Source: a virus
Virus record (IMG/VR): IMGVR_UViG_3300029705_000088
Length of the DNA stretch: 64,000 bases
Reading direction: 5' to 3' (one strand)
The notes beneath the pieces are model-generated. The model saw nothing but the letters and a program-made list of their open reading frames with translations. It did no database searches and had not been told where the DNA came from. This document shows, piece after piece, positions 1 through 64,000 of this stretch; the first letter of the stretch is position 1, and the number at the start of each line of letters is the position of its first letter. A program made the position numbers and the translations under genes.

Positions 1-174
1 ATAATTGTTATGATAAATATACAATTCATAAGAAGAAAATAAATCATTGGCGTAGTGTTGAATATGTTTTATTAGATGATTTGAGTTTAGCTGTTTTAAA
101 TGAAATTGGATATGATGATAAAGAAGAATTTATCAAATATAATAAAGATTTTATTGTAAACTATTAAAACATAT

Positions 175-215
175 TTGACTTTTTTAAAAAAATATTATAT
201 AATATATATACAAAA
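175..215 (+). promoter_or_regulatory. consensus sigma70-type promoter (TTGACT-17-TATAAT)
   Basis: -35 at 175-180, -10 at 198-203. Confidence 0.5.
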
Positions 216-257
216 TAAAAAAACAATATAAATTATGAAAGGTTAAGGTATTTAATT

Positions 258-695
258 ATGGAAAAGAAGATTGTTAAGAGAGATTTCTTTGAGGCTTTCA
301 AGGCTATGGCTCTGGATGGCAACATGCACATTGAGGATTTCGCAGAGGGTGTAACCGATGAAATGGTAGTTGAATTCTGCGATAACGAGATTGCGTTGCT
401 TGATAAGAAGGCTGCCAAGGCTAAGGAGACCGCGGCAAAGAAGAAGACTGAGGACCCGCTGACTGCGGTAATTAAGGAAGTTCTTACTAACGAGTTTGAG
501 GCTATCGCAGATATCGCAGCTCGCATTGAAGGTGAGGATATTACTGTAAGCAAGGTTTCTTATCGTCTGAGCCAGCTTGTTAAGGCAGGTTTTGCTGAGA
601 AGGAAGAAATTTCTGTTAAGGATGGCGATGGTAAGTCCAGACGTATTATGGCTTATCGTATCGCAGTTGAAGGCGAAACTCCCACTGAGCAGTAA
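258..695 (+). CDS. hypothetical acidic protein
   Basis: Complete ORF with an upstream consensus promoter and RBS, followed by a terminator hairpin at 711-730. No motif recognised. Confidence 0.5.
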   Translation: MEKKIVKRDFFEAFKAMALDGNMHIEDFAEGVTDEMVVEFCDNEIALLDKKAAKAKETAAKKKTEDPLTAVIKEVLTNEFEAIADIAARIEGEDITVSKVSYRLSQLVKAGFAEKEEISVKDGDGKSRRIMAYRIAVEGETPTEQ

Positions 696-710
696 TAAAT
701 AAAACAATTA

Positions 711-730
711 AGCCCGCAAGGGCTTTTTTG
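711..730 (+). terminator. rho-independent terminator
   Basis: agcccgcaagggct hairpin plus T-tract. Confidence 0.55.
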
Positions 731-744
731 TTTTATAATAAAAT

Positions 745-785
745 TTGACAAAAAGAAAAATATAGTGTATAATATAATAAAGGAG
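745..785 (+). promoter_or_regulatory. sigma70-type promoter (TTGACA-17-TGtTATAAT)
   Basis: -35 at 745-750, extended -10 at 766-773. Confidence 0.5.
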
Positions 786-1020
786 AGTGAGAACTATGAA
801 ATATTGTATTTCCAATAGATAGTCAAGACAGGTTTTAGAAAAAGCCGATGAAATTAAAGTAAGATTAAATGACATCGCAAGATTAAAGAATTATATTGAA
901 GATTATCCAGATAAATCTTTTATATTAGAAATTCCAAAAAATTGTTCCAATAGAGATTGTGAATGGTCATTATTCCAAAAATATGCGGACACTGCTAATT
1001 TTAAGTTAGCAATTAAAGAT

Positions 1021-1599
1021 ATGTATTTAGCAGAATATTGCCGCAATTACAATATTCCTTTCTATTGGGATTATCCTGTATTTACTTATTATGAATTGCG
1101 TAGCTTAATAGCACAAAAACCGTGCTATATTATCCTTGAGGCGCCATTATCTTTTGATTTGGAAAATGTAAAAAAGATTACTGATATCCCAATTAGAATA
1201 TTTGCTAACATTGCTTATGATAGTTATATTCCAAAAGAAAATGGTATTTATGGCAGTTGGATACGCCCAGAAGATGTAAAGAATTATGAAAAATATGTTG
1301 ATACTTTAGAATTTTTTACACGAGATGATATAGAAAAAGAAGCTACATTATTCCACATTTATAAAGACAATGAATCATATCCTGGAAATTTAAATCTTTT
1401 ATTTACAAATTTAAACTTTAATATTGATAATAGATTAATTCCAGAAGACTTGGCAATTAGAAGAATGAATTGCGGCCAGCGCTGTATGTCGCATAATACT
1501 TGTCATCATTGTGAAACTGTGTTTAAATACGCAGAATTGGTTAAAAAAATTCATAATGTTAAAGTGAATATGGATATAGAGAAAATGAAAGAAAATTAA
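1021..1599 (+). CDS. hypothetical protein with C-terminal Cys/His cluster (CGQRC..HNTCHHC)
   Basis: ORF with a promoter-like element at about 745-785. Putative metal-binding cluster at the C-terminus. Confidence 0.45.
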   Translation: MYLAEYCRNYNIPFYWDYPVFTYYELRSLIAQKPCYIILEAPLSFDLENVKKITDIPIRIFANIAYDSYIPKENGIYGSWIRPEDVKNYEKYVDTLEFFTRDDIEKEATLFHIYKDNESYPGNLNLLFTNLNFNIDNRLIPEDLAIRRMNCGQRCMSHNTCHHCETVFKYAELVKKIHNVKVNMDIEKMKEN

Positions 1600-1640
1600 T
1601 TGATTTTATATAAAAAATATGATATAATATTTATATAAAA
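1600..1640 (+). promoter_or_regulatory. conserved phage promoter (TTGATT-17-TGATATAAT)
   Basis: -35 at 1600-1605, -10 at 1623-1628. Confidence 0.55.
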
Positions 1641-1665
1641 TAAAAATAATGAAAATGGTGAGTAT

Positions 1666-2658
1666 ATGGAAGTATTAAATAAACAAGATTATCGTTTAAT
1701 TACGCATTTACTTAAAATGTCTGATAAAGTTCTATTGAAAACTATGATGACATTCCTTCAAAAAGAATATAAACAAGTCATTGCGACAAAAGAATATGTA
1801 TATGCGGTTGGAGATATCCCGGTCGCACTGGTAGCACATTTAGATACGGTTTATAGCACCCAGCCCTCTGATATTTATTATGATTCGCGCAAAGGTGTAT
1901 TGTGGAGTCCGCAGGGACTTGGTGCCGATGATAGGGCTGGTGTATTTGCTATTTTAAAAATTGTTCGTCAAGGCTACAAGCCGCACGTTATTTTTACCAT
2001 GGATGAAGAGGTCGGTGGTAAAGGTGCTACGGCTTTAATTACTGAACATCCAAAGCCTTTTGCGGAAATGAAATATATTATTGAGCTTGACCGCAGAGGA
2101 GTAGTTGATTGCGTATTTTATGATTGCGATAATCAGTTATTTATCCAGTATGTTGAGTCTTTTGGATTTGTAGAAGCTTGGGGAAGTTTTTCTGATATTA
2201 GTGAGATTTGTCCTGCTTGGAAAATTGCTGGTGTAAATCTTTCTATCGGTTATCAAGATGAACATTCTTATAGTGAAACTTTACACATTCATCCAATGTA
2301 TAAAACTATTAATCGTGTTATTAATATGCTTAAAGATATTAATAATGTAATTATCCCATATGATTATATTCCAAATCAGTATTCTTATGGCAAATTAGCA
2401 ACATTGGCTATGGCAACTAAAAATTTTGATTTTGCTGATGAATGGGTAAATTGCGCAAAATGTAAGAAAACATTTCTTGAATATGAATTGTTTCCTATTC
2501 ATACATCAAAAACTGAAACAAAAATGTTTTGTCCTGATTGCGTTTCTAATAATGTGAGATGGTGTGCGGAGTGTGGTGAACCTTTTGAAATTGATGGAAA
2601 AAATCCGAATGAGATTAAATGCTTTATCTGTCGCAAGGAGAAGAAAAAGAATGGCTAA
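1666..2658 (+). CDS. M20/M28-like metallopeptidase-domain protein with C-terminal zinc ribbon
   Basis: HLDTV and GADDRAGV motifs are typical of Zn peptidases. Two CxxC pairs sit at the C-terminus. Consensus promoter at 1600-1640. Confidence 0.45.
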   Translation: MEVLNKQDYRLITHLLKMSDKVLLKTMMTFLQKEYKQVIATKEYVYAVGDIPVALVAHLDTVYSTQPSDIYYDSRKGVLWSPQGLGADDRAGVFAILKIVRQGYKPHVIFTMDEEVGGKGATALITEHPKPFAEMKYIIELDRRGVVDCVFYDCDNQLFIQYVESFGFVEAWGSFSDISEICPAWKIAGVNLSIGYQDEHSYSETLHIHPMYKTINRVINMLKDINNVIIPYDYIPNQYSYGKLATLAMATKNFDFADEWVNCAKCKKTFLEYELFPIHTSKTETKMFCPDCVSNNVRWCAECGEPFEIDGKNPNEIKCFICRKEKKKNG

Positions 2659-3826
2659 TTTTAATATTAATGAAATTAAAGAGCAATTTAAAATTGCTAT
2701 TCGTGTATCGCAAGGGATTGAAAATCCGCAAGTTGATGAACTGTTTGAAATTTGGTTAAATGCTAAAAGAGATTTTATTGAAGTTATGGGTGGTAATTTA
2801 ATTTATCAATATCCAGAAAAGGTTTCATTTACTCTTGAGGCAAGCCAAAAGAAGATGAAATTAGAAGACTTCATTTGTAAATTATATGACTATTATGAAG
2901 TAGAAGATTTGGCAGATTTTGTATATACAATGAAAAAAAGTTTCTTTAGTAATGTTGTATCAGAAGATTATGAAACGCCTACCGGAGAAATTATTACTAA
3001 AGGGACAAAATTAATTAAAGCATTTAAATATTTTATTAATGATAAAGAATTTCTTGCTGAATTACAAGATTTAGCAAGTCAAATTATTCAGTTAGATAAA
3101 GTTGAAGGATATATGTGTTTATCAGTTCATCCTTTAGATTATTTATCTGTAAGTGAAAATACTCATAATTGGCGTTCCTGTCATGCGCTTGATGGTGAGC
3201 ACCGCACTGGCAATTTAAATTATATGGTAGATTATTCTACTATAGTTTGTTATATTAAATCTGAAAAAGAAGAAATTCTTCCTGCGTTTTCGTTCTCTTG
3301 GAATTCTAAGAAATGGCGAACATTACTTTTCTTTTCAAATGATTGGCGTATGATATTTGCGGGAAGGTCTTATCCTTATGGATGTAAACGAGCATTAGAT
3401 TTTATTATTTCTAATTTATTATCTTCTGCTGGATTTTATTCAAATTCTAATCATAGCTGTCATTATTGCGAATGGTGTGATGATAAAATTACAAAATTTA
3501 ATATCAATGGTGATATTTTTGATATAAATCCGCACATTTATGCAGGACAAGGTAAATTAATTGATTTAAATGATTTAATTAAAAATGGTTCTATGACATA
3601 TCATTTTAATGATATTTTAGATTCATCTTATTATGATCCAGTATATTCATATTTAACTTTTGGCTCTGTTCCTATGATAAGTGAAAATACTAGATTTGTG
3701 ATTGGAGCTTCTGTACCTTGTTTGATTTGCGGCAAGAATGCTATTAATCATTCAGATGTTATGGTATGTGATGACTGTATTGGGGATTATTTATATAATT
3801 ATGATTTGAGAGAAAGGAAGAATTAA
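2651..3826 (+). CDS. hypothetical protein
   Basis: ORF with RBS aggaga before the ATG at 2651. An alternative upstream start at 2564 would overlap the previous gene. Confidence 0.45.
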   Translation: MANFNINEIKEQFKIAIRVSQGIENPQVDELFEIWLNAKRDFIEVMGGNLIYQYPEKVSFTLEASQKKMKLEDFICKLYDYYEVEDLADFVYTMKKSFFSNVVSEDYETPTGEIITKGTKLIKAFKYFINDKEFLAELQDLASQIIQLDKVEGYMCLSVHPLDYLSVSENTHNWRSCHALDGEHRTGNLNYMVDYSTIVCYIKSEKEEILPAFSFSWNSKKWRTLLFFSNDWRMIFAGRSYPYGCKRALDFIISNLLSSAGFYSNSNHSCHYCEWCDDKITKFNINGDIFDINPHIYAGQGKLIDLNDLIKNGSMTYHFNDILDSSYYDPVYSYLTFGSVPMISENTRFVIGASVPCLICGKNAINHSDVMVCDDCIGDYLYNYDLRERKN

Positions 3827-3828
3827 TT

Positions 3829-4152
3829 ATGCCAAAGGGTAGTATTGCTAAAGAAAATATTGCAAGAAAAATTGCTGAAGTATTTGGTGAAAATTTTGTC
3901 GGAGAATTTGATAAGAAATTATATGTGTGGGCTGATGATGGTGGAGAAAAAGTTCAAGTTGCTATTTCCATGACTTGTCCTAAAACCCCTATTGGAGAAG
4001 CTAATAAAGTAAATTATAATGCGGAACCGGGTAATAGTTTAGATTTTGAGAATATGTCTGCTGGACCGATTGAATTTGCTAAAGAAACAAGAGAAATTTC
4101 TGAGGAAGAAAAGAAAAATATTGATAATTTAATGGAAAGGTTGGGGTTATAA
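3829..4152 (+). CDS. hypothetical protein
   Basis: ORF tightly coupled to the upstream gene. Confidence 0.45.
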   Translation: MPKGSIAKENIARKIAEVFGENFVGEFDKKLYVWADDGGEKVQVAISMTCPKTPIGEANKVNYNAEPGNSLDFENMSAGPIEFAKETREISEEEKKNIDNLMERLGL

Positions 4153-4212
4153 TTGGAATTTAATGTTTGGAAAGAATATAATTAGGATTAGATTCTTGAA
4201 GCTTTTAATGAT

Positions 4213-4738
4213 ATGAGTTAGAATTGTTAGTTTGATGAATTTATTTAGCAAGATTTTGTAAATAATATTTATCCATAGCTAATTAATTTTTTAGAAAATG
4301 AAAAAGAAATTAATACATGTTTTTTTAATGGTAATTATGAAAAAGTAAATAAAGGTTCTCAAGCAGAAGTATTTATAATAAATAATACTTATGTAATTAA
4401 ATTTATAAATAAACTTAATAAAAATTTTTTAAAATTGAAAAGAGAAAAAATATTAGAGTTAAATTAGAAGCATATTTTTAATTTAGCTCCTTCTTATATA
4501 ATTAATTTATTTAATAGTTATAATTATAGTAATGATTTGATAGAAAGAGCAAAAAGAAAAAATCCAAAAATATCCTATTATAATTTAGATACTATAGTTT
4601 TATAGCCATATTTTGAATCCTTTTTTGATATATTAAAAAAATATTAGCAATTAGTTAGTGGTTCATAGATGCATTTAGATATAACCAATACAGATAATAT
4701 TGGCATTTCATCTAAATCAAAAATTATTTATTTTGATT
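4213..4738 (+). CDS. kinase-like (APH/CotS-type nucleotide-binding N-lobe motif) protein, TAG-recoded
   Basis: Coherent only if TAG is read as sense (about 8 in-frame TAG). Motif NGNYEKVNKGSQAEVFIINNTYVIKF resembles a kinase Gly-loop and VxK. Start is uncertain. Confidence 0.3.
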
Positions 4739-4751
4739 GGTGATTTAAAAT

Positions 4752-5906
4752 ATGTTAAATATTATTATTCCTTGTTTTAATCATCATCAATATTTAGAAA
4801 AATGTTTATAGTCAATTAAATTAAATATTTCAAATTTATCAGAAATTATTGTTTATGTTGTTGATGATTGCTCTAAATATTCAACAGAATATCTTTATTT
4901 AATTGAAAAATATAAGCAATATTTTAATTGTTTATATTTAAAAACAGAAAAAAATTCTGGGCCTGGTAATGCTCGTAATATGGCATTAAAATTATTGAAA
5001 AATAATCAAGATGATTTTACAACCTTTATTGATGATGATGATATAATTATTAATGATATATTGTGTTTGCTTGATAATAAATATGATTTTATTATTACAT
5101 AGAAAAATTCTTCTGATAATATTATAGAATCTTCAAAAGAACCTTGTGATACTTTACAAGGTATTGTTTATAATAATTCTTTTTTAAAAAGATATAATTT
5201 AAATTTTCCTACTTATATGACAGATGGATGTGAAGATTCTGTTTTTAAAACTATAACAATGTTTTTGAGCTCAAATTATATTTGTAAAAATTATTAGTTT
5301 TATCAACGAATTTATAGAACTAATTCAAATTTTACTAGAAGTAATTGTATATGGATGGAATATTTTTATTAGCAAAAACTTATTACTATAAAAGATTAGA
5401 TGATATGGTTAAGCTGTTTATTCTATTATTTAGATGAAATAAAAGATTGTTGTTTAAATAATAATGATATAATTATAAAAATTTATTTTTTATTGTTTGA
5501 TATTTTATTTGATTCAGAGCAAATAATAAAAAATAATTTTAATTTAACTTTTTAGTTTATATTAATTATGATTTATGGAATTTTAAAGTATTACAATTTT
5601 AATTTAAAAATTTCTTCTTCATTATTGCGTAACGATAGAGATATAATAATTTTAGAATTTATTGAATTAATTAAAAATAATTTTAAATTAATAGATAATA
5701 ATATTGTTTTAATTAAAAATAATACTATTAAAAATGATCTAAATAATAGTTTTTATTTAAAAGAATATAAAAATTTATTTAATTCTTTTTTAGAGCTTCC
5801 ATCAACAACACAATATTATGATATTAAATCAATGATTAAATTATTTTCTCATAATTATTATAAAACATAGTTTGAAAATATAAGGGAGATAAATAATGAA
5901 TAAAAT
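4752..5906 (+). CDS. family 2 glycosyltransferase, TAG-recoded
   Basis: N-terminus LNIIIPCFNHHQYLEKCL(TAG)SI..EIIVYVVDDCS...DDDD is the GT2 signature. Several in-frame TAG. The end lies at TAA 5904-5906 if TAG is sense. Confidence 0.5.
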
Positions 5907-6781
5907 TCAATTTCATTTACCCGGATTATTTGAAAAATTTTATTTTTATTAGAATTTTATTCAAATACTAAAAAATAATTCAGAAAAATTTTATTCAGAT
6001 TTTGAAATAAGTTCTATATATGGAGCTCCATTAAATGCGTTATGGAATGGTGGAAGATATTAGTACAATTAGACGGCTATTTCAGAAGATTTTATATTAA
6101 AATTTTTAAAAATTAATAATATTTCTTGTAGTTTAATATTTTCTAATTCTTTATTAGAAGAAAAGCATTTATCAGACACGTATTGTAATTCATTATTGCA
6201 AAAATTTAATAATGAAAATAATAGTATAGTTCTTGCTTCTAATATATTAGAAATTTATATTAGAAAAAATTTTCCCAATTATAAAATTATATCATCTACA
6301 ACTAAATGTTTAAATAATGAAGAAGATTAGTTAAATGAATTAAATAAAAATTATGACATTGTAGTTTTAGATTATAATCATAATAATAATTTTGATTTTT
6401 TAAAATAGCTCCCAAATAAACACAAATGTGAATTTTTAATAAATCCAGTTTGTATCCCAAGATGTCAATATCGCAAATAGCATTATGAAAATATTTCATT
6501 ACAAGTATTAGATCCATCTATTAAACCTTTTAAATGTAAAAATGCTACTTGTCGTATTTTTGAATATACTAAAAATAATCCTTTATTTATAAGTAGAGAT
6601 TTTATAAAAAATATTTATATACCTATGGGATTTAAACATTTTAAAATTGAAGGTAGATTAACATCAGAAGAAAATTTATTAGAAATATTATTATATTATT
6701 TAGTAAAACCTGAATATTAGGATGAAATTCGTCAAAAAATGAATGAATTAAATAATAAAATCTTAATTTGATTTTTATAAA
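5897..6781 (+). CDS. hypothetical Cys-rich protein, TAG-recoded
   Basis: RBS aagggag before the ATG at 5897. Coherent ORF with about 6 in-frame TAG and CxxC motifs. Ends at a TGA inside the next promoter -35 region. Confidence 0.35.
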
Positions 6782-6820
6782 AAAATATGATATAATATAT
6801 ATAGAAAATCAAAAAAGATA
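6778..6820 (+). promoter_or_regulatory. conserved phage promoter
   Basis: TTGATT at 6778, TATAAT at 6801, then ATATATAGAAAAT. Confidence 0.55.
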
Positions 6821-6914
6821 AAAAAATAAAAATTTTTAGGACAAGAGTTTTTAAGAAATTTAAAACTTTTTTGATTAATAATACATTTCTTTTATTTTGA
6901 TTAAAAATTATTAT

Positions 6915-6958
6915 TTGAAAATAATAAAAAAATATGATATAATATTTATAGAAAATAA
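6915..6958 (+). promoter_or_regulatory. conserved phage promoter
   Basis: TTGAAA at 6915, TATAAT at 6938. Drives the permuted tRNA-like locus. Confidence 0.55.
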
Positions 6959-6960
6959 GA

Positions 6961-7101
6961 AAGACGATTACAGCAATTTATTTTAATTATTTTTATGTGC
7001 TGACAACACCCGGGTCGTGGGTTCAAGTCCCACTTTCTATCTTAGCAGATAGAAATAGCTCAGTTGGTAGAGCAGGTAAAAGAAAATATTAAATCGTCTT
7101 G
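6961..7101 (+). ncRNA. tRNA-like element with halves in permuted order (3' T-arm/acceptor segment upstream of 5' acceptor/D-arm segment), enclosed by a 9-bp inverted repeat
   Basis: T-arm gtggg-ttcaagt-cccac plus 3' acceptor tttctat precede the 5' acceptor atagaaa (perfect complement) plus D-arm gctcagttggtagagc. Flanked by aagacgatt (6961) and aatcgtctt (7093). No anticodon stem could be reconstructed. Confidence 0.3.
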
Positions 7102-7125
7102 TAAAATTAAATAAAAAATTTTAAT

Positions 7126-7165
7126 TTGATTTTTATAAAAAAATATGATATAATATATATGTAAA
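7126..7165 (+). promoter_or_regulatory. conserved phage promoter
   Basis: TTGATT at 7126, TATAAT at 7149. Precedes the structured RNA region. Confidence 0.55.
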
Positions 7166-7184
7166 AAATAATAATAAATAAGGT

Positions 7185-7395
7185 GCTACGAAGCCATTAA
7201 GTGAACCAATACAGCTTGTTATTAGGGATGCGGGAGGGACTTAATGAAGGACCATATGGTTGAAAGCCACAGCAGCTGTAGTAAATGGAGTGAGATGAAC
7301 AGCCTTATTATAAAACGCTAAAAGAGGAAGTTAAAGTAAAGGATAGTGTACATAAAGCCTTGCTAAAAGAGAGTGCGTAATCTCTCAGAACAAGA
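7185..7395 (+). ncRNA. candidate RNase P RNA-like (type B, Firmicutes-like) structured RNA
   Basis: gaaagccacagcagctgtagtaaatggagtgagatgaacagcc resembles the B. subtilis RNase P RNA P10.1-P12 region GAAAGTGCCACAGTGACG...GAAATGGTGAGAGTGGAACGCGG. cagaacaag resembles the P4 3' strand ACAGAA. An acagcttgtt/aacaaga pairing could close the structure. About 210 nt, shorter than the canonical 350-400 nt, so it may be partial or may extend into 7396-7480. Confidence 0.3.
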
Positions 7396-7480
7396 TTTTG
7401 TCCGTTTGCTTGTTCATGTATGCCGTATTGGTGTAATGGTAGCACTTGCAGGCCCGCTGAATGCGTTGCGGGAGGAGGCA
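7396..7480 (+). ncRNA. tRNA-like structure with non-canonical anticodon region (10-nt loop)
   Basis: Acceptor gccgtat/attcggc + CCA, D-arm gtgt-aatggta-gcac, T-arm ggcag-ttcaatt-ctgtc. The cccgc/gcggg stem encloses 10 nt. Confidence 0.3.
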
Positions 7481-7895
7481 GTTCAATTCTGTCATTCGGC
7501 ACCAATCTCCCTTAGCGAAGGAGTAAGATAGACTTAGTGCTATCAAAAAAGCTAGACAGTTGGAAAGACAACCGACGGTTCCGGTGCGTAGTGGTTAGAA
7601 GCATCAACTGGGATATGATGGTAAGCCCATACAACAATAACCATCACCAACGCCCTCAAGCGTGTGTAGCAGTTTCGCTACAAGGTCCTACTCCGGACGT
7701 GGCGTTCCATAAGGAAGGCAGGAAATGGGTTTTGTCAGGGGTCCCATCACTATCAGAAAACTGTCTAATTGGAAAAACAAAAATTCCAGTAATCAACAAA
7801 TAAGTGGTTAGCCGACCTTAAGGCTAGTGTGATATATGCCAACAGTGGAGAGGTTAAGCACACGGGTGTGATATCCATCTTTCTCCACCATTTAA

Positions 7896-7972
7896 GCAGG
7901 TGTAGCCGAATTGGCATAGGCGTTAGTCTTAGGAACTAAAATGTAAGGGTTCAAGTCCCTTCACCTGTACCA
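7896..7972 (+). tRNA. tRNA, type I, anticodon TAG (would read CUA/CUG); isotype uncertain
   Basis: Acceptor gcaggtg/cacctgt, anticodon stem ttagt/actaa with loop cttagga, T-arm aaggg-ttcaagt-ccctt, encoded CCA. The short variable loop is atypical for bacterial tRNA-Leu. Confidence 0.5.
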
Positions 7973-7983
7973 AAAATCTTAAT

Positions 7984-8025
7984 TTGATTTTTTATAAAAA
8001 ATATGTTATAATATTTATAGAAAAT
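7984..8025 (+). promoter_or_regulatory. conserved phage promoter
   Basis: TTGATT at 7984, TATAAT at 8007. Confidence 0.55.
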
Positions 8026-8043
8026 TAAGAAAGGAAATAAAAT

Positions 8044-8328
8044 ATGACAAATAATACTAATGTAATTGTTGGTGGAATTTCTTTAGAAAAATGGAGAAAT
8101 GCTTTTATTAAAGTATTGGAAAGAACAATTAATAGTGATGATTTTAGTGATATTTTATTTTTTGAACTTTATCCTAATATAGAAGAAGAAATTCAAGAGA
8201 TTGAAGCGCAAGCAGAAGATGAATGTGCGGCAGAAGAAGCTGTTGATGAAATCTATGCTAGTAAATATGATTATGCGTATAAAGCTTTTAAATTAATTTT
8301 TGGTATTACTTCTATTGAACGTGAATAA
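8044..8328 (+). CDS. hypothetical acidic protein
   Basis: ORF downstream of consensus promoter 7984-8025. Confidence 0.45.
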   Translation: MTNNTNVIVGGISLEKWRNAFIKVLERTINSDDFSDILFFELYPNIEEEIQEIEAQAEDECAAEEAVDEIYASKYDYAYKAFKLIFGITSIERE

Positions 8329-8799
8329 AAAAAAATTTAATGACAGCGGATGGAGTCATTAAACTGCCGTGCTGGGCATTACAGGGTAGCGTCCGAAGAG
8401 AAAGAATTACCCTTTTCGCAGTTGTGAATCTTGCGAAACATAAATTAAAATCAATACTTTACAGCAGGATGGTAATAGCCAAATAGTTTAGAGAAAACTA
8501 AGTTGATTTTTACCCCAGACGTTTTGTGGCTGTTTAGGGCTGGGTGTGCCGGATAAAAGCCGATTGCGCGCAAGGGTTTTGCAAGGTTTCCCTCTCTGCG
8601 GATGAAAAACCAAGATAATATTTCTTATTAGAGTAGTTTTACACTCTTAATTTAATTAGTGCTTGTTGATGCTGCAAGTAAACGGGGAAGGTTTAAGCGA
8701 GCTTACGGCTAATTAAATAAAAAAGAAGTAAGTTATCTCCATGTAAAGAAGAAAATCTCGTGTTTGATTCTGAAGCAATGTACTTATAAAGTTCTTTAT

Positions 8800-8840
8800 T
8801 TGATTTTTTAAAAAATATATGTTATAATATATATAGAAAA
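8800..8840 (+). promoter_or_regulatory. conserved phage promoter
   Basis: TTGATT at 8800, TATAAT at 8823. Confidence 0.55.
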
Positions 8841-9411
8841 TTAAAAAAGATTATTTCATATGCTGTGACTGGTGTAATTGGTTAGCATCCTCTCAAGGAA
8901 CAGAGTGGTATAGGTTCAAATCCTGTGTCCAGCATTTAAATTAAAATCCTTAAAATTTATCACGGTTAAGGTTGGGTTAAGTTGTATAAGAGTTATAGAA
9001 TTTAATTTATTAAAAGTTATAATTAAATTAAACCATCAACCCCCAGAAATGTGATAGACTGATTTTTTTAAGTATCTTTTACAAAGAGGGAAAAAAATAC
9101 TTCCGTTTTTTGGCAATTTTTAACGGTGACAAAAATTGTATGGTTTCTGAATAAACCAAGAAAATTCAGCATCTGAGGACATGGATGTGGCGGCACCAAG
9201 CTCAAAGGAAGGGCGAATTCACTGGAACTTGCTTAAAATTTTTGTTACTTTTGATAAGAGCGTGATTATATAAAAGTAATACGTGATGCCGCGTGGGTTA
9301 GCGCTGACCCAAAGTGCGATTTATTAAATATGTTCGCAAACTTTCATATTTAATTACTATATATAAGTTGCGGTTTGTTGCCCTTTGTTTTCCTAAAAAT
9401 CAAACGCTCAT

Positions 9412-9496
9412 GCTCAGATGATGGAATCGGCAGACATGGGAGTCTCAAAAACTCCTGCCGCAAGGCGTATGGGTTCAAGTCCCATTCCGAGCACCA
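9412..9496 (+). tRNA. tRNA-Leu (anticodon CAA), type II
   Basis: D-arm aatcggcagac is Leu-like. Anticodon stem ggagt/actcc with loop ctcaaaa. Long variable arm. T-arm atggg-ttcaagt-cccat. CCA encoded. Confidence 0.6.
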
Positions 9497-9616
9497 TAAA
9501 AACGCATACAGCAATATAAAATGATTTGTCAAGCGGTTAAGACATCACTCAGCAACAGTGAGAACATGGGTTCAAGTCCCATATCAAAAAAATGTGTTTT
9601 GTAATTTATTGAAAAG

Positions 9617-9862
9617 GTGAAATTTATGAATGAATTTTTCGCTCTTGGTAAAATAAGCTGGTATAATTCTATTGATAATGAAGAGAATGTAGATTACATT
9701 GTTCTTACAAATATTAAAGATTTTAAAGACGCTATGTTCCAAATTGAAGAATATTATGGAAATGATTTGGTTAAAGCAGAGATTCAGCTTTTTGAAGGAC
9801 CATTTGTTCATGTCAAAGAAGAATGGTTTAATATGATTGAAAAAGATGAACATTTAATTTAA
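9617..9862 (+). CDS. hypothetical protein
   Basis: ORF between tRNA genes, with an RBS. Confidence 0.4.
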   Translation: MKFMNEFFALGKISWYNSIDNEENVDYIVLTNIKDFKDAMFQIEEYYGNDLVKAEIQLFEGPFVHVKEEWFNMIEKDEHLI

Positions 9863-9872
9863 AAATCTTAAT

Positions 9873-9915
9873 TTGATTTTTTATAAAAAATATGATATAA
9901 TATATATAGAAAATC
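9873..9915 (+). promoter_or_regulatory. conserved phage promoter
   Basis: TTGATT at 9873, TATAAT at 9896. Precedes tRNA-Lys. Confidence 0.55.
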
Positions 9916-9927
9916 AAAAAGAAATAA

Positions 9928-10002
9928 TTCAATGTAACTCAGTGGAAGAGTATCAAACTTTTAATTTGAGAGTCATGGGTTCAAATCCCATCATTGAAAC
10001 CA
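9928..10002 (+). tRNA. tRNA-Lys (anticodon TTT)
   Basis: Perfect acceptor ttcaatg/cattgaa, D-stem actc/gagt, anticodon stem tcaaa/tttga with loop cttttaa, CCA encoded. Confidence 0.7.
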
Positions 10003-10017
10003 ATTAAAAAATTTTTC

Positions 10018-10060
10018 TTGACATTTTTAAAAAAATATGTTATAATATTTATAGAAAATA
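10018..10060 (+). promoter_or_regulatory. conserved phage promoter
   Basis: TTGACA at 10018, TATAAT at 10041. Confidence 0.55.
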
Positions 10061-10162
10061 AGAAAAGAGGAAAATAAAATATGTTTAATGATTTTTCTGT
10101 CCAGATTCAGTCCGATGAAATGTATGAAGTTCTTATTGAAATGTGGAAACGAGAGGTTGAAA

Positions 10163-39265: not shown

Positions 39266-40163
39266 TTGCCCTTATCTTAAAAATGATAAAAAATGTGTAA
39301 AATTAAATAGAGAAATGATTGTTTCTAATGGCACTTGTATTGCTTGCGAAAGTGAGAGAAATAGAACAATCACAGAGCGAGTTATTAATCATTTAACAGA
39401 GGCGTTATATGATTTTAAAATGGACAATATCGTAGGTGTATTTCTACAGGGAAGTCAGAATTATAGACTTGAAATTCCTGGGTCTGATGTAGATACTAAA
39501 CTTATTGTAACTCCCTCTTTTAAAGATTTAGCTTTAAATAATCCTCCAGTATCAACTACTCACGTTCGTGAGAATGAAGAACATACTGACTGGAAAGATA
39601 TCAGATTGTATATGGAGACATTCCGCAAGCAGAATTTAAACTTCCTTGAAATTCTTTTTACTGATTTCTGTTATGTAAATCCTACTTATTCTTATGAATG
39701 GAAACGTCTCGTAAAAGAACGTGAAGCTATCGCACGAATGAATCCTTATAGAGCGGTAAAATCTATGAAAGGTATTGCTCTTGAAAAATATCATGCAATG
39801 GAACATAGATATCCCAGTAAAATTGCAATTATTGATAAATATGGATATGACCCAAAACAAGTTTCTCACCTTGTTAGAGTAAGAGATTATATTGAAAGAT
39901 ATATTGAAGGTGAAACTTATGAAAATTGTTTGATTCCAAGTGAAAAATATTTTGACTTAATTATGGGATTAAAGAAATATTGTTATAATCTAGATAAAGC
40001 AAGAGAAATTGCCAAAGAGCATCTTGCTTGTGTAGAAGAAATGGCAGATAAATTTTGCGCTCAAATAGAAGATAAAGAAGACCCTAATATGCGAGACCTC
40101 TTACAGGATGTGTCTTATAATATTATGAAAATTTCTGTAGAAAAGGAATTAAAAAATGAATAA
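39258..40163 (+). CDS. nucleotidyltransferase (Pol-beta superfamily) domain protein
   Basis: Motif LQGSQNYRLEIPGSDVDTKLIV, of the form [GS]x(9-13)DxD. Confidence 0.5.
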   Translation: MTNCPYLKNDKKCVKLNREMIVSNGTCIACESERNRTITERVINHLTEALYDFKMDNIVGVFLQGSQNYRLEIPGSDVDTKLIVTPSFKDLALNNPPVSTTHVRENEEHTDWKDIRLYMETFRKQNLNFLEILFTDFCYVNPTYSYEWKRLVKEREAIARMNPYRAVKSMKGIALEKYHAMEHRYPSKIAIIDKYGYDPKQVSHLVRVRDYIERYIEGETYENCLIPSEKYFDLIMGLKKYCYNLDKAREIAKEHLACVEEMADKFCAQIEDKEDPNMRDLLQDVSYNIMKISVEKELKNE

Positions 40164-40866
40164 AAGACTATATATCACCGGTGATACCCATGGTGTCTTT
40201 CAACGTATTTATGATAAATTTTCCAACAGAGAAGAAAATAAAAATATCGCAATTATTATTTTAGGTGATGCTGGTTTAAATTATCAAGGGGCGCCTGATA
40301 AATATCTTAAAAAGAAAGTAAATAATACAAATCTTACTTTTTACTGCGTTCGTGGTAATCATGAAATGCGACCCACGGACGTGCCAAATATGAAGCTTAT
40401 CATAGACCCCCACACCTATGGGCCAATTTATTACGAAGATGAATATCCTAATATTAATTATCTTCACGATGGTGGATGTTATATTTTCAATGACAAGCGT
40501 TATTTGGTAATTGGTGGTTCCTATTCGGTTGATAAGTGGTATCGTATTCAAATGGGACGTAAGTGGTTTGCTAATGAACAGCTTACTATTGATGAAATGA
40601 CAGATATTGAATCTCTTTGGAAAGGTCATCATTTTGATTATGTACTGTCTCATACTTGCCCTTACTCTTGGCAGCCCACAGATTTATTTCTAAGAGGATT
40701 AAACCAAGATTCTGTAGATAATACGATGGAACTTTGGATGGATAAATTTAAAGATACTATTACTTTTGATAATTGGTGTTTTGGACACTATCATGCTGAT
40801 AGAATTATCAATACAAAGCCTTCTATCCGCATGTATTATCAAGATATTGAGGAGATTGAATTATGA
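40156..40866 (+). CDS. calcineurin-like metallophosphoesterase
   Basis: GDTHG, GDAGLNYQG and GNHE motifs. Confidence 0.55.
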   Translation: MNKRLYITGDTHGVFQRIYDKFSNREENKNIAIIILGDAGLNYQGAPDKYLKKKVNNTNLTFYCVRGNHEMRPTDVPNMKLIIDPHTYGPIYYEDEYPNINYLHDGGCYIFNDKRYLVIGGSYSVDKWYRIQMGRKWFANEQLTIDEMTDIESLWKGHHFDYVLSHTCPYSWQPTDLFLRGLNQDSVDNTMELWMDKFKDTITFDNWCFGHYHADRIINTKPSIRMYYQDIEEIEL

Positions 40867-41183
40867 TTATTATTCATTCATTTAATGCATTTCCTTACGC
40901 AATTCCTTGTGCTATTTTAATGGTTATTGGTATTATTATAGCTACAATAAGTATAACTTCTGCCTTTATGTGGAATAAAGATGATAAATATATTAATCTT
41001 ACTGCAATTGGAATATGCTTAGGAATTGCATTAACTATATTTCCTATACCTATTGGAGTCATGTCAGAAACACGTCATCAAATTATTATAAATGAAAATA
41101 CATCATTTGTAGAAGTCCAACAGAAATATGAGATTATTGAACAAAGAGGAATAAGTTATATTGTAAAAGATATTGATACTTAA
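40863..41183 (+). CDS. small membrane protein
   Basis: Two hydrophobic segments. Confidence 0.4.
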   Translation: MIIIHSFNAFPYAIPCAILMVIGIIIATISITSAFMWNKDDKYINLTAIGICLGIALTIFPIPIGVMSETRHQIIINENTSFVEVQQKYEIIEQRGISYIVKDIDT

Positions 41184-41198
41184 GTATCAATATCTTTT

Positions 41199-41245
41199 TT
41201 GATTTTTATAAAAAAATATGATATAATATATATAGAAAAGTTAAG
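41199..41245 (+). promoter_or_regulatory. conserved phage promoter
   Basis: TTGATT at 41199, TATAAT at 41222. Confidence 0.55.
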
Positions 41246-41294
41246 AAAGCAATAATAAAAAATAATACTTATTTATCAAACACAATATCTTATA

Positions 41295-41340
41295 TTGATT
41301 TTTATAAAAAAATATGATATAATATATATAGAAAATAAGA
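41295..41340 (+). promoter_or_regulatory. conserved phage promoter
   Basis: TTGATT at 41295, TATAAT at 41318. Confidence 0.55.
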
Positions 41341-41355
41341 AAAGAGGAAAAAATA

Positions 41356-41598
41356 ATGACAAAGAATGAAATGGTAATTGAAATCCTTAATGCTCATAAT
41401 TGTTTAACCTCTAAAGAAATTGCTAATTTTATTTGGCGTAAATTTGAAGAAATTGTTTCTCCGGCATCTGTATCTGGCGTGCTTAGACCTATGTATGCGG
41501 CAGGATTTATTGCTAAAGGTAAAAATCTTCATGGTTCTACTGTTTATTGGTTAGCTGGAAAAGATGAAAATAAAGTTAAAGTAAATAAGTATATGTAA
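41356..41598 (+). CDS. small protein, possible winged-helix
   Basis: ORF after promoter 41295-41340. Confidence 0.4.
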   Translation: MTKNEMVIEILNAHNCLTSKEIANFIWRKFEEIVSPASVSGVLRPMYAAGFIAKGKNLHGSTVYWLAGKDENKVKVNKYM

Positions 41599-41611
41599 GG
41601 AGAAATTAAAT

Positions 41612-41815
41612 ATGATTACTTGCGGTCCTGAATGTACTCCATGTTGCGATTTTTGTATTCATTGTCTTCATGATGAATATGAAGATAATGGAAAAATTAT
41701 TGTTGGCGGTCCAATTGGATGCATACTTTGGAATGATGACGAACATCAAGATTTAGCGATTGCTTGCGCTTATTGTGATGATTTTCATTGTTTCCGAGCA
41801 AAAGGAGAAAAGTGA
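41612..41815 (+). CDS. small Cys-rich protein
   Basis: Multiple CxxC motifs. Confidence 0.4.
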   Translation: MITCGPECTPCCDFCIHCLHDEYEDNGKIIVGGPIGCILWNDDEHQDLAIACAYCDDFHCFRAKGEK

Positions 41816-42144
41816 TGTATAAAAGAGGACTATGGGTAGATGATGTTAGAATGCCGCCTGAAGAGTTTTATTATCAAGGCGTGTTAGTTCATTGGGAAAG
41901 AGCTTGGGATGTTGAAGGAGCTAAACAAGCAATTGAAGAGCATGAGCAGTATAATTACCGCTATGACTTGCTGAGTGTAGACCATGATGCTGGAGATTAC
42001 GGTCCACCTGATTATATTGAACTTCTCAACTGGCTTGAGGAAACTGGCCGCAATTATCCTATTAGAATCCATTCTATGAACGTGGTCGGACGTGGTAATA
42101 TGAGACGAATCATTCGTAAAAATGGATGGAAAGAAATAGATTAA
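41815..42144 (+). CDS. hypothetical protein
   Basis: ATG at 41815 with RBS aaggagaaaag. The ORF-track start at 41788 is an upstream in-frame extension. Confidence 0.4.
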   Translation: MYKRGLWVDDVRMPPEEFYYQGVLVHWERAWDVEGAKQAIEEHEQYNYRYDLLSVDHDAGDYGPPDYIELLNWLEETGRNYPIRIHSMNVVGRGNMRRIIRKNGWKEID

Positions 42145-42175
42145 TTATAAAAATCTTAAAAAAGGATTGATATAA

Positions 42176-43063
42176 ATGAATTTTTATATAGATTTTGAAG
42201 CAAATCAATTCTCCGATAGAATTATTTCTATTGGTTGTGTATCAGAAAGTAATAAAACTTTTTATACTTTAGTAAAACCTTCTAAGGATAAAGAAAAACT
42301 TACAAATTTTATTATTGAACTTACAGGAATTACTAATGAAATGATTGAAACCGCTCCAACAGCAGATGAAGCTTTTAATCTTTTCTTTAATTGGATTCTT
42401 GAAAATGGTGGTAATGAACCGCCACATTATTTCTGTTATGGTAATAGTGATAAAGATTTTATTACTAAAACTGTGAGATATATGAAAGATTTACGAGCAA
42501 TTACTTTTGCGCTTTCTATTCAAGCTGCTATAGAAGATTATGCGACTCAAGTTAAGATTTTCTTTAATAGTTCATCGCCTATTGCTCTTAATAGAGTATA
42601 TAATTTTATGAATGGAAATCTTGAAAAACAAAATCATAATGCACTTGAAGATGCACAAATGCTTCAGTATGTAATAAAACATTTATCTGGAAAATGTAGT
42701 CCTAAAGATATTGCTTCTCTTCCCGCTTCTGTAAACCATAGAAAGCCAGGCAAAAAAGCTCCTGCTATTTTTAATGAGTGGGCAAACGGTAAAGGTCAAT
42801 GTTGGAAAGTTAATACACGAGCATTTCCCAGTGATTATTTTATTTATGCTTATAATAGAAATAATGGACAAATTAAATATTTTGACAGTTATGAAACCGC
42901 AGCTTTGTGGATGTTAAAATATTTTGCCAATAATCTTTCACTCAGTCCTAAGAATCCTGACCATATAGCAAAAATTGAAGATAAAATTAAAAATGCTGTT
43001 GAATCTAAAAAAGAATATTATGGAATGGTCTGGCGTATTAAGGAAGAAGATAACGAATGTTGA
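42176..43063 (+). CDS. DEDD-type 3'-5' exonuclease (DnaQ-like)
   Basis: FYIDFEAN (exo I) and HNALEDAQML (exo III) motifs. Confidence 0.5.
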   Translation: MNFYIDFEANQFSDRIISIGCVSESNKTFYTLVKPSKDKEKLTNFIIELTGITNEMIETAPTADEAFNLFFNWILENGGNEPPHYFCYGNSDKDFITKTVRYMKDLRAITFALSIQAAIEDYATQVKIFFNSSSPIALNRVYNFMNGNLEKQNHNALEDAQMLQYVIKHLSGKCSPKDIASLPASVNHRKPGKKAPAIFNEWANGKGQCWKVNTRAFPSDYFIYAYNRNNGQIKYFDSYETAALWMLKYFANNLSLSPKNPDHIAKIEDKIKNAVESKKEYYGMVWRIKEEDNEC

Positions 43064-43626
43064 CAATTATTTTAATGTTAATGGGTTCAATGCTCTATCT
43101 TATTATTAGAATGTTAATAGATTTTGCAGAGGACGATTTAGATACTAAAATAAAAAAAGCAAATGAGGCAGTTGATTTAATAATGAATAAACCTTTAAAA
43201 ATTTCATTTGAAAGATTTAAAAGTCTATATACAATGAATCCAAAAGCTTGGAATATTGAATCTGAAAGTATTGTAAAATATAGTTATGATACAAAAGAAA
43301 CTCAATGGAGTCCTATGCTTAATGACTATAAAGAATATACTGTACCAAAACATCAATATTTTGAATTTGGATATTTTGATTCTTTTAAATACACAAGATG
43401 GCGTAAAAAGCAATTAGCAATGTATCCTGAAGAGTTAGTAGAAGCATTCCAGAAAGACATAGATAATTATAAAGAAAAAGCAGCAAAAGAATTAGAAAAT
43501 CAAGTAAAACGAATTGAACAATATATGGATTGTTATGATGATAATGATGAACAATGGAAGGAGAATTTAAAAAATGTCTTACTGCGGATTTGTAACCGAA
43601 TTGAAGAACGTAAGAAAGCACAGTAA
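43057..43626 (+). CDS. hypothetical protein
   Basis: ORF overlapping the neighbouring genes by a few codons. Confidence 0.45.
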   Translation: MLTIILMLMGSMLYLIIRMLIDFAEDDLDTKIKKANEAVDLIMNKPLKISFERFKSLYTMNPKAWNIESESIVKYSYDTKETQWSPMLNDYKEYTVPKHQYFEFGYFDSFKYTRWRKKQLAMYPEELVEAFQKDIDNYKEKAAKELENQVKRIEQYMDCYDDNDEQWKENLKNVLLRICNRIEERKKAQ

Positions 43627-44980
43627 TGCTGACCGATTGCTGCTTGGTGATTGTTTTGGTAATACTGTTTGCGTTGGTTTAAATTACACTGAAGGTCAGT
43701 TAGGAGTATATTTCCCCTGCGATGGCCAGCTTTCCGAAGAATTTGCGAAGGCAAATAATCTTTTACGACTTAAAGATGAAAATGGTCATTCCATTCCTGG
43801 CGGCGGATACATGGACCCTGATAAGAGAAATGTAACCGCAATTAAGCTTCGTGGTGAAAAATCTGATGGTCTTTTCCTCCCTCTTGATTGCCTTAAACCT
43901 TTTGGTGATATTACCAAGCTTCATGCTGGTGACCATATTGATGTTTTTAATGGGCATGAAATTTGTAAAAAATATATTCCTAAGTCTAATAAGCGTAATT
44001 CTGCACCTTCTGGTGTAAATAAGAGAACTCGTAAGCGCGCAATGATTGCGCAAGTTCCTACTTTTTACGAACATAAAGATACTGAACAGCTCGCGTACAA
44101 TCTTGAAGCTTTCAAGCCGGGTGATTATATTGAAATTACTTTGAAGATGCACGGAACTAGTCAGAGAACTGGTAATCTTCCTGTAATTACTTATAAGAGA
44201 AATTGGTTTGATAAGTTATTTAATCTTGAAGGTAAGCCTGTTTCCAATAGAGAATGTATTTCTGGTACTCGCCGCACTGTGCTCCATTCTTATGATGGTG
44301 GATATTATGGTGATAATGAATTCAGAGAAAAGTACAATCGTTTCTTTAATGGAAAACTTTGGAAAGGTGAAACTGTTTACTATGAAGTAATTGGTTTTAC
44401 TGATAAGGGTGTTCCGATTATGAGTGACTGTAGTAATGCTAAAACCAAAGACGAAGAGTTTATTAAGCAGTATGGTGAAACTACTAGATTCTCCTATGGT
44501 TGTCGCCCAGATGGTGATGAATCTCAAATGTATACCAATGAAGAAAATAGTATTTGGTCTGTATCTTCTATCTATGTATATCGTATGACTATGGTAAATG
44601 AAGATGGTGATGTAGTAGAATATACCCCTGATTTTATGCGTTATCGTTGTGAGCAGATGGGTGTAAAATGCGTTCCTGTATTCTGGTCTGGTATTATCCC
44701 CGAAAATCCTGCGTCCGCAGATGATGATACCATTACTGCTGGAGAGTGGGTAAAGAATAAGGCAGAACAGTTCTATGATGGACCTGACCCTATTGGTAAG
44801 ACTCATGTGCGTGAAGGTGTTGTTGTAAGAATTATTAATCGTCCGATTTTTACTGCTTACAAACATAAGAATTTTAATTTTAAGGTGCTTGAAGGTATTG
44901 TAAAAGCCGATGCTGAAGCACCTGATATGGAAGAAGCAGAGGTATTAGTTGAGGAGGAAAATCTTGAGATTAACAACTAA
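43574..44980 (+). CDS. ATP-dependent RNA ligase (Rnl2/Rnl5-like nucleotidyltransferase fold with N-terminal domain)
   Basis: Motif I lysine in the context LKMHGTSQRTG (compare T4 Rnl2 EKIHGTN), preceded by an extra N-terminal domain of about 180 aa. Confidence 0.5.
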   Translation: MSYCGFVTELKNVRKHSNADRLLLGDCFGNTVCVGLNYTEGQLGVYFPCDGQLSEEFAKANNLLRLKDENGHSIPGGGYMDPDKRNVTAIKLRGEKSDGLFLPLDCLKPFGDITKLHAGDHIDVFNGHEICKKYIPKSNKRNSAPSGVNKRTRKRAMIAQVPTFYEHKDTEQLAYNLEAFKPGDYIEITLKMHGTSQRTGNLPVITYKRNWFDKLFNLEGKPVSNRECISGTRRTVLHSYDGGYYGDNEFREKYNRFFNGKLWKGETVYYEVIGFTDKGVPIMSDCSNAKTKDEEFIKQYGETTRFSYGCRPDGDESQMYTNEENSIWSVSSIYVYRMTMVNEDGDVVEYTPDFMRYRCEQMGVKCVPVFWSGIIPENPASADDDTITAGEWVKNKAEQFYDGPDPIGKTHVREGVVVRIINRPIFTAYKHKNFNFKVLEGIVKADAEAPDMEEAEVLVEEENLEINN

Positions 44981-45254
44981 AAAAACTTTAATTAATTGTT
45001 TAGCTTTAACTATTGTTTTTGTAATTATTACTTCTATTTTTTCTATGATTTCTATGGAAATTGAAAAAAATTGTTTAGATATTTCTATGAAACAAATGGA
45101 AAATAATGATGAAGTAATTCGTATGATTAATGACTTAAATGCTATAAGAACATTTACTAATACTACTTATTATATTATAACTGGTTTAATAGGATTTGGT
45201 ATTGGATATAATATATATGTATTATTTACTGATAAATATGAATTACATAATTAA
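44949..45254 (+). CDS. small membrane protein
   Basis: Hydrophobic N-terminal half. Confidence 0.4.
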   Translation: MRRKILRLTTKKTLINCLALTIVFVIITSIFSMISMEIEKNCLDISMKQMENNDEVIRMINDLNAIRTFTNTTYYIITGLIGFGIGYNIYVLFTDKYELHN

Positions 45255-45509
45255 AGGAGGATAAAACAATGATGAGGGCAACTATTGAATATAGTTATAT
45301 TGAAGATGGTTCTTATGTTTATAGAACTTTAATTGAGTAGGAAGCAGACCTTCTCTATGATATTGAACTGCCAGGAGCAGCAAGAAGTCGTATTACTTGC
45401 ATTTTTAAAAATAAAGAACATTTTTATCAAACATTACATAAATTAAATACAGAATCTAAATGTAGAGTATCACTTGTTAGATATAAAAATATTAAAGGAG
45501 TATAATATA

Positions 45510-46457
45510 ATGAATAAGTTTTTTAAGTTCTCTATTCTCGCGTGTCTGATGATTATTACTATTTTTACTTGCGCATCTTGCGTTAAGCCGTACGATAAGC
45601 CTGAGTTTAAGACTCTTGAACCTTCGCAGACTGGTTTCCTCGTATCATTGATTGGCGATTCTGAAAATCAGGCAACATTTGAATCAGAAGAACTGCTTGC
45701 GCAGGCTAAGGTAGCTACTAAGGAAATTCAGATTCCGCATCGTTGGGTTCAGACTGGCAGATGGAATTGGGTTGGTAAGTGGAAACCTACTGCGACTCTG
45801 ATTGTAGTTGAACGCAAGCCTGTGTCTCGCTCTTGGGAATCTGGTAATTCTACTGAGACATCTGTTCGTGCTATTTTTGGTGAGACATCTGATGCTATTG
45901 GTGTATATGTTGGTATGAACTGTACTGCTATGATTGAAGAAAAGGATGCCGCAAAGTTCTTGTATCGTTATAATAACACTCCTCTTGATATTATTATTGA
46001 CAATGATATTAAGAAGATGGTAGAAGGCGAATTTAATAATATTGTTGGTGATTATAAGTCTACTGAGCTTCATGACCATAAGGATGAAGTTATTCAGCAT
46101 ATTAAGGACACTGTAATTCCTTATTTTAAAGAATATGGCATTACTATTACTGTTCTTGGTTTTAAGGAAGGTATTTCTTTTGAAAATCCTGCTATTCAGG
46201 AAGCTCTTGACCAGAAATTTGCGTCTGAACAGGACCTTGTAATTCAGCAGAATAAAAATGAAGCAGCTCTTGCTAAGGCAGAGGCCGATGCAGAAGCTAT
46301 TATTATTGCGGCTAAGGCTCAGGCAGAGGCTAACCGCCTGCTCGCAAATTCTATTACTGATGAAATTCTTGAACAGATGTATTATGATAAGTGGAATGGT
46401 GTTCTGCCTTCTGTTTATGGCGCCGAAGGAACGCTTATGCAGGTACCCAATAACTAA
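45510..46457 (+). CDS. SPFH/band-7 domain lipoprotein-like protein
   Basis: Signal peptide with Cys (FTCASC), SPFH-like core and a C-terminal Ala/Glu-rich coiled-coil. The ORF-track start at 45474 is also possible. Confidence 0.5.
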   Translation: MNKFFKFSILACLMIITIFTCASCVKPYDKPEFKTLEPSQTGFLVSLIGDSENQATFESEELLAQAKVATKEIQIPHRWVQTGRWNWVGKWKPTATLIVVERKPVSRSWESGNSTETSVRAIFGETSDAIGVYVGMNCTAMIEEKDAAKFLYRYNNTPLDIIIDNDIKKMVEGEFNNIVGDYKSTELHDHKDEVIQHIKDTVIPYFKEYGITITVLGFKEGISFENPAIQEALDQKFASEQDLVIQQNKNEAALAKAEADAEAIIIAAKAQAEANRLLANSITDEILEQMYYDKWNGVLPSVYGAEGTLMQVPNN

Positions 46458-46697
46458 TAATAAAGGAGAATAAAACAATGTTTAGAAATAAGACTTATGT
46501 AGAACTAAGACTTGCAGCTCTTCGCAGAAATCCTGTAGAGAACTGTAGACTCATTAAGAAATGGGAACGTCTGCTTAGACGTTATGAAAATGATTGATTA
46601 TATCAGAACAAATATTGAACCACTCCATTTCCGATATGTAGGAACTAAAGCTGATTTTTATAAATATCAAAAAAATTAGTTTTACAATGGATAGTTA

Positions 46698-46883
46698 ATG
46701 TATTGTACAGACACACAGGAAATATATTGTTATAATGATAACAAATGGTTTTTAGTAGATAAATATAATAATTCTAATGTGGGAATAAAAGATAAAGAAA
46801 CTAAACCATTAATTTGTAAATGCTGTGGTGGTCAAATGGATAATCAATATTATTGTTCATTTTGTGATACACATTATATTTAA
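46698..46883 (+). CDS. small zinc-ribbon protein
   Basis: Two CxxC pairs. Terminator at 46885-46908. Confidence 0.4.
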   Translation: MYCTDTQEIYCYNDNKWFLVDKYNNSNVGIKDKETKPLICKCCGGQMDNQYYCSFCDTHYI

Positions 46884-46884
46884 G

Positions 46885-46908
46885 GAGCGAAAACATCGCT
46901 CCTTTTTT
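46885..46908 (+). terminator. rho-independent terminator
   Basis: ggagcga-aaac-atcgctcc hairpin plus T6. Confidence 0.55.
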
Positions 46909-46950
46909 GATTTTTATAAAAAAATATGATATAATATATATAGAAAATAA
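46907..46950 (+). promoter_or_regulatory. conserved phage promoter (drives Thg1-like / NAD operon)
   Basis: TTGATT at 46907, TATAAT at 46930. Confidence 0.55.
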
Positions 46951-46953
46951 AAA

Positions 46954-47817
46954 ATGAAAGGAAATAATATGATGCCTGTACATGATGACCTCGGGACTCG
47001 CATGAAAGAATTCTATGAACAAGTCCCCAAGTTTCGTTTGACACGCCGCACTCCTGTAGCAATTCGTCTTGATGGTAAAGCATTTCATACCTTTACTAAA
47101 GGTTTTAAGAAACCGTTTGATGAAGTGTTGGGAAAAGCAATGCGAGATACTATGAAATATCTTTGTGAAAATATTCAAGGTTGTGTACTTGGTTATACGC
47201 AATCGGATGAAATTACTTTAATTTTAATTGATTATCAAACATTGACAACAGATGCTTGGTTTAATTATGAAATTCAAAAGATGTGCTCTATCGCCGCTTC
47301 TATGGCAACTATGGCTTTTAATAAGTTTTTTAAAACTGAAGTTGATAAATTTTATTATAATCATGTTTTTCCCAATGACCCTCAAGTAGAATATTATCAA
47401 GCATATCGCGATTCGGAGTATAAAGGCGCAATGTTTGATGCCCGTTGTTTTAATATTCCAAAAGAAGAAGTAGCTAATCTAATCTATTGGCGTCAGCTTG
47501 ACGCTTCTCGCAACTCCATCCAGATGGTTGGCCAAGCTAATTTCTCTCACAAAGAGCTTCAGAACAAATCTTGTAATGACATTCAAGATATGCTAATGCT
47601 TCAGAAAAGTATTAATTGGAATGACTATCCAACTCATTTAAAACGTGGTGCTTGTTGCATTAAAGTTCCTGATAAAATTGAATTTATTGAACATGAATCT
47701 GAATGGGGTGGCCCAGTCCAAGTTGCGCAAAGACACTGGAAATGGGAAATTGATTTGAATATTCCTATTTTTAAAGGCGAAGATAGAAATTATATTGAAC
47801 AATTTATTTATGTATAA
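46954..47817 (+). CDS. Thg1-like 3'-5' nucleotidyltransferase (tRNA-His guanylyltransferase family)
   Basis: RLDGKAFHTFTKGF and GYTQSDEITLIL match the Thg1 catalytic blocks (RIDGKKFHEF; AFGESDEYSFIL). Confidence 0.5.
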   Translation: MKGNNMMPVHDDLGTRMKEFYEQVPKFRLTRRTPVAIRLDGKAFHTFTKGFKKPFDEVLGKAMRDTMKYLCENIQGCVLGYTQSDEITLILIDYQTLTTDAWFNYEIQKMCSIAASMATMAFNKFFKTEVDKFYYNHVFPNDPQVEYYQAYRDSEYKGAMFDARCFNIPKEEVANLIYWRQLDASRNSIQMVGQANFSHKELQNKSCNDIQDMLMLQKSINWNDYPTHLKRGACCIKVPDKIEFIEHESEWGGPVQVAQRHWKWEIDLNIPIFKGEDRNYIEQFIYV

Positions 47818-47829
47818 GAGGTAAAATAT

Positions 47830-48363
47830 ATGGAAAAGATTATTATTGTAGTTGATATGCAGAATGATTTTATTAATGGCTCTCTTGGAACTCCAGAAGC
47901 TCAAGCTATTGTTCCTAAGATGGCAAAAATGCTTAATGAAATTGAAGATAATGTAACAGTAATTTTTACTAAAGATACTCATTATGATGATTATCTTAAT
48001 ACGCCAGAAGGAAAGAAGTTGCCTGTGCCGCATTGTATTAAGGATACTGAAGGTTGGAATATTCCCGATGAATTGACTGCACCATTCTGTTATTCTCCTT
48101 TGGTAATTGAAAAACCCACTTTTGGCTCTCTGGAACTCATGGATTATATTAAAGATATTGCCAATGATTATAATTGGGATGTAGAGCTTCAATTTTGCGG
48201 CCTTTGTACTGATATCTGCGTAGTTTCTAATGTGCTTGCCGCCAAGATATTTTTCCCAGATATTAAAATTAGTGTATTGGCAGATATGTGCGCTGGTGTA
48301 ACTCCTGAGAAGCATGAAGCCGCTCTTGAAACTATGAGAAGTTGCCAAATTGAGGTAATTTAA
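47830..48363 (+). CDS. pncA: nicotinamidase / isochorismatase-family hydrolase
   Basis: IIVVDMQNDFINGSLG N-terminus and a catalytic Cys region, as in PncA. Confidence 0.55.
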   Translation: MEKIIIVVDMQNDFINGSLGTPEAQAIVPKMAKMLNEIEDNVTVIFTKDTHYDDYLNTPEGKKLPVPHCIKDTEGWNIPDELTAPFCYSPLVIEKPTFGSLELMDYIKDIANDYNWDVELQFCGLCTDICVVSNVLAAKIFFPDIKISVLADMCAGVTPEKHEAALETMRSCQIEVI

Positions 48364-48364
48364 T

Positions 48365-48709
48365 ATGAATGAAGAACTCAAACGAATTTTAAACGCTAAA
48401 AACATTGAAGAGAAATTAAATGAAGTAAAAAAAGCAGTAGAAATTGCTGAAGAAATTCAAAATGGTAAATTTATATATTGTAAAAAATGTGATGATTATT
48501 ATTTAAGTAAATCTTTTTTTACAGAACAAGAAATAATTGAAGAAAATGTATGTGTTTATTCTGACCCAAATGGTAGTAGTGGAGATGAGTATAAAAAGCA
48601 AAAGGTAAGATATACTTATAAAATTTGTCCAAAAGGATGTAAGCATACTGTAAACAGAGAAGAACATTGGCTTGAATCTAATCCAAATCGCATGCCACAG
48701 TTTGATTAA
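48365..48709 (+). CDS. zinc-ribbon protein
   Basis: CxxC...CxxC motif. Confidence 0.4.
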   Translation: MNEELKRILNAKNIEEKLNEVKKAVEIAEEIQNGKFIYCKKCDDYYLSKSFFTEQEIIEENVCVYSDPNGSSGDEYKKQKVRYTYKICPKGCKHTVNREEHWLESNPNRMPQFD

Positions 48710-48722
48710 GAGGTGTTTATTA

Positions 48723-49031
48723 ATGGGTAGTCCAGAATATGCTTATAAGCAAATGTTAAGAGAAATTCTTAAACAGTTTAACCGAGCTTCGCCTCTTCCA
48801 GAAAATGAATTAGTATATGCAACATGTATTGTTAATAAAAATGTGGAAGAATTAGAGACTTTAGTAAAAGAAGCATTTCCAGACAATATGACATATAAAC
48901 TATTTATGGCTGGTGTGGGTATGGCGCATTGGATTGAACATGAAAATATAGACCAAATAAATGCTGGCGCAGGTATGATTGAAGAAATATATAAATTGTT
49001 AGGAATTATAGAACCGGAGGAAAAAGAATGA
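48723..49031 (+). CDS. hypothetical protein
   Basis: ATG at 48723 with RBS aagaggtg. The ORF-track start at 48672 overlaps the previous gene. Confidence 0.4.
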   Translation: MGSPEYAYKQMLREILKQFNRASPLPENELVYATCIVNKNVEELETLVKEAFPDNMTYKLFMAGVGMAHWIEHENIDQINAGAGMIEEIYKLLGIIEPEEKE

Positions 49032-49576
49032 CTAATGTAATTTTGTTTAGAGCGCAACCTTTTCATAATGGACATTTATATATGGTAAAAAAAGCTCTTA
49101 GTGATGGTTTAATTAATAATAATGATGTTCATATTTTTATCGGTAGTGCTGATAAATCTGGAACTATTAGAAATCCTATTCCTATTAATGAACGATTATC
49201 TTTGGTAAAAGGTTCTATTTATCAAGAAATAAAATCTGATTTTCATAAGCATATTTTTATTCATGCCCTAAATGACCAAAATGATGAAGGTCATAATACT
49301 CATGAATGGGGCGAATATTTATATAATAATATGATAAATAAAACTTTTGATGAATTTCTAACACTTTATTATATTGATGAACCAGAAATTCCTCTTAGTT
49401 GGTTTGGCCCGAAAGAAAGAGAGTATATTAGTTTTAAATTTATTCCTCGGGTTCATAATATTAGCGGAACTGACGTGCGGTTTGCTATTAAACACGATGA
49501 ATTGGAAAGCTTGCGCAAGATGGTTCCTGAGTATGTTTATGCTCATAGAGAAGAAATTAAGAGGTACTTAAAATAA
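49028..49576 (+). CDS. nicotinamide/nicotinate mononucleotide adenylyltransferase (NadM/NadD-type cytidylyltransferase fold)
   Basis: FRAQPFHNGHLYMV matches the (H/T)xGH nucleotidyltransferase motif of the NMNAT family. Confidence 0.5.
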   Translation: MTNVILFRAQPFHNGHLYMVKKALSDGLINNNDVHIFIGSADKSGTIRNPIPINERLSLVKGSIYQEIKSDFHKHIFIHALNDQNDEGHNTHEWGEYLYNNMINKTFDEFLTLYYIDEPEIPLSWFGPKEREYISFKFIPRVHNISGTDVRFAIKHDELESLRKMVPEYVYAHREEIKRYLK

Positions 49577-49750
49577 TGTTTTTTAAAAAACGCTATTATA
49601 AAATTATTTATGAGTGGTTTGGTGATAAAAAATATGGCATATATTTAGCAAGGAATGCTGAAGGAGCCATTAAACAATTAAAAAAAGACCACTGTTGCGC
49701 CGTCCCCCTTTCTATTGAAATAATTTATGATATGGATGTATAAAAATAAA

Positions 49751-49776
49751 GGTTCTGTATATACAGAACCTTTATT
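49751..49776 (+). terminator. rho-independent terminator
   Basis: ggttctgtatatacagaacc palindrome plus T-rich stretch. Confidence 0.5.
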
Positions 49777-49820
49777 GATTTTTATAAAAAAATATGATAT
49801 AATATATATAGAAAATAAGA
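49775..49820 (+). promoter_or_regulatory. conserved phage promoter
   Basis: TTGATT at 49775, TATAAT at 49798. Confidence 0.55.
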
Positions 49821-49838
49821 AAAAAGGAATTTATAAAA

Positions 49839-50357
49839 ATGAATAACTTTCAGAAATTTTTTGGTCATTTGCGCACAGTAAATAAACATCGTAGAATGGT
49901 GCGTAAACTTTGTTTTAAATGCGGTCTTTATTGGCAAGGTCTTACACATGACCTTTCCAAGTATTCTCCTGTAGAGTTTTGGAATGGAGTAAAGTATTTT
50001 ACTGGTACTGCTTCACCTCATGTGGGTGAGCGAAAAGAAAAAGGCTACTCAGATGCTTGGCCGCATCATCATAATCGCAATAAGCATCATGGAGAATATT
50101 GGTGGGATATTGATTCTAATGGTAAGTCTTGTCCTATGCCAATGCCTGATAAATATTTTAAGGAAATGATTTGCGATAGAGTTGCCGCATCTATGATTTA
50201 TCTTGGAAAGAAATATACAGACAAATCTCCTTATGATTATTATATGTCTCATAAAGATGAAAATCAATTCCATAAAAATACAGGAGAACGTTTAGAAGTA
50301 GAATTATTTTATATTGGTGAATATGGTTTTGATAATTGGGTAAAGGATTATAGATAA
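49839..50357 (+). CDS. hypothetical His-rich protein
   Basis: ORF after promoter 49775-49820. HHHNRNKHHGEYWWD segment. Confidence 0.4.
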   Translation: MNNFQKFFGHLRTVNKHRRMVRKLCFKCGLYWQGLTHDLSKYSPVEFWNGVKYFTGTASPHVGERKEKGYSDAWPHHHNRNKHHGEYWWDIDSNGKSCPMPMPDKYFKEMICDRVAASMIYLGKKYTDKSPYDYYMSHKDENQFHKNTGERLEVELFYIGEYGFDNWVKDYR

Positions 50358-50828
50358 ATGATTAAACATATTAAATGTGATATCTTTGAATCCGGCGCAG
50401 ATGTAATTTGTCATCAAGTTAATTGTCAAGGCGTTATGGGTAGTGGTGTTGCTAAGCAAGTAAAAGAAAGATATCCTCATGTTTTTGAAGCATATAAGGT
50501 AATATGTATTCTATCTAAACGAAATGGGAAATCTTTACTTCAAAACGTACAAAGAGTGCAGATTAATGAAAAACAAGTTATTTTAAATTTGTTTGCTCAA
50601 GATAAATATGGATACGATGGACATTGTTATACAAATTATGACGCACTTAAAGCGTGTTTAATTAAAATCAATGATATGTACAAAAATACCAATAAAACTA
50701 TTGCTTTTCCTTATCTTATGTCTTGCGCTCGTGGCGGTGGAGACTGGAATATTGTATATAAAATGATTGAAGATATTTTTAAAGATTATGATGGAGATGT
50801 GTTAATTTGTGAATATGATGGAAAGTAA
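50358..50828 (+). CDS. Macro-domain protein (ADP-ribose binding/processing)
   Basis: N-terminal IKCDIFESGADVICHQVNCQGVMGSGVAKQV matches the Macro-domain core. Confidence 0.55.
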   Translation: MIKHIKCDIFESGADVICHQVNCQGVMGSGVAKQVKERYPHVFEAYKVICILSKRNGKSLLQNVQRVQINEKQVILNLFAQDKYGYDGHCYTNYDALKACLIKINDMYKNTNKTIAFPYLMSCARGGGDWNIVYKMIEDIFKDYDGDVLICEYDGK

Positions 50829-51210
50829 AGAAGTGTATAGAATTGATATTGGCGATTATTTTATTAAAAATGATACACTCTATAAAAGAATTCATGAAAC
50901 TTTTGAGGCCGATAAAGATGAAGTCTGTGCGATTAATTTAAATACTGGTAAACAAACGTGTATTTATATGCTTGATTTAGTAATACCAGTAGATATTGAA
51001 TATTGTATTACAGTTAAAAATGCTCAAGAAGCTATTTTAAAGTATATTGGCTCAGAAGATTTTTTAAAAAAATTAGAAAGTTGTAATACAGAATCGGGAT
51101 TTGAAGCTGGTGCTATGTGGGGAATGGCTATCGCAGCAATGCTAATAGATACTAAATGTGATAAATTTATAAATATAAAGGTAAAAAATAATGAAACTTT
51201 ATGTAATTAA
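50809..51210 (+). CDS. hypothetical protein
   Basis: ORF in the operon. Confidence 0.4.
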   Translation: MNMMESKEVYRIDIGDYFIKNDTLYKRIHETFEADKDEVCAINLNTGKQTCIYMLDLVIPVDIEYCITVKNAQEAILKYIGSEDFLKKLESCNTESGFEAGAMWGMAIAAMLIDTKCDKFINIKVKNNETLCN

Positions 51211-51454
51211 TATCAAAGAATACGATTACGATTGTTATACTGATTTTGTAGTTGCCGCAGATACTATTCCAGAAGCACTTGAATATATTTATCAAAAAGT
51301 TTGCGAAAAAAGTGATACACAAGGAAATAAATATTATGGTGATATTCCTTATTATCTTCGCTCTTCAAATATGGTTATAGCATGTCTTGGTGATTTTGAG
51401 CCTTATGATAAACTTGATAATCATGTTATTAGTTATGGATATTATAATGCTTAA
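51191..51454 (+). CDS. hypothetical protein
   Basis: ORF in the operon. Confidence 0.4.
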   Translation: MKLYVINIKEYDYDCYTDFVVAADTIPEALEYIYQKVCEKSDTQGNKYYGDIPYYLRSSNMVIACLGDFEPYDKLDNHVISYGYYNA

Positions 51455-51476
51455 AGGAAAATGGTAAAAGAAAACG

Positions 51477-51659
51477 ATGACAACCGTTAAAGAACTTAAA
51501 GAACTTATTAAAGATTTACCTGATGATACTCTTATTATTGTAAGAGTTGTTAATGATTATGGGAAGGATGCAAATATTCAAATCCATCCAGTGAGCAGAA
51601 AAGACTGTGGTTATTATAAATACGATAAAAATGGTAAAGAAAGTTTAGTGTTTCTCTAA
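51477..51659 (+). CDS. hypothetical small protein
   Basis: ORF in the operon. Confidence 0.35.
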   Translation: MTTVKELKELIKDLPDDTLIIVRVVNDYGKDANIQIHPVSRKDCGYYKYDKNGKESLVFL

Positions 51660-51670
51660 AGGAGATTAAA

Positions 51671-52036
51671 ATGCTTATTGTTAAATATTGTCCTGATGGA
51701 GAGCTTTTTCCAGACCATATTGCCGATAAATTAGTTAAAAATAAAATTAATGAATATTTGGCAAAATATAAACCATATGATAAAAATATGATTATCAAAG
51801 TGGCAAATGAATTAGCATTTAATTATTTTGTATTATTTACTATGCAAGAATTGATTGATTATGATGATATTAATATTTATTATAATGAACGTCATTGTGT
51901 AGTAGACAAATATCTTGGTGTAAGATATAAAGATAATGATTATGCTGAAGAAGGTTTATTTGCAAAATGTTTGGAACAAATTCTTAAAATTGGGTTTGAT
52001 AATTTAAAGAAAGATAAAAGAAAGGAAAATAACTAA
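51671..52036 (+). CDS. hypothetical protein
   Basis: ORF in the operon. Confidence 0.4.
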   Translation: MLIVKYCPDGELFPDHIADKLVKNKINEYLAKYKPYDKNMIIKVANELAFNYFVLFTMQELIDYDDINIYYNERHCVVDKYLGVRYKDNDYAEEGLFAKCLEQILKIGFDNLKKDKRKENN

Positions 52037-52038
52037 TT

Positions 52039-53262
52039 ATGATGAAACTTAGTCCTATTATTGTATCGCTTCTTGATACTGACCTTTATAAATTTAATAT
52101 GAATCAGGTAATGTTCCATAAGCATACCAATCTTAATGGTACATATATTTTTAAATGTCGCAATAAAGATGTGCGTTTTACTAAAGCAATGGTAGATGAA
52201 ATCAGCGAACAGATTAATCATCTTTGTACTCTGACTTTTACTGATGAAGAGCTTGATTATCTCGCATCTCTGAGATTTATCAAAAAGGACTACATTGAAT
52301 TCCTGCGGCTCTGGCACCCTATTCGCCAGTATGTAAAGGTCTGGCTTGAAACACATGAAGATAAGGAAATTACTGATAACACAGAAGGCGAACTTCATAT
52401 TGAGGTAAATGGTCCGCTCTTTAGTGCTATGCAGTTTGAAATCTATCTTCTTGAAATTGTGAATGAAGTATATTTCCGCATGAAGTATGATTATCTTGCT
52501 CTTGTAAAGAGCGCAAGAGAAAAACTTATGTTTAAGATTAATCAGTTCCGCATGGAAATTTATGATTTCAAGTTCGCAGAATTCGGTTGCCGCAGACGTC
52601 TTAGCCGCGAATGGCAGGATTATGTTCTTGGCGAACTGCTTGCTACCGGACACTGTGTTGGCACATCCAATGTATTTCTCGCTATGAAGTATGGTTGTAA
52701 ACCTATTGGCACCTACGCGCATGAATATGTCCAGATGTATCAGGGTGTGCCGGGCGTAACTCTTGCATATACTAATAAGATGGCAATGGAAGAGTGGTTT
52801 GATGAATATCAGGGTGATAATGGTACTGCTCTTACGGATACACTTGGAACTGACCTGTTCCTTATGGATTTCAATAAGCTTCAGGCAATGTGCTATACTG
52901 GTGTTCGCCATGATAGTGGAGACCCTATTGAATGGGGTGAAAAGATTATTGCTCATTATGAAAAGCTTGGTATTGACCCAAAAACTAAGACACTTCTCTT
53001 TAGTGACAGTTTAAATTTTGATAGAGCACAGAAAATTTATAATCATTTCAAAGATAGAGTTAATGTAAGTTTTGGTATTGGTACCTATCTTAGTAATGAT
53101 ACTAATGTTGAACCTTTAAATATTGTTATTAAACTTCAGTATGTTAATGGTCATCCAGTAGCAAAGCTTAGTGACGTTCCGGGCAAGACTATGTGTCAGG
53201 ATGAAAATTATGCTGAATATTTGAAAAACGCTGTAAATTATAGATTGAAAGAAGGTATTTAA
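52039..53262 (+). CDS. pncB: nicotinate phosphoribosyltransferase
   Basis: N-terminal IIVSLLDTDLYKFNMNQVMFH is the PncB hallmark. Length about 407 aa. Confidence 0.6.
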   Translation: MMKLSPIIVSLLDTDLYKFNMNQVMFHKHTNLNGTYIFKCRNKDVRFTKAMVDEISEQINHLCTLTFTDEELDYLASLRFIKKDYIEFLRLWHPIRQYVKVWLETHEDKEITDNTEGELHIEVNGPLFSAMQFEIYLLEIVNEVYFRMKYDYLALVKSAREKLMFKINQFRMEIYDFKFAEFGCRRRLSREWQDYVLGELLATGHCVGTSNVFLAMKYGCKPIGTYAHEYVQMYQGVPGVTLAYTNKMAMEEWFDEYQGDNGTALTDTLGTDLFLMDFNKLQAMCYTGVRHDSGDPIEWGEKIIAHYEKLGIDPKTKTLLFSDSLNFDRAQKIYNHFKDRVNVSFGIGTYLSNDTNVEPLNIVIKLQYVNGHPVAKLSDVPGKTMCQDENYAEYLKNAVNYRLKEGI

Positions 53263-53265
53263 ATT

Positions 53266-54114
53266 ATGAGTACTATTTTTAATACAGATTATGTGTTTGA
53301 TGCTGAACTTCAGAAAAATAAAATTATTGATTGGATTAAGGAATATTTTGCTGATAATGGACCGAATTCTCCAGCAGTAATTGGAATGTCTGGCGGTAAG
53401 GATTCTGCGGTTTGTGCTGCTCTTTGTACCGCCGCTCTTGGAAAAAATAGAGTATATGGTATTATTATTCCCGATGGTAATATGCGAAAATGTGATGTAG
53501 ATTGTGCTAAAGATGTCTGTAATATTCTTGGAATTAATTATTTTACAGTAAATATTGGCGACACAACTAAAGCCATTTATAACGCATTTGATAATACATT
53601 TTGTGATTATTGTCCCACACCAATTGATTATAAAATTAATTTCAAGGATAATTCTGTTGTTACAACAAATTTACCCGCACGAATTCGTATGACTACTCTT
53701 TATGCAATTGCGGCAGCCCTTGAAAATGGAGGTAGAGTAGTAAATACTTGTAATTTATCTGAAGATTATATTGGATATTTTACAAAGTATGGCGATGGCG
53801 TAGGTGATTTTAGTCCTTTAGCAGATTATACTGCTACAGAAGTTTGTCAAATTGGCTATGCTCTTGGTCTACCGGATTATATTGTAGGCAAAGCTCCCGA
53901 TGATGGTATGTGCGGTAAAACTGATGAAGAAAATTTTGGATTTACTTATAAAGAGTTGGATAATTATATTAGATATAGAATTATTCCAGAAGATGTAAAT
54001 ACTCTTGCCGCAATTAAACATCTTCATAGCATTAGTAGACATAAAGATAATATTAATATTCCTTTTGTCGGCATTATGTCCAAGATGAATGGAGTTTTTA
54101 AAAATGGGAAATAG
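53266..54114 (+). CDS. nadE: NH3-dependent NAD+ synthetase
   Basis: PP-loop SGGKDSAV, plus length and context. Confidence 0.6.
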   Translation: MSTIFNTDYVFDAELQKNKIIDWIKEYFADNGPNSPAVIGMSGGKDSAVCAALCTAALGKNRVYGIIIPDGNMRKCDVDCAKDVCNILGINYFTVNIGDTTKAIYNAFDNTFCDYCPTPIDYKINFKDNSVVTTNLPARIRMTTLYAIAAALENGGRVVNTCNLSEDYIGYFTKYGDGVGDFSPLADYTATEVCQIGYALGLPDYIVGKAPDDGMCGKTDEENFGFTYKELDNYIRYRIIPEDVNTLAAIKHLHSISRHKDNINIPFVGIMSKMNGVFKNGK

Positions 54115-54550
54115 AATTGATTGTTTTAATGGAGAATATGCTTTTTTAAGTAATTTTTATAATTCACCATTTGAATATGATGGAATTATTTATCCTACTA
54201 ATGAACATTTCTTTCAAGCAATGAAAACATCTGATATAGAAGAACGAAAAAGAATCGCCGCAGCCGCTACTCCAGGTAGAGCTAAATATTTAGGCCGAGG
54301 TGTAAAATTACGCGCTGACTGGGATACTGCTCGTGTAATGGTAATGAAACTGGGTCTTTATCTTAAATTTACAACTTCATTAGAATTACGAGATAAACTT
54401 ATTGCTACTGGAGATAGTGAATTAATTGAAGGTAATACTTGGAATGATACGTATTGGGGTGTATGTAATAATATTGGACACAATATGCTTGGAAAATGTC
54501 TAATGGAGTTAAGAGAATTTCTACAAAGTTGTCCTGAAGCTAATTTGTAG
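54089..54550 (+). CDS. NADAR (YbiA-like) domain protein
   Basis: FNGEYAFLSNFY...YPTNEHFFQAMK, DUF1768/NADAR signature. Confidence 0.55.
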   Translation: MEFLKMGNRIDCFNGEYAFLSNFYNSPFEYDGIIYPTNEHFFQAMKTSDIEERKRIAAAATPGRAKYLGRGVKLRADWDTARVMVMKLGLYLKFTTSLELRDKLIATGDSELIEGNTWNDTYWGVCNNIGHNMLGKCLMELREFLQSCPEANL

Positions 54551-54594
54551 ACATTACATGAACAATATAAGCAAGTAAAAATTTGAGGTAATAA

Positions 54595-55083
54595 ATGGAT
54601 AAGAGTAAAATTATTGTAATTTGTTTAGCAATTTTTCTTATTTTTGTCGGGTGTTTTACTGTTGGTGTTATTAATAACCAAAGTGAGCTTCCAACTATTG
54701 ATACTACAATTAATGAATTAAAAAGTGATTTTAATGCTGAAATTTTAGGATGTATTCTTACAAAAGACTGGGATGATAATCCTAGTCTTGGTGTTAAAAT
54801 TAAATGGACTAATAATAGTACAGAGACTTGTTCTTATTGGTTAAATTTAATGAATGAAGCTTTTCAAAATGGAGTTGAATTGGAAGTTACTTGGCCCGAT
54901 GCTGATAATGAATATTATAAATATTATGAAAATAGTGACCTTGATTTAAGACCAGGCGCTTCACTTGAAGTTATGGTTTTCTTTAAACTTCGTGATACAA
55001 AAAATCCTGTAGAAATTGAAATTAGTGAAACATTTAGTTTAGATAATATTATTATTACAACCGGAACATATAATTTTAAATAA
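54595..55083 (+). CDS. secreted/membrane-anchored protein
   Basis: N-terminal hydrophobic helix. Terminator at 55087-55120. Confidence 0.4.
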   Translation: MDKSKIIVICLAIFLIFVGCFTVGVINNQSELPTIDTTINELKSDFNAEILGCILTKDWDDNPSLGVKIKWTNNSTETCSYWLNLMNEAFQNGVELEVTWPDADNEYYKYYENSDLDLRPGASLEVMVFFKLRDTKNPVEIEISETFSLDNIIITTGTYNFK

Positions 55084-55086
55084 AAT

Positions 55087-55120
55087 AAGCCCTTCTATTT
55101 AGAATAGAAGGGCTTATTTG
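55087..55120 (+). terminator. rho-independent terminator
   Basis: aagcccttctatt-tag-aatagaagggctt hairpin. Confidence 0.55.
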
Positions 55121-55160
55121 ATTTTATTATAAAAATATGATATAATATATATATAAAATA
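55118..55160 (+). promoter_or_regulatory. conserved phage promoter
   Basis: TTGATT at 55118, TATAAT at 55141. Confidence 0.55.
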
Positions 55161-55447
55161 AGAAAGGAAATAAAATATATGAAACATAAATATGCTGTAG
55201 TTTTTAAAAAAGTTCATACTTATTATGTAGATGCAGAAAACGTAGATGAAGCGGAAAATATTGCTTTTGACATGGATGCTGATAAAGAAAATGATATTTC
55301 TTGGGTAACTGACCCAGTAGATGAAATTTATGTGGAGAGATTAGACTAATGAGTGGAATTATACTTGGTTTAATTGGCGGCACAAGCGTAATTGTAGTAT
55401 GTATTTTATTTGCTGTAATTATTCTTTCAGTTATAGGAGGCATTTAA

Positions 55448-56131
55448 ATGAATATATATGCTGTATCTGATTTACATGGTCAGATTGATTTATATAAGCA
55501 AATTAAAACATTTCTTAAAAAAAATGATATTGTATATTGTCTTGGAGATTGCGGAGACCGCGGTCCCGCAAGTTGGGAATTAATTAAAGCAGTTGCATGC
55601 GACCCGCAATTTATTTATCTTAAAGGAAACCATGAAGATATGCTTGTAAAAGCTATGTGTGAGTATGGTAGAGATGAATATATGGGAAAAAATTGCCATC
55701 TTCTTTTCTCTAATGGAGGAGAATCAACTTTATTTGGTTGGATTACTGATGGCGCCGATATGGGATGGATGAATTATTTATCTAAACTTCCAACAATTAA
55801 ATCTTATTATAATCAATATCAAGATATTGAAATTATAATGTGCCATGCTGGTTATTCCAACTATAATGATACTATTCCTTGTGAAGAGGATTTACTTTGG
55901 AGTAGAGAACATTTTCTTGATGTCCCTCCAGAAGGCAGAACACTTATGGTTCATGGACACACTCCAATCCCTTATCTTGCCGAAGACCTTGGTATAAGAG
56001 AAGCTGAATTTGAAGGTGCTTTCTGGTATTGTAATGATAAAAAAGTATGTATTGATTGTGGAGCTTTTGCTACTGGAATGACAGTACTTTTAGATTTAGA
56101 TACTTTTGATGAACATATTTTTCAAATTTGA
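55448..56131 (+). CDS. calcineurin-like metallophosphoesterase (PP2B/ApaH-like)
   Basis: DLHG, GDCGDRG and GNHE motifs. Confidence 0.55.
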   Translation: MNIYAVSDLHGQIDLYKQIKTFLKKNDIVYCLGDCGDRGPASWELIKAVACDPQFIYLKGNHEDMLVKAMCEYGRDEYMGKNCHLLFSNGGESTLFGWITDGADMGWMNYLSKLPTIKSYYNQYQDIEIIMCHAGYSNYNDTIPCEEDLLWSREHFLDVPPEGRTLMVHGHTPIPYLAEDLGIREAEFEGAFWYCNDKKVCIDCGAFATGMTVLLDLDTFDEHIFQI

Positions 56132-56170
56132 AAATAATAAAAAAATATGATATAATATATATATAGAAAA
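56128..56170 (+). promoter_or_regulatory. conserved phage promoter
   Basis: TTGAAA at 56128, TATAAT at 56151. Confidence 0.55.
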
Positions 56171-56193
56171 TAAAGAAAGGAGATAAATTATAA

Positions 56194-56409
56194 ATGAAAT
56201 TTTTATCTGGAGTTTTTGCTGCTCTATTAGTATTTTTAATTTATATGTTAGTTTATGTTCCCGGCGCACTTATTGCTTGCTGGCTTTGGTCTACAATTAT
56301 TGTTCCAGTATTTTCTGCTCCAACATTAACTTTTTGGCAAATGTATGGAATTCTTTGGTTGTTTAAATGTTTAAATATCGGTAATATTAATATTAATGAT
56401 AAGGACTAA
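56194..56409 (+). CDS. small membrane protein
   Basis: Two TM segments. Confidence 0.4.
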   Translation: MKFLSGVFAALLVFLIYMLVYVPGALIACWLWSTIIVPVFSAPTLTFWQMYGILWLFKCLNIGNININDKD

Positions 56410-56641
56410 AGCAATGGCGCGTCAAAATGTAAAAAGTAATACTCATGATTTTTATTGTACAAAATGTGGAAATAAGGGTATTCCAATAGTAAGAAAACGT
56501 GGATGTGAACGAGAAAAATTTCATAAAAAGAAATTATTTTGTTTATATTGCGGCGATGAAATAAATCATATTGAATGTCGTTCAATGGAAGAAGTTGAAC
56601 AATTTAAAATTGATTTTGCGAAAGGAGTATATAATGAATAA
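56396..56641 (+). CDS. zinc-ribbon protein
   Basis: CTKCGNKG...CLYCGDE. Confidence 0.4.
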   Translation: MIRTKAMARQNVKSNTHDFYCTKCGNKGIPIVRKRGCEREKFHKKKLFCLYCGDEINHIECRSMEEVEQFKIDFAKGVYNE

Positions 56642-57158
56642 AACTCTCTATTTACTTTGCGGCATTCCTGGTTCAGGAAAAACTACTTGGGTGAAAAATC
56701 AGCAGGAATATTTAGATAATAGTATTCATATCAGCAGAGATGAAATTCGTTTTTCTCTTTTGAAAGATAATGATGATTATTTTGCTAAAGAAAATTTAGT
56801 GTTTAATACATTTATTAATAAAATTAACGAAAGTATTAAATCTACTGATAAAGAAATTATTTTTGTTGATGCTACTCATTTAAATGAGGCCGCAAGGAAT
56901 AAGGTGTTGGATAAACTCAATTTATCTTCTATTTCTGTTGTCCCTGTAAATTTTAATCTTTCAGTAGATACTTGTGTTTATCGTAATTCATTTCGTTCTG
57001 GGAGAGCAAATGTTCCTGATAATGTAATTAAAAATATGTTTAATAAATATAATCCTGCTAATTATGGAGAAAAACATAATTATACTTATATTTTAAATAT
57101 TAATGAAGATAATAATTATATGATTTCAATTGATAAAGGAGTGGATGAAAATGAATAA
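56634..57158 (+). CDS. P-loop polynucleotide-kinase-like kinase
   Basis: LLCGIPGSGKTTW P-loop immediately at the N-terminus, as in T4 Pnk / AAA_33 kinases. ATG at 56634. Confidence 0.5.
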   Translation: MNKTLYLLCGIPGSGKTTWVKNQQEYLDNSIHISRDEIRFSLLKDNDDYFAKENLVFNTFINKINESIKSTDKEIIFVDATHLNEAARNKVLDKLNLSSISVVPVNFNLSVDTCVYRNSFRSGRANVPDNVIKNMFNKYNPANYGEKHNYTYILNINEDNNYMISIDKGVDENE

Positions 57159-57711
57159 TATCTGGATTACAAGTGACCTCCACATTGGGCATGATAGAGA
57201 ATTTGTGTGGGGACCTCGCGGATTTACTTGCATTGCTCACCATGATGAATCTATTGTAGAAAATTTTAATAATACAGTAAATGATGAAGATGATGTATAT
57301 ATTCTTGGTGATTTAATGCTTGGTGATAATAATTATGGTATCGGAATGCTTAAAAATCTTAAAGGCAGACTACATATTGTAAGAGGAAACCATGACACAA
57401 ATCCACGTTGGGAACTTTATAAAAATCTTCCTAATGTAGTTGAAATGGGAGATGCTCTTCGTTTTAAAAGTGAAGGATATAATTTTTATTGTTCTCATTA
57501 TCCCACTATTACTTCTAATTTTGAAAAAGATAGTCTAAAACAGATTGAAATTAATCTTTATGGACATACACATCAGCAGACAGATTTCTATGAAGATAGA
57601 CCTTTTATGTTTCATTGTGGAGTTGATTCTTTACTCAATTTTCCTATTAATATTGAATCAGTAATTAATAGATGTAAAAATGAAGTAGAAAAATGTATTA
57701 AATATCTTTAA
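57150..57711 (+). CDS. calcineurin-like metallophosphoesterase
   Basis: ITSDLHIGHD, GDLMLGDNN and GNHD motifs. ATG at 57150, overlapping the end of the kinase gene. Confidence 0.55.
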
Positions 57712-57751
57712 TTTGTTCATTTAAAAATTTATATAAAATAAGGAGAAAAAA

Positions 57752-59215
57752 ATGTTAGAATTTATTACTTCCGCATCTTTTCTTATCCCCGTTATTGGAA
57801 TTGTTGCTCTTCTTCTCATTCTTATGAGTGGTTATGTGAAAGCTCCTCCGGATATGGCATATGTAATTTCTGGTTTGAGAAAGAAGCCAAGAATTCTTAT
57901 TGGTAGAGCCGGCATTAAAATTCCTTTCTTTGAACGTCTTGACAAGCTTGAACTTGGTGTAATTCAGATTGATGTAAAAACTTCATCTGCGGTTCCAACA
58001 GCAGAATACATTAATGTACGAGTTGATTCCAATGTAAATGTTCGTATTGGTCAGACCCCCGAAATGATGGAACTTGCTTGCCAGAACTTCCTTGGAGTAA
58101 AGAAAAATGTAATTAATGAAAAGATTTCTTGTCTGCTTGAAGGTAATGTGCGAGAAATTGTAGGCCAGATGAAACTTACTGATATGGTAAGTAATAGAAA
58201 GGCATTCTCTGAAAAGGTATAGGAAAACGCAGTTCCCGACCTTAAGCGTCTTGGACTTGAATTAATTTCATTTAACGTTCAGAATTTCGTAGATGATAAT
58301 GATGTTATCAATAATCTTGGTATTGATAACGTAGAACAAATTCGTAAGAAGGCTTCTATTGCTAAGTCTGACGCACAGAGAGAAATTGCTATTGCTGAGG
58401 CAGAAAACGCCAAGAGCGCCAATGACGCTAAGGTTGCGGCCGCTGAAGAAATCGCCGTCCGCAATAACGCTCTTGAAATTCGTCAGGCTGAACTGAAGAA
58501 GAGTGCAGATACGCAGAAGGCGCAGGCTGAAGCTGCTATGGAGATTGAAGCAGAGAATCAGCGCAAGCTGAAGAATATTGCTTCTACTGACGCAGAAATC
58601 GCTAAGGCTGAACGTGAGGCAGAACTTAGACAGAAGGAAATTGAACTGCGTGAGTATGAACTTGATGCTCTTGTTCGTAAGCAGGCAGATGCTGATAAGT
58701 ATGCCGCAGAGCAGAAAGCAGCCGCTGAGCTTGTAGTTCGTCAGAGAAAAGCAGAAGCTGAACGCTATGAAAGAGAGCAGAAAGCTGAAGCAGATAAGTA
58801 TGCGGCAGCTCAGGAAGCAGAAGCTATTAGAGCTAAGGCTGAAGCAGATAAGTATGCTGCTCTGGCTGAAGCGGAAGGTATTGCGGCTATTAAGAAGGCA
58901 GAAGCAGAAGGTATTCGTGCTACCGGTGTTGCTGAAGCCGAAGGTATTGATAAGAAGGCTGAAGCACAGAAGAAGATGGGTGAAGCTTCTATCCTGGAAA
59001 TGTATCTTAACGCTCTCCCCGAAGTAGTTAAGAATGCGGCAGCTCCTCTCTCTGCTGTTGATTCCATTACCATGTACGGCTCTGATGGAACCACAAAGCT
59101 TGTTAGTGATGTAATGCAGACCAGTGACCAGATTATTAAGGCTCTTACCGAATCTACCGGTATTGATATTAAGTCAGTAATTTCTGGTTATCTTGGTGGT
59201 AAGGCTGCTCAGTAA
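57752..59215 (+). CDS. flotillin-like SPFH protein, one in-frame TAG
   Basis: N-terminal TM helix, SPFH core and a long Ala/Glu/Lys coiled-coil. TAG at 58220-58222 with frame continuity to 59215, checked by hand translation. Terminator at 59223-59254. Confidence 0.55.
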
Positions 59216-59222
59216 TTTTTAG

Positions 59223-59254
59223 AAGGTATGAAAATTTCATACCTTCTTTTTTTA
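59223..59254 (+). terminator. rho-independent terminator
   Basis: gaaggtatgaaa-a-tttcataccttc hairpin plus T7. Confidence 0.55.
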
Positions 59255-59327
59255 TCCTTTGTCTCGCCACGCTCGTAGTTTCAAAACTCTGCGCCTATAG
59301 CAATTTTTTTACCAAAAAGTACATTAC

Positions 59328-59370
59328 TTGATTTTACTTATTTTTTATGATATAATATATATAGAATAAA
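59328..59370 (+). promoter_or_regulatory. conserved phage promoter
   Basis: TTGATT at 59328, TATAAT at 59351. Confidence 0.55.
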
Positions 59371-59391
59371 TTTAAAAAAAGGAGAATAATT

Positions 59392-64000: not shown

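Follow-up and report, generated by a model that had tools for sequence, protein, structure and literature searches.

In the 64,000-nucleotide stretch of viral DNA analysed here, referred to below as the window (IMG/VR record IMGVR_UViG_3300029705_000088), a GC-richer non-coding island at positions 7160–7895, which follows a sigma-70-type promoter and is conserved on the contigs of related phages, is probably a string of separate, conserved and folded small RNAs that lie among tRNA and tRNA-like genes. Three of these elements, denoted motifs 1, 2 and 3, have predicted structures that are supported by covariation and, judged from sequence comparisons, motif 1 is a member of a phage RNA family of wide distribution that has no entry in Rfam 15, the RNA family library that was searched. 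None of the island modules is an RNase P RNA, the identity that an earlier note on this DNA had favoured for part of the region; the alternative raised in the same note, unrelated small RNAs, was essentially borne out, the island being a patchwork of conserved RNA modules that are independent of one another.

The GC content reaches 40–48% over positions 7200–8000 compared with 13–27% in the flanks, consistent with the local enrichment claimed earlier for 7185–7980, and the promoter that had been proposed upstream is readily recognised.

7126–7154, plus strand: sigma-70-type promoter of the island, with a -35 box TTGATT (7126–7131), a 17-nt spacer and a TG-extended -10 box TATAAT (7149–7154)

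This promoter cassette is repeated at 6768, 6915, 7984, 8800 and 9873 and has been kept in the relatives. The earlier note was also correct in finding no credible ORFs in the island: those at 7308–7505 (minus strand) and 7537–7803 (plus strand) are mechanical ORFs only, and across them the relatives show a 133-nt indel, which is not a multiple of three, together with compensatory base changes. TAG is a sense codon in this phage; nevertheless, 7381–7803 lacks signs of coding, and a coding interpretation with TAG as sense was ruled out by the GC content, the indels and the compensatory changes. The abundance of complementary segments, which had been taken as a sign of structure, proved uninformative in this respect, with folding energies no better than those of shuffled sequence (z = −0.85 over the full island, and between −1.0 and +0.1 in six sub-segments). 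Thermodynamic stability, not being significant against shuffled sequence, was dropped as evidence and, because the folding energies are unremarkable, the case for structure is made from covariation and not from the number of complementarities. Ten contigs carrying an identical 94-aa ORF were unusable for this purpose since their DNA is identical or near-identical (≤2 substitutions). Blastn searches with 7100–8000 and with 8329–9415 against GenBank phages yielded zero matches, and no relatives of the 420-aa protein encoded at 2564–3826 were found in IMG/VR.

The promoter-proximal module, motif 1, is described by R1, a covariance model of the family that was defined in this analysis. The copy in the window (7170–7318) shows the defining features of the family and scores 96.4 bits with R1 (E=6e-23).

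7177–7309, plus strand: motif 1, with covariation over 67 sequences (model R1) and unmatched in Rfam
7177–7183 with 7303–7309, plus strand: P1, a covarying stem
7185–7189 with 7278–7282 plus 7192–7194 with 7275–7277, plus strand: P2, a covarying stem
7195–7274, plus strand: variable domain, containing GAAAGCCACAG
7283–7302, plus strand: conserved loop, AAAUGGAGUGAGAUGAACAG

The family comprises 67 distinct copies on about 80 large contigs of uncultivated phages of gut or rumen type. P1 and P2 show strong covariation and border both a conserved 20-nt loop and a hypervariable domain, and the members share a 5' GGUGCYACGAAG and the loop sequence AAAUGGARUKNRAURAACAG, which closes onto the CC of P1. 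Among the 67 sequences 89.9% of the cells are paired, compared with 20–55% when the partners are slid, and individual P1 pairs occur as 4–5 pair types; one P2 pair is U-A in 41 copies and C-G in 26, with zero mismatches, under a search pattern that permitted any Y/R combination. Since the search patterns by which the members were gathered fix the 5' motif together with some of the 3' motif, these positions are conserved partly by construction.

Copy number varies from one in the window to three in L107 and four, in tandem, in L112. tRNAs are present in the same locus for 57 of the 67 copies, with the strand shared in every case; a tRNA starts within about 25 nt past P1 for some 14 copies and, for five, a tRNA ends within about 8 nt ahead of P1. 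The four tandem copies in L112 sit among protein genes with no tRNAs adjacent and, therefore, tRNA punctuation is not obligatory. A conserved protein partner of motif 1 was sought, but none of the protein families encoded around it recurs consistently, the most frequent being present in 11 of 87 loci. The conserved loop sequence is absent from cultured-phage records, blastn of the loop-region consensus against GenBank phages produced zero matches, and a literature search on the loop sequence returned nothing. An enrichment of palindromic loops over all motif 1 copies was considered and set aside, being weak (5 loops against 2.2 expected) and limited to a short subfamily.

Downstream from motif 1 lies a conserved segment that is followed, in this phage, by an insertion carrying a tRNA-like element.

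7310–7416, plus strand: 3' part of module A, conserved in close relatives only
7335–7342 with 7361–7367, 7372–7376 with 7385–7389 (GAGAG/CUCUC) and 7389–7395 with 7410–7416 (GAACAAG/CUUGUUC), plus strand: hairpins within 7310–7416
7417–7549, plus strand: phage-specific insertion; L025, L026, L027 and L029 join 7416 straight to 7550
7422–7504, plus strand: tRNA-like element with acceptor, D and T arms and an encoded CCA

In the first of the hairpins one pair changes compensatorily from A-U to G-C and another goes from U.G to C-G, and a profile search detected no homologues of 7310–7416 in other, non-close loci. In the tRNA-like element a 5-bp stem with a 10-nt loop replaces the anticodon arm. 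ARAGORN calls this element solely at the relaxed 80% threshold, with a forced 9-nt 'intron', and the tRNA model RF00005 fails to match it even at E≤10. A tRNA-like element with a 10-nt loop had been predicted earlier at 7396–7480; the element exists and its coordinates are 7422–7504.

The next two modules occupy 7557–7826.

7557–7649, plus strand: motif 2, two hairpins followed by an H-type pseudoknot, ending in ACCA at 7646–7649
7609–7612 with 7626–7629 (S1) and 7617–7622 with 7640–7645 (S2), plus strand: pseudoknot stems of motif 2, with compensatory changes in both
7650–7826, plus strand: module C1, a series of small hairpins together with a variable one (7781–7800)

Homologues of motif 2 occur on the viral contigs L034, L035 and L036 and, over 4 independent lineages, the two pseudoknot stems contain four compensatory pairs, with 98.8% of the cells paired; L025-type relatives differ from the window by 1 substitution in 100 nt of this region. 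C1 begins exactly at the position of the CCA end of a tRNA-like element in L023, a locus that retains only 7647–7895, directly past this different CCA-ended element. The variable hairpin of C1 reads UUCC/GGAA in the window, UCCC/GGGA in L025 and GUUCU/AGAGC in L023. C1 is known from close relatives only, and profile searches with it in all other loci detected nothing; two module-C patterns gave zero matches in IMG/VR. Four hits from a metagenome scan with a module-C 19-mer (L030–L033) were discarded as chance matches, as was a viral match to GGTTGAAAGCCACAGCAGC on L022 that falls in a GC-rich coding region. Neither motif 2 nor C1 adjoins a true tRNA.

Motif 3 directly precedes the tRNA gene that bounds the island.

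7827–7888, plus strand: motif 3, a putative pre-tRNA leader pseudoknot, with all cells (100%) paired and compensatory changes in 9 of 17 pairs
7827–7831 with 7859–7863 (S1), 7845–7851 with 7882–7888 (S2) and 7864–7868 with 7876–7880 (P3), plus strand: stems of motif 3
7869–7875, plus strand: P3 loop UGAUAUC, containing the palindrome GAUAUC
7896–7972, plus strand: tRNA-Leu(UAG), the 3' boundary of the island, with an encoded CCA and scoring 64.7 bits (RF00005)

Two elements of this region had been recognised in the earlier note and both were confirmed: the helix GUGGAGA/UCUCCAC lies at 7845–7851/7882–7888 and covaries, and the tRNA with anticodon UAG at 7896–7972 is a tRNA-Leu. Further copies of motif 3 are present in L020, L086 (two), L089 and L122–L128, and the covariation derives from about 6 independent lineages. 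Every copy whose downstream sequence was read is followed within 5–9 nt by a tRNA gene or a tRNA-like start, the spacing in the window being 7 nt, and the downstream tRNAs have six different identities; in L123 the motif is trailed by an identical start of a tRNA gene. In L020, L122 and L127 the motif also begins 3–4 nt past a preceding tRNA. Three different palindromic hexamers occur at the same loop position. A comparison with the HDV-like (theta) fold was negative, since merely 5–6 nt separate the S2 5' strand from the S1 3' strand, leaving no P3/L3, and the J4/2 equivalent is 0–1 nt long and lacks a C; moreover, there were no Rfam HDV-type matches over 6800–9700 at E≤10.

Each of motifs 1, 2 and 3 also turns up singly on other viral contigs, and the modules are combined differently in other phages, mostly inside tRNA arrays with which they share the strand. 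The independence of the modules, together with the absence of a ROOL match, ruled out the island as one large RNA of ROOL size.

The proposal that the island, or motif 1 within it, constitutes a minimal phage RNase P RNA maturing the many tRNAs of the phage is extremely improbable. It drew on the heavy tRNA load and on a local, ungapped resemblance of the motif 1 loop AAAUGGAGUGAGAUGAAC to a stretch of the B. subtilis (type B) specificity domain that forms the P10.1 hairpin; the tRNA-maturation context is also shared with RNase P RNAs of types A and B. However, the Rfam models RNaseP_bact_a and RNaseP_bact_b and those for archaeal, nuclear and type T RNase P gave zero matches at the curated threshold over the whole window, and nothing at E≤10 on 6800–9700 or, with lax filters, on 7150–7900, where the models encoding P4 thus failed to detect a catalytic core. 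The RNase P-like string reported in the earlier note is present, but at 7262–7304, and its GAAAGCCACAG portion (7262–7272) falls inside the hypervariable domain of motif 1, where close L025-type relatives and most of the 67 family members carry unrelated sequence. The presumed 3' strand of P4, CAGAACAAG, is instead one side of the local hairpin GAACAAG/CUUGUUC, and the island contains no P4 partner for it and no CR-I-like or CR-V equivalent. Furthermore, the motif 1 loop has no partner strand for a P10.1-type hairpin and motif 1, at about 135 nt and without catalytic-core elements, occurs in multiple copies, including tandem paralogues with differing inner domains, unlike a catalytic housekeeping RNA. 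The searches proposed earlier with RNase P, tmRNA, Y_RNA and 6S models left 7150–7900 unmatched at E≤10, as did those with ROOL and GOLLD models. A tmRNA was rejected because the tmRNA mode of ARAGORN finds nothing even at a relaxed threshold; with Rfam, a tmRNA model matches only 18 nt of a T-arm, at 7016–7033, outside the island. We consider it very unlikely that the island RNAs are Y-RNA-like partners of a TROVE-like protein.

6990–7097, plus strand: YrlA-like (bacterial Y-RNA-like) element, sub-threshold with RF02553 and with its own promoter at 6915–6943

RF02553 scores 34.5 bits on this element (E=4.4e-5; curated threshold 69) and 45 bits on its L025 homologue (E=3e-8), and compensatory changes in the T-arm and the acceptor-like hairpin distinguish the window from L025. 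The element, directly upstream from the island, resembles YrlA in its permuted T-arm, acceptor-like hairpin and D-arm module, a DUF2828/DUF7788 TROVE-like protein is encoded at 21804–23321, and DUF2828-like ORFs occur in 8 of 87 motif 1 loci. The Y-RNA idea of the earlier note may apply to the neighbouring element, which scores below the curated threshold and lies outside the island; it is not supported for the island, since RF02553 matches nothing in 7150–7900, motif 1 has no tRNA-like module and a co-occurrence of 8 in 87 is weak.

Two further stretches had been described as GC-richer, ORF-free and promoter-driven. They are conserved and non-coding, and any structure within them is only putative.

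8340–8610, plus strand: island 2 core, non-coding, directly past the stop of the 94-aa ORF, with 95–97% identity in 7 relatives
8861–9411, plus strand: island 3, behind a promoter at 8800–8828 and extending up to tRNA-Leu(CAA) at 9412–9496
8861–8935, plus strand: tRNA-like element of island 3, with an 8-nt anticodon loop

The promoter assignment holds for island 3 but not for island 2, which has no promoter of its own in the window; in the relative L011 a promoter is inserted between the stop of the 94-aa ORF and island 2. Positions 8611–8795 form a window-specific segment and a 48-aa ORF at 8340–8486 is interrupted by TGA in L025. Island 2 shows no covarying pairs, because the sequences are too similar, and no Rfam match (6800–9700, E≤10). 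In island 3, blocks at about 8936–8990 and 9272–9411 are kept in all relatives and the middle carries lineage-specific indels; its sole Rfam match is a weak tRNA (21.5 bits, 8867–8929). Profile searches with the 3' part of module A and with islands 2 and 3 detected nothing in other loci, so that these segments too are known from close relatives only.

For the main island, the arrangement suggests that transcription from the promoter at 7126–7154 would yield one precursor reaching tRNA-Leu(UAG), carrying in order motif 1, 7310–7416, the tRNA-like element 7422–7504, motif 2, C1 and motif 3, and the sequence organisation implies that cleavage at the tRNA and tRNA-like elements most likely splits this transcript into individual, stable small RNAs. 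These elements would serve as punctuation: RNase P would cleave at the 5' ends of tRNAs and the CCA ends would undergo 3' processing, such that discrete stable RNAs are released whose ends may be closed by a terminal stem, P1 in the case of motif 1. Motif 1 may then act in trans, its invariant 20-nt asymmetric loop docking a shared partner that probably belongs to the machinery of translation or tRNA processing, while the distal domain, which is hypervariable, would diverge from one paralogue to the next. For motif 3 a role in cis is proposed, in which it would influence the 5' maturation of the downstream tRNA or the stability of the precursor; its palindromic loop may also allow it to dimerise.

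It is doubtful that the modules serve solely in cis, as leaders or spacers that insulate tRNAs from misfolding, shield the precursor from nucleases or tune RNase P cleavage, and have no function after release. Motifs 1 and 3 do often exactly fill inter-tRNA spacers or directly precede a tRNA, but the tandem array of four motif 1 copies between protein genes has tRNA-free surroundings, and motif 2 and C1 are not placed beside a true tRNA. Moreover, the 20-nt loop of motif 1 is conserved in sequence and two of its positions covary as G..G or A..A, which points to a specific binding surface and not to a passive spacer. That motif 1, motif 3 or both are new self-cleaving ribozymes processing the tRNA-array transcript, with motif 3 freeing the 5' end of the next tRNA and thereby mirroring theta ribozymes at tRNA 3' ends, seems decidedly unlikely. 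tRNA-flanking ribozymes have a precedent in recoded gut phages (PMC10879173). In both motifs, small stems that covary surround unpaired nucleotides that are strictly conserved; motif 1 forms tandem arrays, and motif 3 lies 5–9 nt from the tRNA +1 position wherever the downstream sequence was read. Against this, neither motif is matched by any Rfam ribozyme family, motif 3 lacks the HDV-like P3/L3 and J4/2 cytosine, RNase P alone suffices for generating tRNA 5' ends and, to our knowledge, no small ribozyme cuts several nucleotides downstream from its own fold. The more probable interpretation is that of a precursor cut at its tRNA and tRNA-like elements.

Small stable RNAs of this kind would resemble species 1 and 2 of the phage T4 tRNA cluster, which are cut from the tRNA co-transcript and are of unknown function, although T4 is unrelated to this TAG-recoded, AT-rich phage. 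Among other phage RNAs, ROOL (RF03087) and GOLLD (RF02032) are structured non-coding RNAs of unknown function in phages and prophages, which are "often near tRNA islands" and probably co-transcribed with tRNAs (PMC5737381, PMC12286853). Neither model matches the window, although the same search detects ROOL in the related arrays of L020 and L056 and GOLLD on L045; GOLLD is carried by L045 and L034, contigs bearing motifs 1 and 2, and skipping-rope RNAs are likewise found in such arrays. GOLLD can carry tRNAs in a linker, as the island carries a tRNA-like insertion, and both ROOL and GOLLD oligomerise, a property only suggested for motif 3 by its palindromic loops. In contrast, each of them is one ornate RNA of 580–800 nt, whereas the units of the island are independent, about 60–135 nt long and without sequence similarity to them. 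Theta ribozymes, which are HDV-like, are also small pseudoknotted RNAs beside tRNAs in the arrays of TAG-recoding gut phages, much as the interleaved helices of motif 3 abut tRNAs. However, they are located at tRNA 3' ends and only 4.5% of the associated tRNAs encode the CCA tail (PMC10879173), whereas motif 3 lies at a constant distance from the 5' end of a downstream tRNA, lacks the HDV P3/L3 and catalytic C, and the tRNAs at the island encode CCA.

A more far-reaching combination is unlikely on present sequence evidence, namely that motif 3, perhaps as a ribozyme, is a new cis device for maturing or gating the tRNA 5' end and that motif 1 is a new trans-acting, possibly catalytic or self-assembling RNA with a 20-nt active loop. 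If true, phage tRNA arrays would contain a hidden set of processing and takeover elements made of RNA alone, and motif 3 would constitute the 5' counterpart of theta ribozymes.

A phage RNase P RNA would have been a striking claim and this false lead has now been removed. To GOLLD, ROOL and theta ribozymes, already known in phage tRNA arrays, the analysis adds three small motifs supported by covariation, all of which lie outside the Rfam families. The near-constant distance of motif 3 to the tRNA 5' end makes self-cleavage or modulation of RNase P open to assay, and its palindromic loop, changing compensatorily, does so for dimerisation; these features bear on the role of the non-tRNA RNAs in phage tRNA islands.

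The region 7200-8000 of the window has a GC content of 40-48%, against 13-27% on both sides, sits behind a promoter at 7126-7154 and carries only short, mechanical ORFs. With its conserved modules, it is the non-coding island that the earlier note had recognised. The surrounding genome is AT-rich and phage-like, with coding regions of 13-30% GC, and between 7896 and 20274 it carries 23 tRNA genes in a single array, all with the same orientation. Three ORFs immediately upstream of the island (4153-4743, 4749-5903 and 5893-6771) are open only with TAG as a sense codon; judged from these reading frames the phage is TAG-recoded, and standard ORF lists consequently break its genes. A sigma-70-type promoter cassette (TTGATT, a 17-nt spacer and a TG-extended TATAAT) recurs at 6768, 6915, 7126, 7984, 8800 and 9873.

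Features of the window in and around the island
4749-5903, GT2 glycosyltransferase ORF, open only with TAG as sense
6990-7097, YrlA-like (bacterial Y-RNA-like) element with its own promoter (6915-6943), outside the island
7177-7309, motif 1
7422-7504, CCA-encoding tRNA-like element that has acceptor, D and T arms plus a 10-nt loop
7557-7649, motif 2
7650-7826, module C1
7827-7888, motif 3
7896-7972, tRNA-Leu(UAG)
19204-19298, suppressor tRNA(CUA), within the tRNA array
21804-23321, TROVE-like DUF2828/DUF7788 protein

Contigs sharing an identical 94-aa ORF (8044-8328) differed little or not at all in DNA sequence and were thus uninformative, and diverged relatives (L011, L023 and L025-L029) were found via homologues of this ORF and of the AAA protein at 11617-12762. 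In L025, L026, L027 and L029 (the L025 type) the counterpart of window sequence 6955-7416 (78% identity) runs straight into that of 7550-8610 (89%), such that 7417-7549, tRNA-like element included, is an insertion peculiar to this phage. L023 retains only 7647-7895, which there comes directly behind the CCA end of another tRNA-like element. The absence of 7417-7549 from relatives and the retention of 7647-7895 alone in L023 demonstrate that the island is a mosaic of independent, conserved RNA modules and not one RNA. Three of these modules have folds supported by covariation in the sequence alignments, and homologues in the tRNA arrays of other phages.

Of the two tRNA-like structures proposed earlier, 7896-7972 is a sound tRNA, and the 10-nt-loop element is real and is to be placed at 7422-7504; it is called only by ARAGORN at a relaxed threshold and the tRNA model fails to match it even at E<=10. 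Its parallel in L023 (947-1025), directly before module C, likewise is tRNA-like and ends in CCA but is of a second kind, in which a 13-nt loop replaces the anticodon loop.

The headline proposal of the earlier note, a phage mini RNase P RNA, was refuted. Rfam 15 was searched over the whole window at curated thresholds, yielding tRNAs only, and at E<=10 over 6800-9700 and, with the laxest filters, over 7150-7900. Neither regional search matched an RNase P, tmRNA or 6S model, the check that had been suggested, nor a ROOL, GOLLD, group I intron or ribozyme model. Moreover, GAAAGCCACAG (7262-7272), on which the proposal drew, is not conserved, L025-type relatives carrying an unrelated, shorter sequence in that segment. 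With no model matched and this segment replaced, an RNase P RNA identity is rejected for the island. Long-range complementarities had also been invoked, and these are not evidence in themselves because predicted folding energies did not beat those of shuffled sequence (z = -0.85 over the island and between -1.0 and +0.1 over six sub-segments); the gtggagag/ctttctccac helix is nevertheless real, covaries, and forms stem S2 of motif 3 with all cells paired. The other suggestion, of Y-RNA partners for the TROVE-like protein, finds a candidate only outside the island, where the sole non-tRNA Rfam signal in 6800-9700 is the YrlA-like element (34.5 bits, E=4.4e-5, against a curated threshold of 69; 45 bits in L025). 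Covariation is seen in its stems, two units stand in tandem in L027, and together with the protein at 21804-23321 the element constitutes a possible phage Ro/Y-RNA pair.

Motif 1 is widely distributed. An exact search for the 21-mer AATGGAGTGAGATGAACAGCC (7285-7304 and one more base) hit 20 contigs of IMG/VR and 5 binned into MAGs, and the degenerate pattern GGTGCYRCGAAG-N50-80-GTRGTAAATGG matched 67 viral contigs of 14-220 kb. Combined, they yielded 67 distinct sequences, whose apparent conservation is biased by this pattern-based collection, and all share one architecture.

Architecture of motif 1
P1, terminal stem, ...GG/CC..., 7177-7183/7303-7309 in the window
P2, GCYAC/GURGU, a GA bulge, then AGC/GCW
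Inner domain, hypervariable, after P2
Loop, ~20 nt, AAAUGGARUKNRAURAACAG, conserved, unpaired, closing onto P1

In the alignment of 67 sequences, pairing holds in 89.9% of cells, compared with 20-55% when partners are slid by 1-3 columns. Each P1 pair shows four to five pair types and one P2 pair is U-A in 41 sequences and C-G in 26, with zero exceptions, where the search pattern permitted any Y/R combination. Two loop positions also covary, as G..G (45 sequences) or A..A (15). Our covariance model for motif 1, R1, detects a single copy in the window (96.4 bits) and three each in L107 and L112, and a fourth L112 copy, with a variant 5' motif, was found by reading the sequence. These tandem paralogues, three in L107 (1184-2832) and four in L112 (4674-5335), differ in their inner domains, and those of L112 lie between protein genes with no tRNA adjoining.

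tRNAs share the locus in 57 of the 67 cases, always on the same strand as the motif; about 14 copies have a tRNA within roughly 25 nt 3' of P1, five lie within about 8 nt after a tRNA and a promoter-like site precedes 18. The neighbourhoods have no consistently encoded protein family in common, no copy overlaps an Rfam family, and the loop sequence matched no GenBank phage record searched, even at E<=1, and did not occur in the literature search. Contigs L059 (MAG contig CAAGJD010000133.1) and L047 (IMGVR_UViG_3300045988_139151) are equal in length, at 123,552 bp, and share one motif 1 copy; apparently a phage contig was binned into an Acholeplasmatales MAG, and MAG titles are therefore unreliable as host calls for this family.

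A short subfamily carries a single inner hairpin with a palindromic hexamer loop (CCAUGG, CAGCUG, UCGCGA, GAGCUC or UGCGCA), which suggests kissing-loop dimerisation, as in motif 3; the window copy has a plain AUAU tetraloop hairpin instead.

Copies of the short motif 1 subfamily
L039, 4815-4929
L051, 13031-13145
L053, 3863-3976
L037, 13133-13246
L083, 293-431

Few independent lineages lie behind each of motifs 2 and 3, in which 98.8% and 100% of cells, respectively, are paired. Motif 2 is near-invariant between the window and L025-type relatives (1 change in 100 nt) and has homologues in three viral contigs, among them one that also holds motif 1 and GOLLD. An H-type pseudoknot makes up its 3' half, where UGGG/CCCA and GAUGGU/ACCAUC interleave, with two compensatory pairs per stem, and the 3' end of the motif, ACCA, falls exactly at the tRNA-like CCA end position of L023. 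Motif 3 is a pseudoknot with compensatory change in 9 of 17 pairs.

Elements of motif 3
S1, GUGUG/CACAC
S2, GUGGAGA/UCUCCAC
P3, inner hairpin

Model R2, built for motif 3, and a final pattern scan added copies in L020, L086 (two), L089 and seven more viral contigs. A tRNA gene (Leu-UAG, Thr, Met, Ala, Asn or Trp) starts 5-9 nt past S2 in every copy with downstream sequence read; in L123 ARAGORN makes no call, yet the sequence is identical to the tRNA-Asn start of L122. In L020, L122 and L127 the motif begins 3-4 nt after the preceding tRNA. The P3 loop consists of U plus a palindrome: GAUAUC in the window, L023 and L011, GACGUC in the L025 type, UCUAGA in L086, L089, L020 and L122-L127, and CUAG in L128. 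Three different hexamers, all palindromic at one aligned position, point to copies pairing with one another through their loops (a kissing interaction). The remaining segments, known only from close relatives, show one compensatory pair (7310-7416) and one covarying hairpin (C1).

The further islands proposed at 8330-8800 and 9000-9400 are likewise, from comparison with relatives, conserved and non-coding, and a promoter precedes only the second of them in the window. The island 2 core (8340-8610) keeps 95-97% identity throughout the relatives, also in L023, whose adjoining ORF region reaches only 84% identity in DNA and its ORF product 85% in protein; no covarying pairs were found among relatives, its 48-aa ORF is broken by TGA in L025, and 8611-8795 is window-specific. 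Island 3 (8861-9411) follows promoter 8800-8828, begins with a conserved tRNA-like element (8861-8935, 8-nt anticodon loop) and has conserved ends and a middle part with lineage-specific indels. Every relative retains 8861-8935, with its own promoter in front; the acceptor stem is bulged and ARAGORN assigns the element a 4-base anticodon, agga. It may be a tRNA of the frameshift type or one that does not decode.

Other elements were seen within the array. Right after tRNA-Leu(CAA), 9522-9586 scores 36 bits with the tRNA model, over model positions 4-67 only and with no ARAGORN call, and may be a truncated-acceptor or tRNA-like element. A small ORF (10163-10312), conserved in L001, L011, L015 and L029, has a weak Pfam match to ArfA (alternative ribosome-rescue factor A). 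The AAA/nSTAND3-type ATPase (11617-12762) belongs to a very large family (3835 matches at E<=1e-10), with homologues also in phage tRNA arrays where contigs were examined.

We infer that the promoter would yield one precursor transcript, to be cut into discrete small RNAs by RNase P where tRNAs begin and by 3' processing where CCA-ended tRNAs and tRNA-like elements stop. Motif 1 would then work in trans via its invariant loop, and motif 3 in cis on its tRNA; motif 3 may also dimerise. Published context fits this reading: ROOL and GOLLD, which form homo-oligomers, lie "often near tRNA islands" and may be co-transcribed with tRNAs (PMC5737381, PMC12286853), and in recoded gut phages tRNA 3' ends are flanked by HDV-like theta ribozymes (PMC10879173). 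ROOL, GOLLD and skipping-rope RNA also occur in the related phage tRNA arrays.

Known RNAs in related phage tRNA arrays
ROOL, L020 6043-6637 and L056 3725-4348, 347 and 274 bits
GOLLD, L045 5016-5531, 155 bits
Skipping-rope RNA, L056 7533-7615, 67 bits, with a motif 1 copy about 300 nt downstream

The observation of a structured non-coding island is thereby upheld and sharpened, with three modules of supported fold in place of an RNase P RNA. The island holds members of RNA families that match nothing in Rfam 15 and are absent from the literature searched.

Follow-up and report, generated by a model that had tools for sequence, protein, structure and literature searches.

The window analysed here, a 64,000-nt stretch of the IMG/VR virus record IMGVR_UViG_3300029705_000088, raises the question of whether its many RNA-processing enzymes form one pathway, and on which substrate such a pathway would act. 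A sequence-only reading had proposed a heal-and-seal set of kinase, phosphoesterase and ligase, assisted by a Thg1-like protein and serving a tRNA array. This core idea survived all tests run, but four conserved partners had been missed (an RlaP-like transferase, a cREC protein, a zinc-ribbon protein and the role of the lambda-phosphatase-type enzyme), and roughly 7 kb of the interval encodes functions other than repair. Every open reading frame it listed is present and belongs to the family stated according to profile and structure matches, which lie far beyond chance (E-values mostly <1e-9). With a probability of roughly 65%, we read the block as a phage pathway for RNA (most likely tRNA) end healing, nucleotide restoration and sealing, expressed from the promoter class of the tRNA array and interleaved with counter-defence genes that restore NAD+ and remove ADP-ribose. 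Three results support the heal-and-seal function: synteny, the exchange of phosphoesterase partners and the promoter common to the tRNA array. The features are collected in Table 1.

Table 1. Features of the repair block, its promoters and the tRNA array (window positions)
Feature	Position	Strand	Size	Evidence or remark
tRNA array	6768..20274	+	24 genes	7 copies of the repair-block 29-nt promoter element
Promoter element TTGATTTTTATAAAAAAATATGATATAAT	38680..38708	+	29 nt	hairpin terminator 38635-38666 precedes
RlaP-like Pol-beta nucleotidyltransferase	39258..40163	+	301 aa	phrog_388 2.8e-15
Metallophosphoesterase 1 (MPE1)	40156..40866	+	236 aa	PF00149 6e-13; phrog_1649 2e-27
Promoter element, 2 copies	41199-41227 and 41295-41323	+		after terminator hairpin 41165-41198
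cREC (cyclic-phosphate-processing receiver-like) domain protein	41815..42144	+	109 aa	PF20274 49 bits, cut-off 27
DEDDh 3'-5' exonuclease	42176..43063	+	295 aa	PF00929 (RNase_T) 2e-12
Protein with N-terminal hydrophobic helix	43057..43626	+	189 aa	no family match
Divergent Rnl5-type ATP-dependent RNA ligase	43574..44980	+	468 aa	profiles, motifs, fold matches
Promoter element copy	46907..46935	+		after terminator 46882-46904
Bacterial-type Thg1-like protein (TLP), 3'-5' template-dependent polymerase	46954..47817	+		PF04446 102 bits
NAD+ salvage and ADP-ribose block, separating the repair set's two halves	47830..54550	+
Nicotinamidase-like isochorismatase	47830-48363	+
NMN/NaMN adenylyltransferase-like	49028-49576	+
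DUF5662	49839-50357	+
DarG-like Macro domain	50358-50828	+
Nicotinate phosphoribosyltransferase	52039-53262	+
NAD synthase	53266-54114	+
NADAR	54089-54550	+
Metallophosphoesterase 2 (MPE2), lambda phosphatase homologue	55448..56131	+	227 aa	1G5B 6.4e-9; phrog_246 2.5e-31
4-Cys zinc-ribbon protein (CxxC ... CxxC)	56396..56641	+	81 aa	adjoins kinase in 27/31 loci
Polynucleotide 5'-kinase	56634..57158	+	174 aa	profiles, PDB matches, motifs
Metallophosphoesterase 3 (MPE3)	57145..57711	+	188 aa from ATG 57145	PF12850 2.4e-9; phrog_547 8e-39
PIN-PhoH (PhoH2-type) reading frame	60113..61393	+	426 codons	in-frame TAG at 60614-60616

The ligase consists of an N-terminal OB domain (approximately residues 1-125), a nucleotidyltransferase domain and an acidic tail, and carries motifs I (T189-L-K191-M-H-G194), Ia (GTR233R), III (YYE271), IIIa (YDGPD), IV (E414GVVV) and V (K430-H-K432). 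Residues K191, R233, E271, E414, G415, K430 and K432 are invariant among 62 family members of 34-64% identity; the motif I lysine, on which the sequence-only reading had made this identity depend, is both in context and invariant. Matches range from strong for phrog_968 'RNA ligase' (2.5e-57) to below the cut-off for TIGR02306 (DraRnl; 5e-10) and weak for PF09414 (23 bits, below the gathering score), and DraRnl has the T-x-K-x-H-G and EGVVV motifs in common with the window ligase. In the PDB, the top 13 Foldseek hits are NgrRnl (Rnl5; about 1e-9), followed by REL1, T4 Rnl2 and Rnl3, the AF2 model of the ligase being poor (pLDDT 55.6); the first DNA-ligase-type match, 3QWU ('putative ATP-dependent DNA ligase'), appears at rank 25 with an E-value of 0.014. 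The proposed Rnl2/Rnl5-like assignment is borne out by fold and profile, in the order Rnl5, Rnl2, Rnl3, and the enzyme is classed as an RNA and not a DNA ligase; the sub-cut-off profile scores and the poor model count against the repair reading. The nicks sealed by Rnl5 ligases lie in duplexes whose 3'-OH strand is RNA; PMC5397189 terms the physiological substrates of these enzymes 'uncharted'. The 189-aa protein encoded immediately upstream found no family in profile searches and no hit in 80 IMG/VR loci.

The healing enzymes are encoded in an overlapping cluster. The kinase displays a P-loop (GIPGSGKT), an R-D36-E-I-R39 motif that provides the general base Asp and an Arg and holds the Asp-38/Arg-41 equivalents, a DAT motif and a lid (RNSFRSGR). 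It matches AAA_33 (9e-15) and, more strongly, phrog_505 'polynucleotide kinase' (3e-24); in the PDB it comes closest to the CthPnkp kinase domain (2e-6) and T4 Pnk, and its phage homologues are of the T4-type PseT, in agreement with the PNK-like identity first suggested. Among unrelated NTP-binding families, AAA_28 was not matched and Zeta_toxin only marginally. The zinc-ribbon and kinase genes are translationally coupled and overlap by 8 nt at the stop of the former, and MPE3, with its SDLHIGH, GDLMLGD, GNHD and GHTH motifs, overlaps the kinase stop; overlaps along these three genes measure 8-14 nt, and kinase and MPE3 are adjacent in 30 of 34 loci. The family and overlap of MPE3 had been recognized correctly, but its start had been placed at 57150, which is out of frame because the reading frame is that of 57130, with ATGs at 57145 and 57151. 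A separate MPE overlaps the kinase in the window and in about 35 loci. Other phages encoding a ligase of this family instead have the kinase fused to an HD domain (PBC2, vB_BcoS-136, L025, L033, L054 and L060) or to a HAD_PNKP domain (Whirlwind gp76). Such fusions where the MPE is absent are as expected if the phosphatase activity of Pnkp is what the MPE provides.

Metal-ligand motifs are complete in all three metallophosphoesterases, and the two others noted in the sequence-only reading, MPE1 (GDTHG, GNHE, GHYH) and MPE2 (SDLHG, GDCGDRG, GNHE, GHTP), were substantiated by profile matches as well. MPE2 is a conserved kinase neighbour, found upstream of the zinc-ribbon-kinase pair in 24-27 related loci, and is a candidate 2',3'-cyclic phosphodiesterase or 3'-phosphatase; CPDase activity is reported for lambda-Pase in PMC2190708. 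The start of MPE1 overlaps by 8 nt the stop of the RlaP-like gene, which it accompanies in 26 related loci (HSP ends <300 nt apart in 16). The RlaP-like protein bears a G65-S ... D77-V-D79 motif and a lineage-specific N-terminal 4-Cys extension, and a homologue with 81% identity scores above the PF10127 gathering threshold. Its AF2 model (pLDDT 90) resembles phage nucleotidyltransferases (TM 0.7-0.84), with ANT(4')/HalB as PDB matches. RlaP enzymes add 1-2 NMP at damaged RNA 3' ends, and tRNA function is restored after repair (PMC12776372); the phage protein is predicted to place 1-2 nucleotides on a 3'-OH RNA end before ligation. The cREC protein has residues D9-D10 and D56/D58, and a 109-aa gene call exists in L003; the role of the family is a prediction (PMC7824862, PMC9503650).

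The exonuclease and TLP were both identified correctly at the outset. The former shows RNase_T-type DEDDh motifs (DFE, NSDKD, HNALED) and a C-terminal extension, about 115 aa long and conserved, and lies directly upstream of the ligase; an upstream position is also seen in 15/80 loci (8/25 clusters). TLP matches the Bacillus thuringiensis TLP (BtTLP) structure 4KGK (9.7e-62) as well as PF04446, with carboxylates in R-L-D40-G and S-D85-E86 plus an insert of 30 aa that BtTLP lacks. Both domains of the announced PIN-PhoH fusion exist, but under the standard code they form two ORFs (60113-60616 and 60698-61393) in the same frame with TAG alone between them, making a single protein only by readthrough of TAG 60614; alignments with relatives run unbroken across the junction. 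For the exonuclease and PhoH2, the families stand and neighbourhood is what ties them to the toolkit; PIN-PhoH is a conserved neighbour whose place in the repair pathway is not established.

Could ligase, kinase/phosphatase and exonuclease instead handle DNA or RNA-DNA hybrid nicks and ends during phage replication or repair, for example sealing nicks with a ribonucleotide-ended 3' strand or processing primers? T4-type Pnk accepts DNA as well as RNA, the exonuclease matches phrog_192 'DNA polymerase exonuclease subunit', and in mycobacteriophage Whirlwind the ligase lies among SSB, RusA and DnaQ genes. The Rnl5 enzymes DraRnl and NgrRnl are template-directed nick sealers, and DraRnl deletion renders Deinococcus radiation-sensitive. 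We nevertheless consider this explanation quite unlikely: the RNA-specific 3' nucleotidyltransferase RlaP (PMC12776372), cREC and TLP as associates point to RNA ends, the promoter is common with the tRNA array and not with replication genes seen in the window, and a separate ATP-dependent DNA ligase is encoded 2-3 kb away in related Bacillus phages.

Conservation of gene order argues for RNA repair as the shared task. In 49/80 IMG/VR loci, representing 17 of the 25 clusters defined at 70% ligase identity, no more than 10 kb separates the ligase from a kinase homologue, and in 16/23 genome or MAG loci no more than 6 kb; of the related loci, 40/80 and 18/38 have an RlaP-like homologue close to the ligase. 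Ligase, RlaP and kinase genes are contiguous in L028, L102, L103 and L106, and the order persists down to 40% ligase identity, L118 having RlaP-MPE1-exonuclease-ligase-MPE2-kinase-MPE3 within about 9 kb. Counting against this reading, only a minority of loci have cREC (15/80), the exonuclease (15/80) or TLP (10/80) near the ligase. In the window, moreover, 12 kb separates the ligase from the kinase, which belongs to another predicted transcription unit, with SPFH, TLP and salvage genes between ligase and NADAR, whereas in relatives such as L007 and L015 the ligase is followed within about 2-4 kb by Macro/NADAR, MPE2, zinc-ribbon and kinase genes.

The 29-nt promoter element TTGATTTTTATAAAAAAATATGATATAAT connects the block to the tRNAs: 17 near-identical copies (0.29 expected), all on the plus strand, occur in the window only within the tRNA array and in or around the repair/NAD block. 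The copy at the head of the block is predicted to mark its first transcription unit, and the one upstream of TLP to drive a TLP-PncA-NMNAT unit. The array comprises 24 tRNAs, 23 detected by ARAGORN and one more by Rfam (9522-9586), short of the 'at least 25' previously counted. This shared promoter class would also suit enzymes that mature the phage's own unusual tRNA transcripts (by splicing, joining of split or permuted halves, or end completion) rather than repair damage, as would nucleotide addition by TLP at 5' and RlaP at 3' ends and a CUA-anticodon tRNA (19204-19298) with no encoded CCA and a very long variable arm. Such a role is highly improbable. The 24 tRNAs are ordinary and contiguous, ARAGORN and Rfam found no tRNA introns and Rfam no group I intron in the window, CCA is encoded in 6/6 other aligned tRNAs and in tRNA-His, and relatives apparently keep the gene set irrespective of tRNA content. 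TLP is not needed for tRNA-His maturation because G-1 is already encoded in that gene. No support was found for maturation of permuted or insert-containing tRNAs by these enzymes.

Nor is 43574-57711 a repair toolkit throughout, since about 7 kb (47830-54550) encodes NAD+ salvage and ADP-ribose processing. This intermixing of salvage, Macro and NADAR genes, together with the promoter type common to all units, would fit a loose collection of early counter-defence genes in which proximity reflects shared expression class, only ligase and kinase repair RNA, and MPEs, cREC and exonuclease either destroy the host's immune signals (cyclic oligonucleotides, cADPR-type) or act like lambda phosphatase in dephosphorylating host proteins. 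MPE2 indeed belongs to phrog_246 'NinI-like serine-threonine phosphatase', calcineurin-like and cREC enzymes are predicted by Iyer et al. to possibly process cyclic nucleotide/ADPr signals too (PMC7824862, PMC9503650), and cREC and the exonuclease each neighbour the ligase in no more than 15/80 loci. A mere collection is unlikely given the overlaps and adjacency of the kinase cluster, the overlapping RlaP-MPE1 pair that travels together, and the phosphatase domains joined to the kinase in phages that lack the MPE.

What the analysis shows directly for the block are the family assignments, the catalytic motifs, a conserved order of genes, their overlaps and the promoters they have in common; from there, we infer on which substrates it acts, in what order the steps run and which phosphoesterase of the three heals 3' ends. 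In the pathway that we favor, 2',3'-cyclic-phosphate and 5'-OH ends would arise through cleavage by a host anticodon nuclease or another metal-independent RNase. The cyclic or 3'-phosphate would be opened and removed by a metallophosphoesterase, for which MPE3 is the prime candidate because it is translationally coupled to the kinase, MPE2 and cREC being possible alternative or additional 3'-healing enzymes, and the Pnk-type kinase would phosphorylate the 5'-OH. Where nucleotides have been excised (RloC-type damage), 3' trimming may fall to the exonuclease and restoration of 1-2 nucleotides at the 3' end to the RlaP-like transferase, which is paired with MPE1. The ligase, adenylylated on K191, would then close the 3'-OH/5'-PO4 break within the base-paired tRNA, and TLP would separately rebuild 5'-truncated acceptor stems by template-dependent 3'-5' addition. 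Three metallophosphoesterases exceed the needs of a simple repair pathway, which counts against a single-pathway reading; any of them, or cREC, could rather break down immune signals of the cyclic-nucleotide or ADP-ribose-derived kind.

Comparative genomics had earlier predicted a general phage scheme of this kind (Iyer et al., 2021, 2022; PMC7824862, PMC9503650). Since the logic was already described there, the locus represents a variant of a described strategy and no new kind. RNA repair is likewise already known in phage T4, of which the window holds a fuller and differently built version: judged from its genes, this uncultivated gut phage carries a conserved enzyme set that most likely mends cut tRNAs or other RNAs.

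Every open reading frame named in the sequence-only reading exists and fits the family to which it was assigned (see table). The metallophosphoesterase overlapping the kinase gene is real, but the start proposed for it at 57150 is out of frame; the frame is that of 57130, with ATG codons at 57145 and 57151. tRNA-finding tools give 24 tRNAs, instead of the "at least 25" first claimed. Two candidate repair genes had been missed altogether, one encoding an RlaP-like nucleotidyltransferase and the other a cREC protein. Among the ORFs scanned between 38.7 and 61.4 kb, we found neither Hen1 nor any other methyltransferase, and likewise no HAD phosphatase, 2H phosphoesterase, KptA/Tpt1, RtcB/RtcA, peptidyl-tRNA hydrolase or CCA-adding enzyme. 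Searches against Rfam returned no group I introns in the window and no RNA families besides tRNA. The GC content of this phage fragment is low (~31%), and megablast of 15 kb of the block against 50,697 deposited phage genomes returned no near-identical DNA. Since the phage has no close cultured relative, gene context was taken from metagenomes, in which the same ligase protein is present on at least 22 contigs.

Features of the window discussed in the text (nucleotide positions)
Feature	Position	Basis or remark
Low-GC region	4001-6800	GC 18%
tRNA-Ser, anticodon ACT	11372-11460	ARAGORN
tRNA, anticodon CUA	19204-19298	95 nt
TAG-related positions	16540-17928; 35863-37491; 61438-63069
Vault-like protein	33278-35740	820 aa; major-vault-protein shoulder domain
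RlaP-like nucleotidyltransferase	39258-40163	phrog_388, 3e-15
N-terminal extension of RlaP-like protein	39258-39360	~35 residues; C4, C13, C27, C30
MPE1, binuclear metallophosphoesterase	40156-40866	ORF call and family match
cREC	41815-42144	PF20274, 49.1 bits (cut-off 27)
EXO, DEDDh exonuclease	42176-43063	ORF call and family match
LIG, RNA ligase	43574-44980	ORF call and family match
SPFH/flotillin-family protein	45474-46457
TLP, Thg1-like protein	46954-47817	ORF call and family match
NAD+ salvage segment	47830-54550
MPE2, binuclear metallophosphoesterase	55448-56131	ORF call and family match
ZnR, zinc ribbon	56396-56641	81 aa; four cysteines
KIN, P-loop kinase	56634-57158	ORF call and family match
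MPE3, binuclear metallophosphoesterase	57145-57711	ORF call and family match
SPFH/flotillin-family protein	57752-59215	TAG at 58220
PIN plus PhoH	60113-61393	ORF call and family match; TAG at 60614
TTGATTTTTATAAAAAAATATGATATAAT sites in repair/NAD block	38680, 41199, 41295, 46907, 49775, 55118	+ strand; each after a hairpin terminator
Other TTGATTTTTATAAAAAAATATGATATAAT sites (examples)	6768, 7126, 9873, 15238, 18013	+ strand

The ligase is best described as a divergent Rnl5-like RNA ligase, predicted to seal nicks between a 3'-OH(RNA) and a 5'-PO4. Its motif I (T189-L-K191-M-H-G) follows the T-x-K-x-H-G pattern of the Deinococcus enzyme DraRnl, in which it reads 163-TEKLHG-168 (PMC1807946), and further motifs are YYE271, E414GVVV and K430-H-K432, motif IV (EGVVV) being identical in DraRnl. 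In an alignment of 62 family members that are 34-64% identical to the window ligase, the invariant residues include K191, R233, E271, E414, G415, K430 and K432, which correspond to nucleotidyltransferase motifs I, Ia, III, IV and V. The adenylyltransferase lysine stands in its proper context and the best matches are to RNA ligases, the two points on which the sequence-only reading had proposed that the ligase be judged. As in DraRnl and the Naegleria enzyme NgrRnl, an N-terminal OB domain precedes the nucleotidyltransferase domain and a C-terminal OB domain is lacking: the first 125 residues align to the OB module of NgrRnl, including its RLRGxxSxGLFLP signature (phmmer/profile, residues 22-127), and the chain ends 36 residues past motif V. 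The AlphaFold2 model of the ligase is poor (pLDDT 55.6, from a shallow alignment of 64-91% identity), so that Foldseek E-values are usable and TM-scores (0.24-0.33) are not; the best 13 PDB matches are all NgrRnl (~1e-9 to 1e-10), with both domains aligned, and RNA-editing ligase, T4 Rnl2 and archaeal Rnl3 rank next. Rnl5 enzymes are its best matches by both fold and profile. The window ligase nevertheless differs from them in length (468 aa versus ~340 aa), long insertions (~125-175 and 277-331) and an acidic tail. Because it scores below the curated cut-off of PF09414 and below that of TIGR02306 (RNA_lig_DRB0094; 38.7 bits versus 151, residues 9-197 only), we file it as a divergent Rnl5-like clade and not as an Rnl5 equivalog. 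With PF21189 it reaches 14 bits, and its homologues pass the cut-off.

This clade (phrog_968) is mostly viral and comprises at least 724 clusters at 50% identity (E<=1e-30). In the phage collection, matches come chiefly from mycobacteriophages (296 of 379 records), followed by Microbacterium, Gordonia, Prevotella and Bacillus phages. No characterised member was found in the literature searched, and the in vivo role of Rnl5-type ligases is described as uncharted (PMC5397189). Elsewhere in the family, P0247, P0255, P0262 and P0270 measure 590-813 aa owing to an intein directly after motif I, at a site near residue 195 of the window protein; this intein either carries a LAGLIDADG endonuclease or is a mini-intein.

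The kinase is probably a polynucleotide 5'-kinase of the T4 Pnk/CthPnk type, judging from its relatives and motifs. Kinases of this type have a P-loop of the form GxxGxGK[ST], a general-base Asp with its Arg (D35/R38 in T4, D38/R41 in CthPnk) and lid arginines. The window protein has GIPGSGKT, R-D36-E-I-R39 and the lid RNSFRSGR, the latter two aligning to ISSDFCR and RNKNRTDR of CthPnk. In the PDB it is closest to the Pnkp kinase domain from Clostridium thermocellum (2e-6) and to T4 Pnk (1e-3), it matches phrog_505 (PNK) at 3e-24, and its tblastn matches in phages are annotated as T4-type PseT/Pnk. The best NCBIfam matches, PSTK and bacterial Pnkp, both fall under cut-off, and TIGR04075 matches the kinase part only. 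The sequence-only reading had named zeta toxin and AAA_28 as families into which the kinase might fall instead; in Pfam, AAA_28 is not among its matches, and Zeta_toxin is hit only marginally, along part of its length (38 residues, 22.8 bits). A NadR-type nicotinamide-riboside kinase, an idea raised by the adjoining NAD+ genes, was rejected given the missing AAA_28 match and the polynucleotide kinases as nearest relatives.

With overlapping stops and starts, the zinc ribbon, kinase and MPE3 genes form a three-gene cassette. This cassette is conserved: in related loci the kinase has the zinc ribbon as its neighbour in 27 of 31 cases and MPE3 in 30 of 34. All three metallophosphoesterases of the window carry the full DxH / GD / GNH[DE] / H / GHxH set of metal ligands. 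MPE1 had no PDB match by sequence. MPE2, upstream of the cassette, is a homologue of lambda phosphatase (1G5B, 6e-9 over 172 aligned residues; GDxxDRG, GNHE, GHTP), an enzyme with 2',3'-cyclic phosphodiesterase activity that serves as the reference for the CthPnkp phosphatase domain (PMC2190708). The strongest indication of a single system is that, in other phages with this ligase family, the phosphoesterase beside the kinase is swapped for non-homologous domains. Where the window has a separate, overlapping metallophosphoesterase, PBC2, vB_BcoS-136 and a number of metagenomic loci have an HD domain fused to the kinase, and mycobacteriophage Whirlwind has a fused HAD_PNKP domain. Such displacement is expected if the conserved need is for a kinase plus a 3'-phosphoesterase, which is a Pnkp function. 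On the strength of this displacement and the overlap with the kinase gene, the metallophosphoesterases are candidate RNA 2',3'-cyclic phosphodiesterases/3'-phosphatases. The swap beside one kinase family offers a clean, testable natural case of non-orthologous displacement.

Three further proteins could act on RNA ends. First, the RlaP-like protein is a Pol-beta nucleotidyltransferase (G65-S ... D77-x-D79) and a candidate RlaP, its motif and fold being those expected of that family (a Pol-beta core with a helical C-terminal domain). Its AlphaFold2 model (pLDDT 90) reaches TM-scores of 0.7-0.84 to phage nucleotidyltransferases, and a profile search of the PDB returned no match. The window protein itself gives no Pfam match even at E<=5; PF10127 is found in its homologues only, with 27.5 bits versus a cut-off of 23 in P0122 (81% identical to the window protein) and 21.8 bits in P0235. 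RlaP enzymes were recently shown to extend damaged RNAs at their 3'-OH by one or two nucleotides, and tRNAs short of a nucleotide need them to regain function (PMC12776372). The gene overlaps that of MPE1 by 8 nt and is linked to the RNA ligase in related loci. Most relatives are without its four-cysteine extension, alignments starting at about residue 34-38. Second, cREC, encoded ~1.4 kb upstream of the ligase, has D9-D10 and D56/D58 and belongs to a family for which opening of cyclic phosphates is predicted, both in RNA repair and in settings that involve ADP-ribose (PMC7824862, PMC9503650). Finally, TLP matches PF04446 (102.5 bits versus 29.2), with the three catalytic carboxylates at D40 in RLDG and D85-E86 in SDE, and lies nearer to bacterial than to eukaryotic enzymes (BtTLP 4KGK at 9.7e-62 versus human THG1 at 3e-5). 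A role of TLP in tRNA-His maturation was considered and rejected, as the G at -1, which faces C73, is already specified by the tRNA-His gene.

In a sample of 80 IMG/VR loci, and at most 10 kb from a ligase homologue, homologues of the kinase occur in 49, of the RlaP-like protein in 40, of MPE3 in 35, of the zinc ribbon in 31, of MPE1 and MPE2 in 27 each, of cREC and the exonuclease in 15 each and of TLP in 10. Because many of these loci are closely related, they were collapsed to 25 clusters at 70% ligase identity, after which the kinase is retained in 17, MPE3 in 10 and RlaP in nine. An independent sample of bacterial genomes and MAGs, restricted to loci of at least 12 kb, gave the kinase in 16/23 and RlaP in 14/23. 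MPE1, MPE2, cREC and the exonuclease may alternatively be degraders of immune signals. Gene order is recurrent as well, namely cREC/RlaP-MPE1-EXO-LIG ... Macro-NADAR-MPE2-ZnR-KIN-MPE3-flotillin-PIN-PhoH. In locus L118, whose ligase is 40% identical, RlaP-MPE1-EXO-LIG-MPE2-KIN-MPE3 lie within ~9 kb, and LIG-RlaP-KIN are contiguous in L028, L102, L103 and L106. Homologues of the vault-like protein and of flotillin also flank the repair genes in relatives.

Relatives are found in gut MAGs, and also in assemblies of the isolates Hominicoprocola, Dysosmobacter and Clostridiales bacterium CCNA10. Those carrying ligase-RlaP(-kinase) include L100 on the CCNA10 chromosome (997741-1011045), L103 in Dysosmobacter segnis and L102 on a 164-kb contig of Hominicoprocola fusiformis. 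Their presence inside isolate assemblies points to Oscillospirales/Clostridia hosts, and some clade members possibly exist in a prophage or episomal state.

Between TLP and MPE2 lies a segment encoding a nicotinamidase-like isochorismatase, an NMN/NaMN adenylyltransferase-like protein, nicotinate phosphoribosyltransferase (PncB, 497 bits, above cut-off), NAD synthase (NadE, above cut-off), a DarG-like Macro domain, NADAR (above cut-off) and DUF5662. Together they would provide a complete-looking nicotinamide-to-NAD+ route via deamidated intermediates, along with putative ADP-ribose-removing enzymes. It is not the same as any of the phage pathways published as NARP1, NARP2 and NARP3. Compact relatives (L007, L015, L118) are devoid of salvage genes, SPFH and TLP, and we therefore read the NAD segment as inserted DNA that parts the repair set into two halves; Macro/NADAR still lie near the ligase in several of them. 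Bacillus and Alishewanella phages, too, have this ligase family in the vicinity of NAD+ salvage genes, an association mentioned in general terms by Iyer et al. (PMC7824862).

A 29-nt element, TTGATTTTTATAAAAAAATATGATATAAT, with the form of an extended -10 promoter, occurs at 17 sites with at most one mismatch (0.29 expected) between 1600 and 63531. All are on the + strand, nine copies are fully identical and none lies in 20-38 kb; seven are in the tRNA array and six in the repair/NAD block. These sites and the accompanying terminators split the block into five predicted units, and the common promoter suggests that tRNAs, repair genes and NAD genes may form one expression class. No called gene of the block has an in-frame TAG, in contrast to several other genes of the window, which fits expression before suppression is set up.

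Some of the genes appear to use the amber codon as a sense codon, and nearly all genes stop at TAA. The PIN-PhoH fusion claimed from the sequence holds insofar as both parts share one frame; under the standard code they are two ORFs, parted only by a TAG. The flotillin gene is likewise a single frame with one TAG, at a column occupied by Gln in 21 of 22 relatives, and the ENA gene calls for L003, a locus of the same phage, read through TAG. Other long TAA/TGA-free frames contain 3-11 TAGs, and the low-GC region holds three such frames with 7-10 in-frame TAGs each. The CUA-anticodon tRNA is atypical: its variable arm is very long and its gene does not encode CCA, in which all six other tRNAs aligned with it end; its amino-acid identity is not an obvious fit to the Gln suggested by protein alignments. 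The tRNA-Ser with anticodon ACT (Rfam tRNA, 56.6 bits) is unusual for bacteria and phages.

In T4, tRNA repair by Pnkp (PseT) and Rnl1 counters the PrrC anticodon nuclease. The window set follows the same logic, with a phage 5'-kinase homologous to the T4-type Pnk domain, an RNA ligase that is ATP-dependent and of the 5'-PO4/3'-OH type, and a 3'-phosphoesterase; T4 also has an RlaP-family gene, NrdC.11 (PMC12776372). It differs from T4 in that its ligase matches Rnl5/Rnl2 rather than Rnl1, that its phosphoesterase is a separate binuclear enzyme and not a kinase-fused HAD (DxDxT) domain, HAD_PNKP being seen only in the Whirlwind homologue, and that it adds cREC, a DEDDh exonuclease, TLP and two more metallophosphoesterases. 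With bacterial Pnkp-Hen1 it shares a kinase, whose best PDB match is CthPnkp, a calcineurin-type metallophosphoesterase and an adenylyltransferase ligase; MPE2, moreover, lies in the lambda phosphatase branch, where the phosphatase domain of CthPnkp is also placed (PMC2190708). Unlike Pnkp-Hen1, the window has these activities on separate genes, no Hen1, and an Rnl5-like ligase with an N-terminal OB domain in place of the Pnkp C-terminal ligase. The system would work like both but belongs to neither, as it lacks HAD, Rnl1, Hen1 and fusion.

Iyer, Burroughs, Anantharaman and Aravind (2021, 2022) already laid out the component vocabulary and the counter-defence reading (PMC7824862, PMC9503650). 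Their neighbourhoods share with ours tRNA arrays, ATP-dependent RNA ligases, polynucleotide kinases, calcineurin-like/HD/HAD phosphatases, cREC, RlaP, sporadic Thg1, NAD+ salvage and Macro/NADAR, with the same proposed role. The focus of these surveys is on cultured (jumbo) phages and on versions with Rnl1/Rnl2 or linked to sirtuin/KptA; actinophage ligases described as "rare divergent" receive no more than a brief mention. Here, by contrast, a conserved order, RlaP-MPE1-EXO-LIG ... MPE2-ZnR-KIN-MPE3, has the divergent ligase as its hub and is found in uncultivated phages of gut Clostridia. The nearest cultured relatives for the ligase (46-49% identical) are Bacillus siphophages like Tsamsa, PBC2 and vB_BcoS-136. 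There the ligase is directly followed by an AAA_33 kinase fusion, with NAMPT and Prs (NAD+ salvage) a few kb downstream, but the fusion partner of the kinase is an HD domain, where the window has a paired metallophosphoesterase. RlaP, cREC and TLP were not detected beside the ligase in these siphophages, nor did megablast detect DNA similarity to the window. What sets the window system apart is the Rnl5-like hub, the split ZnR-Pnk-MPE cassette, the RlaP-MPE pair and TLP, which are conserved in a large clade of phages of 150-190 kb, all uncultivated. The finding is solid, richer than the sequence-only reading reported, and conceptually expected.

As a tRNA repair pathway, the set could operate as follows. 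A metallophosphoesterase, perhaps with cREC, would remove the cyclic or 3'-phosphate, and the kinase would phosphorylate the 5' end. Optionally, the exonuclease may trim the 3' end and RlaP with MPE1 may restore a nucleotide, after which the Rnl5-like ligase would seal the break; TLP would repair 5' ends as a separate step. These substrates and this order of steps are what we infer from the observed families, motifs, synteny, gene overlaps and promoters. In its fullest form, the proposal is that the uncharacterised Rnl5-like clade is the hub of a self-contained tRNA repair module of seven to nine genes, RlaP-MPE1-(cREC)-DEDDh-ligase ... lambda-Pase-ZnR-Pnk-MPE3, which mends anticodon-loop cuts, nucleotide-excising ("RloC-type") damage and 5'-end damage, and that in gut Clostridia phages of 150-190 kb the module shares its regulation with the tRNA array. 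Since these phages would rely on their own suppressor tRNA for recoded TAG, tRNA repair would then be a prerequisite for recoding. We give this proposal as a whole a probability of roughly one in five.

If the pathway works as proposed, it would provide a possible physiological role for Rnl5 ligases and a compact, widespread enzyme set for in vitro reconstitution of RNA repair. It would also go beyond the T4 paradigm, joining nucleotide restoration at 3' (RlaP) and 5' (TLP) ends to healing and sealing. To our knowledge, almost no tRNA-cleaving defences have been studied in gut Clostridia, and the gene set carried by these phages suggests that such defences are a major selective force there.

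What the first reader, a model, noticed from the sequence alone, without database searches (positions are those of the whole stretch)
47830..54550. Complete Preiss-Handler NAD+ salvage pathway plus Macro and NADAR domains, a likely NAD+ reconstitution anti-defence module
**Seen in sequence.** One promoter block (46907-54550) carries:
- PncA nicotinamidase (47830-48363)
- an NMN/NaMN adenylyltransferase with HxGH (49028-49576)
- a Macro domain (50358-50828)
- PncB nicotinate phosphoribosyltransferase (52039-53262)
- NadE NAD synthetase with SGGKDS (53266-54114)
- a NADAR/YbiA-like protein (54089-54550)

**Established knowledge.** Defence systems such as Thoeris, DSR, SIR2-HerA, SEFIR and some CBASS effectors abort infection by degrading NAD+ to ADPR or cADPR plus nicotinamide. 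Phages counter this with NAD+ reconstitution pathways (NARP1/NARP2) that use different enzymes. Macro and NADAR domains process ADP-ribose and ADP-ribosyl adducts.

**Inference.** A four-step nicotinamide to nicotinate to NaMN to NaAD to NAD route encoded as one phage cassette would be a third solution to the same problem. It is combined here with ADP-ribose-processing enzymes.
Basis: partly seen in the sequence, partly recalled or inferred. Interest (0 to 1): 0.8.

Follow-up and report, generated by a model that had tools for sequence, protein, structure and literature searches.

The report
Phage nicotinamide-to-NAD+ salvage gene cassette
A large phage of gut Firmicutes carries intact genes for all four steps that turn nicotinamide back into NAD+, a kind of cluster already described by genome analysis in jumbo phages but never tested, and it could help the phage survive bacterial defences that destroy NAD+.

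Summary
All six ORFs exist on the + strand and belong to the named families. The catalytic residues I checked are intact: PncA D9/K95/C130 plus metal ligands D49/H51/H68, PncB H228, the adenylyltransferase H13xGH16 and ISGTDVR, and NadE SGGKDS.

- The adenylyltransferase is of the NadM/archaeal NMNAT type, not NadD.
- The cassette is two transcription units, not one. Each starts with the same 29-nt promoter, with a hairpin terminator at 49745-49776 between them.
- In 26 related phage loci the conserved core is PncA+PncB. NadE with either a NadM-like or a true NadD enzyme is frequent, and one locus has a NadD-NadE fusion.
- A DUF5662 HD-fold protein is embedded in 18 of the 26 loci.
- Macro and NADAR occur only in the nearest relative. 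They resemble the orphan-antitoxin DNA de-ADP-ribosylases AdfM and AdfN, not parts of the NAD+ pathway.

The idea is not new. Preiss-Handler clusters in "NAD-jumbo phages", with a proposed counter-defence role, were published in 2024, and NARP3 now exists. No paper I found tests the deamidating route.

Verdict: real, coherent, a new member of a known kind. A defence-related role is plausible but inferred.

The parts
46907..46935 (+). Promoter of unit 1: exact 29-mer TTGATTTTTATAAAAAAATATGATATAAT (-35 TTGATT, extended -10 TGnTATAAT), immediately after hairpin 46882-46904
   Evidence: 17 matches to the pattern in the window against 0.29 expected, all on the + strand
46954..47817 (+). Thg1-like tRNA(His) guanylyltransferase / 3'-5' polymerase. 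First gene of unit 1. Not part of the NAD+ pathway.
   Evidence: PF04446, 102.5 bits; present in L020, L012 and L013
47830..48363 (+). PncA nicotinamidase (nicotinamide to nicotinate + NH3). Triad D9/K95/C130; metal ligands D49/H51/H68.
48365..49031 (+). Two small ORFs of unknown function (48365-48709 and 48672-49031)
   Evidence: no Pfam or PHROG match; absent from all related loci
49028..49576 (+). NadM/archaeal-type pyridine-mononucleotide adenylyltransferase. R8, H13xGH16, R48, I145-SGTDVR-R151.
49745..49803 (+). Hairpin terminator (49745-49776, 14-bp stem) overlapping the second copy of the 29-nt promoter (49775-49803). This is the boundary between unit 1 and unit 2.
49839..50357 (+). DUF5662, a predicted HD-superfamily metal-dependent phosphohydrolase (H37-D38 and other invariant His/Asp). 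Embedded in the NAD cluster of most related phages. Substrate unknown.
50358..50828 (+). Macro domain protein, DarG/AdfM-like at the N-terminus (N22, GVMGSG). The catalytic Lys position of Taq DarG (K80) is not in register (FAQDKYG).
50809..52036 (+). Four small ORFs of unknown function (50809-51210, 51191-51454, 51477-51659, 51671-52036)
   Evidence: the first two are conserved only in L020
52039..53262 (+). PncB nicotinate phosphoribosyltransferase, class I ATP-coupled type. GTYAHE with H228.
53266..54114 (+). NadE, NH3-dependent NAD+ synthetase. PP-loop SGGKDS at residues 42-47.
54089..54550 (+). NADAR domain protein (likely start at 54104). E39/K46 pair with the same 7-residue spacing as T4 AdfN E36/K43.
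54595..55083 (+). DUF5067 protein with an N-terminal hydrophobic segment. Last gene of unit 2. No predicted role in the pathway.
55083..55119 (+). 17-bp-stem hairpin terminator that ends unit 2, followed by the next promoter copy at 55118-55146

Best explanation
The cassette is a phage-encoded deamidating NAD+ salvage route. It is expressed from two identical sigma-70-type promoters that host RNA polymerase should recognise.

The steps are:
1. PncA converts nicotinamide to nicotinate.
2. PncB joins nicotinate to PRPP, at the cost of ATP, to give NaMN.
3. The NadM-like adenylyltransferase makes NaAD.
4. NadE amidates NaAD with ammonia to NAD+.

The enzyme identities and intact active sites are shown. 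The substrate choice of the adenylyltransferase, and so the order of the last two steps, is inferred.

Nicotinamide is the product that SIR2, TIR, SEFIR and RES-type NADases all release. The route would therefore rebuild NAD+ whatever happens to the ADP-ribose half, and so blunt NAD+-depleting abortive infection. This is inferred by analogy with NARP2.

PncA+PncB is the conserved core. A plausible reason (my inference) is that bacteria generally carry their own NadD and NadE (established knowledge), so the phage copies of the last two steps would only add capacity.

Macro and NADAR are separate, recently added passengers. Most likely they remove ADP-ribose from nucleic acid, as the phage factors AdfM and AdfN do. 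DUF5662 is a conserved fifth gene of unknown substrate.
For: - Family scores and catalytic residues for all four enzymes.
- Conservation: PncA lies within about 3 kb of PncB in 18 of 19 PncB-seeded phage loci. NadE and an adenylyltransferase are in the same cluster in most loci.
- In loci L010 and L012-L014 the adenylyltransferase slot is filled by a NadD-type enzyme (nicotinate-nucleotide adenylyltransferase models; scored for L010 at 102 bits, below the 112 cut-off). In L011 NadD is fused to NadE and scores above the curated cut-offs. The L011 NadE is 49% identical to the window's. This argues for the NaMN to NaAD to NAD order.
- Compact operons with overlapping genes in L025, L027 and L021.
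- Both units carry the same 29-mer promoter, which is 17-fold repeated in the window.
- The phage recodes TAG to Gln in many other genes, yet no cassette gene has an internal TAG. This fits expression before the suppressor tRNA acts.
- Precedent: NARP2, also a nicotinamide+PRPP route, overcomes NAD+-depleting systems. The same role was proposed for jumbo-phage NAD+ clusters.
Against: - No experiment exists for any phage PncA/PncB route.
- The adenylyltransferase family is characterised as NMN-preferring (established knowledge of NadM and archaeal NMNAT). NaMN use is assumed.
- The route costs PRPP, about three ATP and ammonia per NAD+. It is slower than NARP1 or NARP2, which is a poor fit for an emergency response.
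- The host is unknown, so it cannot be said that the host lacks these enzymes or carries NADase defences.
- The neighbourhood also looks like an RNA-repair and general auxiliary-gene region (RNA ligase, Thg1, kinase, phosphoesterases). Position alone therefore does not mark the cassette as counter-defence.
- The closest relative, L020, has PncB split into two ORFs. Either the gene is dispensable there or this is an assembly error.
Confidence: 0.55

Rival explanations
1. General auxiliary metabolism. The cassette simply raises NAD+ supply for a large phage's own replication, repair and redox needs, for example NAD+-dependent ligase or ADP-ribosyltransferases encoded elsewhere in the genome. It has no specific link to NADase defences.
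For: Li et al. 2024 report that more than half of NAD-jumbo phages carry NAD+-dependent ligases and other NAD+ consumers. KVP40-type NARP2 makes excess NAD+ even without a defence system. The window's surroundings are auxiliary and RNA-repair genes.
Against: No NAD+-consuming enzyme was found in the 64-kb window. The almost invariable presence of PncA (18/19 loci) points to nicotinamide, the NADase product, as the input rather than environmental nicotinate. The two readings do not exclude each other.
Confidence: 0.3
2. The input and output are the same but the order is of the Francisella type. NadE acts as an NMN synthetase (NaMN to NMN) and the NadM-like enzyme then adenylates NMN to NAD+.
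For: The adenylyltransferase is NadM/archaeal type. The second-best solved relative of NadE is the F. tularensis enzyme 3FIU, at 111.5 bits against 117.3 for the best. That 3FIU is the NMN synthetase working with NadM is from my own knowledge (Sorci et al. 2009, listed as reference 186).
Against: Related phages put a NadD-type enzyme, which acts on NaMN, in the same slot. One fuses it to a NadE that is 49% identical to the window's. The specificity determinants could not be checked because the paper is not held.
Confidence: 0.2
3. Macro, NADAR and DUF5662 are working parts of NAD+ recycling. They would process ADPR-1''-phosphate, cyclic ADPR signals or ADPR so that the ribose-phosphate half is also recovered, in the manner of Adpp in NARP1-AP.
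For: A Poa1p-like Macro phosphatase extends NARP1. The window's Macro matches phrog_335, labelled 'phosphatase', at 145 bits. Homologs in Bacillus phages are annotated Poa1p-like. DUF5662 sits inside the cluster in 18 of 26 related loci, in shuffled gene orders, and has an HD phosphohydrolase-like fold. L017 adds a PRPP-synthetase-like gene.
Against: A nicotinamide-only route has no use for ADPR. Clear Macro and NADAR homologs are absent from all related clusters except L020; L012 and L014 gave only marginal Macro matches about 7 kb away. Macro homologs occur in 2473 phage records irrespective of NAD genes. In 80 Clostridia genomes DUF5662 has no NAD gene within 8 kb. The NadD-type clusters lack DUF5662.
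Confidence: 0.12

Closest known systems
Preiss-Handler gene clusters of 'NAD-jumbo phages' (Li et al. 2024, Microbiome, PMC11662467; e.g. Kuafu_71 pncB-nadD-nadE)
   Same: Phage-borne clustered pncB and nadE with an adenylyltransferase, in large uncultured gut phages. The same proposed purposes: independent NAD+ synthesis and possible resistance to NAD+ depletion.
   Different: Here PncA is part of the cluster, so the input is nicotinamide. The adenylyltransferase is NadM-like rather than NadD. A DUF5662 gene is embedded. The promoters, Shine-Dalgarno sites and closest DUF5662 homologs point to a Firmicutes host, whereas the Kuafu clade is predicted to infect Bacteroidota. The 2024 description is annotation only.
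NARP2 (Nampt + Nmnat; Vibrio phage KVP40 NadV/NatV; Osterman et al. 2024)
   Same: Rebuilds NAD+ from nicotinamide + PRPP + ATP by classical salvage chemistry. Does not depend on the ADPR half. Shown to overcome NAD+-depleting defences.
   Different: NARP2 is two non-deamidating steps through NMN. This cassette is four steps through nicotinate, NaMN and NaAD. It uses a NAPRTase (TIGR01514, 431 bits) instead of Nampt, and needs more ATP plus ammonia.
NARP1 and NARP1-AP (Adps + Namat, with or without the Macro phosphatase Adpp)
   Same: Phage NAD+ reconstitution. A Macro domain gene can sit in the operon.
   Different: No PRPS-like Adps and no Nampt-family Namat in the cassette. The chemistry does not use ADPR. 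The Macro here is closer to DarG than to Poa1p.
NARP3 (PnuC transporter + NadR; Yan et al. 2026)
   Same: A phage NAD+-restoring pathway that contains a HIGH-motif adenylyltransferase.
   Different: NARP3 imports nicotinamide riboside. It does not recycle nicotinamide. No PnuC or NadR is present here.
Bacterial PncA-PncB-NadD-NadE salvage, and the Francisella PncB-NadE*-NadM variant
   Same: The same enzyme families and the same net conversion.
   Different: Here the genes are carried by a virus, collected into one co-regulated cassette, and mix a NadM-type enzyme with an otherwise deamidating route.
AdfN (phage NADAR, anti-DarTG1) and AdfM (phage DarG2-like macrodomain, anti-DarTG2)
   Same: The NADAR gene keeps the E/K catalytic pair (E39/K46). 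The Macro gene keeps the Asn and GVMGxG motifs of AdfM and DarG.
   Different: The NADAR is nearest E. coli YbiA (83 bits) rather than DarG1-type NADARs. The Macro lacks the DarG catalytic Lys in register. No activity data exist.

Membership tests
Deamidating (Preiss-Handler plus PncA) NAD+ salvage pathway | Nicotinamidase with an Asp-Lys-Cys triad and an Asp/His/His metal site | tested here: met
   Alignment to 1IM5 and 3PL1 gives D9, K95, C130 and D49/H51/H68
Deamidating (Preiss-Handler plus PncA) NAD+ salvage pathway | Nicotinate phosphoribosyltransferase (PncB) above the curated cut-offs, with the conserved His of GT(M/Y)AHE | tested here: met
   PRK05321 497 bits (cut-off 379) and TIGR01514 431 bits (cut-off 269.55). 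1YIR 306 bits; GTYAHE with H228.
Deamidating (Preiss-Handler plus PncA) NAD+ salvage pathway | NadD-family NaMN adenylyltransferase | tested here: not met
   The window enzyme matches NadM/archaeal NMNAT models and structures, not NadD. NadD-type genes fill this slot in L010-L014. Activity on NaMN cannot be tested with these tools.
Deamidating (Preiss-Handler plus PncA) NAD+ salvage pathway | NAD+ synthetase with the PP-loop SGGxDS | tested here: met
   TIGR00552 159 bits (cut-off 63.65). SGGKDS at residues 42-47. Best structures 2E18 and 3FIU.
NARP2 | Nampt (nicotinamide phosphoribosyltransferase) paired with Nmnat | tested here: not met
   The only phosphoribosyltransferase found in the cassette is a NAPRTase equivalog. 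An Nmnat-like enzyme is present.
NARP1 / NARP1-AP | PRPS-like Adps plus Namat in one operon (Macro phosphatase optional) | tested here: not met
   No PRPS-like or Nampt-family gene in 43.5-58 kb. A PRPS-like gene occurs only in the related locus L017.
NARP3 | PnuC-like transporter plus bifunctional NadR | tested here: not met
   Neither family appears among the ORFs scanned in the window. The rest of the genome was not available.
NAD-jumbo phage (Li et al. 2024) | Phage genome above 200 kb that encodes every step of at least one NAD+ pathway | tested here: inconclusive
   The pathway is complete. The genome size of this phage is unknown because only 64 kb is given. Contigs carrying related cassettes reach 183-299 kb.
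AdfN (phage NADAR DNA ADP-ribosylglycohydrolase) | NADAR fold with the conserved catalytic Glu and Lys (T4 E36/K43) | tested here: met
   PF08719 107 bits. E39 and K46 in EHFFQAMK have the same spacing. Removal of ADP-ribose from guanine cannot be tested with these tools.
AdfM / DarG2 macrodomain | Macro fold with the conserved Asn (PhiKZ N23) and the catalytic Lys (Taq DarG K80) | tested here: inconclusive
   N22 and GVMGSG align. The K80 column holds Q81, and the nearest Lys is two residues on (FAQDKYG). DarG model 69 bits against a full-length cut-off of 250.
HD-superfamily phosphohydrolase (for DUF5662) | All-helical HD fold with the H...HD...H...D metal-ligand pattern | tested here: inconclusive

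The most novel reading that the evidence does not exclude
The cassette is a fourth, experimentally untouched NAD+ reconstitution pathway. Its conserved core would be five genes: PncA, PncB, a NadM-like enzyme, NadE and the HD-fold DUF5662.

On this reading the NadM-type enzyme accepts both NaMN and NMN. The module would then repair NAD+ after glycohydrolase or phosphorylase cleavage, which releases nicotinamide, and also after pyrophosphatase cleavage, which releases NMN.

DUF5662 would be a new enzyme that handles the ADP-ribose-derived half or ADPR-based immune signals.

The variant in L017 has a PRPS-like gene and no adenylyltransferase. It would hint at a deamido version of NARP1 (nicotinate + ADPR-PP to NaAD).
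Probability: 0.15. Interest if true: 0.75.

Novelty: new member of a known kind. Interest (0 to 1): 0.45.

Why it matters
NAD+ depletion is one of the commonest bacterial antiviral strategies. Three phage pathways that rebuild NAD+ have been shown experimentally, and none of them goes through nicotinate.

This cassette and its 26 relatives give a well-defined set of intact genes for testing whether the classical deamidating route also works as counter-defence. They come in natural variants: NadM-like, NadD, a NadD-NadE fusion, PncA+PncB only, and one with a PRPS-like gene.

The route needs only nicotinamide. It should therefore be indifferent to what a defence does to the ADP-ribose half, for example aRES, which defeats plain NARP1.

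The work also flags DUF5662, a large uncharacterised family of gut Firmicutes, as a gene that phages keep inside their NAD+ operons.

If the cassette only boosts metabolism, the finding is an ordinary auxiliary metabolic gene cluster.

Tried and rejected
- Megablast of the cassette against 50,697 phage records found nothing. This phage has no close sequenced relative among deposited phages.
- The best 'phage' PncB hit, Acinetobacter phage MD-2021a, is bacterial chromosome mislabelled as phage (serB, psd and phoR as neighbours). Agrobacterium phage Atu_ph07 has PncB alone.
- I tested whether DUF5662 is an NAD-pathway gene in general:
  - No paper mentions the family.
  - In 80 Clostridia genome loci no PncA, PncB, NadD, NadE or NMNAT lies within 8 kb.
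  - The recurrent neighbours are EF-P, Dtd and Xaa-Pro peptidase.
  - Fusion partners are thiouracil desulfurase, HAD phosphatases, a decarboxylase and DMP19.
  - The link to NAD genes is therefore specific to this phage lineage.
- I first read L020 as lacking the Macro gene, because no Pfam hit was on record for it. phmmer showed it is present (292 bits).
- I looked in the window for the extra ~120-aa domain that is fused to PncB in L011 and L017. It is absent.
- Pfam and PHROG scans gave nothing significant for the seven small ORFs in the cassette. The few matches were borderline (E about 1e-3) to families of unknown function.
- The paper needed to check NMN-synthetase specificity residues (Sorci 2009) is not held.
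- Counts from the generic promoter scan are not above chance (93 against 79 +/- 11). Only the specific 29-mer is significant.
- Searches were input errors.

Full report
**What is there.**

Between 46.9 and 55.1 kb all substantial ORFs lie on the + strand.
- 47830-48363 is an isochorismatase-family protein (95.7 bits).
- 49028-49576 is a HIGH-motif nucleotidyltransferase.
- 50358-50828 is a Macro domain.
- 52039-53262 is PncB: 223 and 109 bits for the two NAPRTase domains in Pfam, and 497 bits on NCBIfam PRK05321 against a cut-off of 379.
- 53266-54114 is an NH3-type NAD synthetase: 164 bits in Pfam, and 159 bits on TIGR00552 against a cut-off of 63.65.
- 54089-54550 is a NADAR domain (107 bits).

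**Catalytic residues.** None is missing.
- PncA was aligned to the P. horikoshii and M. tuberculosis nicotinamidases. It keeps Asp9, Lys95 and Cys130, and the metal ligands Asp49, His51 and His68.
- PncB is 306 bits from P. aeruginosa PncB (1YIR). It keeps GTYAHE with His228.
- NadE has SGGKDS at residues 42-47. Its nearest structures are P. horikoshii NadE (2E18) and the F. tularensis enzyme 3FIU.
- The adenylyltransferase has H13-N-G-H16 and I145-SGTDVR.

**The adenylyltransferase is the weak link, and it is not NadD.**

By sequence it matches only archaeal NMNAT and NadM models, below their curated cut-offs. Its nearest structures by sequence are M. jannaschii and M. thermautotrophicum NMNAT and Francisella NadM.

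Thirty-eight homologs from metagenomes gave an alignment with invariant R8, Q10-P11, H13, G15-H16, G39-S40-A41, K43, R48-N49-P50, W94-G95 and R151. This is the archaeal NMNAT pattern (established knowledge of that family).

An AlphaFold model built on that alignment has pLDDT 91.5. Its best Foldseek matches in the PDB are Synechocystis NadM (TM 0.74-0.76) and M. thermautotrophicum NMNAT (TM 0.66-0.70). NadD structures rank next.

The step is therefore present. The enzyme class is the one usually associated with NMN, and whether it takes NaMN cannot be read from sequence.

**Related loci.**

A search of IMG/VR with PncB returned 19 loci at 62-83% identity, on contigs of up to 299 kb. Look-ups through DUF5662 added seven more loci, on contigs of up to 222 kb. 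Comparing gene content gives four architectures.
- **A:** NadM-like + NadE + DUF5662 + PncB, with PncA wherever the contig extends that far. This is the window, L001, L005-L008, L020-L022 and L025-L028.
- **B:** PncA + NadE + NadD-type + PncB, without DUF5662 (L010-L014). NCBIfam names the L010 protein a nicotinate-nucleotide adenylyltransferase. L011 is a NadD-NadE fusion that scores above the curated NadD cut-offs.
- **C:** PncA + DUF5662 + PncB only (L002-L004, L015, L009, L016).
- **D:** L017, where a PRPP-synthetase-like gene sits in the adenylyltransferase slot.

The remaining two loci fit none of these. L018 has PncB and PncA only. L019 has PncB and DUF5662.

Three conclusions follow.
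1. The clustering is selected, not accidental. Gene order is shuffled between loci, but the same families stay together, often with overlapping stop and start codons (L025).
2. The nearly invariant core is PncA+PncB. This makes sense because bacteria generally carry their own NadD and NadE (established knowledge). A phage then needs only to feed nicotinamide into NaMN.
3. NadD-type enzymes, which act on NaMN, occupy the same slot as the NadM-like gene, and in one case NadD is fused to NadE. This favours the canonical order NaMN to NaAD to NAD+ for the window too. A Francisella-type order (NaMN to NMN to NAD+) is not excluded.

**Regulation.**

- The exact 29-mer TTGATTTTTATAAAAAAATATGATATAAT, or a near copy, occurs 17 times in the window. 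All copies are on the + strand, against 0.29 expected by chance.
- Copies lie at 46907, 49775 and 55118. Each sits directly after a strong hairpin: 46882-46904, 49745-49776 and 55083-55119.
- Unit 1 therefore holds Thg1-like, PncA, two small ORFs, the adenylyltransferase and a 55-aa ORF.
- Unit 2 holds DUF5662, Macro, four small ORFs, PncB, NadE, NADAR and DUF5067.
- Identical promoters imply co-regulation. Their sigma-70 form with an extended -10, together with GGAGG-type ribosome binding sites, points to a Firmicutes host and to transcription by host polymerase.
- The closest cellular DUF5662 homologs (47-61% identical) come almost entirely from gut and rumen Clostridia and other Firmicutes, which agrees.

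**Phage identity and recoding.**

The window carries:
- 23 tRNA genes, including a suppressor tRNA with anticodon CTA;
- tail-fibre-like genes with Mtd_N domains;
- a lysin;
- PhoH.

A flotillin-like gene (57752-59215) has one in-frame TAG, which is Gln in the L020 ortholog. Several other genes contain 3-11 in-frame TAGs yet translate into sensible proteins when TAG is read as Gln: a GT2 glycosyltransferase, an amidase and a PIN-PhoH protein.

No cassette gene has an internal TAG. NadE and NADAR end in TAG, and read-through would add only 2 and 12 residues. In recoded phages the recoding is concentrated in late genes (my knowledge of Borges et al. 2022). The cassette is therefore probably expressed early. 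This is an inference.

**Macro and NADAR.**

Clear homologs of both occur only in the nearest relative, L020. Among the other related loci only L012 and L014 gave marginal Macro matches, of about 19 bits and roughly 7 kb from PncB.

*Macro.*
- Its best NCBIfam model is the DarG antitoxin macrodomain (69 bits). Its best structures are M. tuberculosis and T. aquaticus DarG.
- It belongs to phrog_335 (145 bits), a family with homologs in 2473 phage records.
- Aligned with PhiKZ AdfM and the two DarG macrodomains, it keeps Asn22 and GVMGSG. At the position of the DarG catalytic Lys80 it has FAQDKYG, with Gln in that column. Membership of the AdfM/DarG2 class is therefore unresolved.

*NADAR.* It keeps Glu39 and Lys46, with the spacing of the residues shown to matter in T4 AdfN. 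Its nearest structure is E. coli YbiA.

*Reading.* Phage NADARs and a phage DarG2-like macrodomain have been shown to strip ADP-ribose from DNA and defeat DarTG1 and DarTG2. A Poa1p-like Macro phosphatase extends NARP1, but a route that uses only nicotinamide has no need for it. I therefore read the two genes as independent counter-defence passengers, not as parts of the NAD+ pathway.

**DUF5662.**

This gene was not in the finding, but it is the most consistent companion of PncA/PncB after NadE. It is present in 18 of the 26 related loci.
- The family is large: 2680 clusters at 50% identity. The search for close homologs found 1289 proteins, the best 120 of them 69-97% identical to the query.
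- Across a diverse alignment, H17, H37-D38, H77, H83-H84 and D113 are invariant, and H10 is nearly so. This fits a metal-dependent phosphohydrolase.
- In bacteria the family shows no link to NAD genes, and its fusion partners point to nucleotide or RNA metabolism.

Its role in the phage cluster is open.

**Comparison with what is known.**
- Li et al. 2024 named 174 'NAD-jumbo phages'. They described clustered pncB-nadD-nadE, mentioned phage pncA, and proposed that phage-made NAD+ may counter Sir2-type depletion, while noting that this needs experiments.
- Iyer et al. 2021 had already discussed NAD+ synthesis and Macro/NADAR domains in jumbo phages.
- NARP1, NARP2, NARP1-AP and NARP3 are experimentally established.
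- Text searches found no experimental work on a phage PncA/PncB route.

The finding is therefore a well-preserved new member of a kind already known from genome analysis. Its own features are PncA in the cluster, a NadM-type adenylyltransferase, DUF5662, a Firmicutes host and a recoded genome.

**Verdict.**
- Enzyme identities: high confidence.
- A complete nicotinamide-to-NAD+ route: likely.
- Counter-defence as the selected function: plausible, by analogy with NARP2, but untested and not separable here from a general NAD+ boost.
- Interest is moderate.

Noticed in passing
window 57752-59215; also 4153-6771, 16447-17928, 24030-30682 (- strand), 35839-37491, 60095-63069; tRNA at 19204-19298: The phage recodes TAG as Gln. 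A flotillin-like gene has one in-frame TAG that is Gln in the L020 ortholog. Several genes (GT2 glycosyltransferase, tail-fibre-like proteins, amidase lysin, PIN-PhoH) contain 1-11 in-frame TAGs. A suppressor tRNA with anticodon CTA sits in a 23-tRNA array at 7896-20274.
   Followed up: partly
window, 17 sites on the + strand (e.g. 1600, 6768, 7126, 15238, 18013, 38680, 41199, 41295, 46907, 49775, 55118): A 29-nt promoter-like element, TTGATTTTTATAAAAAAATATGATATAAT, is repeated almost exactly 17 times, against 0.29 expected. It often follows a hairpin terminator directly and often precedes tRNA genes.
   Followed up: partly
window 4001-6000: This stretch has only 18% G+C, against about 31% for the window as a whole. 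It holds TAG-rich ORFs, including a GT2 glycosyltransferase.
   Followed up: partly
L017 7962-8801 and 9608-11143 (IMGVR_UViG_3300047567_000036): A PRPP-synthetase-like gene (91 bits, below the cut-off of 113) sits where other loci have the adenylyltransferase. No NMNAT or NadD was found in the 21-kb locus. This may be a deamido analogue of NARP1 (Adps-like + PncB-like + NadE), or simply a PRPP supply.
   Followed up: partly
L011 10001-11572 (C-terminus), L017 9608-11143 (N-terminus), L012/L013 11193-11576 (separate ORF): An uncharacterised domain of about 120 aa is fused to PncB, or encoded next to it, in some related phages. It is absent from the window.
   Followed up: partly
window 43574-44980, 46954-47817, 55448-56131, 56571-57158, 57130-57711: The NAD cassette is embedded in an RNA-repair-like set: RNA ligase, Thg1-like 3'-5' polymerase, a PNK-like P-loop kinase and two metallophosphoesterases. 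The same arrangement is in L027. This suggests a counter to tRNA-cleaving defences.
   Followed up: no
window 33329-35740 and 21804-23321: There is a major-vault-protein-like gene (MVP shoulder and Vault_3 domains) and a TROVE-like gene (DUF2828/DUF7788). An MVP-like gene recurs in L027, and L009 carries a similar-looking 495-aa ORF that I did not scan.
   Followed up: no
window 25155-26282 and 30699-32075 (- strand): The tail-fibre-like proteins have Mtd_N (major tropism determinant) N-terminal domains. Two of the tail-fibre-like proteins, those at 16447-17928 and 24030-26339, share a near-identical C-terminal module. I did not look for a diversity-generating retroelement.
   Followed up: no
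L020 5156-6379: In the closest relative (97% identical DUF5662), PncB is called as two ORFs of 234 and 160 aa. This is a frameshift, a stop codon or an assembly error.
   Followed up: no
L029-L108 (Clostridia genomes): DUF5662 is a widespread chromosomal gene of gut and rumen Clostridia. It lies next to efp, dtd and a Xaa-Pro peptidase gene in about 10 of 80 loci. Elsewhere it is fused to thiouracil desulfurase and HAD phosphatases. No function has been described for it.
   Followed up: partly
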